From positions 1 to 64,000 of the IMG/VR virus record IMGVR_UViG_3300025853_000044: a stretch of DNA of 64,000 bases, one strand, 5' to 3'. The notes below the pieces were generated by a model. The model was not told the origin of the DNA. It made no database searches and saw only the letters and a program-made list of their open reading frames with translations. The DNA is from a virus. Each line of letters starts with the position of its first letter. Positions within the stretch are counted from its first letter, which is position 1. Both the position numbers and the translations under genes were made by a program. Below, one piece after another: positions 1 through 64,000 of this stretch.

Positions 1-142
1 AGTTTGATTGCAACATGGCATCGCCTCGTGTACCTAAACCCGATTCTTCTCTTACTGGATTTGCATTTCTCGCAAATTCTCTTTCCATGGGAGACAATTG
101 AATCTGCTTTAGCAAAGCCCAAGCATCGTCAAAGAAAGGCAT
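1..142 (-). CDS. Partial CDS running off the window; N-terminus MPFFDDAWALLKQIQLSPMEREF; probable late or virion-internal protein
   Basis: Hand translation: ATG at 142-140, 4 nt after the stop of the upstream gene, GAGG upstream, open toward position 1. Not in the ORF track. Confidence 0.7.
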   Translation of the reverse strand, partial: MPFFDDAWALLKQIQLSPMEREFARNANPVREESGLGTRGDAMLQSN

Positions 143-146
143 GTAA

Positions 147-1382
147 TCATCCTCTTTGTGCGGCACTATAGTCGGTCATTGGCATGTTGGGGCCACGGAA
201 TCCGGGTCGCTTAAATCGTGGCTTTCGGGCCGGGTCGCCTCGCTTGCGAGAGCGCATTGGGCCACGGGACATGGCTTCTGTGCCGCCCATCGGTGGGTCA
301 TCCTCTTGTCGCATTGGAGGAGGGGTTGAGGGTGGTTTTGCAGTGAATGGGTTGAATGGTTCTTGTTCACGCTGGCGTTGACGAATTGGCTCAAGTACAT
401 CATCAGCCATCGGCATAGGTAGGCTTGCACCCATCGGCCCATCTTCTCCGAATGGCTCTAAGCCGTGGATAGGCGATTCACGAGGAATTGAAATGTTGGC
501 ATAACTGGCCTCTTCACTGGTTTGTGGAACACGAGGATTGCCTCTTAAACCACGCCGTGCAAATGCCTCGTTGCTGGTTCGCTCACCGATTGAGCGACTT
601 TTTTCATCTGCTCTTCGTTGCCTGCGTCCCGCACTTTCCATTCCCGATGAGGCTGAAATAAGGGCATTTTGGATTGGAAGGGTAAAGTTTTGATTGATGT
701 GGTCGCTATATGCCCTACCTTCGGGATTAAACTCATTGTCAATTTTGTCTTGAGGAATACCCGCTTGTGATAATTGATGGCGATGTATTTGCTCCACCAT
801 TTCTGCCGCCTTTTCTCTATCAACGCCAAACATGTCTTGTACGGCATCAATGCTGTTAAGGTACCAATCAGCCTCGCCCTTGAGAATTGTCCAAGCAAAC
901 TCAAACGGGCTGGATTTTAGTTTGAAGGGGTTGGTAGGGTCATCGGGGAATTGCCGTAATTGTTCATAGGGGAGTGGGCCTTGAAGCGTGCTACCTCGCA
1001 TTCGTTGTGCTTCTGCGAATGAGAGAGGTGCAGGCATTTCATGTGCTTGTGGAAGACCTCTTCTTTGTGCATCACTCACCATATGCCCAATTTGTATTTC
1101 CGGTGGAACCGTTTTGTCTCGGTATCGGGTATCTTGATACATGTGTTGAGGTGCAGAATTTCTTGACATTTTTTCATTAATTACCATGTTCGGAGTCATG
1201 TTTTCTTCTGCGATTTCATCTGCTCTCTTGTCTCGGTTTCCTCGGTGCATATTGTGGAATTTTTCTGCGGCACTGGGTTTAACCCTCAATTTTCCCCCAG
1301 TTCCCCTCATTGTAGGGTCTGCAATTTCACTTACAAGGTTTTTCAAAATTTCAAGAGACTCCTCAAACGAGCGTCCTGCCAT
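147..1382 (-). CDS. Hypothetical low-complexity protein (about 411 aa, Pro/Arg/Met-rich), probable late or internal virion protein
   Basis: ORF 147..1454; ATG at 1382 is preferred because a TTTTTATAT box lies about 25 nt upstream. Contains SFEESLEILK and SPFEFAWTILK motifs. Confidence 0.7.
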   Translation of the reverse strand: MAGRSFEESLEILKNLVSEIADPTMRGTGGKLRVKPSAAEKFHNMHRGNRDKRADEIAEENMTPNMVINEKMSRNSAPQHMYQDTRYRDKTVPPEIQIGHMVSDAQRRGLPQAHEMPAPLSFAEAQRMRGSTLQGPLPYEQLRQFPDDPTNPFKLKSSPFEFAWTILKGEADWYLNSIDAVQDMFGVDREKAAEMVEQIHRHQLSQAGIPQDKIDNEFNPEGRAYSDHINQNFTLPIQNALISASSGMESAGRRQRRADEKSRSIGERTSNEAFARRGLRGNPRVPQTSEEASYANISIPRESPIHGLEPFGEDGPMGASLPMPMADDVLEPIRQRQREQEPFNPFTAKPPSTPPPMRQEDDPPMGGTEAMSRGPMRSRKRGDPARKPRFKRPGFRGPNMPMTDYSAAQRG

Positions 1383-1426
1383 AGCACGCACAGGGGGTTT
1401 TGATATAAAAAATCCATTCTGTAATT

Positions 1427-1830
1427 TTTTTTTGGGAACGCTATGCGTGCCCAAAAGAAGTGCTATGGGATAGCACTGTGCTATGGCTCCTTCTAAGGGG
1501 GTGCTATGGGGCTGTGCTATGGGGTGGGTGGGCCGCAGTGCCCCGTTCTATAGACCGCTGTACTGCGTCAGGCTATGGCCCCCAGTCCCTCCCGTCGTGG
1601 GCGGGGGCGTGTCTATAGACAGGGGCGCAGGGGCGGGGTCTATAGAATCCCCACCCCTCTCGCCCGCCTATGTGTGAGCGTGTCTATAGATTCCAGACCC
1701 TTCGCCCCATGCCCCATAACCTAACACGCCCACAGGACGCAAGCCCCCATGAATAGCGACACCTTGACCCCAACCCATATGGGTGCGTTATGCACCTCCC
1801 TCACGGTGCTTTGCGCTATGTGCTATGTAC
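1427..1830. repeat. Non-coding short-repeat cluster: TCTATAGA x4, GCTATG x8, inverted repeat AGTGCTAT-GGG-ATAGCACT
   Basis: TCTATAGA at 1547, 1612, 1639, 1683; GCTATG at about 1440, 1462, 1480, 1503, 1516, 1572, 1815, 1822; perfect IR at 1459-1477. Confidence 0.75.
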
Positions 1831-1870
1831 GCACGGGGGAAGCAAAATCGGGGTACTGAAGGTCAGTAGG

Positions 1871-1888
1871 TTATAAATCGGCAAAGAA
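1871..1888 (+). promoter_or_regulatory. Early promoter motif copy 1 (TTATAAATCGGCAAAGAA)
   Basis: TATA box plus the conserved CRGCAAAGAA tail shared with 8 other sites. Confidence 0.8.
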
Positions 1889-1904
1889 TGAAGGGTTGAT
1901 TCAC

Positions 1905-2798
1905 ATGGTACAAAACACCTACACCGAACCGTTGCCCGCCGTCAGCCTACCCCTCCCTGCCTTCGCTGTGCAGGTGGCCCCAGTGGTGGGGCGCATCGTG
2001 GCCTTCCTTGGCTCTCGTGCCAAGGTGTGCTCCCTGCCCCTGTCCACTACCTCCACGGTGTCGCCCCTTGAGTTGGCCCCTGCCGACAAGCAGGGCAACC
2101 GTGCCCACTCCACCTTCACGAAGGCCCAAGTCGTGGCCATCGCTCGTGAGGTCGTGGCCATCATGTCCGAGCGTCCATCTCCTGCCGATGTCCGTGGTCG
2201 TGTGCCCTCGTACTGGCTCGGCCCCAAGGCTCGCAACAGCGACTTGGCCAAGGCCCTCACCCTCACCTACACCCCGTCCAAGGGCAACAACGCTGATGTT
2301 GAGTTGAACGCCGCTGGCCACTGTGTCGCCGCCTTCCGCCGTGATGTCAAGCGGCTCAACAAGGCCAACAAACTCGCCTCCACCCTCAAGAGCGGTGATG
2401 GCTGGTTCGCTGTCGGTGTCCTTGACAACAAGGGCCAACCCCGTGCCTACACCTCCGAGAAGAAGGCTCGCAAAGCCTTCTGCCGCCTCAAGTACACGGT
2501 GTACGCCGCTGACGGCAAGACCGTGCTTGAGACTTGGTACGACACCGACAAGGCCAACCGCCTCGCCTCCGCTGAGGTGTACCAACAGGCCGACTCGGTG
2601 GGCAAGGCTGACCAAGGCCGTGTCTCTCGGTTCGCCGCCGCCACCCTTGACGACCTCAGCCCCTCCGCTGTCCGTGCCCTCGCAAAGAAGGCCGGTGCCC
2701 CAAAGCGTGTTCACACTGGCTCCGGTTCCACGGCCCGCTCCCGACAGTGGTTCAGCGACGACATCACACGCCTTGAGGGTGTCATGACCCCGCAGTGA
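1905..2798 (+). CDS. Hypothetical basic Ala/Lys-rich protein (about 297 aa), possibly DNA-binding
   Basis: Strong C-ending codon bias, own promoter and downstream terminator. C-terminal TLDDLSPSAVRALAKKAG loosely resembles SAP/Rho-N helical motifs. Confidence 0.75.
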   Translation: MVQNTYTEPLPAVSLPLPAFAVQVAPVVGRIVAFLGSRAKVCSLPLSTTSTVSPLELAPADKQGNRAHSTFTKAQVVAIAREVVAIMSERPSPADVRGRVPSYWLGPKARNSDLAKALTLTYTPSKGNNADVELNAAGHCVAAFRRDVKRLNKANKLASTLKSGDGWFAVGVLDNKGQPRAYTSEKKARKAFCRLKYTVYAADGKTVLETWYDTDKANRLASAEVYQQADSVGKADQGRVSRFAAATLDDLSPSAVRALAKKAGAPKRVHTGSGSTARSRQWFSDDITRLEGVMTPQ

Positions 2799-2842
2799 GC
2801 CGTTCACCGGCCCGCTTCCTCCTGCTCTCTGAGTAGTACACC

Positions 2843-2913
2843 GCTCACCCATGCCCCACGGGGCGTGGGTGGGCCTCGCCCACCTGCCCCACTGGGGGCG
2901 GGTGGGCTTTTTT
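2843..2913 (+). terminator. Tandem GC-rich hairpins followed by T6
   Basis: Stem 2843-2857/2860-2874 and stem 2878-2890/2895-2907 (only G-U deviations), then TTTTTT at 2908-2913. Confidence 0.75.
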
Positions 2914-3180
2914 CATGTCACGCAACCCCATAGCGCAAGGCTTTGGGGGTGCTGTTGCCACGCCTACGCCTGAACATAAGGTTCAGCCTTGCGTGTGAAA
3001 GCAACGCACCCATATGGGTTGGACTCTTCACGCATCGTGTTCGTGTAGCGCAACGGCCAAAGAAAAAGTCTGGGTTCCGAGGCACGCACGCTCGCAAATC
3101 ATACGCTTATGACCATTCCTCGCCCACTTCTATAGAAAGAGACATCTCTTCGGGTGGGGGCATGACAGCCTCAACAATAC

Positions 3181-3490
3181 GAACATGTTCGCCCGTACAT
3201 GTTCGCCCTAACATGTTCGGTGTCGCTTACCTCACCCCTTGACTCATCCTAAACGCTACACTGCAAGCCTGTTTATTCACTTACCTCAAAAACCACTTCA
3301 CTCATTTGAGGTAAGCACCACTTCACTCATACCCCCTACACTCAATAGGAAGAGAAGCCGCCACGCTTACTTCACTTATTCACTATGCTTGTTACATATA
3401 TACTATTGAGAGTAAGACCTATGAGTAAAGTGAGTATTCGTAGGGGGGTCAAAACAGGTGAGTAAAGAAATGAGTAAAGTGAGGTAAGTG
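3181..3490. repeat. Iteron-like repeat cluster, candidate replication origin
   Basis: ACATGTTCG x3 with a 14-nt period (3183, 3197, 3211); CTTACCTCA/CTTCACTCA-type repeats at 3224-3384, mirrored by TGAGTAAAG/TGAGGTAAG at 3407-3490 around an AT-rich core (about 3389-3407). Confidence 0.65.
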
Positions 3491-3544
3491 GGGTACATGA
3501 CACAGCCTGTAAGCGTGAACCAAAACGATGGACTGAAAGCCAAC

Positions 3545-3565
3545 AGTATTTAAATCGGCAAAGAA
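3545..3565 (+). promoter_or_regulatory. Early promoter motif copy 2 (AGTATTTAAATCGGCAAAGAA)
   Basis: Starts 31 nt before ATG 3576. Confidence 0.85.
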
Positions 3566-3575
3566 TAGAGAGCCG

Positions 3576-5034
3576 ATGTCAAACACAACGAATCCCATCC
3601 AAGCCGTACCACCATACCCCGAACAGGGTGCCTTCACCGCACAGTACAAGCGGTATGGGTGGGAAGCCAGTGTCCACTTCGTACTGGACAAGAGCAACAA
3701 CTACCGAGCGTATGTCTCCGACTACGCTGTGAGTGGGACACCTACCCTGCAAGACATCTCTCGCATCAGCACCAAAGTCCACGCCGACTTCAACAAGTGG
3801 GTGTCGCAGACTCGCCTCATCAACTGGGCCACTCGCAATGGGATGCACTTCACTCGCTGGCGACAGCAAGCAGACAACACCTTGGAGGTGATTGCATGAT
3901 TGGGCCACAAGCATACGAGAACCTGTTCCAAACCTCGGTGGACTACAGCACCAAGGCTGTTCGCATCAAGCACGACGGCAAGCGATTCATCTACTACATC
4001 CAAACAAGCGATTGGGAGTTGTTCAATTCCTACGATGAGTTCATCACATGGTGCGAGGTTGACATCCGAGACAACAACGGCGGCTACGCTGACACCGTGG
4101 AGGTGATTGCATGAACGACCACACCGATTGTGAAGACTGTGCCTACGAAGGTGAGTACGAAGTGGATGCTGAATACATCTGCGCTGATTGCGAGAGCGAC
4201 ATCTGCTTTGACCACATGAAGGTGTGGCCCCAACCGAAGTGGGAGAAGACCAAACCAATTCACTACTGCAAACAATGTTTCCAACACCGATGGGAGGCGA
4301 TGGTATGAGCATGGAGACAGCCGCCATCATCAGCGAAGTGTTTGCTACACACCCCGACCTCAAGGACAGCGACCCCTTGTTGGACAATGCTTACGCCGAC
4401 TTGCACACACTCGCCGTGTACCATTTGCTTGATGAGTTGATGCCCGACAAGAAGGAGAAACAACGGCTGGTCGCACAGTGGATGCTCACCATCTCAAAGA
4501 GCGAAGCCGCACGACGCACACAGGAGGAATGAACATGAACACACAACAAGCACAGAAATTGATGGGCCGATACCAACTGACACACAAGGTGCCCTTTACT
4601 CAACCAGCGTATGTCATTGCCTACGCCATTGGCAAGAAAGGCATGGCCTACCTACCTGCACTCACATGGGTGAAGAAGTTCTACAAAGACGGCGGCTTCA
4701 CCTACTACACTGGCACATGGAAAGATACCATGAGCGTCATCAACATGTACATGGAGGCGAGCGAATGAGCGAGAAACAAATCATCGGAAAAGAAAGCAGG
4801 TTCACGCACTACCCTGACACACTCATCAGTGCATTGGGTAAGGACAGAAACAGCATGGTAGACTCCTTCGTGGATGAGGCTGTGCGTTTCTACATCATCA
4901 TGAATGTCTATCCATCCTTCCCCGTTGAGGAAGCGATGGAGTTAGCCATGCGTCCCAAGAACTACTGGATAGAAGTTCGTGAGGAAGTAGGCACAGAAGG
5001 ATACCTCGTGTCCATCACGGAGGTGAGTGAGTGA
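3576..5034 (+). CDS. Chain of six small coupled hypothetical genes: 3576-3899, 3896-4114, 4111-4308 (Cys-rich, Zn-finger-like), 4305-4532, 4529-4768, 4765-5034
   Basis: Each overlaps the next by ATGA/GTGA with a GGAGG/GAGGTG SD inside the upstream gene. Confidence 0.75.
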
Positions 5035-5405
5035 ACACTTACCAAGACTGGATGGCGTTCCTTGCCAAAGCAAAAGACCCAAGCAAAGGGCGGCCTGTTG
5101 CCAAGGCAACACGCATCAAGTTTCACATACATGGGAAGAATAGCGGCAGACTTCCAAGTGTGCTTCTCACATACCACGATAGTATCATTGCTGAGTGGAC
5201 ACCAACCAAAATGTACTTCACCAATGGTGGGTATATGACGCGGACCACAAAGAAAAGACTCAACGACTACCTCCCATCCGACTACTACATCCAACAGAAG
5301 AAAGGCGTGTGGTACCTACGGAACCATGCGAACACCATGATTAGGAAATTGAAGAACACATTCACAATCAAGTTCACCCACGAAGGAGAACGAATCAAGG
5401 ACTGA
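5031..5405 (+). CDS. Phage-type hypothetical protein (basic, GGYMTRTTKKRLN motif)
   Basis: Coupled GTG start with GGAGGTGA SD; ends just before promoter copy 3. Confidence 0.7.
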   Translation: MNTYQDWMAFLAKAKDPSKGRPVAKATRIKFHIHGKNSGRLPSVLLTYHDSIIAEWTPTKMYFTNGGYMTRTTKKRLNDYLPSDYYIQQKKGVWYLRNHANTMIRKLKNTFTIKFTHEGERIKD

Positions 5406-5413
5406 GGCTGAAC

Positions 5414-5434
5414 AGTATATAAATCGGCAAAGAA
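5414..5434 (+). promoter_or_regulatory. Early promoter motif copy 3 (AGTATATAAATCGGCAAAGAA)
   Basis: Intergenic, upstream of the dikinase-like gene. Confidence 0.85.
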
Positions 5435-5442
5435 ATGAGGAA

Positions 5443-7746
5443 GTGAATACCATGACAGAAGCAACACAAACCAAGGAAGTGAATACCATGAGCCAAAAAT
5501 ACGAAGCCCTGCAAGCATACAAAGCACTCAAAGACAACTACGATTGCAGTACCGAGTGGGATGTTCTCTCCACTTGTGCTGTTCACCTTGTACCCACAAG
5601 TGAGGACTTGCCCGACGACACCAACGCTTTCGTTGAACAGACAGTGGTTCATCTCATCAGCATGGTCAAGGAAAAGTTCACCAACGCCTCTTACCCTCTC
5701 TTCGTCCGTGCCTGTCCACTTGTGCCACGACCCGGTGTGCTTGAGTCCAGCCGTGCCGACAGCATCCTTGATGTTGAGGTCGTCGCTCACCGCATCATCA
5801 CCACCATGATGTCGCCCGACACATCCGACGAACCCATGTATGAGCATGGCTTCATTGACCCACACGGCACCGTCATGGTTCAGCCATTCATCAACGCCAC
5901 CGCATCAGCGGTGGCCGCACCCGACAACTACATTCTCATGGGCCGAGACAACGACGGCATCACCGCTGGTAAGGACGGCCTTCAAGTCGCTATCCCAATC
6001 GGTGATGACACACGCACTCGCTATGACTTGGGTAAGTTGGACATGGCTCCCGACAAGGTTGAGATTGAGTTCGTGTCCGAGTTGAAGCATGGCTCCCGAC
6101 CCAAGCGGGAGTTCCTTCGTGATACCCACCAATCATACATGAATCAAAAGGTAGCCATGGTTCAACTGCGTGGCTCCGAGGGTGTGCGTCCCATCTCCCC
6201 ACCTCCGAAGGGTGTCACCATCAGCGGCACCTTCCACGGTGCCGAGCGCATCAACATCAATCACATTCACCTCGTGAGCGACAACACCGACGAGCAACTT
6301 GACCTCATGGAGCAAGCACTTCGTGAGGGTATGCCCGAAGGCTCCGTTGTCCTCCATCCCAACGGCTCTCACCTGTCCCACCATGCAGGGCAGTGCTTCA
6401 AGTATGGTGTTCCTTACATTGCATCCACCGACCCGAAGGTTGGTGAGCAGTGGACTCAAGCCGCCCTCGGTTGGGTGGTGCTTGACAACGACGGCACCTA
6501 CGAGCCTCAACCCTACGACCCAATGGACTTCACTGATGAGTTCATCGCTGGCTTCAATGCTGGCTTCACCAACTTCGCTCGCCAGCATGGTTGGTTATCC
6601 AATCACTTCCACCAGTTCATCGGTGGGCCTATCGGCAACCCTGCTGAGACAGCACACCTCGCTGGTGGTTATGTTGCATGGCTCATCAATGGCACCTTGT
6701 CCGTTGGTCTTGGTGAGTTGCGGCACATCACTGGTAGTGTGCAGAATGCAACCATGCTACCCTTCGTAGCCGTCGCATCCATCTATGGTGTGGACAACTG
6801 GAAGGAGGTTTGGCCAAATGGTATCTCACAGAACCGCCGCCACTTCTACACCATGGTTGAGCAACACCCCGCCACCATTGAGTCGGTCATTGGTCTGCTC
6901 AAGTTCGCTGAGTCCTGCTACAAGTTGGAATGGCAATCGGGATACGGTGGCCACAAGTATGGCGAGTCGTGCAGGAATGCTCGGCAACTTACCGAGTCCA
7001 TGCTCTCCTTCCTTGCTGACCCAACCGAGGCTCACTTCAAGTCTATGATAGGTAAGGCCAACCTCACTGAGCACAATGTTCACAACAATGGTTTCTTCTT
7101 CAACAAGTTCATTTCCAAGACCGCACTTGATTGGGGTACCAATCCCGCCTTGGTTCGCCTTCAACCACGATACTTCTTCTCCATCTACTACGCCGCCGAG
7201 GACTTGATGAACAGCAAGCCCCGATTGGCTGGCGACTTCACAGACATTCTCAACACCGTGGCGAGTATCACCAAGACCGACATGCAGAAGAACCCATTGG
7301 GTAAGCGCAACGATGAACTGGGTCGTGCTGTTGCATACATCGGCAACAACTACCGACATCCAAACGGCATCTACTCCGACTACACTGCGAACACCTTCAT
7401 CCCCTGTGGTCATGTTGGTTGCGAAGTCTGCGCTCAACACACAGCGCACATCGCCAGCACTCTTACCAAGGGCTACTTACCCATCACTGATTCGTATGAG
7501 GCTTCGTTCCCCGTGGACAAGCAAGCCGAGAACAATAACGCATTCAAGATGTTGAGCAAGGAAGATGATGAAACATTCGCTCACCCAACCAAGGTTCCTC
7601 AAGCATTGGCCGTACTGATTCACGGGCTTACACATGGTGGGGTCAAGGATGTGGAGAAGTACATTGCACTCATCGTATCTAAAATGAATAGCGAGCAATT
7701 GATTGAGTTCTCAAATTACAAGAAAGCACTTGAAGGAGATGAATGA
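5443..7746 (+). CDS. PEP-utiliser/dikinase-like protein (ATP-grasp + phosphohistidine swivel + unknown C-terminal domain)
   Basis: ATP-grasp-like FVRACP..PGVLES, VMVQPFI, IEF, MVQLR; swivel motif GSVVLHPNGSHLSHHAGQCFKYGVPYI (compare GG.TSHAAI.AR..GIP). Confidence 0.7.
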   Translation: MNTMTEATQTKEVNTMSQKYEALQAYKALKDNYDCSTEWDVLSTCAVHLVPTSEDLPDDTNAFVEQTVVHLISMVKEKFTNASYPLFVRACPLVPRPGVLESSRADSILDVEVVAHRIITTMMSPDTSDEPMYEHGFIDPHGTVMVQPFINATASAVAAPDNYILMGRDNDGITAGKDGLQVAIPIGDDTRTRYDLGKLDMAPDKVEIEFVSELKHGSRPKREFLRDTHQSYMNQKVAMVQLRGSEGVRPISPPPKGVTISGTFHGAERININHIHLVSDNTDEQLDLMEQALREGMPEGSVVLHPNGSHLSHHAGQCFKYGVPYIASTDPKVGEQWTQAALGWVVLDNDGTYEPQPYDPMDFTDEFIAGFNAGFTNFARQHGWLSNHFHQFIGGPIGNPAETAHLAGGYVAWLINGTLSVGLGELRHITGSVQNATMLPFVAVASIYGVDNWKEVWPNGISQNRRHFYTMVEQHPATIESVIGLLKFAESCYKLEWQSGYGGHKYGESCRNARQLTESMLSFLADPTEAHFKSMIGKANLTEHNVHNNGFFFNKFISKTALDWGTNPALVRLQPRYFFSIYYAAEDLMNSKPRLAGDFTDILNTVASITKTDMQKNPLGKRNDELGRAVAYIGNNYRHPNGIYSDYTANTFIPCGHVGCEVCAQHTAHIASTLTKGYLPITDSYEASFPVDKQAENNNAFKMLSKEDDETFAHPTKVPQALAVLIHGLTHGGVKDVEKYIALIVSKMNSEQLIEFSNYKKALEGDE

Positions 7747-7747
7747 T

Positions 7748-8965
7748 ATGGGTAAGAAAGGACGAGCACGACGAGCACAACGACGCAAGGACAAACAGAA
7801 CAAGAAGGAGATGAAGAACATGAGCAAGACACCACACAATTACAAGACGACGACGACCACCACATGGAAGGGCAACAATCTTTCCAAGCACAACTGTCAC
7901 ACAGGGCAGAAGAAAATCTTCACCACCACGGGTGGTGTTGATGTGTATGGTGGAGGCCGCAACCGTGACGGTGGTTGGTGGAAGGCACCCATCGTGGTGG
8001 ACTTAGCCATGGGGCCGGACGAAACCATGAAGCCATTCAACAAGTCTGCTTTGACAGGCGGCACCATCGTACCTGCTGGCTGGTCATGCGACGACCACAC
8101 CGGACGCATTGACCCGCCCAAGTATATCATTGAGTTGGACTTCCCCGACTTCGGCGTACCACAAGTGAACAAGTTGTTTTGGTATGCGCTGTGCGATGAC
8201 ATCCTTGAGCATGGTATCAAGTCCATCTCTACGCAGTGTGCTGGTGGCCATGGTCGCACGGGTGTGCAACTGTGCATCCTCTACTACCTACTCAACGATG
8301 ATGATGTCAAGTCCACCATCACCGATGCGGCTCAACTGATTGAACTCATCCGAGACTTGCACTGCCACCATGCGGTTGAGACTGACGGACAGCAACGCTA
8401 CATTGCGAATGTCCTTGACATCCCTGCTGGTGAGTCCAAGATTGAATCCACCTACGGTGGTTGGGGTGGCGGCTACTCCTATGGTGGTGGTGCTTCGGGA
8501 AAAGCGGGGAAGAAGACACCTACGACAAAGACTACGACTCCTACTGGGACGACCTCGCAGAAGGCTACGACGATTTCTGGCAAGTATGACCTCAATGAAG
8601 AATACAAGTTGCCTCCCCTACCACCGAAGCCTCAATCAAAGGCTCTCGCCTTTGAAGAGTGTGAGTGTTGTGGTGAGACTGATTACAATGTGGACACAGG
8701 GCAGTGTACATCATGTGGGTGGGAAGCACCCGACCCAACTGCTGAACGAATGCTGTGCTACACTTGTGGTAAAACGAAGTTGCCGCATGACTACCTCTCA
8801 CCATCCGACGACACTTGCATCACTTGTCTTGCGGATGAGATGAAGGTGAAGCACACTGACAACGAGGTTCAATGTTCAGTGTGCAAGCGTATGCGATACA
8901 CTGACATGTTCTCCGAGACAACGGATGAAGGATTCATCTGCATGTCATGTGAGGTGAAACAATGA
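7748..8965 (+). CDS. Protein-tyrosine/dual-specificity phosphatase-like protein with C-terminal multi-CxxC Zn-ribbon region
   Basis: DFPDFGVP (WPD-like loop), QCAGGHGRTG (CX5R), VETDGQ (Q loop); Gly/Thr linker; six CxxC pairs. Confidence 0.85.
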   Translation: MGKKGRARRAQRRKDKQNKKEMKNMSKTPHNYKTTTTTTWKGNNLSKHNCHTGQKKIFTTTGGVDVYGGGRNRDGGWWKAPIVVDLAMGPDETMKPFNKSALTGGTIVPAGWSCDDHTGRIDPPKYIIELDFPDFGVPQVNKLFWYALCDDILEHGIKSISTQCAGGHGRTGVQLCILYYLLNDDDVKSTITDAAQLIELIRDLHCHHAVETDGQQRYIANVLDIPAGESKIESTYGGWGGGYSYGGGASGKAGKKTPTTKTTTPTGTTSQKATTISGKYDLNEEYKLPPLPPKPQSKALAFEECECCGETDYNVDTGQCTSCGWEAPDPTAERMLCYTCGKTKLPHDYLSPSDDTCITCLADEMKVKHTDNEVQCSVCKRMRYTDMFSETTDEGFICMSCEVKQ

Positions 8966-9198
8966 CAATGAACGACCACCAAGACAGCGAGCACTTTGCT
9001 TACGACAAGACATGGGAAGAGATTGAAGCCATGCTGGACAGGGCGGAGCGCAAACAGAATCAACACTACACAGCCATGCTGGACGGGCCGAAGAAGAAAC
9101 GCATGTACCACATGAGGAACTACAAAGCATTGGAGGGCGTGGTCAAGGCTCTTCGTTGGGTGCTTGGAGATAAGGACATTGACCATCCATTGGAGTGA
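8962..9198 (+). CDS. Small helical hypothetical protein (78 aa)
   Basis: Coupled on both sides; GAGGTGA SD. Confidence 0.75.
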   Translation: MTMNDHQDSEHFAYDKTWEEIEAMLDRAERKQNQHYTAMLDGPKKKRMYHMRNYKALEGVVKALRWVLGDKDIDHPLE

Positions 9199-11774
9199 GA
9201 CACATGAACACCACAACAATCCACAGAATGATACGAGTCTTCACGGGCTACGGCAAGCCGGACATCAAGGATGATGTCGGGCCGAACAAAGCCGACTGGC
9301 CTTTCTTCCACAGGGTCGCAAGCCAAGATGATATGCAAGACCACCAACTGCTGGAAGCCGCCGAGCGATTCCACAAGTACCGCAACACACAACTGCCATC
9401 CATCATGCGTGATGCTGGACTCATCAGCAAAGCAAACCAAGTGGAGTCCTACCTTGACAAGATGAAGGTGCGAGGCACCGAGGCTAAGGTTGAGTACGAA
9501 GCACAGCAAGCCATCATCAGTGAACGCAATCGGGCACAAGCGCAAGCAAGGCTGATGGTCACCATGCGACTGAACCACCGTGATGAACCGATTGACGATG
9601 AAACGATTGATGCGTACATGGGTGCGTATGACTGTGAGCGTGATGAAGCCATGTCCCTCATTGAACAACGAGTGGCTGAATGGAAACCACCGGCCAGCAA
9701 GGTCGTGTCCTTCTCCAATGTGGATGACACATGGACAAACCGATGGGGCAAACAATTCACCAGCAAACGAATCGCACTTGACTACACATACAACCCTGAC
9801 CTCAACAACGCACTCAAGAATGCACTCGGCTTCCCTGCTGTCAAGTGGGACGGCAAGAAGAAGAAGTGGACACTGCAAGACGACGCTGATGTTCTCGCCA
9901 AGGCGAAGGACATCATGGTTGAGCAGGGCATGTTCTTCAACGAGTTATCCCTTGAGCGACTTGAGGTATCGGCACCGAAGGAGAAGTCTATAGAACGCAA
10001 GACTACGGAGTTGTCTGCTCGCCTTGTTGGTAAGTCAAGCATTGAGATGGAGTGGCCATACATTGGTGATGAGTTCATCCGTGGTCAGTTGTTGAATGTG
10101 GTCAAGGCTACACAAGGTCGCAAGTTCAACCCAAGCAACAAGACTTGGAGTGTGAGTGTAGGAGAAGCGGCACCACTGATTGACCGCTTGCGTAAGCATG
10201 ATGAGAATGATTGGTGCTTACGCTTAGCCGACGCACTGCAAGCCATACCTGAGATTGAGACTTACATGACTGAGCGTGCGGAGCGTATCGCTATCAGCGG
10301 TGCGGCATCCCTTGACCAAGAGATGATAGTCGCCCAGTTGCAGGAAGATTTGAGCAAGCACTTTCCCGTGGGCCGTGAACTTTATCCGTTCCAATATGTG
10401 GGTGTTCACTTCGCTCAACTCGCTGGTGGGCGTTGCCTCATCGGTGATGACATGGGCGTGGGTAAGACCATCCAAGCCCTTGCACACATCGCACTCAATG
10501 AAGAGCAACTACCCGCACTCGTCGTATGTCCTGCCTCAGTCAAATACAACTGGGCCAAAGAATGCAGGGCGTGGTTGCCTAACATGACCGTTGAGGTATT
10601 GGAAGGTCGCAAGGGTGTGATTCCCGATGCTGACATCATCGTGTGCAACTACGACATCATCAGTGGGCGCAAGGATTCACTGCTTGACTACGGCTTCAAC
10701 ATCGTGGTGTGCGACGAGAGCCACTACTTGAAGAACATCAAGGCGAAGCGTACTGCTTCCACCCTTGAGGTAGCCAGCGAGTCCGAGTCTGTCCTGTGTC
10801 TTTCGGGCACAGCCGTGACCAACCGACCAAGCGAGTTCTTCACCACACTCAACCTCCTTCGTCCCAACGAGTTCCCATCCTTTTTCCCCTACGGCCAACG
10901 CTACTGCGACGGACAGAACAACGGGTGGGGGTGGGACTTCACCGGAGCCAGCAACACCGATGAGTTGCACGCTCGCACACGGGACTTCTGTATTCGTCGC
11001 CTCAAGCAAGAGGTCTTGACTGAACTGCCCGACAAGGTGCGTACCATCATGGACATTCAACCAAGCAGGGCTGACCTCAAACGATACAGCGACCTCCATC
11101 GTTCATGGATGGATGAGTACGAGATGTATCAAAACCGACCTCCTCTACCTGCTGGCTTTGTTCTCAATATGCTCACTGCCTTACGACACGAGTGTGGACT
11201 CATCAAGATTCCATCAACCGTGGCTTACATCAAAGAGCACTACGACATCACGGACGGCAAACCGTTGGTTGTCTTTGCTCACCATACCGATGTATTGAAA
11301 GGCTGTGTTGATGCACTGCGAGCCGACAAAGACCGCAACTGGCGCATCGGTGGTATCACCGGAGACATGCCCGCACAGAAGAGGCAATCCAATGTTGAAG
11401 CATTCCAAGCAGGGCACATTGATGTCCTGTTCTGTTCTACCGTTGCCGCCAAGGAAGGTATCACTCTCACTGCCGCTAACACTGCGGTGTTCGTGGAGCG
11501 TGAGTGGGTGCCCGGATGGGAAGAACAGGCTGAGGACAGGGTGTACCGCATCGGTCAAGAGAGCGATTCAGTCCACGCCGTTTACCTCTCGGTGGCTCGC
11601 ACCATTGACGAGAAGTTCAACCAAGTGATTGAAGAGAAGCGCAAGGTCGTGAAGGCCGTGCTGGATGGCGGCGACCTCAACGAGCGTGAAGGCATCGCCA
11701 ACGCACTGATTCAGTCCATGATTGACAGTGGCGACCTGCCAGCGAACTTTGGAAAGATGAAGGTGAAAGCATGA
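9195..11774 (+). CDS. SNF2-family ATPase, SMARCAL1/HARP-like annealing helicase
   Basis: GDDMGVGKT, DESH, LSGT, QAEDRVYRIGQ; two upstream HARP-like segments (YNPDLNNALK..VKWDGKKKKW; VKATQGRKFNPSNKTW). Confidence 0.9.
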   Translation: MRHMNTTTIHRMIRVFTGYGKPDIKDDVGPNKADWPFFHRVASQDDMQDHQLLEAAERFHKYRNTQLPSIMRDAGLISKANQVESYLDKMKVRGTEAKVEYEAQQAIISERNRAQAQARLMVTMRLNHRDEPIDDETIDAYMGAYDCERDEAMSLIEQRVAEWKPPASKVVSFSNVDDTWTNRWGKQFTSKRIALDYTYNPDLNNALKNALGFPAVKWDGKKKKWTLQDDADVLAKAKDIMVEQGMFFNELSLERLEVSAPKEKSIERKTTELSARLVGKSSIEMEWPYIGDEFIRGQLLNVVKATQGRKFNPSNKTWSVSVGEAAPLIDRLRKHDENDWCLRLADALQAIPEIETYMTERAERIAISGAASLDQEMIVAQLQEDLSKHFPVGRELYPFQYVGVHFAQLAGGRCLIGDDMGVGKTIQALAHIALNEEQLPALVVCPASVKYNWAKECRAWLPNMTVEVLEGRKGVIPDADIIVCNYDIISGRKDSLLDYGFNIVVCDESHYLKNIKAKRTASTLEVASESESVLCLSGTAVTNRPSEFFTTLNLLRPNEFPSFFPYGQRYCDGQNNGWGWDFTGASNTDELHARTRDFCIRRLKQEVLTELPDKVRTIMDIQPSRADLKRYSDLHRSWMDEYEMYQNRPPLPAGFVLNMLTALRHECGLIKIPSTVAYIKEHYDITDGKPLVVFAHHTDVLKGCVDALRADKDRNWRIGGITGDMPAQKRQSNVEAFQAGHIDVLFCSTVAAKEGITLTAANTAVFVEREWVPGWEEQAEDRVYRIGQESDSVHAVYLSVARTIDEKFNQVIEEKRKVVKAVLDGGDLNEREGIANALIQSMIDSGDLPANFGKMKVKA

Positions 11775-11911
11775 GAGAAGAATTACGAGTGCGTCTTGAG
11801 GCTGAATACTTTGACAACCCCCAATGCACCTGCGATAAGTGCGATACGAAGTTTCGCTTCTTACATAGCAAGTATGGTTGTGTTGCGTGCAATCCCGAAG
11901 AGAACGATTGA
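11771..11911 (+). CDS. 46-aa Zn-finger-like protein (CDKC...CVAC)
   Basis: Hand-translated; ATGA overlap with the helicase; AGGTGA SD. Confidence 0.55.
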   Translation: MREELRVRLEAEYFDNPQCTCDKCDTKFRFLHSKYGCVACNPEEND

Positions 11912-11923
11912 TTTCAATTGAAC

Positions 11924-11944
11924 AGTATTTAAATCAGCAAAGAA
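11924..11944 (+). promoter_or_regulatory. Early promoter motif copy 4 (AGTATTTAAATCAGCAAAGAA)
   Basis: Intergenic, upstream of ATG 11960. Confidence 0.85.
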
Positions 11945-11959
11945 AGAGAGGATGATAAC

Positions 11960-12570
11960 ATGGTAAAGAAAACATACATCATACAAGAGCATGAACGAAA
12001 CGGTTTCACTATGGACACCAAGGTGTACGGTTCCAAAGCGAGAGCCATCAAAGCCTTCACCGAGGCGGTGAATCACCGAATCGCATATGACTATTTCAAG
12101 AACGCTGGACTCGCCCGAAATGACAAAGAGTTCTTTGAGGCTGAAAGGAAATTGAAAGAGTGGAATGACTGGTACAATGTACACACCACACACCATACCA
12201 TCGTCACCCGACCATACGATGAGAAGAAATGGTGGGCTGTGTTGCTCAAGGAATCAGCCGTCGCTCTTGAGTTCGGTGATGCAACCGAAGGAAAAACAGG
12301 TGGATATGTACACTTTCAACTCACAGAAGAATGTTCGGGAGAATACGACACTGTGGAATCAATCACACTTGAAGAGGTGGAACTACAATGAGCATGGAGA
12401 ATAAAATAATTGAATGGATGAGCAAGGACAAGAACTTCGTCAAGTGGAATGGCTACAGCGACGGCATTGGGTGGTACGCATGTGTACCCATGACTGTACT
12501 GGCATCATCACTTGGCTTGAGCGTACTTGAACTTGAAGATGCAATTCGCTACAACAGCAAGGAGGAATGA
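11960..12570 (+). CDS. Two hypothetical genes (11960-12391, 12388-12570)
   Basis: ORF track; ATGA overlap. Confidence 0.7.
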
Positions 12571-12810
12571 ACATGACAAAGAAATGGAAAACACGAACAG
12601 TAAGCAGAACATACCAAGGCCGACCCATGCGGGAGGTAGAACGAATGAGTCTCAAGGAGAGGCACCGCCGTCACCGGCTGGCCCATCCCAATGACTTGAC
12701 CATGGCGGTGAAAGAATGTACCGAATGACACCACAAGGCTTGGCCCGTCATGTCATGACGATTGAGAACGAGGCTACAGGTGTAGTTGAAGTCATCTTGG
12801 AGTTGGTTGA

Positions 12811-14368
12811 ATGATTTATTCTGTAAAGCAGACGCAACTTGACCGAATGGTGGAGGACATCAAAGCGTTAGGGCTGGACAAAGTACCCGTTTACCACTAC
12901 AGCACAGACTTCACGAAGGGGCACACTCTAACCGTCTATGATGACAACCGTGGCGAAGATGTAGCGATTGGAACCATCAAAGACTTTTGGCTTCCCGAAT
13001 TGTTTTCTTCAGCACCCGAACTTGCTTTGGAAGTCCAGTGGTTGCGTAAAGAGTTGAGCAAGTACAAAAGCATAGATTGGCAGAAACAAATTGAACTGGG
13101 GAGTGATGAAGAATGATTGACACAGACAAATACGAAGGACACACAGAAGGACTGTGGGAATACGACAGTGCTACTATTCATGCTACTGCTAAAGGTGGTA
13201 ATGAAATCATAGCAGAATATCCTTGTTGGAATTACAACAAAGACCAACTGATAACCAAAGAGGAAGAGGCTAACCTACGACTCATGGCAGACGCACCACT
13301 TCTCTTAGCAGAAGTCCAGCGGTTGCGTGAAGCACTCATCAATGTTCAACGCTCACTCATATGGGATGAGAAAGATAGGGCGATGGATGGCGACCCCATT
13401 ACACTTGAAGCACTTGTCGCTCAAGTTGAGCAAGTGCGAAGCGACATAACGGAGATGATTGAATGATTGACACAGACAAATACGAAGAGACAGACCACCC
13501 CGAACTTATAGAGTTTGAAGGTGAAACATTAGGAGATACGCTAACAAACCTGCTCACAGAAGTCAAGCGGTTGCGTGGGAGACTACGAGATGCTGAGGAC
13601 TTGTTAGAGAACTGTGGCTACTGTCGTGAATGCTTTTGGGATAAAGAAAGTATCAGCGATGTTGCGGTGCAATTAACAGAACCTGTTTGGCCTAATGATT
13701 GCACACCGTTATGCGAGTCATGTATGGAAGACTTCAAGGAGATGTTTGAATGACGGAAGAAGAACTGGAAGAATGGAAGAATGAAAGCATTGACACAGAC
13801 GAATACGAAGGACACTCAACCGAATACACTTATGAGATATTGGATGTGGATGATGGAAAAGAACTGTTTGCTACTTATGCACTACTGAATGACGCACCAC
13901 TTCTCCTCGCAGAAGTCAAGCGGTTGCGTCGTGTCATTGAGGACATTGAATCAATGATACCCGACAACCACGAAGAGGTAAGTCCTATCTTGAGCGACAT
14001 CCTTAGCGAATGCCACAGGATGCTACCCATGTTCAACGAGGTGAGCGAATGATTGACACAGACAAATACGAAGGGCACATTGAGAACATTGGGCGTTGGC
14101 AAATGTTCGCAAACACTCTCCCCCGATGGGCGGAAGATGCAGACAGGAAACTCGTAGCAGACGCACCACTTCTCCTTGAAGAAGTCAAGCAGTTGCGTGA
14201 AGCGATTGCTGATATTGCTAACAACATGGAGGCGGCAGACCCGTCATACTTGCAGGGATTTATTAGAGATTTACTTGAGGTGATTGAATGATTGACACCA
14301 ACGCACACAACCTCAAAATCAAAATTGAAACAGACGAGTACATTTACTGGGAATACTTGGAGGCATGA
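12811..14368 (+). repeat. Tandem array of paralogous small genes (12811-13116, 13113-13466, 13463-13753, 13750-14052, 14049-14291, 14288-14368) sharing blocks MIDTDKYEG and DAPLLLAEV[KQ]RLR
   Basis: Block A GAATGATTGACACAGACAAATACGAAG is exact at 13111, 13461 and 14047, variant at about 13789 and 14286. Block B (GACGCACCACTTCTC...)GAAGTC[AC]AGCGGTTGCGT at about 13030, 13290, 13557, 13891, 14160. Confidence 0.9.
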
Positions 14369-14743
14369 ACATGGCAGACACAAAGAAGGACATACTGGAA
14401 TGGGTGAAAGAGCGACTGGCATCCGTACCCGACGACGCAGAAATGACAGTGCGGGTTGAACTCGCATACTACGACGAAGAGAATGCAAGGATGGTAGAAG
14501 TATGAAGAAGATGGATGAGAGAAACCTGCGCCTCTTGAATGAGGCGACTGTGATAGGTGAGTATTTCAGCGCACGACAGGCGTTGGAGAAGTTGATGAAT
14601 ATCCTCATTACAAAGAAGCAAAGCACGAAGTATGTACCTCATGCGAACAGGCTCTCCCACATCCTACGACTATCCAACCACTACAAGGTACATGAGAAGA
14701 ATGCAACACGAAGTCACACAATGTACGAGAGAATCAATTGAAG

Positions 14744-14764
14744 AGTATATAAATCAGCAAAGAA
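14744..14764 (+). promoter_or_regulatory. Early promoter motif copy 5 (AGTATATAAATCAGCAAAGAA)
   Basis: Starts 28 nt before ATG 14772. Confidence 0.85.
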
Positions 14765-14771
14765 AGAAGAG

Positions 14772-15326
14772 ATGAGAAACATGACGAAGACAAAGCGAGA
14801 TAAGAACGAAGGCAAGACGGCGTTTGCGGCAAGGGTGGTTTCCCTGTACGGTGATTACATCAGTGCAAAGGACGCATGGGAACGACTGGTGGACAAGCGA
14901 GGTATAGGTGTGAAGGATTGGCAACGATTCCAATCTAACCTCAGTGATGCTGTGCGTATGGGCTTGCTTGACAAGAAACGAGGTGAAGACATGAAGGGTA
15001 AGAGCCGTGTGCTGTACGGCCCGATGATTTCACCTGTGGTTTACAGTGTGAAGCATGAGGAGGATGCGATGACATCCTTTGAGTCCGAGAACTTCAAAGG
15101 CGAACTTGCGACCGAGGTAGTGGACGCAGTGCAACGACCCAACCGACCATCCATCAACGACATCCCCCTTGGCGACATCCTATCCTACAATCATGTGGAG
15201 CGTGATGACATCATGAGCGTGATTGAAGACCTACTCTACGACACACCCCTTGGTGAGTTGCGACAGCGATACCCTACCCTTGAGGACTTAGCGTGGAGCG
15301 TTGCACTTGATGGAGGTGAGCAGTGA
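14772..15326 (+). CDS. Hypothetical protein, possible N-terminal winged-helix
   Basis: Helix pattern ending in NLSDAVRMGLLDKKRG...VLYG; weak. Confidence 0.6.
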   Translation: MRNMTKTKRDKNEGKTAFAARVVSLYGDYISAKDAWERLVDKRGIGVKDWQRFQSNLSDAVRMGLLDKKRGEDMKGKSRVLYGPMISPVVYSVKHEEDAMTSFESENFKGELATEVVDAVQRPNRPSINDIPLGDILSYNHVERDDIMSVIEDLLYDTPLGELRQRYPTLEDLAWSVALDGGEQ

Positions 15327-16585
15327 TGCACTTTACCGGCTACCGTGACCCCGAAGTGTGGGCTGAACTTGGAGTGGTTGGCGAAAGCCTTTCATTCACA
15401 ACTGACGAAACCGTGACCAAGTTAGGAATTGGTTACATCAAGAACTGTAGTGTAGAGTGTGCCATGGACACGGCTGTTCGTTTCACCCTGCTCAACGCAG
15501 GTGAGAACGGTGAAATCAACGCCAAGCAAATGCTCAATCAACACACCCGACTGGCCGCACTCATTGAGACTGGCCTTGTGGCTGATGGTTGGTACATGGA
15601 TAACGATGACGAGAAGCAAAAAGGATGGGTCTTCCACGAAGATGGTATTCGCCTTCATTGGAATCGTATATCTTCTCGCTGGTCACACGATAACTCTCAC
15701 TTTGGTGGTCATATGATTGGCGCAACAGAACTGTGGCAATACGACACTGGATGGAGTGGGCGTTCTTGGACACTACGAGGCGACGGCGCAAGTTTCCGAA
15801 GAGATTACAAGAAGTTGTGGGAGAGTGAAGACGGTTTCTACCCTATCCCATTGGTGGGCAATGAGCGTACAGCAGTGAACATGCTTGAGGACAAAGAGGT
15901 ACTGAAGTGCATCAACAAATCTCTCAACCGTATGACCAAGAGTGGTAAGGCTGTCCAAGTCACGCAAGGTCGGGGCCGCACCTTCCGTTGGAACAAGTGG
16001 GGCTGGCTTGATGATTACCGACAGAAGCACCTCGTCACGATGGCGAAGCAACGCAAGTTGGGTGATGTGGTCAATGGGTGGGAGTTCACCAAAGGGAAGG
16101 TCACCAACATGTACGGTGTGGAGATTTGCGACCATGAGTGGCACCCTGTCTCTCCTGTCTCATACTTCACGGTGGAGCAAACCATCCCGTCTATCTCACA
16201 AGACCGATACGGGAGATACGACCATGATACAAATCGTTGGGTTCCAACATTGAACATTCAATGGCTCAACGCTCGCCTCCCTTACTTCTTCATGGATGAA
16301 GGTGAAGCGCAGGAAATTGTTGATGAACTTAACAGCCACTCTTACCCACGCAAGGGCATGGGTATTCGTTTCAACGGTGAACTTCTCACTCCAACCCACG
16401 AGGTTGTAGAAGTATCAGCACCAATGATTGTTCGTGGTGATGCAGTGATTGAAGACTACATGCACCCCGAAGAGATGTACAAGCGTATTCAACTGAGTAG
16501 CCCCGACATCAGCAAAGAATTGAATGCTCTACTGAAAAATACAATTGGTAAGCACTACGGAAGTATCACAGAAAAGGAGGAATGA
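15323..16585 (+). CDS. Hypothetical protein (420 aa)
   Basis: Long coupled ORF with GGAGGTGA SD. Confidence 0.8.
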   Translation: MMHFTGYRDPEVWAELGVVGESLSFTTDETVTKLGIGYIKNCSVECAMDTAVRFTLLNAGENGEINAKQMLNQHTRLAALIETGLVADGWYMDNDDEKQKGWVFHEDGIRLHWNRISSRWSHDNSHFGGHMIGATELWQYDTGWSGRSWTLRGDGASFRRDYKKLWESEDGFYPIPLVGNERTAVNMLEDKEVLKCINKSLNRMTKSGKAVQVTQGRGRTFRWNKWGWLDDYRQKHLVTMAKQRKLGDVVNGWEFTKGKVTNMYGVEICDHEWHPVSPVSYFTVEQTIPSISQDRYGRYDHDTNRWVPTLNIQWLNARLPYFFMDEGEAQEIVDELNSHSYPRKGMGIRFNGELLTPTHEVVEVSAPMIVRGDAVIEDYMHPEEMYKRIQLSSPDISKELNALLKNTIGKHYGSITEKEE

Positions 16586-18500
16586 ACATGGAAAAAGGAA
16601 TGACACAAGAAGAAAAAGAACAATGGAAAAAAGTAATGAAGATTGAAAACGACAAGCCGCTTATTCAAGTGAGGCGAACTACTGGGACAAACCTGCTTCA
16701 CCTACAGGTGTTTGGTGAGAACGCTTCGGAGTTGAGCAACCGTCCATACGGATACGCTGACAAGTTCAGTGTCCCACCCGTGGTCACTGCTTCAGTAGCA
16801 ACGGTGGAAGCACCTTACCCTTCTTTCGCATCAGCGCAAGAAATCTACATTCGGGACATCGCCACCGTTCACGGCTACGCTGACGGCGTGCAGTTGCACA
16901 TCACCGCCCCGTCCACTGAATGGAACGCACCCCATGGCTTTGTCCTTGACCTACCTGCTCTACGGTTCTCGGAGTTCATCGCCTTCGTTGAGGCGGTTGG
17001 TTTGCTGACCAATCATGAAGGCGAGCAACGCTTTGTTGCACCATTACAGGAGGAAGAGTGAATGGGTGACGCTTCCAAGGTTGACAAACTCACTCTCATT
17101 CGTGCCATCCTTTCGGACTACGACATTCGTGATTTACTTCGCAGTGTGTCCGAAGACGAGCGTAACTTTGAGGAGCGAGCATTGGTGAAGATTTGGCAGG
17201 TGGTGAAGGAATGACTTGGCTTGAGCAATTGAATACCCTTCAATCAAAACTGGTGGATGCCAGTCCCATTGATGTGAGCAACGAACTGTTTGATGCAGTG
17301 AACTTGTTCCAAGACGCATACAGCGAGGTGGCTCAACGGGCTACTGAGAGCCTACACATCAGTCCATACTGGGCTGAGGCTGGTCGTTTGATGCCACCGT
17401 TCAACTCGGAGATGGTAGTGTACCTTGCCGTGCGGGACATCGCTAAGATGTATGGTGTTCCCATGACATGGATTTACCTCCTCCCCTTCAAGATTCAAAT
17501 TGACAATGCGGCACGCTCGGTTATTTTCATCAGTGAACAAATCATGTATGTGAACAAGGAAGGCTACGCCACACCTACGACACTGATGGCTTGGCATGAT
17601 GGGAAGAAAGCGGGGCTGATTGATGAGGACGATGAGTTGTTGTTCGCTCAAAGCGACTTCACGAAAGACTACACGGCCAACGCTAATCAAACGCTTGAGG
17701 ACATGGCGAAGTCCATGGGTGCATCCAAGGAGCAGGTTCAACAGATGATGTCGTCCACGCACATTGAGGCACCATTCCCGCACGAGAATGATGATAGTCC
17801 TTGGGGGGATGTGTGATGACTCCCATTGACATCAACACACTCACCAAATTGGCTTTTAATGCCCACATGCACGGTGGTGGCGACATTACGCTTGAAGACC
17901 TTGCGATGCGGGACTGGGACACCAAAGAACATATCGCTGAAATTATGAAGCAAGTAAATGCTTACATCGGTGTGTGGGAAGACACTCTCATGAACATACA
18001 CGATGCACTCAACGAATTGCGAGACAGGGAGATGAGTGAATGAAAGGACGACTTGAGATTGGACAGAACAAGTGGCTGATGCTTGAACAAGTGGTGGGCG
18101 AGTGGTTTCAAATCACCGAGTCCCACCGATGTACCGAGGTTGAGGTTGGCGAGATGGGGCGGCAGATGACCCGTGGTTGGTCGTTCTATAGAACGCTGGA
18201 CACACCCACACCTACACATACCTATCCTCCCGCAGTGCGCTTTGTTTTGATTGCTGATGAAACGGATGGTGAAGAAGAATGATGCCCGAAGACTACATAC
18301 AGAATCATATTGAAATTGAAACCCCACACTTGCGTGAAACGGGAATGACCCGATACGAACAATGTTGGGAAGCGTTGATGGAGCAGATGCATAAGCATGC
18401 CAAGACTATTCATGGCGGAGGTTGGCCTATCTTTGTGCTTGAACGAATGCGTTTAATTGAAGATGAGGTTTGTGGAAAAATGGATGGTGAAGAAGAATAA
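16582..18500 (+). CDS. Chain of small hypothetical genes (16582-17061, about 17211-17816, about 17813-18043, 18040-18282, 18279-18500 and a short ORF between)
   Basis: Coupled starts and stops with SD sites; acidic C-termini. Confidence 0.7.
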
Positions 18501-18531
18501 CCGTTAAACAAAATGACCCCATGCGATAACC

Positions 18532-19182
18532 ATGTCACCTTTTGAACAAGCGTTTGACTACCTGCGGCAGAACAGGCCGCAGGGACGCTTCATGGGTGGC
18601 AGTACAGGGGCACGAGGCTACGACCTACCGATGGGACGATTCGTTGGTAAGCGTGGCGACAGCCCACAACACATTCAAAATGAATACGACATGAACAGGT
18701 ACCTCAACGAACTGGGTGTACCCGTACCACAAGCACAGATGCAAGACGGACTCATGCTGACACAAATGGAGGAGGGACAACGATTGGGCTTCAATCCATC
18801 AGCAAGAGATGTTCGCCAGTTGCGTAGGGACTTCGTTCCCCACGCCACGATTGCGAACTGGGACATGCTCGGCTTAGACCGAGACAATGTTATTCGCCGT
18901 CCCGATGGAACGCTCTCCTATGTTGATGTAGGAGGCGCAGGGGCGTTCCGTGCCCAAGGCGCACCGAAGGGTGGGGCATTCGGCTCCACGGTTGGCGAAC
19001 TTGACACGCTACGAGATAAGAATCCCGAACTGGCAGGTATCAGCGAGGCTGACCTTGGCCGTTCTTACGACGCATACGGAGGCGAGGATGCCATGACCCA
19101 AGCACTTGATGTGCTGAGGCAACCCGACACCCGCCGTATCATGCAACAACGCGTACAGGATGTTGCACGACGAGTTGCTTGA
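18532..19182 (+). CDS. Atypical kinase (HipA / PI3-PI4-kinase-like fold)
   Basis: GGSTGA Gly-loop, FVGK Lys, NE alphaC Glu, NWDMLG..DN catalytic loop, YVDVG (DFG equivalent). Confidence 0.7.
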   Translation: MSPFEQAFDYLRQNRPQGRFMGGSTGARGYDLPMGRFVGKRGDSPQHIQNEYDMNRYLNELGVPVPQAQMQDGLMLTQMEEGQRLGFNPSARDVRQLRRDFVPHATIANWDMLGLDRDNVIRRPDGTLSYVDVGGAGAFRAQGAPKGGAFGSTVGELDTLRDKNPELAGISEADLGRSYDAYGGEDAMTQALDVLRQPDTRRIMQQRVQDVARRVA

Positions 19183-19194
19183 AATTATTTCAGC

Positions 19195-19215
19195 AGTATA
19201 TAAATCGGCAAAGAA
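19195..19215 (+). promoter_or_regulatory. Early promoter motif copy 6 (AGTATATAAATCGGCAAAGAA)
   Basis: Intergenic, directly after the kinase. Confidence 0.85.
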
Positions 19216-19246
19216 TGAATGGTTAGCGAAAGCAAGGTGATTAAAC

Positions 19247-19999
19247 ATGAAAGAAAATTGGAAGCAATGGACACGAGGAGATGGCTACATCTACCTCAAG
19301 AGCGATGAAGACCACGAGAAGCGCAAGGTGAAAGCCCTTGCCTCACAGGGGGGAGTTGCCAAGGGCGAGAGCATCGCACTGGCAAAGAACAGTCAAGCGA
19401 TTTACTGCGGCAAGTGCTACCAGTACACCTACCACACTTACTCGGTAGGAGAAGACATCAGTGCTGACTATGGCGACTACGAGAACATGACGATGAGGGA
19501 CGGGGTTGCGGTGACTGGCGACGGCAAGGAGATTCCAAAGGAACTGTGCGCTAATTGCGGCGACTTCCATCCTGTCACCTCGTGGGCAGGGCCAACTCGC
19601 TTTGAGTTGTCATGGCTTGACCTACCTGAAAAGGTGAAGGCGTTAGAGTGGTTCTACAACGAACACAGCGAAGACGATGTTCTCTATCGCTACGAAGTAC
19701 GGTGGGAGCGTGAGGGTATGCACCACAATGCACAAAAGTTTCACTGCTTGATGCGATACCAGCGCAGTGAGAATGGATGGTACCCCGACCAATACTCTTC
19801 AAAACTCCTCTTCCTCGGTCATGACTACGCCGATGCTCAGTACACTGTACACTCTTACATTCGTACCCTATTGGATTTGGGTACCATCACTGAACCGGAG
19901 TTTGAATATCAACTCAAAAAGTTCCGTGCCAAGCGGGACGAATTGTACGGTGAGGACGGGCGTATCATTGGTATGCCCTTCCCCGGAGAGGAGGAATGA
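19247..19999 (+). CDS. Hypothetical protein with CxxC...CxxC Zn site
   Basis: CGKC and CANC; AAGGTGA SD. Confidence 0.75.
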   Translation: MKENWKQWTRGDGYIYLKSDEDHEKRKVKALASQGGVAKGESIALAKNSQAIYCGKCYQYTYHTYSVGEDISADYGDYENMTMRDGVAVTGDGKEIPKELCANCGDFHPVTSWAGPTRFELSWLDLPEKVKALEWFYNEHSEDDVLYRYEVRWEREGMHHNAQKFHCLMRYQRSENGWYPDQYSSKLLFLGHDYADAQYTVHSYIRTLLDLGTITEPEFEYQLKKFRAKRDELYGEDGRIIGMPFPGEEE

Positions 20000-22288
20000 A
20001 CATGACCGAATACGAAGAATACAGAATTGAGATACATAGAGGAAACAGCGGCAGTGGGTGGTGGTGCCAAAAGCGCATCCAATTACCCGTGAAAGGGAAT
20101 GGATGGGATGAAGAAGACCTGCACTCCATGTTGGAGTATGAACTCTTTGAGAAAATGATGGCCGTTATCACGGGTTGGCTCGGCCCCAAATCCGACTGGG
20201 AAGATGTGTACGGAGGCGAGGAAGAATGACTAATGTACAGTGCAGTAAGTGTGGGGAGTGGTGTGTGATAGATGACACTGACTTTTCGCAAGGCGACCTT
20301 GAGGACTTTGCTGATGATAATTTGATTTTCCGATTCACTGATTACTGTGAAGGCGTGATTGATTTAGACGGTGATGATTGGGAAACATGTGGACAGGCGA
20401 TTGAGGTACTGCGCTACGCAACCGTACTTGAACACCGAGATATTGAACAGGAGGAATGAAACATGGGATGGAATAATTTGAATGACGAACAATTGAAAGC
20501 ATCGCTTTGGATAAATGTGACAGAAGAAATGGGCGTGACGGCTGAGGGTATTGCTCTCGCCATCCACCTCAAAGACAAGGGTACCTTTACGGCTTCGGAC
20601 TTTGAGGAAGCGCAACACGAAGTTGACATGGAGAACTACTTGGTTCTCACAGACGAGCAAGCAGACGAGTGGTGTAAAGAAGAGATTGAAGAGATGGTGT
20701 GGGCGTTCTCCCCATCGTTCCTGCAAGCATACACAGGAGTTGATGCTGATGCAATCACGAAAATACAGGAGATGTGTGAGGGTGCAAACGAACCACTCAA
20801 GGCGATGATAAAGGATTTTGATTACTTCGTTAAAGACGCAATGAGTTGCGACGGGCGAGGGCAATTCCTCGCTGGCTACGACCATGAGGAGAATTATGTC
20901 ACTTACAATGACACGATTTACTACATCTATCGGAGGAACTGACATGACACGAGAAGAACAAATTGCTGATGAATTGAAACAAGAGATGGCCGCTCTCAAC
21001 CGTCGTATTGCACGGTTGAATGCGTGGAAAGAAAGTGGGTACGAAGAACCGTGCCAAGAACACGATTGGTTTTACACTGAGATGCGTGAAGAGGTTGGTA
21101 GCGACCCCACGACTTGGTACATTATACGATACAAGTGCCATCGTTGCGGTATGACGATGGAACAACATGCTGTTGTTAAGCAGGAAATCCTGTTTGACGA
21201 ATGGCAAGAATACCGAGAAAACAAAGGAGATGAAGAAGAATGAAGACACAACGGCAACGGAAAGCAGGATTGGCAAGACAACGAGCCAAGTACAAGAAAG
21301 CGAAAATGAAGAACGCACTACGAGGTGAAGAAGAATGAAGACATATAGCGTAGAGGTCACCTACCAAGGTGAGATTGAGGCGAAGAGCAAAGAAGAATTG
21401 GAAGAGGCGTTGTTTGTGGTTATTGCCCTGTTTGGTAAGCCGTTCACAAATGACACCTTTGAGGCTGTGGACTGGACGATTGAAGGAGATGAAGAAGAAT
21501 GAGTGATTATACTGAAGAAGAAGTGCAACAGATGATTGAAGAAATCCGTGAATCGTACAATGTGCGAGAAGTTGTTTGTTTGAAAACGATGCGACGATTC
21601 CGTGTGAAGACATGGGCATACGCTACAGGAGTTGTCACGATTGATACGACGGAGGGAGTTGAATGAAACTGGCACTGACAATGGAGAAGTTTACCTTTTG
21701 GGGTAACGATACGGACGACTTGGCTGACAGCATCAAGGAACTGCTGTTCAAAGAACATTTCGTGAAACTACGAATGACGACCAGCACAGCACTTGCGAAT
21801 GACTTGTACACGCTTGATTGCATGGCGCAAATGTGGAAAGTGCAAATGCAAATTGGCTACGAGATTGACGAGAGTTACAGCAACAAACCTGCACGGGTAG
21901 TTGTCCACCTCAATCCCAACTTTGGCTACAGCGGCAAGAGCAAATCGGAGAGTGATGAGTGATGTGGATTGCACTGACAGAAGGATGGTTGAGCATCGTT
22001 GCTCACCGTGACAAGCCCGACCACCTACTGGTGCGGGCACGCAACCCTAAGCACATTCGTCGCACATTCGGAGAGCAGGTCATGTACACTGACGCTAACG
22101 CTGACTATCCGTTCCGTGCTGATGTGCCACGGGGTGCCGTCATTGATTTCCTCATCAATCGTTTGGAGCGCATGACCTATGACAACTTCAAGAACACGAT
22201 TGATGAAGGGCGATACCACGATGTGGCACTGGATATATGGCGGGTTATGTACCGATACGGAGAGAACTACCGAGGTGATGCAGAATGA
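19996..22288 (+). CDS. Chain of small coupled genes (19996-20229, 20226-20459, 20463-20942, about 20944-21243, 21240-21338, 21335-21502, 21499-21666, 21663-21962, 21959-22288)
   Basis: ATGA overlaps; most end in ...EE*; three below 60 aa were hand-translated. Confidence 0.7.
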
Positions 22289-22737
22289 ACACACCAATCA
22301 AACTGGGCGAAGGCTCGCTGACGATGTGTGGTATTGACGACTTCCGTGACACACTTCGCAAGGAGCATACGGTAGTCACGCTGTGCCGCTACACTCCCAA
22401 GTGGAGCATGGTGGACAAGAACGAGCGACACCACTACTACTTCCGGGCGCACAACAAAGACCCCGCCATTTGGACACACGCTATTCAAATCGTCATGGAC
22501 GCTATCGCTGAGGGCAAGGATGTTCTCTTGCACTGCGTCCATGGCCGTGACCGCACGGGTGGCGTAGGCTACGCCGTGCTACGACTCCACGATTATGAAC
22601 ACGACCAAGCGCACTTTGCCATGGCGGAGGCTCGCCCCTGCATGGCATCAATGTGGGACAACATTATCCCGCAACGCCGTGAAATGTACGAGGAAATAAT
22701 TGAGGAGTATATAAATCAGCAAAGAGAGAGGAGATGA
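22285..22737 (+). CDS. Dual-specificity/tyrosine phosphatase-like protein
   Basis: VLLHCVHGRDRTG (HCX5R); downstream ARP motif. Confidence 0.85.
   Translation: MNTPIKLGEGSLTMCGIDDFRDTLRKEHTVVTLCRYTPKWSMVDKNERHHYYFRAHNKDPAIWTHAIQIVMDAIAEGKDVLLHCVHGRDRTGGVGYAVLRLHDYEHDQAHFAMAEARPCMASMWDNIIPQRREMYEEIIEEYINQQRERR
22706..22726 (+). promoter_or_regulatory. Early promoter motif copy 7 (AGTATATAAATCAGCAAAGAG), inside the phosphatase 3' end
   Basis: Starts 28 nt before ATG 22734. Confidence 0.8.
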
Positions 22738-23088
22738 GAAACATGACCAACAACAGGAGAAAAAGTATCACACGAGGCTACAGCCTCATGGTGAATCAAA
22801 TTGACGAACACTTCAGCATGACCAGTGACCCATTGACAGAACTGCAATTCCGTGAAATTGAATTGATGGCATACGAGAATGTAGAGTGTATGAAAGACTA
22901 CTGCGAAATGCTGAGGAAAGAAACTATACCACTATTGGAGGAATGAACATGGCAGTACAGATTACGATAACGATTGAGAAAGAATTTGAAGTTGAAATGG
23001 AAGAACTGAAGTGCATGACACTCTTTGAGTATATCAAAGAACATGTGCTTGACGACATACAAGAAGAAGAAATAAACATAACGGGGGA

Positions 23089-24111
23089 ATGAATATGGCG
23101 CACAATTTAGCACAGACAAGAAACGGACAATACATGACGGCTTGGGCAGGGGATACACCTTGGCACGGGCTTGGGACACAAGCAGAAGCACTGATGACGG
23201 CTACCGAGGCGTTGAAACTCGGCAACCTTGATTGGACTGTAGAGAAGCGACCACTGTACAACCGCACCGAACTCGGTGAGGTTGAGGTGGTGGAGAACAC
23301 CTTTGGTGTGTTCCGTAAGCAAATCAACGAAGACGGTTCACACTCGTGGATTGCACTCAACCGTGGCACAGCCGTGGGCCGAGTGTGGAAGCCCTTCCAA
23401 AACATTGAGGCGATGGACTTCCTTGATGAGTTGGTGCAAACCCAAGAGGCCAAGATTGAGGTCGTGGGTGCATTGGGTAAGGGTGAGAAAGTATGGGTGC
23501 TTGCGAAGTTGCCCGACAGCATTCTCATCAACGGCGTGGACAAGGTTGACCAGTACATCCTCATCGTGAACAGCCACGATGGTAGCGGCTCACTCAAAAT
23601 TTTCCTCACACCCATTCGTGTGGTGTGCAACAACACGCTCACCATGGCACTACAAGGACGAAAGGGTGGCTACAACATCCGACACACCGGCAAACTGCAT
23701 GACCGCTTGGAGCAAGCACGAGAAGTCTTGGGCTTGGTGAACACAGACTTCATGGCGTGGGGTGAGATGGCACAGTCGTTGGTTGAGGTCAAACTCACCG
23801 AAGACGAGATGGAGTCCTACTTCATTGACGCACTCAACCTCACCTTCAACGACGAAGGTGACCTTACGACCCGCTCATCTAACATGCTCAAGACCGTGAA
23901 GGGCTTGCTCGGCAACGAGAAGAACACCCTCAACGGTATGGAAGGCACGGCATGGGCGGCATACAACGCACTCACCGAAGCGGTTGACCACAACTTCACT
24001 CGCCTCGCCAACGGCAAGGTAAGTTCCAAGCGCATGGAGTCGGCACTCTTCGGTACCTACTCCCGCACCAAGCAGAAGGCATTCGTGAAGGCATTGGAGT
24101 TGACGGTATAA
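23089..24111 (+). CDS. DUF932 (phage/plasmid TIGR03299-like) protein
   Basis: PWHGLG, LDWTV.KRPL, QN.EA.DF, VWVLAKLP, NSHDGSGS, TPIRVVCNNTL, IRHT. Confidence 0.85.
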   Translation: MNMAHNLAQTRNGQYMTAWAGDTPWHGLGTQAEALMTATEALKLGNLDWTVEKRPLYNRTELGEVEVVENTFGVFRKQINEDGSHSWIALNRGTAVGRVWKPFQNIEAMDFLDELVQTQEAKIEVVGALGKGEKVWVLAKLPDSILINGVDKVDQYILIVNSHDGSGSLKIFLTPIRVVCNNTLTMALQGRKGGYNIRHTGKLHDRLEQAREVLGLVNTDFMAWGEMAQSLVEVKLTEDEMESYFIDALNLTFNDEGDLTTRSSNMLKTVKGLLGNEKNTLNGMEGTAWAAYNALTEAVDHNFTRLANGKVSSKRMESALFGTYSRTKQKAFVKALELTV

Positions 24112-24620
24112 TGAACATCTTCGTACTTGACAACGACCCCGTGAAAGCGGCGCAGTACATGGACGACCAGCGAGTGAGCAAGATGATAATTGAGTCCGGC
24201 CAAATGATGCGAGCGGCTCTCGGTCGTCACGGTATGACTGAGGATGACTGTCGGCAGTTTGGCATCCTCACCAAGAGCGGAACGCCGTGGCGCATCACAC
24301 ACAAGAACCATCCTTGCACACTGTGGGCTGGCGAGTCACGCATGAACTTCATGTGGCTGGCGACCCACGCTCTTGCATTGTGTCGGGAGTTTGAGCAACG
24401 CTACCTCAAGGAACATGCTTGTCGGCAACCCATCATGCACATGATTGAGTACATGGAGCAGTACATCCCCGAAGGAGACTACACCCCATTCGCTCAAGCG
24501 ATGCCTGTGGAGTACAAGCACGACAACGCAGTGACGGCCTACCGTCGCTACTACCAAAGCAAAGACAACATCCGGTACAGGAAGACGGATGTACCCACAT
24601 GGTGGGGGGTGACGGCGTGA
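24111..24620 (+). CDS. Pyrimidine-dimer DNA glycosylase (T4 endonuclease V-like family)
   Basis: MNIFVLDNDP..AA, KMIIES.QM, HKNHPCTLW, EF..RY.K.H, FAQAMP, AYRRYY. Confidence 0.8.
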   Translation: MNIFVLDNDPVKAAQYMDDQRVSKMIIESGQMMRAALGRHGMTEDDCRQFGILTKSGTPWRITHKNHPCTLWAGESRMNFMWLATHALALCREFEQRYLKEHACRQPIMHMIEYMEQYIPEGDYTPFAQAMPVEYKHDNAVTAYRRYYQSKDNIRYRKTDVPTWWGVTA

Positions 24621-24747
24621 TACAAGTACAATGTACAAAGTGCGATAGAATCAGCGAAGTACCACACACCAACTTCACTGCCATATTGTGTCAAACATGT
24701 ATCACTGATGGTGACATCGGTTTCATGAAAGTCGTGGAGGTGAAAGC

Positions 24748-25329
24748 ATGAGCCTGCACGAGAACTTCGGCAGTGGCAACGCTGATGCCAACCCCGACCT
24801 CAAGCCCAATGACATGGTGATGACCCCACGGCACATCGCCAAGCAGATGATTTCTTTCTACACACATGACTTGGTGAGATTATGGGGGCCAACAGTGGGC
24901 GGTATCTCGCAAACCAAACATGATGTTGTACTTGACCCATGCCGTGGTGATGGTGCATTCTACGACCAATACCCCGAATACTGTACGAAAGACTGGTGCG
25001 AAATTACTGAGGGCCGTGACTTCTTTGACTGGCCCTACAAGGTGGACTGGATTATCACCAACCCACCCTACAGCATTTTCCCTCAGTTCTTGGAGAAGTG
25101 CTTTGAGGTGGCTGACAATGTGGCCTTGCTGATACCACTTGCGAAGTTGGTGTCAAGCCTCAAGCGCATAAATATGGTCATGGACTACGGAGGCATTGTG
25201 TCAATGCGAGTTATTGGAGCAAGCAAGTGCGGGTTCCCCTTCGGGTTCCCTGCCGCCGCCATCCACATGAAGCGAGGCTTCAACGGCAAAACGCTGATTG
25301 AGATGTGGCCAACAGACGAGGAGGAATGA
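24748..25329 (+). CDS. Amino-(N6A/N4C) DNA methyltransferase-like protein
   Basis: TP, LDPCRGDGAF (SAM-binding), DF, IITNPPY (motif IV). Confidence 0.8.
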   Translation: MSLHENFGSGNADANPDLKPNDMVMTPRHIAKQMISFYTHDLVRLWGPTVGGISQTKHDVVLDPCRGDGAFYDQYPEYCTKDWCEITEGRDFFDWPYKVDWIITNPPYSIFPQFLEKCFEVADNVALLIPLAKLVSSLKRINMVMDYGGIVSMRVIGASKCGFPFGFPAAAIHMKRGFNGKTLIEMWPTDEEE

Positions 25330-25955
25330 ACATGGGACAAATGACTGATGGAACCGAATGCTTACTGTGCGAACTGTGGCAAGACCTTGACAGCACTGAC
25401 GACTTGGACAAGTGCTGTGCTGAATGCCGAGGCGAGATTGAATGGATGCTCGCACGACGAAGGGCAGGTGATGAATGATGGCAGGTACTTACACAGGCTA
25501 CAAATGTAAATGCGGTCACGGTATCCATACCACTTTTGATGGTTCGGGAATCGTACCGTGTAAAAAATGTGGAAACACTTCAGGAACGATGAAGCGACAA
25601 ATGCACAAGTGGGTGCTTTCGGGATGGGAGGATAGGGGGCGAAAGCCCCGTGCTGATGAATGGGAATGCGTTCATTGTGGACTTGTAGTTGATGATGGCG
25701 AGCGTGCCCCTTCACGCTACTGCGAGGAAGGTGAGCAAGAATGACTGAAGTGCTTGACGCTGAGATGAAGGACGAGTGCCACATCATGCTCCTCGTGCGA
25801 CGAGACAGCGGTGATGTGTGGGAGGACTACGGTTCCATCCTGCGAGTTCAATGCAACATATACGACAGACTCCTTGTTTGGGTAGGCGATGAAGAGCCAC
25901 CCACATGGTGGGAGGGAAAGAAGAATGGATGAACAACTTGATAACGGAAAGGTAA

Positions 25956-26687
25956 GTGGTGAGGACAATGGAATGGCAACCGAGTGAAGAATTGATTGCA
26001 TGGGGGAACGAACACTTTCACGGTATGCCTGTGGACAGTGTATGGTCGCCCGACGACAGCGGTGTGCAGTATCGCAAGATGAGTGAGACAAGTTACGCAC
26101 TCATCTTCATGCTCAACCACCCGCTGGCACAGGAACACCACGAGAAGTTCACGCTCCTCATGGAAGCGTGTGGCTACACCGTGGAGAAGCCCGATGGGTT
26201 GGAGATGGTGACACCACCGATTGACCCGGCGGCACAGGCTGAGATGAACTTCCGTGCGAAGCAGGAGGTTGCTCAGTCATGGACTTGTGAGTGCGGTTTC
26301 CCGTTGGCGAACAACGACTTCTCCAAGTCGGTGTACGAGTATGTGGAAACGATTGATGCTGAAACAAGCAACGGCGGCACGACCCCCATTGACCTGTGGC
26401 GTGTCGTGTTGAGTTGCGATAACTGCGGCAAGGATAACACGATTGACCCCGATGACTTTCACCTGCTGGCTGGCGACGACGAGTTCATGCGCTGGCGCAA
26501 CGGAGACAAGGAGTACATTGCTCTCACACGAGAACAACTCAAGGACTTCGCTGACAGCGGTATGTTTGATGAAGGCTACAGCAACCGCACCGTGACCGTC
26601 ATGGGTAAGTTCCGTGGCGAGGACAGGGTACCACCTTGGTTGTGGGGTATCACTTGCCTCATCAAGAGCAACACCGAAGAGGAGTGA
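25956..26687 (+). CDS. Hypothetical acidic Zn-ribbon protein
   Basis: CECG...CDNC. Confidence 0.7.
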   Translation: MVRTMEWQPSEELIAWGNEHFHGMPVDSVWSPDDSGVQYRKMSETSYALIFMLNHPLAQEHHEKFTLLMEACGYTVEKPDGLEMVTPPIDPAAQAEMNFRAKQEVAQSWTCECGFPLANNDFSKSVYEYVETIDAETSNGGTTPIDLWRVVLSCDNCGKDNTIDPDDFHLLAGDDEFMRWRNGDKEYIALTREQLKDFADSGMFDEGYSNRTVTVMGKFRGEDRVPPWLWGITCLIKSNTEEE

Positions 26688-26691
26688 GCAC

Positions 26692-27939
26692 ATGCTTACA
26701 CTGGCGAGGGCCAGTGATTTGTTCGCTCGGATGCCAAACAAATTACTGGTGAAAGAAATTAGCAAGCGTGAGTGTGAGGAACTTTGGGAGTTCGTCAATA
26801 CCAATGACAAACTCTCAATCTCACAACACAAACTCAAGACAGCCATGGCTGATGAGTGCGGTGTGATGCTTGAGCGTTTGCTTGAGGTGTTAGGTGATAG
26901 TCCCTTTGTAGATGGGCTGGTCATGGAGGCTGGCGAGGAGGAGAGTGATTACACACTCAAAGAGGCAGTACAACTCATGCGCTCCGCTCACCTTGTGGAC
27001 AACTGGATTCTACCCTTCTGTCATTCAATCAGTAAGGAAGAGGCCACAGTCATTTGGCGGTGGGCGATTGGCTATTACTGGACAGCCTACCGGAACCGCT
27101 TCCTCAAGTGGATTAAAATCATGAGTAAATTAAATGGAGATTTTTCTTTTGATGTTCATTTGGCTGTCATTTATGATGGCCTTCAAATCTCGGACGACAT
27201 CAAGCCGTTCAAGCGGTTAGAGCCATGGGAGGGCGGAGTACCCGACAAGTGGTGGTTCGTGCCCGACTGTGGTACGCTGAAACATGTGGGTGATGGAGTG
27301 GTTAGGAACCGAAACGGCACACTGAACACCAAGTTCACACCGTTGCTGGATAGTGACGCTGAGTGTTGGATGTGGGAAAACCCACTTGGCACGGGCTACC
27401 ATCACTCAACAAACGACAAACTACCTTTTTCATCGTACAAGAACGCTATGGCAGATAAGTTTCACTGGAATGAATCACAGGTACTACTGGATTCATATGC
27501 CAAGGGTGGATTTTTAATTGCTCATGAAACGACAGGTGGATATAAAGAACCCAAAAATTTGACCTACTATTTACTGAGTAAAGGAAGCAATACACTGTAC
27601 GGACAAGTCATGACTGTACGCAACATGAACAAAGGAGGGTATGAGATTGTTATCGGTTTTAGCGATGCTGGCGAAGTTGTGGAGACAACGACACATAGAA
27701 TGAATGAACTGCCGCTTCAATTGAATGAAGCACTACTAAGGCGTGGGGTGAGTGCAAGTGTTCGCTACGCCTTTCAACATGTAGAGGATTGCTTGGTTGC
27801 CAAGTTCATGTACACTTGGAGTCCTAACGAAGAGTGGCACTTGAAGTTCATAGAAGTAGAGAACAACAAAGGTGAGAGCGATGTGGATGACATACTGGAT
27901 TACTTCGCAGTGGTAGGTGGCGAGGATGAATCATCTTGA
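26692..27939 (+). CDS. Possible degenerate ATP-dependent DNA ligase-like protein
   Basis: Helical N-domain (SKEEATVIWRW), WWFVPDCG..KH..RNRNG in the register of ExKxDG.R..H..SRNG, OB-like C-terminus; no catalytic Lys evident. Confidence 0.4.
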   Translation: MLTLARASDLFARMPNKLLVKEISKRECEELWEFVNTNDKLSISQHKLKTAMADECGVMLERLLEVLGDSPFVDGLVMEAGEEESDYTLKEAVQLMRSAHLVDNWILPFCHSISKEEATVIWRWAIGYYWTAYRNRFLKWIKIMSKLNGDFSFDVHLAVIYDGLQISDDIKPFKRLEPWEGGVPDKWWFVPDCGTLKHVGDGVVRNRNGTLNTKFTPLLDSDAECWMWENPLGTGYHHSTNDKLPFSSYKNAMADKFHWNESQVLLDSYAKGGFLIAHETTGGYKEPKNLTYYLLSKGSNTLYGQVMTVRNMNKGGYEIVIGFSDAGEVVETTTHRMNELPLQLNEALLRRGVSASVRYAFQHVEDCLVAKFMYTWSPNEEWHLKFIEVENNKGESDVDDILDYFAVVGGEDESS

Positions 27940-28366
27940 ATCAATTGGCCTCGGTCTTGCTCTCACCAAACTACAGTTCGTGGTACAGGTAAAGCGGCAT
28001 CCATTTGCATACGGCTTCAAGACCGTGACTCATATTCGTTTCAAGCGTTCAAGCACGGAAGAACAGAAGAAGTGCATTGAGGTGTGGCTACAATCGCACG
28101 GGCTTTCCTTGTTAGGTAGATTCCAATTGGGTGGTGAAGACATGTGGCGGGTACTGGAACTGCTTGAACCGTATCACTCACTGATGGGGAAGTCCGACAT
28201 TATCAACATCAAGAAGATGAACTGGCTCAAAGAGAACCCCATCCCCAAGGTATCGTTCAAGGATGATGGTACACGACGCAGTAAGAAAATTGGGAAGGAC
28301 TGGAAGAAGTTCATGTATTGGGCTGAGGCTTGGGACGCATACGGCGATTCCTTGAAGAGTATATAA
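27926..28366 (+). CDS. Hypothetical protein, possible LAGLIDADG-fold derivative
   Basis: Helix, beta hairpin (FVVQV..GFKTVTHIRF), VLELLEPY pattern; no catalytic acidic residue. Confidence 0.35.
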   Translation: MNHLESIGLGLALTKLQFVVQVKRHPFAYGFKTVTHIRFKRSSTEEQKKCIEVWLQSHGLSLLGRFQLGGEDMWRVLELLEPYHSLMGKSDIINIKKMNWLKENPIPKVSFKDDGTRRSKKIGKDWKKFMYWAEAWDAYGDSLKSI

Positions 28367-28378
28367 ATCAGCAAAGAA
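28358..28378 (+). promoter_or_regulatory. Promoter motif copy 8 (AGTATATAAATCAGCAAAGAA)
   Basis: Upstream of the clamp loader operon. Confidence 0.85.
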
Positions 28379-28395
28379 AGAGAGGTTGAGAAGAA

Positions 28396-29337
28396 ATGAC
28401 TTGGAACGAAGTATTACGACCTGTTCACCCATCCGAAGTGGTGGGCAACCAGCAGTTCGTAGAGGATGCCGCTGAATGGGAGAAGACGGGGGATTACCCC
28501 TCGGCCCTTCTGTTCATCGGGGAGCCGGGTACTGGCAAGACCAGTGCCGCCAATGCAATTTCTCGCACCATGCTCAGTGGTGCCTACAATGACATGAATG
28601 TAATGTGGACGAATGCCAGCGACGACCGAGGTATCTCTCACATCCGAGAGGAAGTGAAGAACTTCGCACGACTCAGCGGTGTTGGAGCAAAGAGGAAAGT
28701 GGTGGTACTTGATGAGGCCGATGGCCTTACCAATCAAGCCCAAGATGCCATGCGTGGTATCATGGAGAAATATGCCGCCAAGGTTCTCTTCATCCTCACC
28801 GCCAACTATGCTGACAAAATCCGCCCTGCAATCAAGAGTAGATGCACGGTGTACACCTTTCGCCGTGTCTCCGCTGAGCATGGTGCATCTCACCTTACAC
28901 GGCTCACCGAGTCGTGCGGTGTCCCTACTGACTGGGAACCGTTCTACGGTGATGTCGTGGAGTATCACGGTGGCGACTTGCGAGCGGCTGTCGCCTCCCT
29001 TGAGCGCATCCCCAAGACGGCTGATGCAATCAAACAATTCACGGTCAAACAAAGTGATGATGATTGGTGGGACTTTACCATCAGCAACAAGTGGAACGAG
29101 TTGCGAGAACATCTCATTGAGGTATTACATTCATCGGGCGATAAGTTGTCATTCATGAACAACTTCCATCGTGCCATTCGGAAGCATTTTGATAACGATG
29201 CTGACACCACATTTGCCATCATGGTAGTGTGGGGAGACATGATGAAGTATGTCTATGAATGGGGCGGGTCGGGGGAATCCTATGTGGATGTCCTTGTCGC
29301 ACGATTGAAGAAACAAATAGAGGTGAAAGAAACATGA
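28396..29337 (+). CDS. rfcS: Replication factor C small subunit (clamp loader)
   Basis: W.E..RP, GEPGTGKT, NASDDRGI, LDEAD, AQ.A.R..ME, SRC. Confidence 0.92.
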   Translation: MTWNEVLRPVHPSEVVGNQQFVEDAAEWEKTGDYPSALLFIGEPGTGKTSAANAISRTMLSGAYNDMNVMWTNASDDRGISHIREEVKNFARLSGVGAKRKVVVLDEADGLTNQAQDAMRGIMEKYAAKVLFILTANYADKIRPAIKSRCTVYTFRRVSAEHGASHLTRLTESCGVPTDWEPFYGDVVEYHGGDLRAAVASLERIPKTADAIKQFTVKQSDDDWWDFTISNKWNELREHLIEVLHSSGDKLSFMNNFHRAIRKHFDNDADTTFAIMVVWGDMMKYVYEWGGSGESYVDVLVARLKKQIEVKET

Positions 29338-30671
29338 GTACATGGAAAGACACAGATGAATACGAAGACATTGATGATAACACAAGTAACGGTTTTGGGG
29401 CGGCTTCCGAAAGCAACGCCAACGCTGGACTACCAAGCGGTGTCATTGACAGATTGAAAGCATACGCTGAGCGGGTGAGCCTACCATTGGCTGACATCAC
29501 AAAGCAGTTCGTTGAGAACATTGCTACCGAATACGGTTGCGCTGACCCAAGCACAGAAGACGAAGACCTACTGGTTGATTGGGCTGAACAACTTGTTGTT
29601 GAGACACGCCGCTCAAGCGGTGGCGGCAACAGCCGACTACAAACATGGGTTGGATGCTTCCTCGGTGTGGCTGACAAGAAGCGTGACAGGCTCGCCAACA
29701 TTGTGCGTTCCAATCTCAAACTGTTCAAGGACGACCCCGAACAGGCCATCAGCAGTGGTCGCCTTGGTGTATATTCCAAGAACGATGGTGTGTGGCACTT
29801 GACCAACAAAGAAGGGCAAGTCTCCACCGAGATTCCTGTGGAGGGTAATCCCACTCCACCATACGCAATCAAGCATGAGAACATGTTTGTGTGTCTCACG
29901 ACATGGGACGGCAAGGCCGCTCCATCCAAGAAGATGGGTCGCTACGCTTACTTCCTCGGTGGCGAGGAAGAAGACTTCGTGAAGAACGGCAACATTGGTA
30001 TGTGGCGCATTGACCTCACTGGTGCCAATGTGTACGCTAATCTCACCGTTGGTCGCCCATGCAAGGTGCCGGTCATCCCACCCCGTGAGGGTGGGAGTGA
30101 GGCATTCAAGGATGTGCTGACCACCTACGACGATTTCTCCGTGAACTACACTGATGAGTTCGTGAACGACGACCTGCGCCCTCTCCTTACACCATCACGA
30201 TTTTGGACGAACCCCGACTTCCATGAGTTGTTTGTCCCTGTTGACTCGTTGGAGGAAGCATACGAAGAGCGCAAGCAGTTCTACGATGCTGGCGGAGAAC
30301 GCCGTTCCTTCGGGCCACTGGTCATCACCAAGGGCACGGTCACTCGCATGAGTACCGAGCCTCGTGAGAGCGAGTACGACGAGGAAGGCCACAACTACAA
30401 CATGACGCTTTCAAGCAGTATCAGTGGAGACATTGACTGTTGGGTGCCCGGTGCCGTTGGTAAGTGTACCCAACCGTTCACCTCCCACTGGGGCGAAGAC
30501 TCCTTCCCCTACGCTGAGCGTTCCACCGTCTTCGTGTTTGGTCGCATTGGACTCAAGACACGAGATGGACTCACTACTCCAAAACTAACGGTGTTCGGTG
30601 TCTATGCAGACCCACGCCGTTCTCGCCGCCGAATGACCGGCGGAGACACTGGTACGGAGCAATTCAACTGA
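29334..30671 (+). CDS. Probable ssDNA-binding (RPA-like OB-fold) protein
   Basis: Position in the replication operon; OB-like C-terminus (VITKGTVTRM...DCWVP...VFVFGRI); acidic termini. Confidence 0.5.
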   Translation: MSTWKDTDEYEDIDDNTSNGFGAASESNANAGLPSGVIDRLKAYAERVSLPLADITKQFVENIATEYGCADPSTEDEDLLVDWAEQLVVETRRSSGGGNSRLQTWVGCFLGVADKKRDRLANIVRSNLKLFKDDPEQAISSGRLGVYSKNDGVWHLTNKEGQVSTEIPVEGNPTPPYAIKHENMFVCLTTWDGKAAPSKKMGRYAYFLGGEEEDFVKNGNIGMWRIDLTGANVYANLTVGRPCKVPVIPPREGGSEAFKDVLTTYDDFSVNYTDEFVNDDLRPLLTPSRFWTNPDFHELFVPVDSLEEAYEERKQFYDAGGERRSFGPLVITKGTVTRMSTEPRESEYDEEGHNYNMTLSSSISGDIDCWVPGAVGKCTQPFTSHWGEDSFPYAERSTVFVFGRIGLKTRDGLTTPKLTVFGVYADPRRSRRRMTGGDTGTEQFN

Positions 30672-30682
30672 GGTGAAGAAAC

Positions 30683-31657
30683 ATGGCAGGATTTGGACAA
30701 ACAGCAAACGCACAAAAAGAAATCAAGAAAGAAGAGAAGGCTCAGCCGCCTATGGCTGTCACCACCATGACAGGTGGAGACATGTTCGCTGACATGCGAG
30801 CAGAAGAGGCGAAGATGACTGAACAAGACATTCAGCACATGTTCATTGGATTGGCTGGTTTTGATGGTACCTGTAAATCGGGTGTCGTCACTCACGCTTT
30901 TGGAGAATACCTCAAGAAGCATCCCGACGCTATCATGCCTGCGATTGATTTTGACATGGGAGTTGCCATGCTTAATTCAGCAGTGAACAACAACCCCAAC
31001 ATCAAGTCATGGAAGCCATGGCAGATGGGGGTCAATGACCGCACGGCTTACGACTACCCCGGTACGCATGACCGAGTGATGAAAATCATGCGCTACATTC
31101 TCCAACAAGTGGAGAGTGGAGAGGCACATGTTTGGGGTGTACTCGTGAGTGGCCTTGATTCATGGTTGGAGATTTGTACCAACAACATGCGTATCATTGA
31201 CTTGGGACTGGCCAAGGACGGCATTGAGTCGGCTGACATCCGTGGTGCTGGTGAGGCCAAGCGTGTGGAGCGACAGTCCGATTGGGCGATTCGCAACACT
31301 CGGTTCCACCAACTCACGGCTCTTTCTCGTAGCCTTGTGCGTGCTGGTGTTCGTGTCTTTTGGGAGACTCACCTTCGTGCTACGAACTTCTCCTACGGCA
31401 AGGAGAGCGACAAGACAACGCTCGCCCCGGAGTGGGAGAAGAAGACCAACAACTACCTTCCTACCATCATTTGGATGGAGCAGGAACAACACTACAACGA
31501 CGAGAACGAATTGGTCAAGACGGAGTACAAGGCTCGCTTCAAGAAATGCAAGACGAACCCGGAACTTCAAGACCAAACACGCACTGTGTTTGTGACTCGT
31601 CCTAATGGTGAACCCGAATGGTTTGGCTTGCCCGAACTGTATGATGGGAGTTTGTGA
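30683..31657 (+). CDS. RecA/RadA-superfamily P-loop ATPase (Sak4/AAA_24-like)
   Basis: IGLAGFDGTCKS Walker A variant, IDFDMG, VLVSGLDS, FWETH, K.RF.KCK. Confidence 0.6.
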   Translation: MAGFGQTANAQKEIKKEEKAQPPMAVTTMTGGDMFADMRAEEAKMTEQDIQHMFIGLAGFDGTCKSGVVTHAFGEYLKKHPDAIMPAIDFDMGVAMLNSAVNNNPNIKSWKPWQMGVNDRTAYDYPGTHDRVMKIMRYILQQVESGEAHVWGVLVSGLDSWLEICTNNMRIIDLGLAKDGIESADIRGAGEAKRVERQSDWAIRNTRFHQLTALSRSLVRAGVRVFWETHLRATNFSYGKESDKTTLAPEWEKKTNNYLPTIIWMEQEQHYNDENELVKTEYKARFKKCKTNPELQDQTRTVFVTRPNGEPEWFGLPELYDGSL

Positions 31658-31814
31658 TACTCGTTGCATCCCGGTAATTGAGAGAGGTTTTAGCAGGTAA
31701 TGAATGGACAATGTTTCATGGCTTGTGCAATTTAGGTTGCACGCTAAGGGGGCTTTGTATCTTGGTTCGGTGTTTCCCCTCCTTCCATTCCCCTCTCTTA
31801 CAAGGTGATTTGAT

Positions 31815-32567
31815 ATGACGAAAGTAGTAATTGACAGAAAGAGTTTGCTGGACTTCCTTACCTCGTTTGGTAAGGGCGTGACTGATGTACGCATGAGTTG
31901 TGCTGGCAACCGCTTGACGGTTGAGGTGGGCTTCGCAACCTACTACCTGCGTAAGCAACTCGTTGGTGTCACCATTGAGGATGAGGGCATCATCCACATT
32001 GCTTTACTGGAAAAAGCAATTGCTTTCCTCAAGGCCAGCAAGCAGGATAGCGTGACGCTACGGCAGACGGCTGAGACAAAGCCACTTCACTTGGAGGCTG
32101 GTGGGAACAAACTGCAACTACCAAGCACTGACGACATTACCTCAGCGGCCAAGACCGTGGTAGTGCGTGCCCTACTTGAGAAGGCATCGGCACAGGGATG
32201 GAGCAAGTTCGCTGATGATGAACTGTCCGTACACGCTACGCTCAAGACGAAGGACTTGATTTCACTGGCTGGTATGAAAGGATTGCTGGCCAAAGACTCC
32301 ATGTACAAGATGCGTATCCACTGCGGCGAGGGTGAGTTTGGTATCGTGGCTGGCAAGGCGGCTACTGGTCGCCTGTTTACCACTCTACCTGCCCTTGACA
32401 CGGACGGCCCGAATGCTACCGTACAGACACACTTCGGTGAATGGCTACCCACTTGTTTGCAGTATCTTGACGATGGTGAGGCCCGCCTCTACATGGGTGA
32501 TGATACACTGGTCATCTTTGAGCAACAGAATACTTTACTGATGATTGTAAACGAGAGTGATGTTTGA
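31815..32567 (+). CDS. Putative PCNA-like sliding clamp
   Basis: 250 aa, two-repeat beta-alpha-beta pattern, between RFC and PolB. Confidence 0.55.
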   Translation: MTKVVIDRKSLLDFLTSFGKGVTDVRMSCAGNRLTVEVGFATYYLRKQLVGVTIEDEGIIHIALLEKAIAFLKASKQDSVTLRQTAETKPLHLEAGGNKLQLPSTDDITSAAKTVVVRALLEKASAQGWSKFADDELSVHATLKTKDLISLAGMKGLLAKDSMYKMRIHCGEGEFGIVAGKAATGRLFTTLPALDTDGPNATVQTHFGEWLPTCLQYLDDGEARLYMGDDTLVIFEQQNTLLMIVNESDV

Positions 32568-34963
32568 TGATTATTGACTTCATCTCCGATGACCCCTACG
32601 AACCGCTCACCATTTACGAGCGTACTCGTAGGGCTGACGGGGTGTTGAAGGAACGCTACATCACCCACGAAGACAGGGGGTATGTGTATCCATTCTGTTG
32701 GGTACGACAAGGTGCACCGAACTGGGTGCTTAATCGCTTACGCAACATCCATGCCCGTGTACTCAAGGACGAGGTTGGTGTAGGACTTGACGGTGGAAAG
32801 TTGTGGAAGGTGCAGGTGAACCACCCCAATCAATTGTGGGAAATCAAAGACTTGGTAGGCAAGTGGACATACGAAGCCGATTTGAATTACCTTGACCAAA
32901 TCCTTCTTACCAACTATCCCGATGAGTTGCCGGAGTTTCACCCACGCAAGTGGTACTACGACTTGGAGTGGGAAACATCGGGCGACGGTGCCATCACGGT
33001 CATGGCTGTGGCTGACACACACGCTGAACACAATGTGGTGTTCGCTTGGAGTCAAGAGTCCATTCGTGATACCATCACCAAGACCGAGTGGATTGACCGC
33101 TACGAAGGGTACGAGTTGCGTACCTACCCCAATGAGGACAAGATGCTCATGGGTTTCCTTGAACACCTCAAGGAGTGCGACCCCGACATGCTGATTGCTC
33201 ACGCTGGTGGATGGGCTGACCTACCCAAGTTGCACGAGCGTATGGGTGCCCTGCGTCACGACATGTCTCCCATTGGTTACTTCCTCCCACCGAAGAAGGA
33301 CGGGTCGGGATACAAGTCCACGGCTCAACCCATCAAAGGGCGGCTGGTGTTTGACACAGCGGCTCAAGCGGCTGAGGGTAGTGGCTTTGAGGGTGTGTGG
33401 CAGAAGAGCGGGCGTGGGCAAGCACAGCAACGCAAGTTGAATTGGTTCGCCACCGAACTCGGACTTGGTCACAAACTTACTGATGAAATAGAAGGCATGA
33501 CCGTACACAACGGTTGGGCTGAATACTATGATGACTTCGTGGATTACTGTTTGGTGGATACTACACTGCTTCGTGACATTGACAAGAAACTCAACTGCAC
33601 TGATTTCCACCTCGCACTACAGCAAGTTGCTGGTGTACAGTTCGGTAGCACGCACAATGTGAGCCGATACTTCCGTGGTTTAATTGGTCGTAAAACAAAT
33701 CTCAAGGCACCAACCTCCTACATTGAGGAACGGCCCGAACTACAGGCCGCATGGGTAATGCCTCCTGTACCGGGTCGTCACATGAATGTGGCGTTGAAGG
33801 ATTTCGCATCCCTATACCCGAACATCATTCTCTCCGCCAACTTGTGTCACACAACACTTACTGACCAACCCGGCCCCAATGTTCTCACACTTGACATCCC
33901 ACCTAAGTTGGGTGATGATGGTAACTACATTCCCGGCACGGGTGGTGTATTCCATTGGAAGCAAGACAAGGAAGGTTTGCTTCCGAAGGTTGTCAAAGAC
34001 CTACTCGCTCTTCGTAAGCACTACAAAGGTATGATGAAAGAGGCTACCGACCCCGATGAGAAGTTGGGATACAACATGCTACAGATGGCTGTCAAGGTTT
34101 CAGTGAATGCCATCTACGGTATGGTGGGTAGTCGCAAGGTTCGTGGGCAGTGGAGCAGTTATGAGATTGCTCAGTCCATCACTTACCTTGGGCGACAATC
34201 CATCGCCATGCTGGTAGAGCGTAGCGAAGAGATGGGGTACCGTGCGTTGGCTGGCCACACTGATTCATGCTACATCCAAGTACCCTTTGAGGAGGCTGAA
34301 GAAGTAGCACAGAAACTCACCACCATCGCACAAGAAGAGATGGGGCTGAAGTACCTTGATGTGGAGTTGGAGGCGTTCTTCCCGTACTGGTTTACTGGTA
34401 ATGTGAAGAACCGTAACTTCGGTGTCAAGTCATGGCCACCCGAAGAAGAGGGTGGTATGAAAGTGACTGGCTTCTCCATCAAAGCCTCAAGTGCGCCACC
34501 GCTGACAAAAGAATTACTGGGTAAAGTATTCCGAATGGTTTCCACTGGAAGTGAGGAAGAGGAAATCTTTGATGAGATTCGTCCCGCTATCCGTGAGGTG
34601 TACTTGGGTGAGCGGCCCGCTACTGATGCCTCTTCGTATGGGCGTGTCAATAAGAACTTGGACGACTACGACAAGGTGGTACCCAACCCCGCTAAGGCGG
34701 CACGATATTCCAACGAGCATCTTGGTACAGGCTACAAGAAGAACGACAGCGTAAGGTGGGTGTTTGTAGATGATGTACCCGAAGGACAACCATACTGCAA
34801 TGTGGTGGCCTACGAGGATGAGCGACAACTCAGTGAGTACGGCATTGACTGGACAACCATCGTTGACAAATGGATTCATCGTAAATTAAAATTGGTGTAT
34901 GAAACACTTGATTGGGATTTGGAAAGGCTGACGGCACGCCGAGTGCCGAGAAAACTGTGGTGA
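32564..34963 (+). CDS. polB: Family B DNA polymerase with 3'-5' exonuclease
   Basis: YDLE, YCLVD, DFASLYPNII, KVSVNAIYG, GHTDS, KNRN. Confidence 0.95.
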   Translation: MMIIDFISDDPYEPLTIYERTRRADGVLKERYITHEDRGYVYPFCWVRQGAPNWVLNRLRNIHARVLKDEVGVGLDGGKLWKVQVNHPNQLWEIKDLVGKWTYEADLNYLDQILLTNYPDELPEFHPRKWYYDLEWETSGDGAITVMAVADTHAEHNVVFAWSQESIRDTITKTEWIDRYEGYELRTYPNEDKMLMGFLEHLKECDPDMLIAHAGGWADLPKLHERMGALRHDMSPIGYFLPPKKDGSGYKSTAQPIKGRLVFDTAAQAAEGSGFEGVWQKSGRGQAQQRKLNWFATELGLGHKLTDEIEGMTVHNGWAEYYDDFVDYCLVDTTLLRDIDKKLNCTDFHLALQQVAGVQFGSTHNVSRYFRGLIGRKTNLKAPTSYIEERPELQAAWVMPPVPGRHMNVALKDFASLYPNIILSANLCHTTLTDQPGPNVLTLDIPPKLGDDGNYIPGTGGVFHWKQDKEGLLPKVVKDLLALRKHYKGMMKEATDPDEKLGYNMLQMAVKVSVNAIYGMVGSRKVRGQWSSYEIAQSITYLGRQSIAMLVERSEEMGYRALAGHTDSCYIQVPFEEAEEVAQKLTTIAQEEMGLKYLDVELEAFFPYWFTGNVKNRNFGVKSWPPEEEGGMKVTGFSIKASSAPPLTKELLGKVFRMVSTGSEEEEIFDEIRPAIREVYLGERPATDASSYGRVNKNLDDYDKVVPNPAKAARYSNEHLGTGYKKNDSVRWVFVDDVPEGQPYCNVVAYEDERQLSEYGIDWTTIVDKWIHRKLKLVYETLDWDLERLTARRVPRKLW

Positions 34964-34964
34964 T

Positions 34965-35570
34965 ATGATGAGCAGAATTGAAGACGAAGTGTGTAAGAAG
35001 ATTGCACAGCGAGCGGAAGTAGGCAAGAACAAGTACGGGGTGACTATGGAGACAGCCCCGTTGTCTCGCCTTGAATGGCTCATTCATGCACAGGAAGAGG
35101 CCATGGACTTGGCCGTGTACTTGCAGAAGTTGATTGAGATGGAAACACCTGTAGAAGAAAAATTCTTTCCTGTTAAAGAAGCATACGAAGAACTCACCGA
35201 CGATAATTCCCCTGTTCCTTTACACAAAGTAGTGTCGCAGATAATTGAAACTCAAAAAATTCCTTATGGTGAGGCTATCAAGTTGTTGGAACAAGAAAAG
35301 AGAGAATATATTTTTAATTTCAAAGAGGGTATCAGCATGATTCAAATGGCACCTCATCCAAACAAAGAAGAGATATACTCACAAGACCAGCACAATACAC
35401 ATCCTAAACGATGTGAGGCAATTACTGTACATGGCACACGATGTCAAGTTCCCGTTCACCACGACAGACCTCACTACAACAACCCACACAACCCTTGTAA
35501 GAAGGAAAAGTTGCTTTGCTGGCAACATTGTGATTGTGGTGGCTCTCATTTCAATGAGGTGGAAGAATGA
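34965..35570 (+). CDS. Protein with an N-terminal MazG-like all-alpha NTP-PPase-type domain and a Cys/His tail
   Basis: G.NKYG...WL.HAQEEAMDLAVY (EExxD); C-terminal RC..RC..CWQHC. Confidence 0.5.
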   Translation: MMSRIEDEVCKKIAQRAEVGKNKYGVTMETAPLSRLEWLIHAQEEAMDLAVYLQKLIEMETPVEEKFFPVKEAYEELTDDNSPVPLHKVVSQIIETQKIPYGEAIKLLEQEKREYIFNFKEGISMIQMAPHPNKEEIYSQDQHNTHPKRCEAITVHGTRCQVPVHHDRPHYNNPHNPCKKEKLLCWQHCDCGGSHFNEVEE

Positions 35571-36595
35571 GATGGAACCCCAACGGTGATGATAGTCGTC
35601 CACTCATTGAGGACTACCTCGCTGAGACAGGCCACGAGGAGGAGGCCGAGTCCTACCGCATGAGTACCTATGCGTGGAGTCCACTGCTCACGCCCGACAA
35701 GAAACTGCGGGTCACCAAGTCAAGCCTCGGTACCTTCGGTTGGTGTCGCCAGCAATACTACCTTGAGAAGTTCAAGGGCTTGCGTGGAGAGACAGTCGCT
35801 CACCACATTCGTGGGTTGAATGTCCACGACATGATGGAATGGTTTTGGGCAAACTTCACTACTGAACAAGAGGTTGAGGTATTGGCACTGGCTGATGATG
35901 TACCCAAGGCTCGCCAATTGTTTTACGCCGCTATCCCTACACCACCCGAACCTTACATTTATGGTGAGGATGAGCAGATTGCTCAGTGGACTGAGTGGCA
36001 GTTCCAACGCCTCCTGCACACTGGTGGTAAGCAATGGCGACCTACGGGAGTTGAGGCCAATGTCCACGCTACACGGTTTGTAGAAGTGGACGGCGAGGCT
36101 ATTCCTATTCACATCAATGGATTCATTGATACGCTGTTTGCTGATGATGACGGCTTTGCTCTCATGGAATTGAAGACGGGTAAGTACAAAGCCCGTAGCA
36201 AAGTCCCATCCATGCGAAAAGAAATGGCGTTTTACAAGATGATGCTGGAACACAGCAAGCACGCTGAGTTCCTACCCATCACCCATTGGGGATGGGAGTT
36301 TCCCGGTGGGGGTATCAACGGGGGCGAAGGCCCAACGATTTACTACGAGCCTACTGAGAAGAAGTGGGCGGCGATGAAGTCTGTGGAGAAGGCACTTGAA
36401 AAACTGGTGAAGGCTCACATAGACATGGACTTCCCTCCCGACCCATGGATGGGTAGGAAGCGAGAAGATGAAACACTTGAGGACTTGTTGGAACGCAACG
36501 GCATGAAATGTTCGTGGTGCGACCACAGGGAACACTGTTCCTTTTGGTCACTAACTGATGAGTTCCTTGACGATATAATGGAGGAAAAACAATGA
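35567..36595 (+). CDS. Cas4-like PD-(D/E)XK exonuclease (solo)
   Basis: N-terminal Cys (WCRQQY), G.NVH, GFID, ELKTG, C-terminal CSWCDHREHC; 4-Cys Fe-S pattern. Confidence 0.8.
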   Translation: MRWNPNGDDSRPLIEDYLAETGHEEEAESYRMSTYAWSPLLTPDKKLRVTKSSLGTFGWCRQQYYLEKFKGLRGETVAHHIRGLNVHDMMEWFWANFTTEQEVEVLALADDVPKARQLFYAAIPTPPEPYIYGEDEQIAQWTEWQFQRLLHTGGKQWRPTGVEANVHATRFVEVDGEAIPIHINGFIDTLFADDDGFALMELKTGKYKARSKVPSMRKEMAFYKMMLEHSKHAEFLPITHWGWEFPGGGINGGEGPTIYYEPTEKKWAAMKSVEKALEKLVKAHIDMDFPPDPWMGRKREDETLEDLLERNGMKCSWCDHREHCSFWSLTDEFLDDIMEEKQ

Positions 36596-36900
36596 GAAAT
36601 GCAGTGATGCTATTGGAAAAAGTGTTGAACGACACAGTGAACGAAGAGAAGTACAGGGTGCGAGTCCAAGTGACGAAGCAAGGCAATTTGCCAAACCGTG
36701 CGGCTTTCATCCGAAAGTCGTACAGGCAAACAACTTTGCATCAATTCATGGACAGCGGTATTGGTGAAACACCACACACCGTTGGCCCACTGGACATCAT
36801 CTACACCGTGCAAGCATGGTACATGAAGAGTGAAAACATTTCCGATACGCAAGATAGTTTGAAGAAAGATTTGAACGAATACCTGTTTAGCCTACGGTGA
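36592..36900 (+). CDS. Small protein with a PIP-box-like motif
   Basis: QTTLHQFM matches Q-x-x-L-x-x-F-phi. Confidence 0.55.
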   Translation: MRNAVMLLEKVLNDTVNEEKYRVRVQVTKQGNLPNRAAFIRKSYRQTTLHQFMDSGIGETPHTVGPLDIIYTVQAWYMKSENISDTQDSLKKDLNEYLFSLR

Positions 36901-37994
36901 TTGTAGTGCCCTTCGTGCCCATTGATTATCCTCGTGAGGTGCTTGAGTTATCAAGCACTGGGGATAAGGGCTGGCGGCGCATGGTAAAAAACGCTGAGGA
37001 ATTAGAATCCTATTGGCGAGGCAAGAGTGGTAGCGGTAATGTGTACTTCACTGCCTACGGCTACACAGCGACACAGGCACCAAAGCACCACCGTGTGGAC
37101 TACAACACACCACTCATTCATCACTTTGTGATGGACTTTGATTGCAAGGACTTTAACAACAAAGGTGCTGATGTAGCGTTTGATGTACCACAGGAAGAGG
37201 TACGCCGCCTGCATCAATATCTTATGAGTAGCAACACCCTACACTACATTTGGTTTAGCGGTGGTGGATTCCATGTATGGATTCCGTTGGCTGAAACACT
37301 CGTACCGAAAAGTGGTAGCGAGGTTTCTCGCATCAAACAGTCGGGGCGGGTGTTGATTAAATCATGGGAAAAAGAAATTGGGCCGTTAAACTGTAACGAC
37401 CCAACTGTGATGTTTGATACCAGTGGTATGATTCGCATACCCAACTCGTACAACGCCAAGCGCGGTGCGTGGTCTGTACCACTCACCAGTGAAGAGGTGA
37501 TGACCCTCTCGTTTGACGGTTTGATGGACAAGGGTATGGAAGCACACAGTGGGTACATCGCCCACGGCGAAAATAAATTACTGATGAATTTAATTGAAAA
37601 TAAGTTTGCTGTCAATTATGACCTCAAGCCGGTGGACTTGCCTACCGTATCACTCAACGACATTCACATCCTCCCTTGTTTATCTCAAGCGGCCATGGGT
37701 GGGGGCAACCCACCGCACCGGGCAAGGTATCATTTCGCATCGTACTTGGCTGACCGTTTCCGTATGTTCTTCCCTGCTTGGCGTGTAGGAAACGAAGAGA
37801 AGGAAGAACACATAAGGAACATCGTGAGTATCTGTGAACAACAGGAATGGGTGGACTACCGATACGAGAAGACTGAGGAACAAGTGAGGAGCATTGTCAT
37901 GACAGGATACTCTCATGCCACCTGTTCAACATTATATACTGAAGGCTTCTGTATGGGAAAGTGCAAGTATTACGATGGTACGGGTGTGAATTAA
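36897..37994 (+). CDS. Archaeo-eukaryotic primase, PriS catalytic domain fused to a PriL-like Fe-S domain
   Basis: MDFD, FSGGGFH, DTSGMIRIPNS; LPCL, H.AR, CSTL..GFC..KC. Confidence 0.88.
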   Translation: MIVVPFVPIDYPREVLELSSTGDKGWRRMVKNAEELESYWRGKSGSGNVYFTAYGYTATQAPKHHRVDYNTPLIHHFVMDFDCKDFNNKGADVAFDVPQEEVRRLHQYLMSSNTLHYIWFSGGGFHVWIPLAETLVPKSGSEVSRIKQSGRVLIKSWEKEIGPLNCNDPTVMFDTSGMIRIPNSYNAKRGAWSVPLTSEEVMTLSFDGLMDKGMEAHSGYIAHGENKLLMNLIENKFAVNYDLKPVDLPTVSLNDIHILPCLSQAAMGGGNPPHRARYHFASYLADRFRMFFPAWRVGNEEKEEHIRNIVSICEQQEWVDYRYEKTEEQVRSIVMTGYSHATCSTLYTEGFCMGKCKYYDGTGVN

Positions 37995-38207
37995 ATGAGG
38001 AATAAATGGGTTATCAAGAGATTAACTAAAATGCTCTACGAAACAAATGGTGCTGTTTCAATTGAAACACTGTACGATGGGTGTCTCAGTTTGAAACAAT
38101 CACCAACAAGACAGCACATAGGCACAATCCTCTCATCCATGAAGAATGTAGAGTTTGTAGAAGAAGGTGTATGGAGGTTAAAGGATGAAACCCCAACTGA
38201 TAATTGA
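37995..38207 (+). CDS. Small possible winged-helix protein
   Basis: PTRQHIGTILSS...GVWRL pattern. Confidence 0.45.
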   Translation: MRNKWVIKRLTKMLYETNGAVSIETLYDGCLSLKQSPTRQHIGTILSSMKNVEFVEEGVWRLKDETPTDN

Positions 38208-38883
38208 CAGCAATGAGCGTGGCTTGCTTTGCGAATCCGTAGAGCGCAAGGCCACTAAAGCAGGATTAACCGTGGCACGCCAAGTGTTGGTGGTTGGAGA
38301 CTACCAACTTGGTGGGGCGTGCGTTGAAGCCAAGAGCATAGGTGATTTGTTTCAGTCAAGCCACAGTGGACACCTGTGGCGACAACTGGATAACATGGAT
38401 GCCAACTACGAGCGTTTCTTCCTTGTCGTACACGGCGACATCGCCAAATACATCGCCATGGCGAAAAGGAATGGGCGAACAAAAATTTCATATTCAAAAG
38501 TGCAAAATGAATTGATAGGCACAATGGCTCGGTTGATGGCTGATTTTGATTGCCAAGTGTTTTACTGCAACAATGTGAGTGAAGCCGCATCGTTCATTGT
38601 GCGTTTGCATGGTAAACTACACAAGCCAGCGAGCAAGCACGGAGCGCAGGCGATACGCCGTGTAGCCTCCAATGACTTACGCCTTGACATGCTGATGACT
38701 GTACCGGGTATCGGACAGGAGACAGCCGAGAAGTTGCTTGAGAAGTGTGGGAACATTGAGGAGATGTGCTTCCCCGAATCCATCAAGCAGGTGAAAGGGC
38801 TTGGAGAAGTGAGAAGAAAGATGCTTGTTGATGTACTAACGAGTGAGGAGCCTGTGCGTCAAGAGCGCAGGGTTCGTCGTTGA
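38185..38883 (+). CDS. ERCC4/XPF-family nuclease with tandem HhH
   Basis: IIDSNE, GDY, VEAKS..DL..S, L.RQ; VPGIG and VKGLG HhH motifs. Confidence 0.88.
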   Translation: MKPQLIIDSNERGLLCESVERKATKAGLTVARQVLVVGDYQLGGACVEAKSIGDLFQSSHSGHLWRQLDNMDANYERFFLVVHGDIAKYIAMAKRNGRTKISYSKVQNELIGTMARLMADFDCQVFYCNNVSEAASFIVRLHGKLHKPASKHGAQAIRRVASNDLRLDMLMTVPGIGQETAEKLLEKCGNIEEMCFPESIKQVKGLGEVRRKMLVDVLTSEEPVRQERRVRR

Positions 38884-38903
38884 GTATATAAATCGGCAAA
38901 GAA
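38883..38903 (+). promoter_or_regulatory. Promoter motif copy 9 (AGTATATAAATCGGCAAAGAA)
   Basis: Starts 28 nt before ATG 38911. Confidence 0.85.
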
Positions 38904-38910
38904 AGAGGGG

Positions 38911-40317
38911 ATGAAGAACATGTTACTCAAAGAATACCGTGCCGTTGAACGATTCCCCATTTTGAAGGCTTACCTTCATCACTTTTCACAGACCTCAATG
39001 AAGAATGAGATGCCGGGTTTGCTGTCATTCTTTTTCATTCAAGGACAAACTACACTACCATACCTCCGGTTACCTACTGGTGATACTCACCTTGACTTGC
39101 GAGTGCATGTCTTTTGGATTCAACCGTCCCGTACAGGGAAATCAATCGCTTGGAACTTTATCAGTGACATTATGGAGCAGGCTGAGATTCCCTTTGAGTT
39201 GTTTGCATCGGGTACTGATGCAGGTTTGATTGGCTCAACCAACGCTATTCTTGATGACAAAGGAAAACCTACTGGTGATGTAGAAACTGTAGAGGGTCTT
39301 CTTGCGGGGCGTAAGGGTATCAATTTTGACGAAGGTTCCATCCTTCTTACACCCAACAAGCACAGCCAAGAGACAGTATTGTACCTACAGACGGCGTGCA
39401 ACCCTGTGGGTAGCGGCAACAACACACTCGTGAAGCACATGAAGGGAAACAAAATTGAGTGTCCCTCAATGGTGTCGTTGTGGATTACCACTTACCCACC
39501 AAAGGGTGTCAAAGATTATGTTCTCACGAAGGGTATCTTTCAGCGTGTGCTGTTGTACTATCGCCACTGGGACATGGATGAGCGACAGGAGGTAAGCAAT
39601 CGCCGTCTTGGTACATTCTTTGGCCGACCGCCCAAGAATGAAATCACCAAGGATGATTTGTATGCGTACTTCAAGGATACAGACAAGCGTATTCGTGACC
39701 GCCTACTTGACATGGGTGAACTCACCTTCACACAGTGGTCGGAGATGAGCGGTGATGACAAAGAGATAGTTGTACAGGAGCACATGTGGGAGATGTTTAC
39801 CCCATCCGACGATTATCAAACGGCTTTGTATCAAGCGTCCGATGAGTTGTACGACCTGTTGCGAAACATGAGTCCATCCATGTCCGAGATTGTGGCATCG
39901 TTTACTCCCGCCATTGAGAACTACTTGGGTATCTTCTCAGTACACATGGCTATCCTTGATGAGAAGTGGGAGGTCACTGCGGAGCATGTGGACTTGGCTC
40001 ACGAGATTTTGATTGACTTATTCCAAAACCTCATCGCATGGCTTGAGGATTCAGTTGAGGTTGGTGGCAACAAGCAGAAAGAGTCTAAGGCTCATGAGGG
40101 TATGATTGCCGCTTACAATGAATGTCAAGCCTACGAGATTGATGGGCATGGCGACGGGTGGCGATTACGCTCCATGTTCTTCAACATCTACATGGAGAAA
40201 GCCAAGGTGTCCAAGAGCACCGCCGAAAGACACTTCAAGGATTACGGTGGCTCCCTGTTTAAGAGCAAGAAGAGCGGTGGGCGTGTGTTCATTCGCAAGG
40301 TAGGCGATGCACAATGA
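38911..40317 (+). CDS. Divergent MCM-like AAA+ ATPase (putative replicative helicase)
   Basis: HVFWIQPSRTGKS, TDAGLIGS, NFDEG, IFQRV arginine finger, wHTH-like C-terminus. Confidence 0.55.
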   Translation: MKNMLLKEYRAVERFPILKAYLHHFSQTSMKNEMPGLLSFFFIQGQTTLPYLRLPTGDTHLDLRVHVFWIQPSRTGKSIAWNFISDIMEQAEIPFELFASGTDAGLIGSTNAILDDKGKPTGDVETVEGLLAGRKGINFDEGSILLTPNKHSQETVLYLQTACNPVGSGNNTLVKHMKGNKIECPSMVSLWITTYPPKGVKDYVLTKGIFQRVLLYYRHWDMDERQEVSNRRLGTFFGRPPKNEITKDDLYAYFKDTDKRIRDRLLDMGELTFTQWSEMSGDDKEIVVQEHMWEMFTPSDDYQTALYQASDELYDLLRNMSPSMSEIVASFTPAIENYLGIFSVHMAILDEKWEVTAEHVDLAHEILIDLFQNLIAWLEDSVEVGGNKQKESKAHEGMIAAYNECQAYEIDGHGDGWRLRSMFFNIYMEKAKVSKSTAERHFKDYGGSLFKSKKSGGRVFIRKVGDAQ

Positions 40318-40916
40318 GCGACATACTGGCACTGGATATTGAAACTGCGAACTTTTCTCATGAAATAGGTGGGTGGCACAACACTCACTTGTTTGAGCCA
40401 TCGGTGGTCGCTACATGGGACGGGCACGATGGAACGATTTACTGCAACGAGGGATTGGATGTGGACAACAAGGTGAAAGCCTTGCACCCACGCACCCTCG
40501 GTGACGATTTAGCCAACCATGTGGAGAAGGGTGGTAAAATCCTTGGACACAACATAAAGGCATTTGACTTACCAGTGCTGAGGGATGCACTGGATTGCTG
40601 GACAGCCAGCGACTTGATGAAGTCGGATGCTGTCGTTGATACTCGCAACTTGGTACGCAGTGCCGCATTAAGTGTTGGGAGGGTGGATACATCGCTTGGT
40701 ATGCTTACCAAGCACACCTTCAACACCAATAAGTTGATGAACAGTGCGGATGCACCCGTGGCTTGGAGAGAAGGCCGGTATGATGAGGTGGCGAAGTATT
40801 GCTTAAGCGATGCTCAACTTACCTACGACTTGTATCAGTTTGGAAAAGCCGAGGGACATGTCCTCTCAAGGAGCCTTGAGTCGGGAGAAGTTGTAGAAAT
40901 AGAAGTGGAATGGTGA
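40314..40916 (+). CDS. DEDD 3'-5' exonuclease (RNase H-like)
   Basis: LDIET, GHNIKAFD, YCLSD. Confidence 0.85.
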   Translation: MSDILALDIETANFSHEIGGWHNTHLFEPSVVATWDGHDGTIYCNEGLDVDNKVKALHPRTLGDDLANHVEKGGKILGHNIKAFDLPVLRDALDCWTASDLMKSDAVVDTRNLVRSAALSVGRVDTSLGMLTKHTFNTNKLMNSADAPVAWREGRYDEVAKYCLSDAQLTYDLYQFGKAEGHVLSRSLESGEVVEIEVEW

Positions 40917-40921
40917 AGAAC

Positions 40922-42427
40922 ATGACAGAAAAAGATAGCGCAAAAGGCGGAAAAGCACAGATACACAACATTCGGGCGGCGAAGACGGTTGCAGAAACCG
41001 TCAAGACAACGCTTGGCCCGATGGGTATGGACAAAATGATGGTTGATGGTGGCGGTAATGTCATCGTCACGAATGACGGAGCAACAATCCTGCGAGAGTT
41101 GGATGTCTCCCACCCCGGTGGGAAGATGATTGCAGAAGTCGCTCGTACCCAAGAGTCGCTGTGTTACGATGGAACAACAAGTACGGTCGTCCTTTCGGGA
41201 CAACTGCTCGGCAACAGCGAGATGCTGTTTGAGAAGGGGTTGCACCCCAATGTGATTTGCCGTGGTTATCACGAAGCCGCTCAAATGGCGGTGAAGTATC
41301 TCGTTAATGAGGTAGCCCAAGACAGCGATGACCGTGACAGGCTCGTGCATGTAGCCAAGACCGCCATCACTGGTAAGACCCTTGAAACGGCTCTTGATGC
41401 CGTGGCGGAACTGTGCGTGAGCGCAGTGGAGAAGGCTGGCGATGCTGAAAGTGTCAAGGTTGTTTCGTTCCCCGGTGGCTCACTTGAGGACTCATACCTG
41501 TACAACGGTGTGATTGTCAACAAGGACTTCGTGCTTGAAGGTGACAACGATTACCAAAGCATGTTGCTCATCAACACGGGTCTTGAGACTGAGAAGGCTG
41601 AGGACAATGTGCAGGTGCAACTTGATGCTAAGTCGTATCAGTCCTTCAAGGGTGCAAGTAAAGCCGACTTGGTGGCCAGTGCAAAGCACATCGTAGATGC
41701 CATGCCCAAGGGCGGTGTCGTGTTCGTGCGTGATGGTGTGAGCGACATGGTGTGTTCGTACCTCAAGAAGAACGGTATCATGGTCGTGCGTCGTATGCCT
41801 GAATCATCCATGCGTGCCTTGGGTCGCATGTCCGGTCTTGACATCGTGCAGGTGCCCGAAGAGATTGAAGGTGCCGCCGATGTTTCAATTACTCGTGAAA
41901 GAAAAAATGATATTTGGTATTTATTTGTTGGTAGCGAACAAGAGAATGAAGAGGCCACGCTGGTCTTGCACGGTGCTACCTCGCACACGCTGGAAGAAGT
42001 TGAGCGTGGGTTTGATGACGCACTGGGTGTTGTCTCGCTGGTCATGAAGAGTGGGCAGTTCGTCGTTGGTGGAGGCAACGCCTATGTGCGTATGGCCACG
42101 CACCTGCGCCAACATGCCGCCTCAGTGGGTGGACGGGCACAGATGGCCATTGAGTCGTTTGCTGATGCCTTGGAGGTCATTCCTGCCACCATCGCTGAGA
42201 ATGCTGGTCATGACCCACTGGACACGATTCTCGCTATGCGCCACGAAATCCTACAGGGTAGGGTGTCGGTTGGCCCGGATGTCACCGAAGGTGGTGTGCG
42301 GGACTTGCTGGCTGATGGTGTGATTGAACCTGTAGCATTGGTGCGTCAAGCCGTGCTGAGTGCTGGTGAGGTCACTAACGCTATTCTACGCATTGATGAC
42401 ATCGTGGCTCGTCGCCCTACGCAGTGA
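40922..42427 (+). CDS. ths: Group II chaperonin (thermosome subunit)
   Basis: KTTLGPMGMDKM, TNDGATIL, DGTTS, GLHP, GGG, AENAG.D, GVIEP, ILRIDD. Confidence 0.95.
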   Translation: MTEKDSAKGGKAQIHNIRAAKTVAETVKTTLGPMGMDKMMVDGGGNVIVTNDGATILRELDVSHPGGKMIAEVARTQESLCYDGTTSTVVLSGQLLGNSEMLFEKGLHPNVICRGYHEAAQMAVKYLVNEVAQDSDDRDRLVHVAKTAITGKTLETALDAVAELCVSAVEKAGDAESVKVVSFPGGSLEDSYLYNGVIVNKDFVLEGDNDYQSMLLINTGLETEKAEDNVQVQLDAKSYQSFKGASKADLVASAKHIVDAMPKGGVVFVRDGVSDMVCSYLKKNGIMVVRRMPESSMRALGRMSGLDIVQVPEEIEGAADVSITRERKNDIWYLFVGSEQENEEATLVLHGATSHTLEEVERGFDDALGVVSLVMKSGQFVVGGGNAYVRMATHLRQHAASVGGRAQMAIESFADALEVIPATIAENAGHDPLDTILAMRHEILQGRVSVGPDVTEGGVRDLLADGVIEPVALVRQAVLSAGEVTNAILRIDDIVARRPTQ

Positions 42428-42431
42428 TACC

Positions 42432-42656
42432 ATGGGAAAACTGATGGACAAGTTGAGGCAGAAGTGCCCTGTGTGCAAAGCGTATGAGATACCTCGCCGC
42501 CTTCGTGGTCGCTTCATTGACTACGGTAGTGAGCGTGTGTATCTCTTGCACTGTCGCAAGTGTGGCTTCTTTTGGCTTGACCCATCAGTGAAGAAACTCA
42601 AGCCGTATCGTTTGAAGGGTATTTATTTGCACCCGTCAATGGACGAAGAGGAGTAA
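42432..42656 (+). CDS. Small Zn-ribbon protein
   Basis: CPVC...CRKC; ATG at 42432. Confidence 0.65.
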   Translation: MGKLMDKLRQKCPVCKAYEIPRRLRGRFIDYGSERVYLLHCRKCGFFWLDPSVKKLKPYRLKGIYLHPSMDEEE

Positions 42657-43847
42657 TCACTGCAACCGCACAAAAGTCGGGTCGGTGGCGTGGCTCACCG
42701 TACATACAAAGCGTGCATACCCACCGTCAGCGTCAGCGGTATCACCAATGGCTGATGTGGTAGAGTTGGTCAGTGCGAAGGTGCCGGTATTTGAACCATG
42801 AGTGTTTTTTATCTCAATGATGTAACCAGCAGGGAATGGGCCACTTGTAGTAACTGCAAACGACCCACCGGGTGTTAGCACGAGGATGTTTGCATCAGCC
42901 GAGGTGATGTCAATGCTCGTGGCTGTGCTGGTCAACACACGGTCAAACACGGAACGGGTAAAGCGGGCGGCGTGGGTGCCGCTGTAGTACAGTACATCTT
43001 TCGCACTATCGCCAGCAGTTGTGCTTCCAATTTGAGAGCCGAATGATTGCCACAACGCACCAAAGCGGCTTGCGGTGAAATTACCTGTATCTTGGTTGTA
43101 AGCATCAAGTTCAGTGTGTATGTCCACAGGGGTTGTAGCACCTACGGCCCCACTGGTCACTGGTGAAAGGTACATTGGGGTAGGGCGCACAAACACTCGC
43201 TTGTCATTGCTTTCACTGATGGACAACTTAAGGTCGCCACCCGATGCAGAATAAACAACACGAAGAACTGCAAGCACAACACTTTGCTTTACATCAAGAC
43301 TTGCTAAAGGAGTGCTAAGAAATGCCGAAGGTGTAGTGGGATAGGTGTTAGATGATGTAGCCACAGGTGTGCCCAATTCCCATGTGATGCACTCTTCCGC
43401 AGTGTTGGTGCTTACATACACGACAATCAAGGCTTCCTGTCCACTGGTCAGTGCACTGTAATTTGAAGTGCTGGTATGGCTCCCTTGACGAGCATGATGG
43501 CTACTTGTTTGCAACTCCACATCTTGGGAAGAACCCGGCCCACCTGCAAACTTGTACAACACTCCATCAAGCACTGCGTGACCACCCGCTACCCGCACAG
43601 TGTATGTGTTCGTGACTTGTTCACAAACACCCGGTAGGTCTTCGGGATTATCACGAATGCTTGCCGTACCTGCTGTGTCTTCTTCAAGGATGATACCGTT
43701 CCCATGCACACCCTCAAGCATGTTTGTGAGGGAGGGGCTGGTGATATGTTCACCGTCTTCTAAACTGTCTGTAAAGACCCCGCTACCAGTCATTGCTGAT
43801 GCGTGGTTTGCCGCTGTATGTCCCGATAATGGATTGCCTGTCATCAT
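42657..43847 (-). CDS. Putative virion structural (tail) protein
   Basis: Ser/Thr/Gly-rich beta composition; last gene of the leftward operon. Confidence 0.6.
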   Translation of the reverse strand: MMTGNPLSGHTAANHASAMTGSGVFTDSLEDGEHITSPSLTNMLEGVHGNGIILEEDTAGTASIRDNPEDLPGVCEQVTNTYTVRVAGGHAVLDGVLYKFAGGPGSSQDVELQTSSHHARQGSHTSTSNYSALTSGQEALIVVYVSTNTAEECITWELGTPVATSSNTYPTTPSAFLSTPLASLDVKQSVVLAVLRVVYSASGGDLKLSISESNDKRVFVRPTPMYLSPVTSGAVGATTPVDIHTELDAYNQDTGNFTASRFGALWQSFGSQIGSTTAGDSAKDVLYYSGTHAARFTRSVFDRVLTSTATSIDITSADANILVLTPGGSFAVTTSGPFPAGYIIEIKNTHGSNTGTFALTNSTTSAIGDTADADGGYARFVCTVSHATDPTFVRLQ

Positions 43848-44188
43848 GCCACCTCAATTGCGATTTGGATTTTTAATTCATTTGCTGATGATTTAGTTAT
43901 AGGGGAAATTGTGTACCGAGCCACGGGCGTGAAATCGCTTGTATCACGGAACTGGATGTACACCTCCTTTATTTGGTCAGCAAATGTAGTGTCATAGGGT
44001 AGTTTGGCCTCAACGAGTAGAGAGGTGTCGTCCACGATGGTGATGGTGGGGGTAAGGGTGATAGCAGGGCGACCCGCCGAGCCATCGTCAGTGGTGGCTG
44101 GTGTGCCGTCAAAGCCCAAAATCACCTCGTTGATGTTGCTGGCGAGTGTGTCAAGCAACAACCTTCGCATGTAATCGCTAATCGGCAT
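43844..44188 (-). CDS. Putative tail/baseplate protein
   Basis: Coupled ORF; IKEV...ARY..PITKS pattern as in baseplate/tail-collar proteins. Confidence 0.5.
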   Translation of the reverse strand: MPISDYMRRLLLDTLASNINEVILGFDGTPATTDDGSAGRPAITLTPTITIVDDTSLLVEAKLPYDTTFADQIKEVYIQFRDTSDFTPVARYTISPITKSSANELKIQIAIEVA

Positions 44189-45593
44189 AGATGTTCCTCC
44201 TTTCCACTGTCTTGTTTACTCCAATAGGCAAGCCATTTCCGCCTATCAGTCCACGATTATGTGTTCCCTTCACACCACCGATAAGGTATGCTGTGTTAAA
44301 TACTCCTCTTTCCTTAACGACCGATACGATACGCAACTCCACCTTGCCAAACAAGGCCAAGTTCTGTTCCACCACCTGCACATAGGTGGCGGGGTTGCTG
44401 TCGTTTGCGCCCACGCTACTGCCCTCGGCCACGCCCTGTAGGATGCCCTCAATACCCGTATCTAAGTTCATCATTGTGAGGTCGCTCATGTTCTTCATTG
44501 GCATGTGTTTAACCTCAGTAACTACTTTGTTACCACCGTCATACTTGACAGTCATACCGGGACGCAGATTGAGTAGGTTGAGGTGGCCAGCACTGGATAT
44601 AGAGCCACGGATGAGCGAGCGTGATTTGAGTACCTGCCGTGCTACACGACGGGCGGCGTTGGTGGTGCGGGCGGTGTTGTCCACGATAGGTGCGCTGTCC
44701 TCTCGCACTTCCTCTACCTGTCCTTCTACATCGTCCACCGTGACAATCACCAAGTCATTGAGAGCCAACGGCTGGCCTTGCACAGTGACACGGTTAGCGA
44801 TGTTCTCAATCGGGTTATCGGTCTTGGCACCGAATCGCAGGTTCTTGTCCACGAACACGCTTGCCTCGCTGAATGTGATGGGAATGTACAACAGGTTGCC
44901 GAAGCGGTCAAGCAGGAGCATACGGCTGTCGTGACGGCCAAGGAAGCGCAGAGCGGTCATGAGGTTCATGTTGTTGAAGTCTTGACCCACGAAGCGTGTG
45001 CTATGCTTGCGTGCTGATGATGCGGTGACATTCTGTGGGCGTGAGATGTTCACGCTGGTTGCACCGCTGTTGATGGACTCACCAAGGCGCACAGCCAAGT
45101 CTGTGGTACGCAGGCCCACATCCACAGGCTGGCCGAGTTTGACAGTGCGACCAGTGAACCCGATACCATCCAGCGTCTTACCCTTCATGTTGCGTAGGTT
45201 TACCAACACACCAAACGATGATGATTCAACCGTGTGCGGCAACAGGCGTTGCGCTGATGCGTCAGCGTTGTAGATGAGCATGGGGCTGTTGGTGCTGGAA
45301 ATTAAATCATCAGCAAAGAAAGGGGCAGTATTGAGTGAATGACCGGGGGTATTGTTATGCGACAACTGGATGTACGATTCACCCTCAAGGATGCGGTAAT
45401 TGCGTTGCGGCATCACTTGTAAATTACGAGTGTTTTTCTTTTCTACCGTGACCTTAGCCTTGTTTGCCTTCTGCACGCTGATGCGACCGTGATGAATGGC
45501 GTTGTCCACGAACACGGGCTTACGCACATGCGTCATGACCTCATCTGCATCAGTGCTGTACCGACCAGTCCTTGTGTTCTTGAGGACGGTCAT
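44178..45593 (-). CDS. Putative tail hub-like protein
   Basis: ANRVTVQG, ARRVARQVL, LRPGMTV motifs as in phage tail hubs. Confidence 0.5.
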   Translation of the reverse strand: MTVLKNTRTGRYSTDADEVMTHVRKPVFVDNAIHHGRISVQKANKAKVTVEKKNTRNLQVMPQRNYRILEGESYIQLSHNNTPGHSLNTAPFFADDLISSTNSPMLIYNADASAQRLLPHTVESSSFGVLVNLRNMKGKTLDGIGFTGRTVKLGQPVDVGLRTTDLAVRLGESINSGATSVNISRPQNVTASSARKHSTRFVGQDFNNMNLMTALRFLGRHDSRMLLLDRFGNLLYIPITFSEASVFVDKNLRFGAKTDNPIENIANRVTVQGQPLALNDLVIVTVDDVEGQVEEVREDSAPIVDNTARTTNAARRVARQVLKSRSLIRGSISSAGHLNLLNLRPGMTVKYDGGNKVVTEVKHMPMKNMSDLTMMNLDTGIEGILQGVAEGSSVGANDSNPATYVQVVEQNLALFGKVELRIVSVVKERGVFNTAYLIGGVKGTHNRGLIGGNGLPIGVNKTVERRNIYAD

Positions 45594-45602
45594 GGCTTAA
45601 CC

Positions 45603-45938
45603 TCAGCAGTTCCATCGCTTCAAGGATGCTCCCTTTGGTGTGAGTTTACCACCTTTACTGGTCGGGCCTTTGACACCCGACATGCGAGCGCAAAACGATT
45701 TACGACGCTTTGCCTTCTTTGAGCCGGGTTTGAGTTTGCTTGGTTTGGTTGTCACGGGAGGTTTGAGGTTTGCACCACTCTTACGCTTGGCGGCGGCACG
45801 ACCTTTAGCGTTCAGTCCACCTTTCTTACTGTGCTTATTTGGGTTATAACCATGAAATGGCTTACTTTTTTTGGCCTTCATTACAGCAAAGGCTAATTCA
45901 GCAGGCGAACAACAATCACAAAAATCGTAATCCATCAC
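45603..45938 (-). CDS. Small very basic phage protein (DUF6321-like)
   Basis: GGLNAKGRA, NLKPPV, RRKSFCARMSG, SLKRWNC. Confidence 0.65.
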   Translation of the reverse strand: MMDYDFCDCCSPAELAFAVMKAKKSKPFHGYNPNKHSKKGGLNAKGRAAAKRKSGANLKPPVTTKPSKLKPGSKKAKRRKSFCARMSGVKGPTSKGGKLTPKGASLKRWNC

Positions 45939-48900
45939 GAAGCATCACCACTATGGTCATTTGAATTGTAGGAGACATCTCCTTTATGTCCTTTGGGATG
46001 CAGGGATTGGGAGAAACGAGGCTGGACGGTGTAATCCATGCGCTCTTCCTTGCTCTCGCCCTCTTGATGGGTGCGGCGGCGAGCGGCATCTGCACGGTAG
46101 TGTTGCAGGGTGTTTTCACTCATCACGACACGAGTAATCTCGTTGTCCAATAACGATGAATCAAAGCCCGTGGCGGCGGTGCCGATGATTTTCGGGCCTT
46201 GACTCATTGGCACAGTGTCACTTGTACTGATGTCCATGTAGTATGCGGGCGCATAAGGTGGGTTGGTGTCGGGGTTGGTGCTACGAATGTAGGAGCCTGC
46301 CGATGCTTGACCGTTGGTTGTCTCGTACACATATAGCCCGTACTTACCACCAGCGGTGGCACCGAAGTAGTTGCTACCATACTGTGGGCTTGATGAGTGC
46401 AAGTTGAGGTTGGAGCGGAACATCTCGGCATGTTGTTTGTCCAGTAAACGAACTGGGCGCAACATGTAGGAAATGCGCTTGTCGGTGAGGTTGGTACGCT
46501 GGTGCCCGTTGGTGTCGGTTTGATATGGGTTGCTGGACTTCCATTGTGAAACATTGTTTGTGAATCCGTATTTTTCCGCAAGGTAGCCTTCTACTTGTTG
46601 TCTTTCTGTTGTACTCATAGCCCGATTATACTGAATGATTTCTGCAATTTTACCTTTTAATTCAAACGAACCTACATGGCCGATACCATATGGGTCTTCA
46701 TCAGCCACATACCAAGCACCAGTGCTACTTCCTACACTAACACCTTGTAAAAATAGTTCAAAGTTAGCGTTGCTACCTGCGCCATCTCCACCTGCTATGG
46801 TTCCAGTAACCAATTCTGCTTGATTAACGACTACAGCATTACTTGGGGAGTTTACAACAGTGTAAGTAGTGTCAGCACCACCTCTCCACTGCCACTTGTC
46901 GCTTGAATCCCACCGAATAAACAACGAATGACCAGCACGGGTTACTGGGCTGTTTGCGAATGTTTCCAAAACCCCTTGAGCATTTCCATCGTCGTCATCC
47001 GACCAAGCAACGACAAAGAGTGTTACATCGGTAGTGTTTAAGCGAGCATCAAATGGTGTACTCATAATGTCTGTTCCATCACAATCTACAACTGGCATGT
47101 TGTTCACATTGGATGATGACGCAATATAGACTGGTTGTTTGGATGCAGTAGATTGTGTGAACTCAAAGCCATGCGGCCCGCTGTCTTTCCATGATGTTAC
47201 AGCCGCCCCGTCTGCCAAATCAAGGCTATCGGCTTTGAGCCACAACGCCATGCCGGATGTGGGAATGCCGCCCCATTCAGTATCGTCAATAGGTGATACG
47301 AAGTTGCGGGCTTCTGCAATGTAGGTACCGCCGAGTGGGTTGAAGTTGGAGGTATGGGAGAGTCGCATAGCACCACCCTGCGGCTGGCCGCTGAAGTCAA
47401 GGGCGGTGAGGTCGTAATGGCCAATCGTCTGCGAGCCTGCTTGCATACCACCATGCACGATAACACGCTGGCCTACACCACGGTCGGAGTGTAGGCTGTG
47501 AGCCTCGGTGTTGATGGCAATGAGGTTATCATCCACACCCTCTACATTCTCAGTGTCAAGTCCAATGCGGGGTGCACTGCGGCTTACAGCGTCTTTGTGT
47601 GGAGAGTCACCGCTCACGGTTTCTACACGGTCGCTTACCACGGCTTCCGGCTTGAGCAAGCCGTCTTCTGCGATGTCAAGGCGTGCGCTGATACCACGAG
47701 GCACCTCGTCAGCCTGCAACACATCGTTGCGAGCACGGATGTAGCCGTCGTTCATGTTCGGCTCAGCGGTGTGATGAGACAACACAACACCCGATGCGTG
47801 ATACGGCTCGTCAAGGGCTGTCAACACATCCTCGTTAAAGGCAGTAGGGTATCGCAAACCACGCCCGTGCCCGTCGTCGCCAACACGGTGAGCGTTGGTG
47901 GGGAAGTACACATCCACAAGTTCAGTAGCGTCGTTAGAGTTTACATTGTTAAGCCGTCCAGCAAAGCGTGGTATAGTAAAGCCCGTCGTGACACTGATGT
48001 TGCCCGAAGCATCTATCAACGCTTTCGTATTCATGATTGGGAAGCCACCGTTGTAGATTCTGTCAAACGGTGTTTTGTTGCCGGTGCGGTCATATTCGTA
48101 CACATCACCAGCATCCCACGCAGGGCGAATACCGAAACCACGAACAGGGTGACGGCGTACTTCTTCACCACGGGTGTTACCCCACCAGTCCACCAAATAG
48201 TACGCTACAGCCTCATCCAACTTGTAGATGCCCTTTCCTTCTCCATCTCCCCACCAATCTCGTAGCACGCCGCTTGCGTTGCGTAGTGTGCGTACAGGAC
48301 AACCGAAAGCACGAGCCATACGCATTCCATCACTGTAGCGCACCTGCCATTCGGGTTTATCCACACCGAGCATACCGGAGAAGTTGGTCTGCCGTTCCAT
48401 AATACCGAGTTGAGTGTTGGGGTATGTGCCATTGGAAAGACCGCTACCACCTGCGTATGTCCATGTTTCAGTCTCGCCTTGCACAAGTGGGCCGTGTGGA
48501 TAACCCACGCTGGTGTTTGTCCCAGTTACAGCGGCTTCTCGGAATGCACGCATACCATACAACGACCATTGTGGTTTGTTGTAGGGTTGGCGTAGGCCAA
48601 TACGATAACCGAATGGTCGGGTGCGTGTTTGTACAGGAGTGAATGTGAGCGTGCCATTCGTCACAGACCCACCCGTGGTGGACGCACTCAACTCAAAGGT
48701 CGTAGCGTTGGTGATGGATGAAACCGTGGCACTTCCCGGTATGCCTGTGCCACTTACTCCCATACCGACTACAAGTTTTGCCGTAGAATCCATGGTGATG
48801 GTCGGGTCATTGTTGTAGTCGCATGTTGCATCGGTAAACGCATCGTATGTGGATTTGACCACACCGTTGGTGACAACATACGAACCGTCATCGTCTTGGT

Positions 48901-51900
48901 CAGCCCACACCGGGCCGTCAAAGGTGTATTCTCGTGGGAAGTCCCATGAGGTAGAAACATACCCATACCCGTCAAGTCGGCTGATGAGTGGGCCACCACG
49001 ACTACCACACGGCCAGTAGTGGTTGAGATTGGTTTTGGTTGCGGCATCGGAAGCATCGGCCTGCCCACCCTGTGGGTCAAAGTTACCAGCAATTATCGGA
49101 CTACCAAAGGTGGTGTCAAGTACATCGGCTGTTAGCATACTTCCGATAGCGTGTGCCATTATGGTAGAACCAATTGGTATGGTAGCGACTATTGGTTCAA
49201 TAACAGGCATAACACCAAGTACATGATTGTCAAATACACTACCACCGTCGTCTTGTACCGTGTAAGCGATACCATCAATCATTATTTTTGTTCCACCGAC
49301 AAGTTTTGCAGTTCTGCGAGTTGTGGTGATGAGTTTATTGGGAATATCTACCGATACTACAGTAGATGGCACATTAGTTCCAACTGAGGCGTGAGCAATG
49401 ATTTCGTATGGAGGGGCCGGCGTTTTGCGGTCAAACGCAAACGGGCCGAGGCTGGCGTAGTATGCCGCATCATGGTAGTGTACAGTCTCAAAGTGTTCGG
49501 GCATACTGTTCAATGGTTTTTGGGCAACAGCACGGTCAGTCAACGGGTTGAGCCATGTACGGCTGGAATCCGAGTAGAAGGTGTGTGGTCGGCCAAGGTT
49601 GGGGTGCCATAGACACAGGAAGGCATCGGCCACATGTAGGCTGTTGGTATCTCGGCTACCCTGTAGCATCTGCGGTAAAATGCGTGTCACCATGCTGGTC
49701 TTGGAGTCTGTAAAGATGGCACCAGCAGGGCGGAAGTCGTAGGCACGGGTAAGGCGCAATTTTGTGCCAGCGGTCAGATTGCTGGTGAAAGAAGACTTGG
49801 CTGTGATGGTAAACTGCTTTGGTTTGTTCATGTTGCTTGAATCGTACCCGCTACGCTCAGTGTAAGTGTGTGTGCGTCGTACACCGTTTACATCCGTGTA
49901 TTCCAACTTGTTGCCGTAATACGGTTTCTGTGGGAAGCCACGAGCATCATCAACAGTGATTTGAGTTGTAGAATCAACGCTTACTACAGTACACACAGGA
50001 TTGAGGCTGATGTTTTCAAGCACCTCGTGGTAGATGTCGGGGTAAATGCTTGGATAACCTGCGAGTGTGATTTGACACGCTATGCTTCCTGTGCTTGCAC
50101 GAAGGAACTCGTAGTAGTTGTCAAGTCGGTGATGGTTGAGATGGCGGAACCCTGTAGCGTCAGCGTGGTCGGGGCCGTCTTTATGGACAATACTCCACCA
50201 TGGTATGTTGGTCGTCATACCCGGTGTAGCGTTATCAAACATTTGTGGTTGATATGGAAGTGAACGCTTGACAAAGGCGGGGCTTTCGGTTGCCTGTACA
50301 CCCAATGCGTTGTACAGCATCAACGGTGGGATGTTGGTGAATTGGCTACCGTGGTCGGGGTCATGGTCAAGAATCAACTCATTGACAAACACCTCACAGC
50401 CTCGTACATCGGCCATCGTAGCCTCAGCCAACACAAGACCAACAGCACCCGTGGCACTGTCGGGTTCTCGTAGGCCAATAACCAGTGCAACCTGCTGGCT
50501 GGTCAATTCATTAACCGAACCATCGGGTAGTGCTGTTGCTCCACCATTGGCGTGATAACCCATGAGTTGTGATTTGTGGATGTTAGGTTGAATGACGATT
50601 TGGTATGCTCCCACTTCACTTGGGTCGGGGAAGTGATGACGCAGGGTGTAGGTAGCGGCGGCTTCCAACACGATGGTGTGTCCACCAGCGGCATTGATGA
50701 CACCAGCCTGTCCTTCGGATGCCAGCACACCGTATCCGTCGCTACGAATCTTGGACTCAAACATCAGCGTGAAAGCCCCACCGTGTATGTCGCTTGGCCC
50801 ACTGGGTGTGGCCGTGAGCGCACCGAAAGTATGCAGGGTATCGTAACCGTGTAAATTGTTTGTGAGTGTTGTTGAGATGTCAGTCTTCAAATTGCTCATG
50901 GTTTGCTCTTCCATCAACAAGGTTTCGTGCGGTTTAACCGTAGCAGAACGGATTGCTCGGTGTTTGTTGTACAACCCTTGGTATGCAGGATGAGCGAAAT
51001 GGCCGGGGAGCATGGCCATTGTAGGGTTGACAAAGTGATGCCCCATTCTTGGTAATGCCATTGGTGTCATTTTCGGCCTTGAATAAACCGTATGACACAA
51101 CAAAGCGTTGAGGGTTAATCCTGTGATATAGGTGCTGTGTACAATGTCGGGACTGTTGCCACTCACTTCCGCATGGTCACGCAAGCGGCGTGATGCAAAG
51201 AAGCGAGTGCTACCAGCAGGGATGTAATACGAAGGTACGACCTTGAGCGTTGTGATAGATGACTTGACCAATTCGGCAAAGTCGGCATCACCTACACAAC
51301 CTGTGAAAGTAGAACTGCTGATACCCGTGAACGATGCAACTCCACCTTTATCGGTTGTGGGGTCATACAACCGTAGGAATTTGCGGCCATCACGAATAGA
51401 TTCGTTAAACAGCGAAGCGTTAGGAGCAGTGTTGACAGTGAGAGTGGTGCCGCTAAACGATACAGCCGTCAATTCAGCGTTGACTACACCACCCGCATGT
51501 GTGTAGAAAGTTGGGTGGCGGTGGCTGTGCGTGTTGCCGTTCTTCGTGATGTGGAAGAACAGTGTGCGGTCGTGCAATTCGTAGGATGTTTCAAGTGGTG
51601 CGTTGCCCGTGGCTGTTTCCCATCCTGCGTATGTCGGGTCGGGGAACGAACCTTGGCTGATGTGTTCCCAGTTGTGGTCGCTGAATGTACCACCAAGGCG
51701 TGGCCCCTTTGTATCATCAGTAAACAAATGCTTGATGCTACTGCTTGACATTGGGCGCATCATACCGCCAGTGCCCATGCTTTCGTTTTGGTAGGCTTGC
51801 AGGCGGTCAAATCCAGCACGAATGAGAAGGTTGCCGGGGATGCTATCGGGATGGGGCAGACGCACTTTGAGGTTAGGCTCTACACCACTACCTGCGGTTG

Positions 51901-54900
51901 CAGGCGCAAACCCTTCTGCGCTACGGTCGGACACGGCGTTGAAGGTGCGAATAATCGTACCGAATGGCGAGCCGCCCTCAATGATGTGGATTTGGCCCGT
52001 GTCGTCTTCAACTTGCATCTCTTCAAACTGCAATTCCTCATTGGGGATGGCCAATACATTTCGCAACTCATCGGGATGTGCGGCGGCGATTTGTGGGTGT
52101 GCCAACTCTTGCGCCTGTATGATGGGGAACATGGCACTGTTGGTTGTTTCAAACGAGAATCGGTTGATACCGTACAATTTCTCTCCCATCGTATGCGGTG
52201 TGTTACTCAAGACACGAGTGACAAATGGAACAGCACCAAGACCACGAGCATTGACGGCTGGTAACGATAGATTACCTCCATCCATACGCTTCCACACAAC
52301 ATGCTCAACGGAGAAGTTCTTGGCGGGTGAGCGTTGATTCATCTTGAAAGCGTTGGTGTCGCCAAGCCAGTAGTTGGCATCGTCGCCATATCGGTCAAGT
52401 TCAGCACTGGTACTCGTTTTGAGGTCTGTAATGAGGTTGCGCTCTACACTGGTAGCGTCTTCCAAAAAGAAACTACCGGGGCTTTCATCAAGGTCAAAGA
52501 ATAAATCACCAGTCTTTGCATAGCATGGTTCAGCGTTAAACAGTTCAATATCAGCGGCAAGAGGCGCATTGAACAAAAATGGGTCTGCTGGTATATCATC
52601 AGCAGGTAGAGACAAATTGGTCACAAGAGCCTCAATGTTTGGCCCACCGTGAGCAGGTGCAACGAACCTGTCAACACTGTGGATTCGCTCGTCCCACTGT
52701 GCAGTACCAGCAAAGGTGATGGCTGTAGCGGCGGCTACACCACCAGCAGTTTTGTTGACAACAGCCAACCAATCACCCATAGCAGTCACACCGTCACGGT
52801 CACGCTTTGCTACAAGACCCAATTCACCCTCATACGATATGACAAGGAAGGCACGACCAAAGACACCTTGTGGGTGATGAAGAGCACGAGGCACTGCATC
52901 TGCATCACCGATGTGTACGGGATTAGCGAAGTAGTCCGAGTGTTCCGCATCTGTTTTATCAGTATTATATGCAGGATTTGTATTTGTAGAAGCGTAAGTC
53001 CATGAGTAGGGTGTAGTGAGCATGGTTTCATCGTTATCTGTTCCACTTATTGGCCCACTGGCTTCGGGTGAGTTTCGCATTGGTGCGTAGTGTGGTAAAT
53101 GGCTGTATGTACTCATTACACTTGATGCTGGCCCGTAAGGTGAGAAGCCCAATTTAGCGTGCCATGCACCCAAGCCCGCACCGTACAGGTTCGTGGTGAA
53201 GGTAAGCGTACCGTTTGTCACAGCCCCACCAGTTGTGCTTGCTGATAATTCAAAGGTCGTAGCATTGGTGATTGAAACCACAAACGCACCCGCTGGTATG
53301 CCTGTTCCGCTCACCAGCATGTTTTTCTTGAGTAAAGCAGTTGAGTCCATTGTAATGGTCGTAGCGTTGTTGTAATCACAAGTCGCATCGGTAAATGATG
53401 AAGTTGTAACTTTCAACGAATTAAGGTATGAGTATCGCTCACCCGACCAGCCCATTGCACCTACGGGTCGTGTGCGGTCTATGGCATCCACAAGGCCACT
53501 AAAGTGAGAACGAGTCATGTGGTCACGAGGTGTGTCGTAAGCGTTGTTGTGGTAATGTACGCCCGACTTGCTCCACACATACAATTTAGTTGGAAGGTTT
53601 GGTGGCACAGCCGTGAGGTCAAAGTCGGGCACAGTTATACCCGCACTTTCACACCTATTGTGCCAAGTTGTCATGTCCTCAAACTGTGCTTTACCAGTAA
53701 TTTTGTTTGGTGCCAACCAAAATCGCACAGTCAGCACACCAGCCTTTTCATAAATTTCACGAGAATGATATGGAGCAAATGCAGGACAGGAATTATTTGG
53801 CGCAGTGGACGGGTGGCTTCTTCCACCCGTATCGGTACGAATCCAACCACATGCTGGTATTTGCTCTAAAACATCTCTTGTTGAACCCGCAATTGAACCT
53901 TCAATGTATGATTGTGAACTGCCACCAGTGGTAGCATTTTGATAAGAATTTGATGGGTCACCATAGTCCATTTCAATCCAACCGTAGCGGTCTTGGCGTT
54001 GAGCGTTGCTCATGCTTGGCATAAAGGTACCACCCATGGCTTTGAGTGCGCCCTTGCCGGGATTTTCGTTAATGGCTTGGCCGATGATAGTCGCTAACTC
54101 TTCACCGTTTTGACAGCGTGTGCCATCTACGACAATTATTTCACGGTCAAAGTCTGTCGCTGTTTCACCCAATGAACCAGCAAGCACGCTTTTGGCAATC
54201 ACACCCGACACACGGTAAGCCGTAGGTTGTACAGCGTTTGCAAACAGTTTACTGATTTGCAAGTCGTCCTTTTCCATGGGTGGGTTGAATGCCATTTGGT
54301 TGTCCATCCATGAACCACCGGGGTGGTAGCCACCGTCCATGTGGAAAGTCATGTCAGCACTCATAGCAATGCCGTAGTATGCCATGGCGCAATGTTGGTA
54401 GGGATGTGCTTTCTTGTAATCAGCCTCGTTGTTTGCTACCACTCTACCACTTACGGGATTCATGAAATGCTCACCGTAATGGTAGCCGTGTTCGGGTCGT
54501 TGTTTCAACCCATAACCACTCGCTCCTGTGTCGCCAATGTTTGGTGTCCCTTGTGCTGGCGACCAATTCAATGTTGTTTGCCAGTGGAAACGATTCCGTC
54601 TTGATTGGTAATTAGCATCGGGTGGGCCGTAATCGTTGTCGTTGTTGGTAATCTCGTTGGGTAGGTTCTTGCTGTGAGGTACCTTACTCCATGAGTTTCC
54701 TGTTGTGACAACATATCCGGGGTGAGGCTCTACAACACCGAGGTTGCTTGCTGTTTCATTGAATGGGAAGGCTTGACCGGGGCCGTAGATGAGGTAAGTC
54801 GTGAAATACGGCGTGGCGGTCTTGTGGTCGGTATAGCGTGCCGTTTGATGAGGCATACGCATGATGAGTGGGATTGGACGCTGGCGTACAATTCCCGCAG

Positions 54901-57900
54901 TGTAGCGTGCTGTGACATGCGAAGGTTGACCCGATGCCAAATTGGGTAGAGTTCCACTGTCAATATCGGCAGATAGCACATTGTTTTGATTGTAGGCTGG
55001 TGGGTTGATGCTACCACGATGTTGATTGAGATATGGGGTACCGGGGAAGAAAGCAAGCAGGGCGTTGCAATCCATCAACGCATACGCTGTGCTGATTTCG
55101 TTAGCGTTCTGTATGCCTGCTGTACCAGTCGGGCCGTTGGAGTATGGATGTGTGTAGAATGACGAGTAATCGTTTTGCGAACCGTCGTTGACATCCAACA
55201 CCACACCGCTAAATCCACCACCAAAGTAGAGTGGAACGCTGTGGTCGTTGCTGTCACGCCCGTTCTTGAAGTAAGTAACTGGTTCACTCTCAATGCTTCC
55301 ATACAAACGATAACCGCTGAAATCCTTGTCAGCATGAAGCATCAACAAAACATCGGCCCTATCAGCACTTGCTCCGTACAATGTATTCCATTCTTCGTTG
55401 TAATTTATTGCAACAACTTTCAGTTTGGTTGCAGAATTAGCACCTTGAACAGAAGTCACAGTAGCGAACCTGTTGCTTCCCGACCAAATGACCTTTGCAT
55501 CACCGAAAGAAACCAACTTGGTAAGGCTGTCAAATGTAGCCGCTTCTTCCCCTGCCGGAACAAGTATATGTGTCGTTGTTTCACCGGAATTTGTAGTAAA
55601 AACATCATCACTGTGGGTAAAGTCTGTAGTCACCAAGGCGTTGTCAAGAGCGGGTAAAATGTGGTCGCCGCTACGAGAAGTGTAAGTCAATCCTTTGAGG
55701 TTATTCGCCCAAGTCTTGGTAGGCACAGGGTCGTTATAGGAGTCAACAAGAATGGGTGTGGGTGTGTTGGTGTGATAACCACGGGCTTTTGTGCGAATCT
55801 GTAAGACAGTGTGGGGTAAGTAGCCGCAATCTACTTTGCGGTGATTGTCTTCAATATCAGCATCCGATACAGGTTTGTTGAAAGCCGCCGGTGCCGTGAC
55901 CGTCCATTGACTGTTTGATGACTGGTCAAGTTTTTCGTACTCACCAAATTCAAGATGTGGTGCCTCAATACCCAAGTCTCGGTGCAGTGATGCCTCAAAC
56001 ATTGTGGACAGTGGGCGTGCGCCACGCTGTGGGTTGTGGGCACGGATTCGGATGGCATCAGCGGCCACACCCCACTCTCCAAAGGTACGCCCGTCAACCG
56101 CATACATGTGTCGGCAATCAAACGGAATGCCTTCGGGTGTGTTTGGGTCGGCCATGTTGATAGCCTCGGCAGTGACAGCCGCCATCAACTCATCAGTCAT
56201 CAGCGTTGTCCAATTGATTCGTGGTGAAATAAGTGCTTTGATGATGCGGTCTGTAGATGCGTTAAACATTGACACCGCAGTATTGGTGAGAGAAGTTGCC
56301 GTAAGACCGGTCAATGAGTGAGATGCTGTAAACTCACTTCCTCTCACACCGTAGAATGTGTGAACTCCCGAATCACCAGCACTGTTCAGTTGTGTACGGC
56401 TTTCGTAAGAGATGACATTCCCCACAGTTCCCTTATCCGTTGTACCAGTCATCGGGTCAGTGATTTGAATGACACCGTTTTGACGAGGGAAACCGAGATA
56501 ACCAAGAATGTCGGGGTGGTTGCCAAGTTCTTGCCCGCTATCAAACGGCGCACCAAGTTGTACCGTAAGCGTGGTTGCACTTGCATCCCAAGAAATAGCA
56601 CAATCAATTCCAGCCGAAGGAGCATACACCCCTCGCCATTGATTCCCTCGCCAACTGTTCATCGTGACAGTAGTGACATCCAATCGCCCTGTAGCATCAC
56701 CAAAGCCAAGCATGTGCTGTCCAATGGTAAAACCACCCTTAGCCACATCCCCATCGTTAAAGTAAACGCAAATCTCATCATCAAGTGTAGAGGGTATGGT
56801 TGTCAAATCGTTGGCAAACGCTTCATCCATTTTGCGATAAATGAAACGCACACCGTAACCTTGTCCTCGGTGGTCGTTAAAGCGGAAACCGTACAATGGT
56901 GTGTCTCCTACCGCATCGTCTGTTATTTCAGCAGTGTTTACATGTCCACTGTATGAAGTGATGGCTGTAGGGGATGTGCCCGCTTTGGGTAAGCCTTCGT
57001 TGTACAACTTGTCAAACTCGTCATCACCCTTGCGCCCAAGCCCATGCTTACCAGCGATAGGTGAAAATCCCGGTACCCCCGACGCTACAAGCCCACCGAA
57101 GTTGATACGACCAGTTGCTTGTTTGCCCATTCGCAATCCCTTAACCAACGCAGTGGACGGGCTTTGTGTTTCAAACGATTCGTCGTTTACGCTGTTATGT
57201 GCGATACCACCAAGATGAGCGGAAATGTTTCGTCCCTTGGGGTTAGCCGTTTCATTACGGCGTGGGGTAATATCGTGATTACTGGTGAAAGCCTCATCCG
57301 GTTCTTCTTGTGCTACGAACTCACGCAAAGTAGAGACTGGTGCAAATGGCCTTCCATCCTTGTTAAGCGGCATAGGGGCAGGGTGCATGTTTTCACTCAG
57401 TATTTCATCGGGTTGTGCCCAAAAATTGCGGAAACGACCACCATGACCGATGAGGAATTGCGGTTGATAGGAAGATTGCCCTTTGCTGTTGTCAAGCCAC
57501 ACACAGAAGTTGCGACCCGATGCACCGGGAATAGTAGAGTGAATAACAATGCTATAGCCCTCGTTGCCGTTGATGTCTTCAACAACCCGACCCATGTGCG
57601 CCCGAACATAACCCATGTGTGAACCACGGTCATGTGAGTCAAAGGCGATGTCTCCATACCAAAAGGGAGCAGGGTCATAGGTAGAGCCTGTAGCCGCAAA
57701 ATCAGCGTTGATGTGAGCGGAGGTTGGGTCTTTGTTCGGGTCTGCTGTGTCTTGTCGCACACCAATACGAGTGAGGTCAAGCCGCTCACTTTCACCGGGG
57801 TATTGTTGTGATGGACGACGAGCATGTGTGCGACCGTTAAGCGCACCCCCTTGATTGATGAGGCGCACCATTTCTCGTGCCGCCGCCTCAATATCCGTGA

Positions 57901-60900
57901 CACCTTCCTTCACACCAACTTCACCCAAATCAAGTGTCATGCGGCGTACAAAGTCCATCTGTGTCCAATGTTTGAGGTGTTGCAAGCGAGACTCTTCATG
58001 GCTGGCAAGTTCAAGTGTAGTGTTTCTTTTCCCCTTCAAACAAAGGAATGCTGAGATAACACGAGTACCATCGGGTGTGTCAAAGAGCGTGCTTGCATCT
58101 TTCAAAGAGTGCGTAGCGGGGTTTTGAGTTGCACGGTGTAATTTTAGTTCACGCAACAACAAATCTCCTTCTTTTGCTTTGCGAATCAACTTGTGAATTT
58201 CATTTGCGTAATACACTGATGCCACAGCAGGTTGTACACGAGGAAGCACGCTATCACCCACAGTATGTGTGTTCCCTGTTTCTTCGTGATATAATCCAGT
58301 ATGTACAAAGTGTCCGTGTCCCTTACCTCGCAACAACGGATTGTTCCCAAGGCTACTTGGGTCTTGTAGGGTGTATTTGGTATCGGAGCCGGGTGTGCCG
58401 TCCACGAGGTCTTGTGATGCTGTATTGGGCACATTGTGTGCGTAGGCACTCTCAATGAATTTTGATTGTTGCGTAGAGCGCACATACTTGTTCTCCGATG
58501 GGAACCCATTGGCTACATCTATCTGCGTAGTGAAGTAATGGGGAGCACCGCCGTTGACACTGATAAGATGCTTGTCAAGTTTGATGGTGCCACCTTCGTA
58601 TGCGATGTTGCGAGTAAAACCAATTGTTGGTGTATCGGCACTGGATTGCACTTGCATGTGAAGGTCGTGAAAGGCAATGAACTCACGGTCATGTCCCACA
58701 TCAAACAAAAGGACACGAGCATTACCGTCAGTAGAAAGGTATGGGTCAATGTAGGCCACGGTGGGAGCCTGCGTTGCGTCCAGCCCCATAGCCTCGTAAT
58801 TCATCTCCACTGTCTTGTTTACATGCTGAGCAAAGTTTTGCGCTGTTTCAAGACACGAGTTGCCAATCAAGAAGTTTTCAAGCGGAATAGAATCTCTTGG
58901 ACGATTTGCCAGTGCCCCTTCGCCACCGTTAAATCCACTCCAAACAAAAGCCTCATTCATTACACCTCTACTTTTGGCGAACAACCCTTCCACAGCATGT
59001 GGATTATTGATGGTCATGTTCATCCAAACGGTATCTCCATCTCGTAGTCCACCTTGAGCGAATGGATAGACCCAACTTCGGTTGAGAATGGCATCAGCGT
59101 CATTCTGCACAACGGTGCCTACACCTATACGCACATCGTCGCCATTTGCTACAGCAACAGCATTTGCGGCCACAAGCGTGACAACTGTGTGTGCCCCGCT
59201 TGTCAAATTGGACTTTACATCTGCAACTTCACCCACATATTTTATGACATTGCTTGAATCTTCAAGGAATAACAAATCACCAGTACGAATGTTCGTACCG
59301 ATGGTGTTAGCATGAGCAAAGCGATTATTTCCGTTTGTGATGTTTAGCGTTGTGGATGCACCTGCTGATGTGGCACCTACAAATGTCCACTGCTCGGCTG
59401 ATGTAGATGGATGGAAAGTAGCCGTTTGCAACTCTTGGTTTTGCATGTTTGCGGGATTCACTATGGATTGGAAGGCGTTTCCTGCTTTTACAAGTTTAAA
59501 CTCAGCCCCAACGAAGTCTCCAACAGTCAGCGAAACATTTTTTGGTGTTGTTACCAATACAGAATTTGCACCTGCTATTGAATCCAACTTGCCTAAATAG
59601 TACACTTCAAGCGGAGTGTCTGTGCCAATTTCAGCAATGTAGGTTAAATCGCCTTGTTCAGCGATGCTGTTATTATTGCTGTCCCTTGAGTATGGAACAT
59701 CGGGAAAAAGTGAAGCATCATCAAGAATGATGTTGAATTGAAAGCCATCGGTTGCATTACCACTTATTTCTTGTACTTGCATGATGGTTGATTTTGCTCG
59801 TTTTGATATGGTGCGAGGTGCGTGTGGGTTGGCCAATGGGCCAGCCTTGAACTCCACGGCTGAAACATACTGGCGCAGGCCGTAATCAAGGTTCCCACCT
59901 TGCGTTTTCATGTTTGCCGCATCGTAATAAAATGGTGAGCGGCCTTCCAAATCCGACGATGGTAACTCAGCATCGGAGTCAATCGGCATGAGCGTTTCAT
60001 TTCGGAAGCCGCCACCTGTATGGATTTTTGCCCCAACAATGGCGTTTTGGAAGAATGTCTCGGAATACCCATCAAAATAACCTCCTGTAGCATTGATTGG
60101 AATTGACAAAAACCCATCCAACGCTGGATTATTGTCATACACAGCCCATTCTCCGCTGGTGAGAAATACCCTGCGTAGGCGGTTAATCCCCTTGAGATTA
60201 CCCACATCATCAGCCGCTACAATTGTAGGCGTAGCATCGGAAGAGTTTGTGGCATCGGGGAACATGTTTGGATGAGATACAAAAATGTGGAAGTGGTTGG
60301 TGTAAGTCGTGCCTCCTGTGCCTGTGCCTGTGCTTGTGTGTTTGTGGCTTGCAGTAGCATCTTCAATACGAAGAATGGTAGCCGACTCAATGTAATTTTG
60401 ATTATTGATAGTGTACGAATACGCTGATTTTGCGCTCTTATCCGCTGTGGCAACATCGTTTGCTCTTCTACCCACTGGTGTTGGGTTCCATGTGTGAGCG
60501 GTGTAGGTAGCATCTACATGCACTTTCATGCTGTTATCGGGGCCGGGGAAAATACCAAGGTCGGTGTGGTCAAAGAATTGCTGAGGAAATATCGGTATCT
60601 CAACCATGGCACGGGTACTGGCATATTGAGTGCCCAACTGATAGTCGTGCGTTACATCGTCAAGCGATTGGAACAAGCGGTCATTGACGGTGCTACCGTC
60701 CTGTGTCAATGAGTCGTTGTCAAAGTCTCCATCGTTGAAGATGTAAACCGAGGTCAAATAAGTGCCTGCTGAGCCTTGACTGATGATACCTGTGGCGTTA
60801 CACCACTCGTGGAAAGTCGCATACGCCGTACCTGCACCATCCAAAAATGTTCTACTGGCCACTGCATTGCTTTCACTGAAATAGAATCCTGCGCCCGTTT

Positions 60901-63900
60901 TTTCTGTGTATGCCGCACTTGCACCGTCTTCAAGGAATATGCGCCCTACCTGTGGGAAACAAATAGTTCCCCATGATTTAAGGTCGGGGGAGTCGTTGTT
61001 GAGCGGTGTGACGCTCATGCTAAAGGCACCAGTGGTGGTGACTATTCGTGCCTGTGTAGCGCAACTGCGACGAGTAGAACCCGGAAGTCGCATCAGCGGG
61101 CTTGGGTCAAAGGTAGGCTTGGTGTTCACACCGCCCTGCCCCGGCCCACCAAGCGTGACCGTGACCACGGGTGCGTTGGGTTCAATCTCCTTTACCACAT
61201 GCGAGTCGGGCGAGCCACTACCAACAGCAGAGACATTCTCATTCACGAAGGAGTCAGCGATGCCCGAAGCAGTGATAACCACCGTGGTCATGTTGGTTTC
61301 GGGGCTTTCTTGCTTGGATACTCCACGCACACGACAGCGGCTCATGAGGAACATGATGCTGGCGATGTTGGGTGAATCACCTGCGCCAAGGGAACGCACC
61401 AGCGACAATTGATTTACTCGTGATTTAACAGACGGCTGAACGAAAATCTTCGCCATGATGCCCGCTTCATCAGTAATCAAAACATTGTCAATGATGTTAA
61501 ACATCTCAAAGACACGACTTGAATGTGTGGTGGGGCCGAGGTCAAACACACCTGTGCCCGACTTGTCGGTGGTGGGCTGGCGTGTGCGTTTGCCTGCGCC
61601 TTCGTCGGTGATGGTGTCGCTTTGACTGGACGACATCGCTTCAATGGCAAGACGGTGGTACACGGATTCGTGCGTGCCTCCGTTGTGGGAACGAGCGACG
61701 GCCTTTGGTGGGCCTGCTGGTTCAGCATTGACATCGTTTGGTGGTGTGTACAATGCAGGTGTACGGCTAAGGTCAAGTTCAGTGTCGCTGTCCTGCCCGC
61801 CCGTGTTGTCACCAATCAGCGTGTGTGACTCCTGCATGAGTGAACCGTAGCCACTGATGGCGTTTGACAGGTAAATCACACCACCGGGCGAATAGAGTGT
61901 GGTGTTGGCAAGGTCGGAGGTGATGACATCCAACACCCGTGTTGTGCCAGTGAGAATGTGAGAACCTGCTGGTACGGTCTTGGTGACCATGAGCATGGGG
62001 GTGGATTGTCCCATGCTTGCTCCTGTGAGGTCTATGGCGTTGTAATGCACCTCAACATACGGGGCAAGGTCATGCGAAGTCCTCAAGGCAGGGACATGCA
62101 GAAGGGCCACACGGCTTTCGCTTTCGGGTGTAAGGTGGAAGAGGCGGTTGTTCTCGTCAATGTCGCCTGCTTCGGGCACCGGGCCTTTGAGCATAAACGG
62201 AGCATACTTGAAGCCGCTACCGCCAATGGCGATGAGTTCCTTCTTGCTGGCAGGCATACCGTTGTTGACGATGGTAGCAACGCTGGACGAGTTCTCAATG
62301 CGAGCGATGGGTGCTTCCAGTGTTTCGCTGTAGAAGTCAAGAAGTGAGTTCATTGGGAACATCTCGTCAATGTCACGAGTGTTGGAGTCATACGCCATCT
62401 GCACGATGTCAGCGGAGCCGTCAGCCTGCTGGTCAATGATGAGTTCACTGGGCTTGGGATAGCGGCGCATGTACTCGTGGCCGATGATGTGCGAGAAAGT
62501 GTGCCGCCCACTGTGTCCTACTTGGAACAGGGTGTCAAGAGTGGCTGGCCATGTCACGGCGTAAGGGTTGTTGGTGGTGTCAGTGGCCATCTGCGAAGAG
62601 TACACCAGCCCGTGATTACTGGCATTACCTTCGTCAAGCACCATCTGTCCCGTCTTGTCAAAGATTTGAGTGCCGTAGTGCGGAGGTTGGTATGGCTTAC
62701 CCGTGCCGTTGTCAATGAGCAGGTCGGCCCCGATGACCACGAAATAATTGTCCACATTGGCTGTACGGCTGTGCAAAGCACCTCGCAGACCACTTGTACC
62801 GTTGATGAAATCTACATGAATGCTGTTGAATGTCACAACACCCGTGTTTCCATTGATGCTTTCCAGTCGTACCCTTTCGGGTGGGGATTGGTTGGGCTTC
62901 TGCGTGTTGCGATTGATGGCACCGGGGTTGATGAGTAGGTTGTAAGGTGTGTGCGCTACGCTTAGGGTAGCGGCTGTGCCACTGTTAGTGTAGTAGTCCA
63001 CGACCTTGTAGTTGCCCATGCTATACGGTGTGCTTGTGAATGTGGTTGTTGGTGAAGTAGCGTCGTATGCCTTGCCGGTCAAGCGAGCGATAAGCGTCTG
63101 TGCATCAGCCGCCGTCATGGTTAGCGTTTTTGTTGTTCCATCGCTGGCCGCTGTAAATGCAGAAAACTCGTAAGTTCCCTCTACGATGTCTATTGGCTCT
63201 TCAAATCGGAAGAGTGCCGAAGTTGTATTACCCTTGATGGCCATAGATGGTTGAAGCATATTCTCATCAAATTCGTTTGAGAAGTGAATGGCTTCAATTG
63301 CACCACGGAACTCACCACCTTTACCACCGAGGTACACATGCTCAGTAGAGCGTGCAAGGCGTGTTTCGGGCGGAATGTCTTGTTGAGACACAATTTCACC
63401 GTTGACAGCCAAGAACACACGGTTCTTTTGAATACCAGCCACGACATGATATAGCGGTCGGTTGTTGAAGTTGAGGTTGGTGGCATCACCGTAGTTGCTC
63501 TTGTCGTAGCGATTGTACGAGTCGTGGATGCCGCCGTGTTCTTGCTGTGGGTACACGATACCGTCCCATCGTGTACTGGCATCGTAGGCAGTAGCCAAGC
63601 GGAAATACGATGGGCCAGCGATAGATTCAACATTAACGCTGAACACAGCGGGGCCGGGAGTATCCACGGTACCCATTTCAAGTGTAAACTGCCCCTCTCG
63701 GTGAGCAATCACACCGCCACAGTCGGGTACAACCCATGCCTCAATTACGAAGTCTCCCGCCGCCTTATCGTTGATTGTGGCAGAATCTCCAACTCCTTGC
63801 AGTGTCTTGGTCATGACCTTAGTACCACTACTGTCCTTTACACCCGTCTTGGTGAAGCGTCCTTGAGGGATAATCACTGAATCGCTCACGCCATCAAAGA

Positions 63901-63934
63901 AGAAGGCGTGACTACTGCGACCGATTGCAACCAT
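45935..63934 (-). CDS. Giant 5999-aa putative tail/adhesion protein with N-terminal and near-C-terminal LamG-like domains
   Basis: Uninterrupted 18-kb ORF with GAGGTGA SD; FDGVSD..IEAWV..YHVVA..GGEFRGAIE; LWLKAD..W.DSG..GKIAEIIQYNRAM..ERQQVEGYLAEKYG. Confidence 0.85.
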   Translation of the reverse strand: MVAIGRSSHAFFFDGVSDSVIIPQGRFTKTGVKDSSGTKVMTKTLQGVGDSATINDKAAGDFVIEAWVVPDCGGVIAHREGQFTLEMGTVDTPGPAVFSVNVESIAGPSYFRLATAYDASTRWDGIVYPQQEHGGIHDSYNRYDKSNYGDATNLNFNNRPLYHVVAGIQKNRVFLAVNGEIVSQQDIPPETRLARSTEHVYLGGKGGEFRGAIEAIHFSNEFDENMLQPSMAIKGNTTSALFRFEEPIDIVEGTYEFSAFTAASDGTTKTLTMTAADAQTLIARLTGKAYDATSPTTTFTSTPYSMGNYKVVDYYTNSGTAATLSVAHTPYNLLINPGAINRNTQKPNQSPPERVRLESINGNTGVVTFNSIHVDFINGTSGLRGALHSRTANVDNYFVVIGADLLIDNGTGKPYQPPHYGTQIFDKTGQMVLDEGNASNHGLVYSSQMATDTTNNPYAVTWPATLDTLFQVGHSGRHTFSHIIGHEYMRRYPKPSELIIDQQADGSADIVQMAYDSNTRDIDEMFPMNSLLDFYSETLEAPIARIENSSSVATIVNNGMPASKKELIAIGGSGFKYAPFMLKGPVPEAGDIDENNRLFHLTPESESRVALLHVPALRTSHDLAPYVEVHYNAIDLTGASMGQSTPMLMVTKTVPAGSHILTGTTRVLDVITSDLANTTLYSPGGVIYLSNAISGYGSLMQESHTLIGDNTGGQDSDTELDLSRTPALYTPPNDVNAEPAGPPKAVARSHNGGTHESVYHRLAIEAMSSSQSDTITDEGAGKRTRQPTTDKSGTGVFDLGPTTHSSRVFEMFNIIDNVLITDEAGIMAKIFVQPSVKSRVNQLSLVRSLGAGDSPNIASIMFLMSRCRVRGVSKQESPETNMTTVVITASGIADSFVNENVSAVGSGSPDSHVVKEIEPNAPVVTVTLGGPGQGGVNTKPTFDPSPLMRLPGSTRRSCATQARIVTTTGAFSMSVTPLNNDSPDLKSWGTICFPQVGRIFLEDGASAAYTEKTGAGFYFSESNAVASRTFLDGAGTAYATFHEWCNATGIISQGSAGTYLTSVYIFNDGDFDNDSLTQDGSTVNDRLFQSLDDVTHDYQLGTQYASTRAMVEIPIFPQQFFDHTDLGIFPGPDNSMKVHVDATYTAHTWNPTPVGRRANDVATADKSAKSAYSYTINNQNYIESATILRIEDATASHKHTSTGTGTGGTTYTNHFHIFVSHPNMFPDATNSSDATPTIVAADDVGNLKGINRLRRVFLTSGEWAVYDNNPALDGFLSIPINATGGYFDGYSETFFQNAIVGAKIHTGGGFRNETLMPIDSDAELPSSDLEGRSPFYYDAANMKTQGGNLDYGLRQYVSAVEFKAGPLANPHAPRTISKRAKSTIMQVQEISGNATDGFQFNIILDDASLFPDVPYSRDSNNNSIAEQGDLTYIAEIGTDTPLEVYYLGKLDSIAGANSVLVTTPKNVSLTVGDFVGAEFKLVKAGNAFQSIVNPANMQNQELQTATFHPSTSAEQWTFVGATSAGASTTLNITNGNNRFAHANTIGTNIRTGDLLFLEDSSNVIKYVGEVADVKSNLTSGAHTVVTLVAANAVAVANGDDVRIGVGTVVQNDADAILNRSWVYPFAQGGLRDGDTVWMNMTINNPHAVEGLFAKSRGVMNEAFVWSGFNGGEGALANRPRDSIPLENFLIGNSCLETAQNFAQHVNKTVEMNYEAMGLDATQAPTVAYIDPYLSTDGNARVLLFDVGHDREFIAFHDLHMQVQSSADTPTIGFTRNIAYEGGTIKLDKHLISVNGGAPHYFTTQIDVANGFPSENKYVRSTQQSKFIESAYAHNVPNTASQDLVDGTPGSDTKYTLQDPSSLGNNPLLRGKGHGHFVHTGLYHEETGNTHTVGDSVLPRVQPAVASVYYANEIHKLIRKAKEGDLLLRELKLHRATQNPATHSLKDASTLFDTPDGTRVISAFLCLKGKRNTTLELASHEESRLQHLKHWTQMDFVRRMTLDLGEVGVKEGVTDIEAAAREMVRLINQGGALNGRTHARRPSQQYPGESERLDLTRIGVRQDTADPNKDPTSAHINADFAATGSTYDPAPFWYGDIAFDSHDRGSHMGYVRAHMGRVVEDINGNEGYSIVIHSTIPGASGRNFCVWLDNSKGQSSYQPQFLIGHGGRFRNFWAQPDEILSENMHPAPMPLNKDGRPFAPVSTLREFVAQEEPDEAFTSNHDITPRRNETANPKGRNISAHLGGIAHNSVNDESFETQSPSTALVKGLRMGKQATGRINFGGLVASGVPGFSPIAGKHGLGRKGDDEFDKLYNEGLPKAGTSPTAITSYSGHVNTAEITDDAVGDTPLYGFRFNDHRGQGYGVRFIYRKMDEAFANDLTTIPSTLDDEICVYFNDGDVAKGGFTIGQHMLGFGDATGRLDVTTVTMNSWRGNQWRGVYAPSAGIDCAISWDASATTLTVQLGAPFDSGQELGNHPDILGYLGFPRQNGVIQITDPMTGTTDKGTVGNVISYESRTQLNSAGDSGVHTFYGVRGSEFTASHSLTGLTATSLTNTAVSMFNASTDRIIKALISPRINWTTLMTDELMAAVTAEAINMADPNTPEGIPFDCRHMYAVDGRTFGEWGVAADAIRIRAHNPQRGARPLSTMFEASLHRDLGIEAPHLEFGEYEKLDQSSNSQWTVTAPAAFNKPVSDADIEDNHRKVDCGYLPHTVLQIRTKARGYHTNTPTPILVDSYNDPVPTKTWANNLKGLTYTSRSGDHILPALDNALVTTDFTHSDDVFTTNSGETTTHILVPAGEEAATFDSLTKLVSFGDAKVIWSGSNRFATVTSVQGANSATKLKVVAINYNEEWNTLYGASADRADVLLMLHADKDFSGYRLYGSIESEPVTYFKNGRDSNDHSVPLYFGGGFSGVVLDVNDGSQNDYSSFYTHPYSNGPTGTAGIQNANEISTAYALMDCNALLAFFPGTPYLNQHRGSINPPAYNQNNVLSADIDSGTLPNLASGQPSHVTARYTAGIVRQRPIPLIMRMPHQTARYTDHKTATPYFTTYLIYGPGQAFPFNETASNLGVVEPHPGYVVTTGNSWSKVPHSKNLPNEITNNDNDYGPPDANYQSRRNRFHWQTTLNWSPAQGTPNIGDTGASGYGLKQRPEHGYHYGEHFMNPVSGRVVANNEADYKKAHPYQHCAMAYYGIAMSADMTFHMDGGYHPGGSWMDNQMAFNPPMEKDDLQISKLFANAVQPTAYRVSGVIAKSVLAGSLGETATDFDREIIVVDGTRCQNGEELATIIGQAINENPGKGALKAMGGTFMPSMSNAQRQDRYGWIEMDYGDPSNSYQNATTGGSSQSYIEGSIAGSTRDVLEQIPACGWIRTDTGGRSHPSTAPNNSCPAFAPYHSREIYEKAGVLTVRFWLAPNKITGKAQFEDMTTWHNRCESAGITVPDFDLTAVPPNLPTKLYVWSKSGVHYHNNAYDTPRDHMTRSHFSGLVDAIDRTRPVGAMGWSGERYSYLNSLKVTTSSFTDATCDYNNATTITMDSTALLKKNMLVSGTGIPAGAFVVSITNATTFELSASTTGGAVTNGTLTFTTNLYGAGLGAWHAKLGFSPYGPASSVMSTYSHLPHYAPMRNSPEASGPISGTDNDETMLTTPYSWTYASTNTNPAYNTDKTDAEHSDYFANPVHIGDADAVPRALHHPQGVFGRAFLVISYEGELGLVAKRDRDGVTAMGDWLAVVNKTAGGVAAATAITFAGTAQWDERIHSVDRFVAPAHGGPNIEALVTNLSLPADDIPADPFLFNAPLAADIELFNAEPCYAKTGDLFFDLDESPGSFFLEDATSVERNLITDLKTSTSAELDRYGDDANYWLGDTNAFKMNQRSPAKNFSVEHVVWKRMDGGNLSLPAVNARGLGAVPFVTRVLSNTPHTMGEKLYGINRFSFETTNSAMFPIIQAQELAHPQIAAAHPDELRNVLAIPNEELQFEEMQVEDDTGQIHIIEGGSPFGTIIRTFNAVSDRSAEGFAPATAGSGVEPNLKVRLPHPDSIPGNLLIRAGFDRLQAYQNESMGTGGMMRPMSSSSIKHLFTDDTKGPRLGGTFSDHNWEHISQGSFPDPTYAGWETATGNAPLETSYELHDRTLFFHITKNGNTHSHRHPTFYTHAGGVVNAELTAVSFSGTTLTVNTAPNASLFNESIRDGRKFLRLYDPTTDKGGVASFTGISSSTFTGCVGDADFAELVKSSITTLKVVPSYYIPAGSTRFFASRRLRDHAEVSGNSPDIVHSTYITGLTLNALLCHTVYSRPKMTPMALPRMGHHFVNPTMAMLPGHFAHPAYQGLYNKHRAIRSATVKPHETLLMEEQTMSNLKTDISTTLTNNLHGYDTLHTFGALTATPSGPSDIHGGAFTLMFESKIRSDGYGVLASEGQAGVINAAGGHTIVLEAAATYTLRHHFPDPSEVGAYQIVIQPNIHKSQLMGYHANGGATALPDGSVNELTSQQVALVIGLREPDSATGAVGLVLAEATMADVRGCEVFVNELILDHDPDHGSQFTNIPPLMLYNALGVQATESPAFVKRSLPYQPQMFDNATPGMTTNIPWWSIVHKDGPDHADATGFRHLNHHRLDNYYEFLRASTGSIACQITLAGYPSIYPDIYHEVLENISLNPVCTVVSVDSTTQITVDDARGFPQKPYYGNKLEYTDVNGVRRTHTYTERSGYDSSNMNKPKQFTITAKSSFTSNLTAGTKLRLTRAYDFRPAGAIFTDSKTSMVTRILPQMLQGSRDTNSLHVADAFLCLWHPNLGRPHTFYSDSSRTWLNPLTDRAVAQKPLNSMPEHFETVHYHDAAYYASLGPFAFDRKTPAPPYEIIAHASVGTNVPSTVVSVDIPNKLITTTRRTAKLVGGTKIMIDGIAYTVQDDGGSVFDNHVLGVMPVIEPIVATIPIGSTIMAHAIGSMLTADVLDTTFGSPIIAGNFDPQGGQADASDAATKTNLNHYWPCGSRGGPLISRLDGYGYVSTSWDFPREYTFDGPVWADQDDDGSYVVTNGVVKSTYDAFTDATCDYNNDPTITMDSTAKLVVGMGVSGTGIPGSATVSSITNATTFELSASTTGGSVTNGTLTFTPVQTRTRPFGYRIGLRQPYNKPQWSLYGMRAFREAAVTGTNTSVGYPHGPLVQGETETWTYAGGSGLSNGTYPNTQLGIMERQTNFSGMLGVDKPEWQVRYSDGMRMARAFGCPVRTLRNASGVLRDWWGDGEGKGIYKLDEAVAYYLVDWWGNTRGEEVRRHPVRGFGIRPAWDAGDVYEYDRTGNKTPFDRIYNGGFPIMNTKALIDASGNISVTTGFTIPRFAGRLNNVNSNDATELVDVYFPTNAHRVGDDGHGRGLRYPTAFNEDVLTALDEPYHASGVVLSHHTAEPNMNDGYIRARNDVLQADEVPRGISARLDIAEDGLLKPEAVVSDRVETVSGDSPHKDAVSRSAPRIGLDTENVEGVDDNLIAINTEAHSLHSDRGVGQRVIVHGGMQAGSQTIGHYDLTALDFSGQPQGGAMRLSHTSNFNPLGGTYIAEARNFVSPIDDTEWGGIPTSGMALWLKADSLDLADGAAVTSWKDSGPHGFEFTQSTASKQPVYIASSSNVNNMPVVDCDGTDIMSTPFDARLNTTDVTLFVVAWSDDDDGNAQGVLETFANSPVTRAGHSLFIRWDSSDKWQWRGGADTTYTVVNSPSNAVVVNQAELVTGTIAGGDGAGSNANFELFLQGVSVGSSTGAWYVADEDPYGIGHVGSFELKGKIAEIIQYNRAMSTTERQQVEGYLAEKYGFTNNVSQWKSSNPYQTDTNGHQRTNLTDKRISYMLRPVRLLDKQHAEMFRSNLNLHSSSPQYGSNYFGATAGGKYGLYVYETTNGQASAGSYIRSTNPDTNPPYAPAYYMDISTSDTVPMSQGPKIIGTAATGFDSSLLDNEITRVVMSENTLQHYRADAARRRTHQEGESKEERMDYTVQPRFSQSLHPKGHKGDVSYNSNDHSGDAS
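48638..48838 (-). repeat. 67-aa internal module, copy 2 (FTDATCDYNN...TNGTLTFT)
   Basis: Paralogue of 53195-53395. Confidence 0.9.
53195..53395 (-). repeat. 67-aa internal module, copy 1
   Basis: Paralogue of 48638-48838; same 201-nt length. Confidence 0.9.
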
Positions 63935-63943
63935 CCATTCACC

Positions 63944-64000
63944 TCAAAATATCCAATCAATCGGTGCAAAGTTGATGGTGTAAGAATAAATCGGCTCACC
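63944..64000 (-). CDS. 3' end of an upstream structural gene (...GEPIYSYTINFAPIDWIF*)
   Basis: Hand-translated; its stop overlaps the SD of the giant gene. Confidence 0.55.
   Translation of the reverse strand, partial: GEPIYSYTINFAPIDWIF

What the first reader, a model, noticed from the sequence alone, without database searches (positions are those of the whole stretch)
1..45938. Shared short peptide tag on unrelated proteins: candidate virion-loading or maturation signal
Seen: MPFFDDAWALLKQ (N-terminus, 142-104), MAGRSFEESLEILKN (N-terminus, from 1382), internal SPFEFAWTILKG (911-876), MSPFEQAFDYLRQ (kinase N-terminus, 18532) and more weakly SPAELAFAVMKA (near N-terminus of the basic protein, about 45906). 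Consensus (S/P)-F-[DE]-x-A-[WF]-x-x-L-[KR], an amphipathic helix ahead of otherwise unrelated sequences. None of these genes follows the early promoter motif directly. Knowledge: T4 internal proteins use a short N-terminal capsid-targeting sequence removed by the prohead protease. Inference: an analogous portable tag for packaging cargo, including an enzyme; the internal copy could mark a polyprotein cleavage site.
Basis: partly seen in the sequence, partly recalled or inferred. Interest (0 to 1): 0.8.

Follow-up and report, generated by a model that had tools for sequence, protein, structure and literature searches.

The report
Shared address tag on magrovirus proteins
This ocean archaeal virus (a magrovirus) puts the same 12-residue helix ending in Leu-Leu-Lys in front of, between and behind many unrelated protein modules; the helix most likely loads them into the virus head and marks where the head protease cuts, but neither step has been measured.

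Summary
The window is part of a 95-kb magrovirus contig. A peptide with consensus M-x-P-[F/M]-[D/E]-x-A-W-x-[L/V/I]-L-K sits on otherwise unrelated proteins. Two of the five cited sites are strong (142-104 and 911-876). MAGRSFEESLEILK is a conserved degenerate variant. The site at about 45906 is a decayed copy whose orthologue has the canonical tag. The kinase N-terminus is non-canonical and doubtful.

A pattern scan of IMG/VR found 107 N-terminal copies on 92 distinct proteins, nearly all on magrovirus contigs. A stricter version of the pattern found only 2 matches, the chance level, in 596 Gb of prokaryote genomes. Synonymous codons vary freely, so selection acts on the peptide.

The tag also occurs internally and at C-termini. 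Genes fuse and split exactly at it. Its end (h-L-K|) matches conserved sites in the capsid protein (ELLK|AD) and at the edge of the S78 protease domain (RILK|ED). The haloviruses HVTV-1 and HCTV-1 have SK|A at both positions.

Best reading (about 0.5): a capsid-loading, protease-released tag like the T4 capsid targeting sequence, on a fast-changing cargo that includes an ADP-ribosyltransferase-fold family. Packaging and cleavage are untested.

No held magrovirus paper mentions the tag. This scan has already noted it on several other magrovirus genomes.

The parts
104..142 (-). Canonical tag at the N-terminus: M-PFFDDAWALLK-Q
   Evidence: Translation. GAGG-type ribosome-binding site 8 nt upstream. 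Scores 16.5 bits with the independent tag HMM against a best decoy of 4.2.
1..142 (-). Cargo ORF behind that tag, cut by the contig start
   Evidence: The ORF runs off base 1. It would be 49 aa if the contig were circular. The neighbouring 411-aa protein is also recorded on a 107,098-bp contig, so this record is probably incomplete.
147..1382 (-). 411-aa two-module protein: leader, module A, tag, module B. It is the first gene of the leftward (head-gene) strand.
   Evidence: A TATA-like TTTTTTATATC lies about 20-30 nt before the ATG, with no Shine-Dalgarno sequence. No Pfam or PHROG hit.
1338..1382 (-). Degenerate leader MAGRSFEESLEILKN, with Ser and Leu in place of Ala and Trp
   Evidence: Below the 1.5 bits of the last of the 30 top hits printed, but conserved as F-[DE]-[DE]-S-[LF]-x-[IVL]-L-K in seven of the full-length orthologues aligned.
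876..911 (-). Internal canonical tag SPFEFAWTILKG at the junction of modules A and B (residues 158-169)
   Evidence: 12.6 bits. S158, P159, F160, A163, W164, L167 and K168 are seven of only twelve invariant columns in 17 homologues of 44-82% identity. In 8 of the 17 sequences aligned the protein starts two residues before the tag.
18532..18570 (+). Tag-like but non-canonical N-terminal helix MSPFEQAFDYLRQ
   Evidence: 4.9 bits, which is noise level. Orthologues read P-h-[DE]-x-A-[FMIL]-x-Y-[LI]-[RKQ] and never have Trp. In the model it is helix 3-14 with pLDDT 94.
18532..19182 (+). 216-aa protein with a protein-kinase-like fold
   Evidence: AlphaFold2 pLDDT 83.7, pTM 0.85. All top Foldseek hits are kinases: CtkA, HipA, RIO, Bud32 (best E 1.6e-3, TM 0.55). 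No Pfam hit.
45873..45908 (-). Decayed tag SPAELAFAVMKA, behind a Cys-rich 10-residue extension
   Evidence: The orthologue in L095 starts MEPFDEAWSLLK, followed by the same AKKKSKPFHGYNP.
45603..45938 (-). 111-aa basic cargo protein with a DUF6321 domain
   Evidence: Pfam PF19846, E 2e-16, residues 36-109. In PHROGs the same domain ends larger phage proteins.
5031..5078 (+). Possible weak relative of the tag: MNTYQDWMAFLAKAKD (uncertain)
   Evidence: Resembles MDFDYVMAFLKAKRDAP of genome 88054, whose orthologues carry SFMEQAWLLLKAKKDAP. No orthologue was found in the loci held. The rest of the protein is Kyano_Gp96-like.

Best explanation
The tag is a portable docking peptide specific to magroviruses. 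It is an amphipathic helix of about ten residues, P-[F/M]-[D/E]-x-A-W-x-h-L-K, joined to its cargo by a flexible linker. It precedes protein modules, either as the N-terminus of a separate gene or, after gene fusion, as the connector inside a multi-module protein.

Inferred mechanism: the helix binds a virus-encoded part of the procapsid interior, either the scaffold-protease fusion or the inner face of the HK97-fold capsid protein. Tagged modules are thereby built into the head. The S78 prohead protease then cuts after the terminal Lys and frees the downstream module inside the capsid, for delivery with the DNA at the next infection.

Shown: the tag exists, is selected at the peptide level, is restricted to these viruses, lies on the strand of the head genes, and sits exactly at module boundaries. 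Inferred: binding, encapsidation, cleavage and injection.
For: 1. Scale and specificity. The IMG/VR scan gave 107 matches to ATG-x-P-F-[DE]-x-[AS]-W-x-x-L-K on 92 distinct proteins. A stricter form of the pattern gave 2 matches in 596 Gb of prokaryote genomes, which I estimate to be the chance level. Seven of ten contigs without obvious homology carry a magrovirus capsid gene. Four near-complete records have 6-8 strict copies each, all on one strand, with none for the control pattern.
2. Peptide-level selection. Synonymous sites vary freely among 90 distinct tag DNAs. Conservation collapses after residue 13.
3. Detached helix. In a tagged family the model gives helix 3-14, a low-confidence linker at 15-33, then the folded domain.
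4. Module boundaries. Gene fusion and fission occur exactly at the tag.
5. Protease link. [DE]xx[WF]x[LIVM]LK occurs four times in the six-frame translation of the genome: three tags, plus RILK|ED at the edge of the S78 domain. That site is nearly invariant in the orthologues aligned, and their alignment becomes variable directly after it. The capsid protein has a conserved [EL/DI]LK|AD. HVTV-1 and HCTV-1 have SK|A at both homologous positions. HK97 has Lys103 directly before Ser104, the known start of mature gp5.
6. Context and cargo. Tagged genes lie on the strand of the head genes and lack the nine-copy plus-strand promoter. Cargo proteins are small and soluble with no membrane segment. They include an ADP-ribosyltransferase-fold family, HD and GNAT enzymes. 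This recalls T4, whose packaged core contains the ADP-ribosyltransferase Alt and internal proteins that share a capsid targeting sequence (PMC9958956, PMC3012670).
Against: There is no proteomic, structural or genetic evidence for packaging or cleavage. The receptor is unknown.

In this genome the scaffold C-terminus (DMANMGWDEVHALA) does not match the tag. The protease-edge site matches only the second half of the tag and was found post hoc.

Seven of 36 tag contexts are C-terminal, where clipping would remove 0-3 residues. Cleavage therefore cannot be the whole function.

Most cargo is acidic (median pI 5.4), unlike the basic internal proteins of T4.

Temporal class is inferred from strand and promoter type only. 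Small, acidic, hypervariable gene arrays are also typical of early host-takeover genes.

The closest cultured relative, HVTV-1, has no tag.
Confidence: 0.5

Rival explanations
1. The tag is a docking motif for a hub outside the capsid. It would bring a changing set of effectors to one viral or host machine during the intracellular phase, for example the virus-encoded thermosome, a replication or assembly factory, or a host complex. No packaging would be involved.
For: The helix is detached and independent of position: N-terminal, internal or C-terminal. The cargo is small, acidic and hypervariable, and lies in arrays like typical early takeover genes. No receptor has been identified.
Against: Tagged genes share the strand of the head and tail genes and lack the plus-strand promoter used by the replication block. 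A tagged gene sits inside the head-tail module between the capsid and tail genes. The tag end matches presumed protease sites. N-terminal copies are absent from cellular genomes, so it is not a borrowed host signal.
Confidence: 0.2
2. The tag is only a processing signal. It would be an extended recognition site for the S78 protease that cuts multi-module precursors and short leaders, with no role in targeting.
For: Boundaries fall exactly after Lys. The end resembles the capsid and protease sites. Pro is absent at position 13 in all 92 proteins, although Pro makes up 7% of the residues beyond position 30.
Against: Removing a 12-residue leader that is tethered by a flexible linker has no evident purpose by itself. 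The strongest conservation (P3, F4, A7, W8) lies 5-9 residues upstream of the presumed scissile bond, more than a simple cleavage site needs. The prohead protease acts inside the procapsid, so its substrates must get there anyway. C-terminal copies would be pointless.
Confidence: 0.15
3. The conserved element is DNA rather than peptide: a recombination handle that lets gene cassettes be swapped.
For: Two near-identical 39-bp copies lie within one gene outside the window (SEPMEDAWSSLLK twice). Modules are shuffled at the tag. Another constant-block gene array exists at 12811-14368.
Against: Across 90 distinct tag DNAs every synonymous position varies: four Pro codons, three Ala codons, six Leu codons. 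The amino acids are nearly invariant. Recombination at the tag may be a side effect, but it does not explain the conservation.
Confidence: 0.04
4. The similarity is due to chance, or to a generic N-terminal helix cap.
Against: Decoys and opposite-strand frames give no hit of 8 bits or more, against 36 distinct contexts on the coding strand in 2.1 Mb. There are 107 exact matches to a pattern I put at about 36 bits.
Confidence: 0.01

Closest known systems
Capsid targeting sequence (CTS) of phage T4 internal proteins, removed by the gp21 prohead protease (PMC9958956, PMC3012670)
   Same: A peptide of about 10 residues is the only thing shared by a diverse, fast-changing set of small proteins. It ends at a protease site. 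In T4 the packaged core also contains an ADP-ribosyltransferase (Alt), and here one tagged family has that fold.
   Different: There is no sequence similarity. The protease family differs (S78 of HK97 type, Lys at P1, against T4 gp21, which from my own knowledge cuts after Glu). The host is an archaeon. The tag also works as an internal connector and a C-terminal end. Function is unproven here.
Cargo-loading peptides of encapsulins (PMC7355545)
   Same: A short terminal peptide on unrelated cargo, loaded into an HK97-fold shell; that it docks on the shell's inner face is from my own knowledge. It can be N- or C-terminal. The cargo is enzymes.
   Different: The consensus differs (encapsulins: Gly/Ser-rich and ending L-[KR], from my own knowledge). 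Encapsulin cargo is not released by a protease and is not delivered to another cell. Here the shell is a true virus capsid with scaffold and protease.
Maturation cleavage by HK97-family (S78) prohead proteases
   Same: The magrovirus protease is an S78 member. HK97 gp5 has Lys103 directly before Ser104, the known start of the mature protein. The proposed sites here all have Lys at P1.
   Different: Known S78 substrates are the capsid protein, scaffold, portal and the protease itself. A family of dozens of accessory substrates with a common extended leader has not, to my knowledge, been described for this protease family.
Head-module proteins that carry effector domains (MuF or SPP1 gp7-type polymorphic toxins; the 'zeta toxin' gp115 of HVTV-1)
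   Same: Effector enzymes are encoded in the head module and thought to be packaged and injected. HVTV-1 has such a gene annotated between the portal and protease genes.
   Different: Those effectors are fused to a large head-binding domain. Here a 12-residue tag would do the job, and it is shared by many separate genes.

Membership tests
T4-type capsid targeting sequence system | A short peptide shared by otherwise unrelated proteins | tested here: met
   92 distinct proteins share residues 1-12 only. Mean column identity is 6% overall. Information collapses after residue 13.
T4-type capsid targeting sequence system | The peptide is strictly N-terminal | tested here: not met
   Of 36 distinct contexts, 10 are N-terminal, 19 internal and 7 C-terminal.
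T4-type capsid targeting sequence system | The peptide is sufficient to load a foreign protein into the prohead | not testable with these tools
   Needs expression of a tag-reporter together with capsid protein and scaffold-protease.
T4-type capsid targeting sequence system | The peptide is removed by the prohead protease at its C-terminal end | tested here: inconclusive
   Indirect only. Module boundaries fall after Lys. The end resembles the capsid and protease-edge sites, with matching SK|A at both sites in haloviruses. There are no protein data.
T4-type capsid targeting sequence system | Homology to the T4 sequence or to its protease gp21 | tested here: not met
   The protease is Peptidase_S78, not the T4 gp21 family. 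The consensus here ends in Lys, whereas T4 sites end in Glu (from my own knowledge).
Encapsulin cargo-loading peptide | HK97-fold shell protein | tested here: met
   The capsid protein matches SU10_MCP (E 1.3e-12) and, below its curated cut-off, Phage_capsid. It is 36% identical to the HVTV-1 major capsid protein.
Encapsulin cargo-loading peptide | The encapsulin consensus peptide on the cargo | tested here: not met
   The consensus here is P-[FM]-[DE]-x-A-W-x-h-L-K. Only the terminal L-[KR] is shared.
Substrate of an HK97-family (S78) prohead protease | An S78 protease is encoded in the same genome | tested here: met
   PF04586, E 2.8e-10, residues 84-170 of the 459-aa protease-scaffold protein.
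Substrate of an HK97-family (S78) prohead protease | Cleavage demonstrated at the proposed bond | not testable with these tools
   Needs N-terminomics or a peptide cleavage assay. No published mature N-terminus for the HVTV-1 capsid protein was found in the library.
Host-type sorting signal (Sec, Tat, class III, archaeosortase) | Also used by cellular proteins | tested here: not met
   2 matches in 596 Gb of genomes from 185,579 prokaryote species, which I estimate to be the chance level. No tagged protein has a membrane-like segment.

The most novel reading that the evidence does not exclude
Magroviruses, among the most abundant archaeal viruses of the surface ocean, run a general cargo system. 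Any protein module given one 12-residue helix is loaded into the HK97-fold head and released there by the head protease. The viruses use this to carry a rapidly changing arsenal into the next host cell: ADP-ribosyltransferase-fold, HD, GNAT and zinc-ribbon proteins, and small basic proteins. New cargo arises simply by gene fusion and fission at the tag.
Probability: 0.4. Interest if true: 0.85.

Novelty: new variant of a known kind. Interest (0 to 1): 0.75.

Why it matters
The hosts, Marine Group II archaea (Poseidoniales), are uncultured. Almost nothing is known about how magroviruses take over their cells.

A single tag that labels roughly 6-10 genes per genome and over a hundred protein families across the group would give a sequence-based list of likely virion-delivered effectors. 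It would explain a large share of the 'hypothetical' genes next to the head genes.

It would also offer a minimal, testable loading signal for an HK97-fold capsid, of interest for protein-cage engineering. Finally, it would be, to my knowledge, the first example in archaeal viruses of the strategy known from T4.

Tried and rejected
- DNA-level recombination handle: rejected because synonymous sites vary freely.
- Borrowed host signal: rejected by the genome-wide scan.
- Known domain: Pfam and PHROGs give nothing for the tag, and almost nothing for the cargo.
- Scaffold-tail mimicry, a lead from earlier notes on other genomes: in this genome the scaffold C-terminus has a conserved Trp helix, but with other spacing and no HMM score.
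- Tag in cultured relatives: none above noise in 100 kb of HVTV-1. The 411-aa protein has no match in GenBank phage records.
- 'Portal with tag': a family on contigs in which no magrovirus capsid gene was found (two records tested) carries DPFD[KQ]SWDTLK about 40 residues inside its portal protein. This is compatible with the few chance families expected.
- Kinase helix as a canonical tag: not supported.
- Published mature N-terminus of the HVTV-1 capsid protein: not found.
- 'relatives' cannot be drawn for a virus record. Host genomes were therefore scanned only for the N-terminal form of the tag.


Full report
**What the window is.** The window is the first 64 kb of a single 95,367-bp virus contig. 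The contig encodes a group II chaperonin, archaeal-type replication genes on the plus strand, and a long minus-strand block holding terminase, portal, an S78 prohead protease fused to a scaffold, and an HK97-fold capsid protein. The capsid protein is 36% identical to that of the haloarchaeal siphovirus HVTV-1. Hundreds of close relatives exist in IMG/VR. The contig has no terminal repeat. One of its proteins is also recorded on a 107,098-bp contig, so the record is probably incomplete.

**Checking the observation.** All five peptides are present. The copy 'from 1382' is on the minus strand and heads the same 411-aa protein that contains the copy at 911-876. All five hits are in genuine reading frames, and four of them lie at the start of their protein.

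For a test that does not depend on this genome, I built an HMM from tagged proteins of other contigs. The scores are:
- MPFFDDAWALLK: 16.5 bits
- MKPFEESWDILK (outside the window, genome 88271): 13.9 bits
- SPFEFAWTILK: 12.6 bits
- RDAWSVLK (genome 72187): 7.7 bits
- best reversed-sequence decoy: 4.2 bits
- kinase N-terminus: 4.9 bits, which is noise level
- MAGRSFEESLEILK and SPAELAFAVMK: below the 1.5 bits of the last of the 30 top hits printed

The last two are real by orthology. The first is conserved as F-[DE]-[DE]-S-[LF]-x-[IVL]-L-K in its orthologues. The second corresponds to a canonical MEPFDEAWSLLK in the orthologue of L095, followed by the same basic sequence. Further copies lie outside the window, including SEPMEDAWSSLLK twice in a 593-aa protein (genome 94233-94271 and 93726-93764).

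**How widespread and how specific.**
- In 80 loci fetched through the terminase gene, hits of 8 bits or more occur only on the coding strand.
- An IMG/VR scan for ATG-x-P-F-[DE]-x-[AS]-W-x-x-L-K returned 91 stretches with 107 matches. These represent 92 distinct proteins that share nothing else. Most show a GGAGG- or GGTG-like ribosome-binding site upstream.
- 53 of the 80 loci hold homologues of this genome's proteins. Seven of ten others carry a magrovirus capsid gene. The remainder are one portal family and one single locus, about what I would expect by chance.
- A slightly stricter pattern found two matches in 596 Gb of genomes from 185,579 prokaryote species, which I estimate to be the chance level.
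- Four near-complete magrovirus records have 6-8 strict copies each, all on one strand, and none for the control pattern.
- HVTV-1 has none.

**Anatomy of the tag.** From the 92 proteins the consensus is M1, [N/S/R/Q]2, P3, F4, [D/E]5, x6 (often Q), A7, W8, x9, [L/V/I]10, L11, K12. Position 13 is limited to A, E, S, M, N, Q, D, G and R, with no Pro, although Pro makes up 7% of the residues beyond position 30. Pro is enriched at position 14. Conservation vanishes after that. Synonymous positions vary freely, so selection is on the peptide. In a model of one tagged family the tag is helix 3-14. It is followed by a low-confidence linker (residues 15-33) and then the folded domain.

**Position and modularity.** In 2.1 Mb of loci chosen without regard to the tag there are 36 distinct tag contexts: 10 directly behind a start codon, 19 internal and 7 within three residues of the stop. 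Fusion and fission happen exactly at the tag:
- Module B of the 411-aa protein is a stand-alone protein starting M-x-SPF[DE]xAWTILK in 8 of the 17 sequences aligned. Seven tag residues are among the only twelve invariant columns of that family.
- The module beginning MTPEEMEA follows an N-terminal tag in L126 and L140, and an internal tag in L137.
- The module beginning APRIPRKKG follows ...FRLLK in L053 and ...GGKPTIVK in L041.
- Downstream of the terminase gene, the same 45-residue head is followed by the tag and then either a stop or one of several different modules.

**Link to the head protease.** The protease is Peptidase_S78. The pattern [DE]xx[WF]x[LIVM]LK occurs four times in the six-frame translation of the genome. 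Three are tags. The fourth is NPEAQFRILK|ED, residues 161-168 of the protease, at the end of the Pfam match. It is nearly invariant in the orthologues aligned, and directly after it their alignment becomes variable. The capsid protein has a conserved [EL/DI]LK|AD[AS]P at residues 31-38, behind a variable stretch. The protease N-terminus has [T/A]LLK|SG.

In HVTV-1 and HCTV-1 the homologous positions read GMSK|AD or NVSK|AD in the capsid protein, behind an extension of about 100 residues, and VVSK|A at the protease edge. The residue before Lys therefore changes together at both sites, Leu in magroviruses and Ser in haloviruses. That is what sites read by the cognate protease would do. HK97 gp5 has Lys103 directly before Ser104, the known start of the mature protein. 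This remains indirect: the pattern was chosen after seeing the data, and the protease-edge site matches only the second half of the tag.

**Context and cargo.** The nine-copy promoter TATAAATCRGCAAAGA occurs on the plus strand only. The tagged minus-strand genes therefore belong to another transcription class. The 411-aa gene is the first gene of the leftward block, with its own TATA-like box and no Shine-Dalgarno sequence.

In relatives, tag arrays of up to five consecutive genes lie next to a gene for a helix-turn-helix protein that lies upstream of the terminase gene and may be the small terminase subunit, and next to small basic DUF6321 and DUF5872 proteins. One tagged gene sits between the capsid and tail genes.

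Cargo proteins are small (median 156 aa) and soluble, with no membrane-like segment, and are mostly acidic. Pfam recognises few of them: HD_4, GNAT, zinc ribbons and DUF6321. One family with a conserved YHGT motif folds like ADP-ribosyltransferases. Every top Foldseek hit is Tpt1/KptA, Arr, a PARP or pertussis toxin S1, with weak E-values. A sequence profile also touches Tpt1 and exotoxin A.

**The kinase.** The 216-aa protein has a protein-kinase-like fold, nearest to CtkA, HipA and RIO. Its N-terminal helix, however, lacks Trp in all orthologues, often lacks Lys, is modelled with pLDDT 94, and lies in the plus-strand block. I do not count it as a member of the system.

**Interpretation.** The best-supported reading is a capsid-loading tag released by the head protease, working like the T4 capsid targeting sequence (PMC9958956, PMC3012670). 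It differs from T4 in four ways: it is built on an S78 protease, ends in Lys, is usable at any position, and doubles as the joint of multi-module precursors. Encapsulin loading peptides (PMC7355545) are a second functional parallel.

The main rival is a docking motif for a hub outside the capsid. A processing-only role and a DNA-level role are less likely. None of the three main magrovirus papers mentions such a motif.

Earlier notes of this scan describe the same tag on other magrovirus genomes and reach similar readings. I treated them as leads. Their claim that the tag matches the scaffold tail does not hold for this genome.

Noticed in passing
window 1872, 3549, 5418, 11928, 14748, 19199, 22710, 28362, 38887 (plus strand): Nine copies of TATAAATCRGCAAAGA inside a longer conserved block, all on the plus strand and each shortly before a gene start. 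This is an archaeal TATA-type promoter class for the rightward (replication) genes. The minus strand has only one copy, with 3 mismatches, at genome 77414.
   Followed up: partly
window 1400-1860: GC-rich region between the diverging gene blocks. It holds several copies of CTATAGAC and of CCATAGCAC, followed by an A-run and TTTTTTATATC just before the ATG at 1382. Possibly the leftward promoter or regulatory region.
   Followed up: no
L041, L048, L053, L054 (downstream of the terminase gene); genome 87456-87854: A second junction motif, KKQGVGGKPT[IV]VK, ends the DUF5872 module exactly where different modules are attached. A recurrent basic block KKKKGMVVVIA[LV]GGKPPK precedes C-terminal tags.
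   Followed up: partly
genome 72694, 90907 (minus strand); L041, L052, L054: Several late proteins start M-x-K-[VI]-L-[IV]-[RK]-[KA] (MNMKVLIKA, MKKPILVRK, MTKVLIRKN). In this genome [VIL]L[VIL][KR] occurs twice in the first 12 residues of 48 minus-strand proteins, against 4 times in the remaining 18,820 residues. The numbers are too small to judge.
   Followed up: partly
L110:274-747 and relatives (alignment A3): A tagged family with conserved YHGT, GVYAT and GIREG motifs has an ADP-ribosyltransferase-like fold (Tpt1/KptA- and Arr-like). It is a candidate NAD-using effector.
   Followed up: yes
L146:637-2361 and L084, L101, L120, L132, L143: A portal protein family carries DPFD[KQ]SWDTLK about 40 residues from its N-terminus; no magrovirus capsid gene was found in the two records tested (L084, L146). 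This may be chance, or a distant use of a similar helix.
   Followed up: partly
L256:349-1026 (HK97 gp4) compared with genome 76609-76632: HK97 protease has AAMK|S at the position that aligns by eye with RILK|E of the magrovirus protease and VVSK|A of HVTV-1. A Lys at the C-terminal edge of the S78 domain may be a general self-cleavage site.
   Followed up: no
window 12811-14368: An array of small genes shares constant DNA blocks (the IDTDKYE start block, and a block encoding an LLxEVKRLR-type motif) that alternate with unrelated segments. It appears as repeat families D3, D6 and D10.
   Followed up: no
window 45935-63934 (minus strand): A single 5,999-codon ORF lies directly upstream, in transcription order, of the basic DUF6321 protein.
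   Followed up: no
L262:18622-22563 (HVTV-1 gp115): The cultured relative HVTV-1 has a 1,313-aa protein annotated 'zeta toxin' between the portal and protease genes. This is the same position as the 1,928-aa head-module protein of this genome.
   Followed up: no
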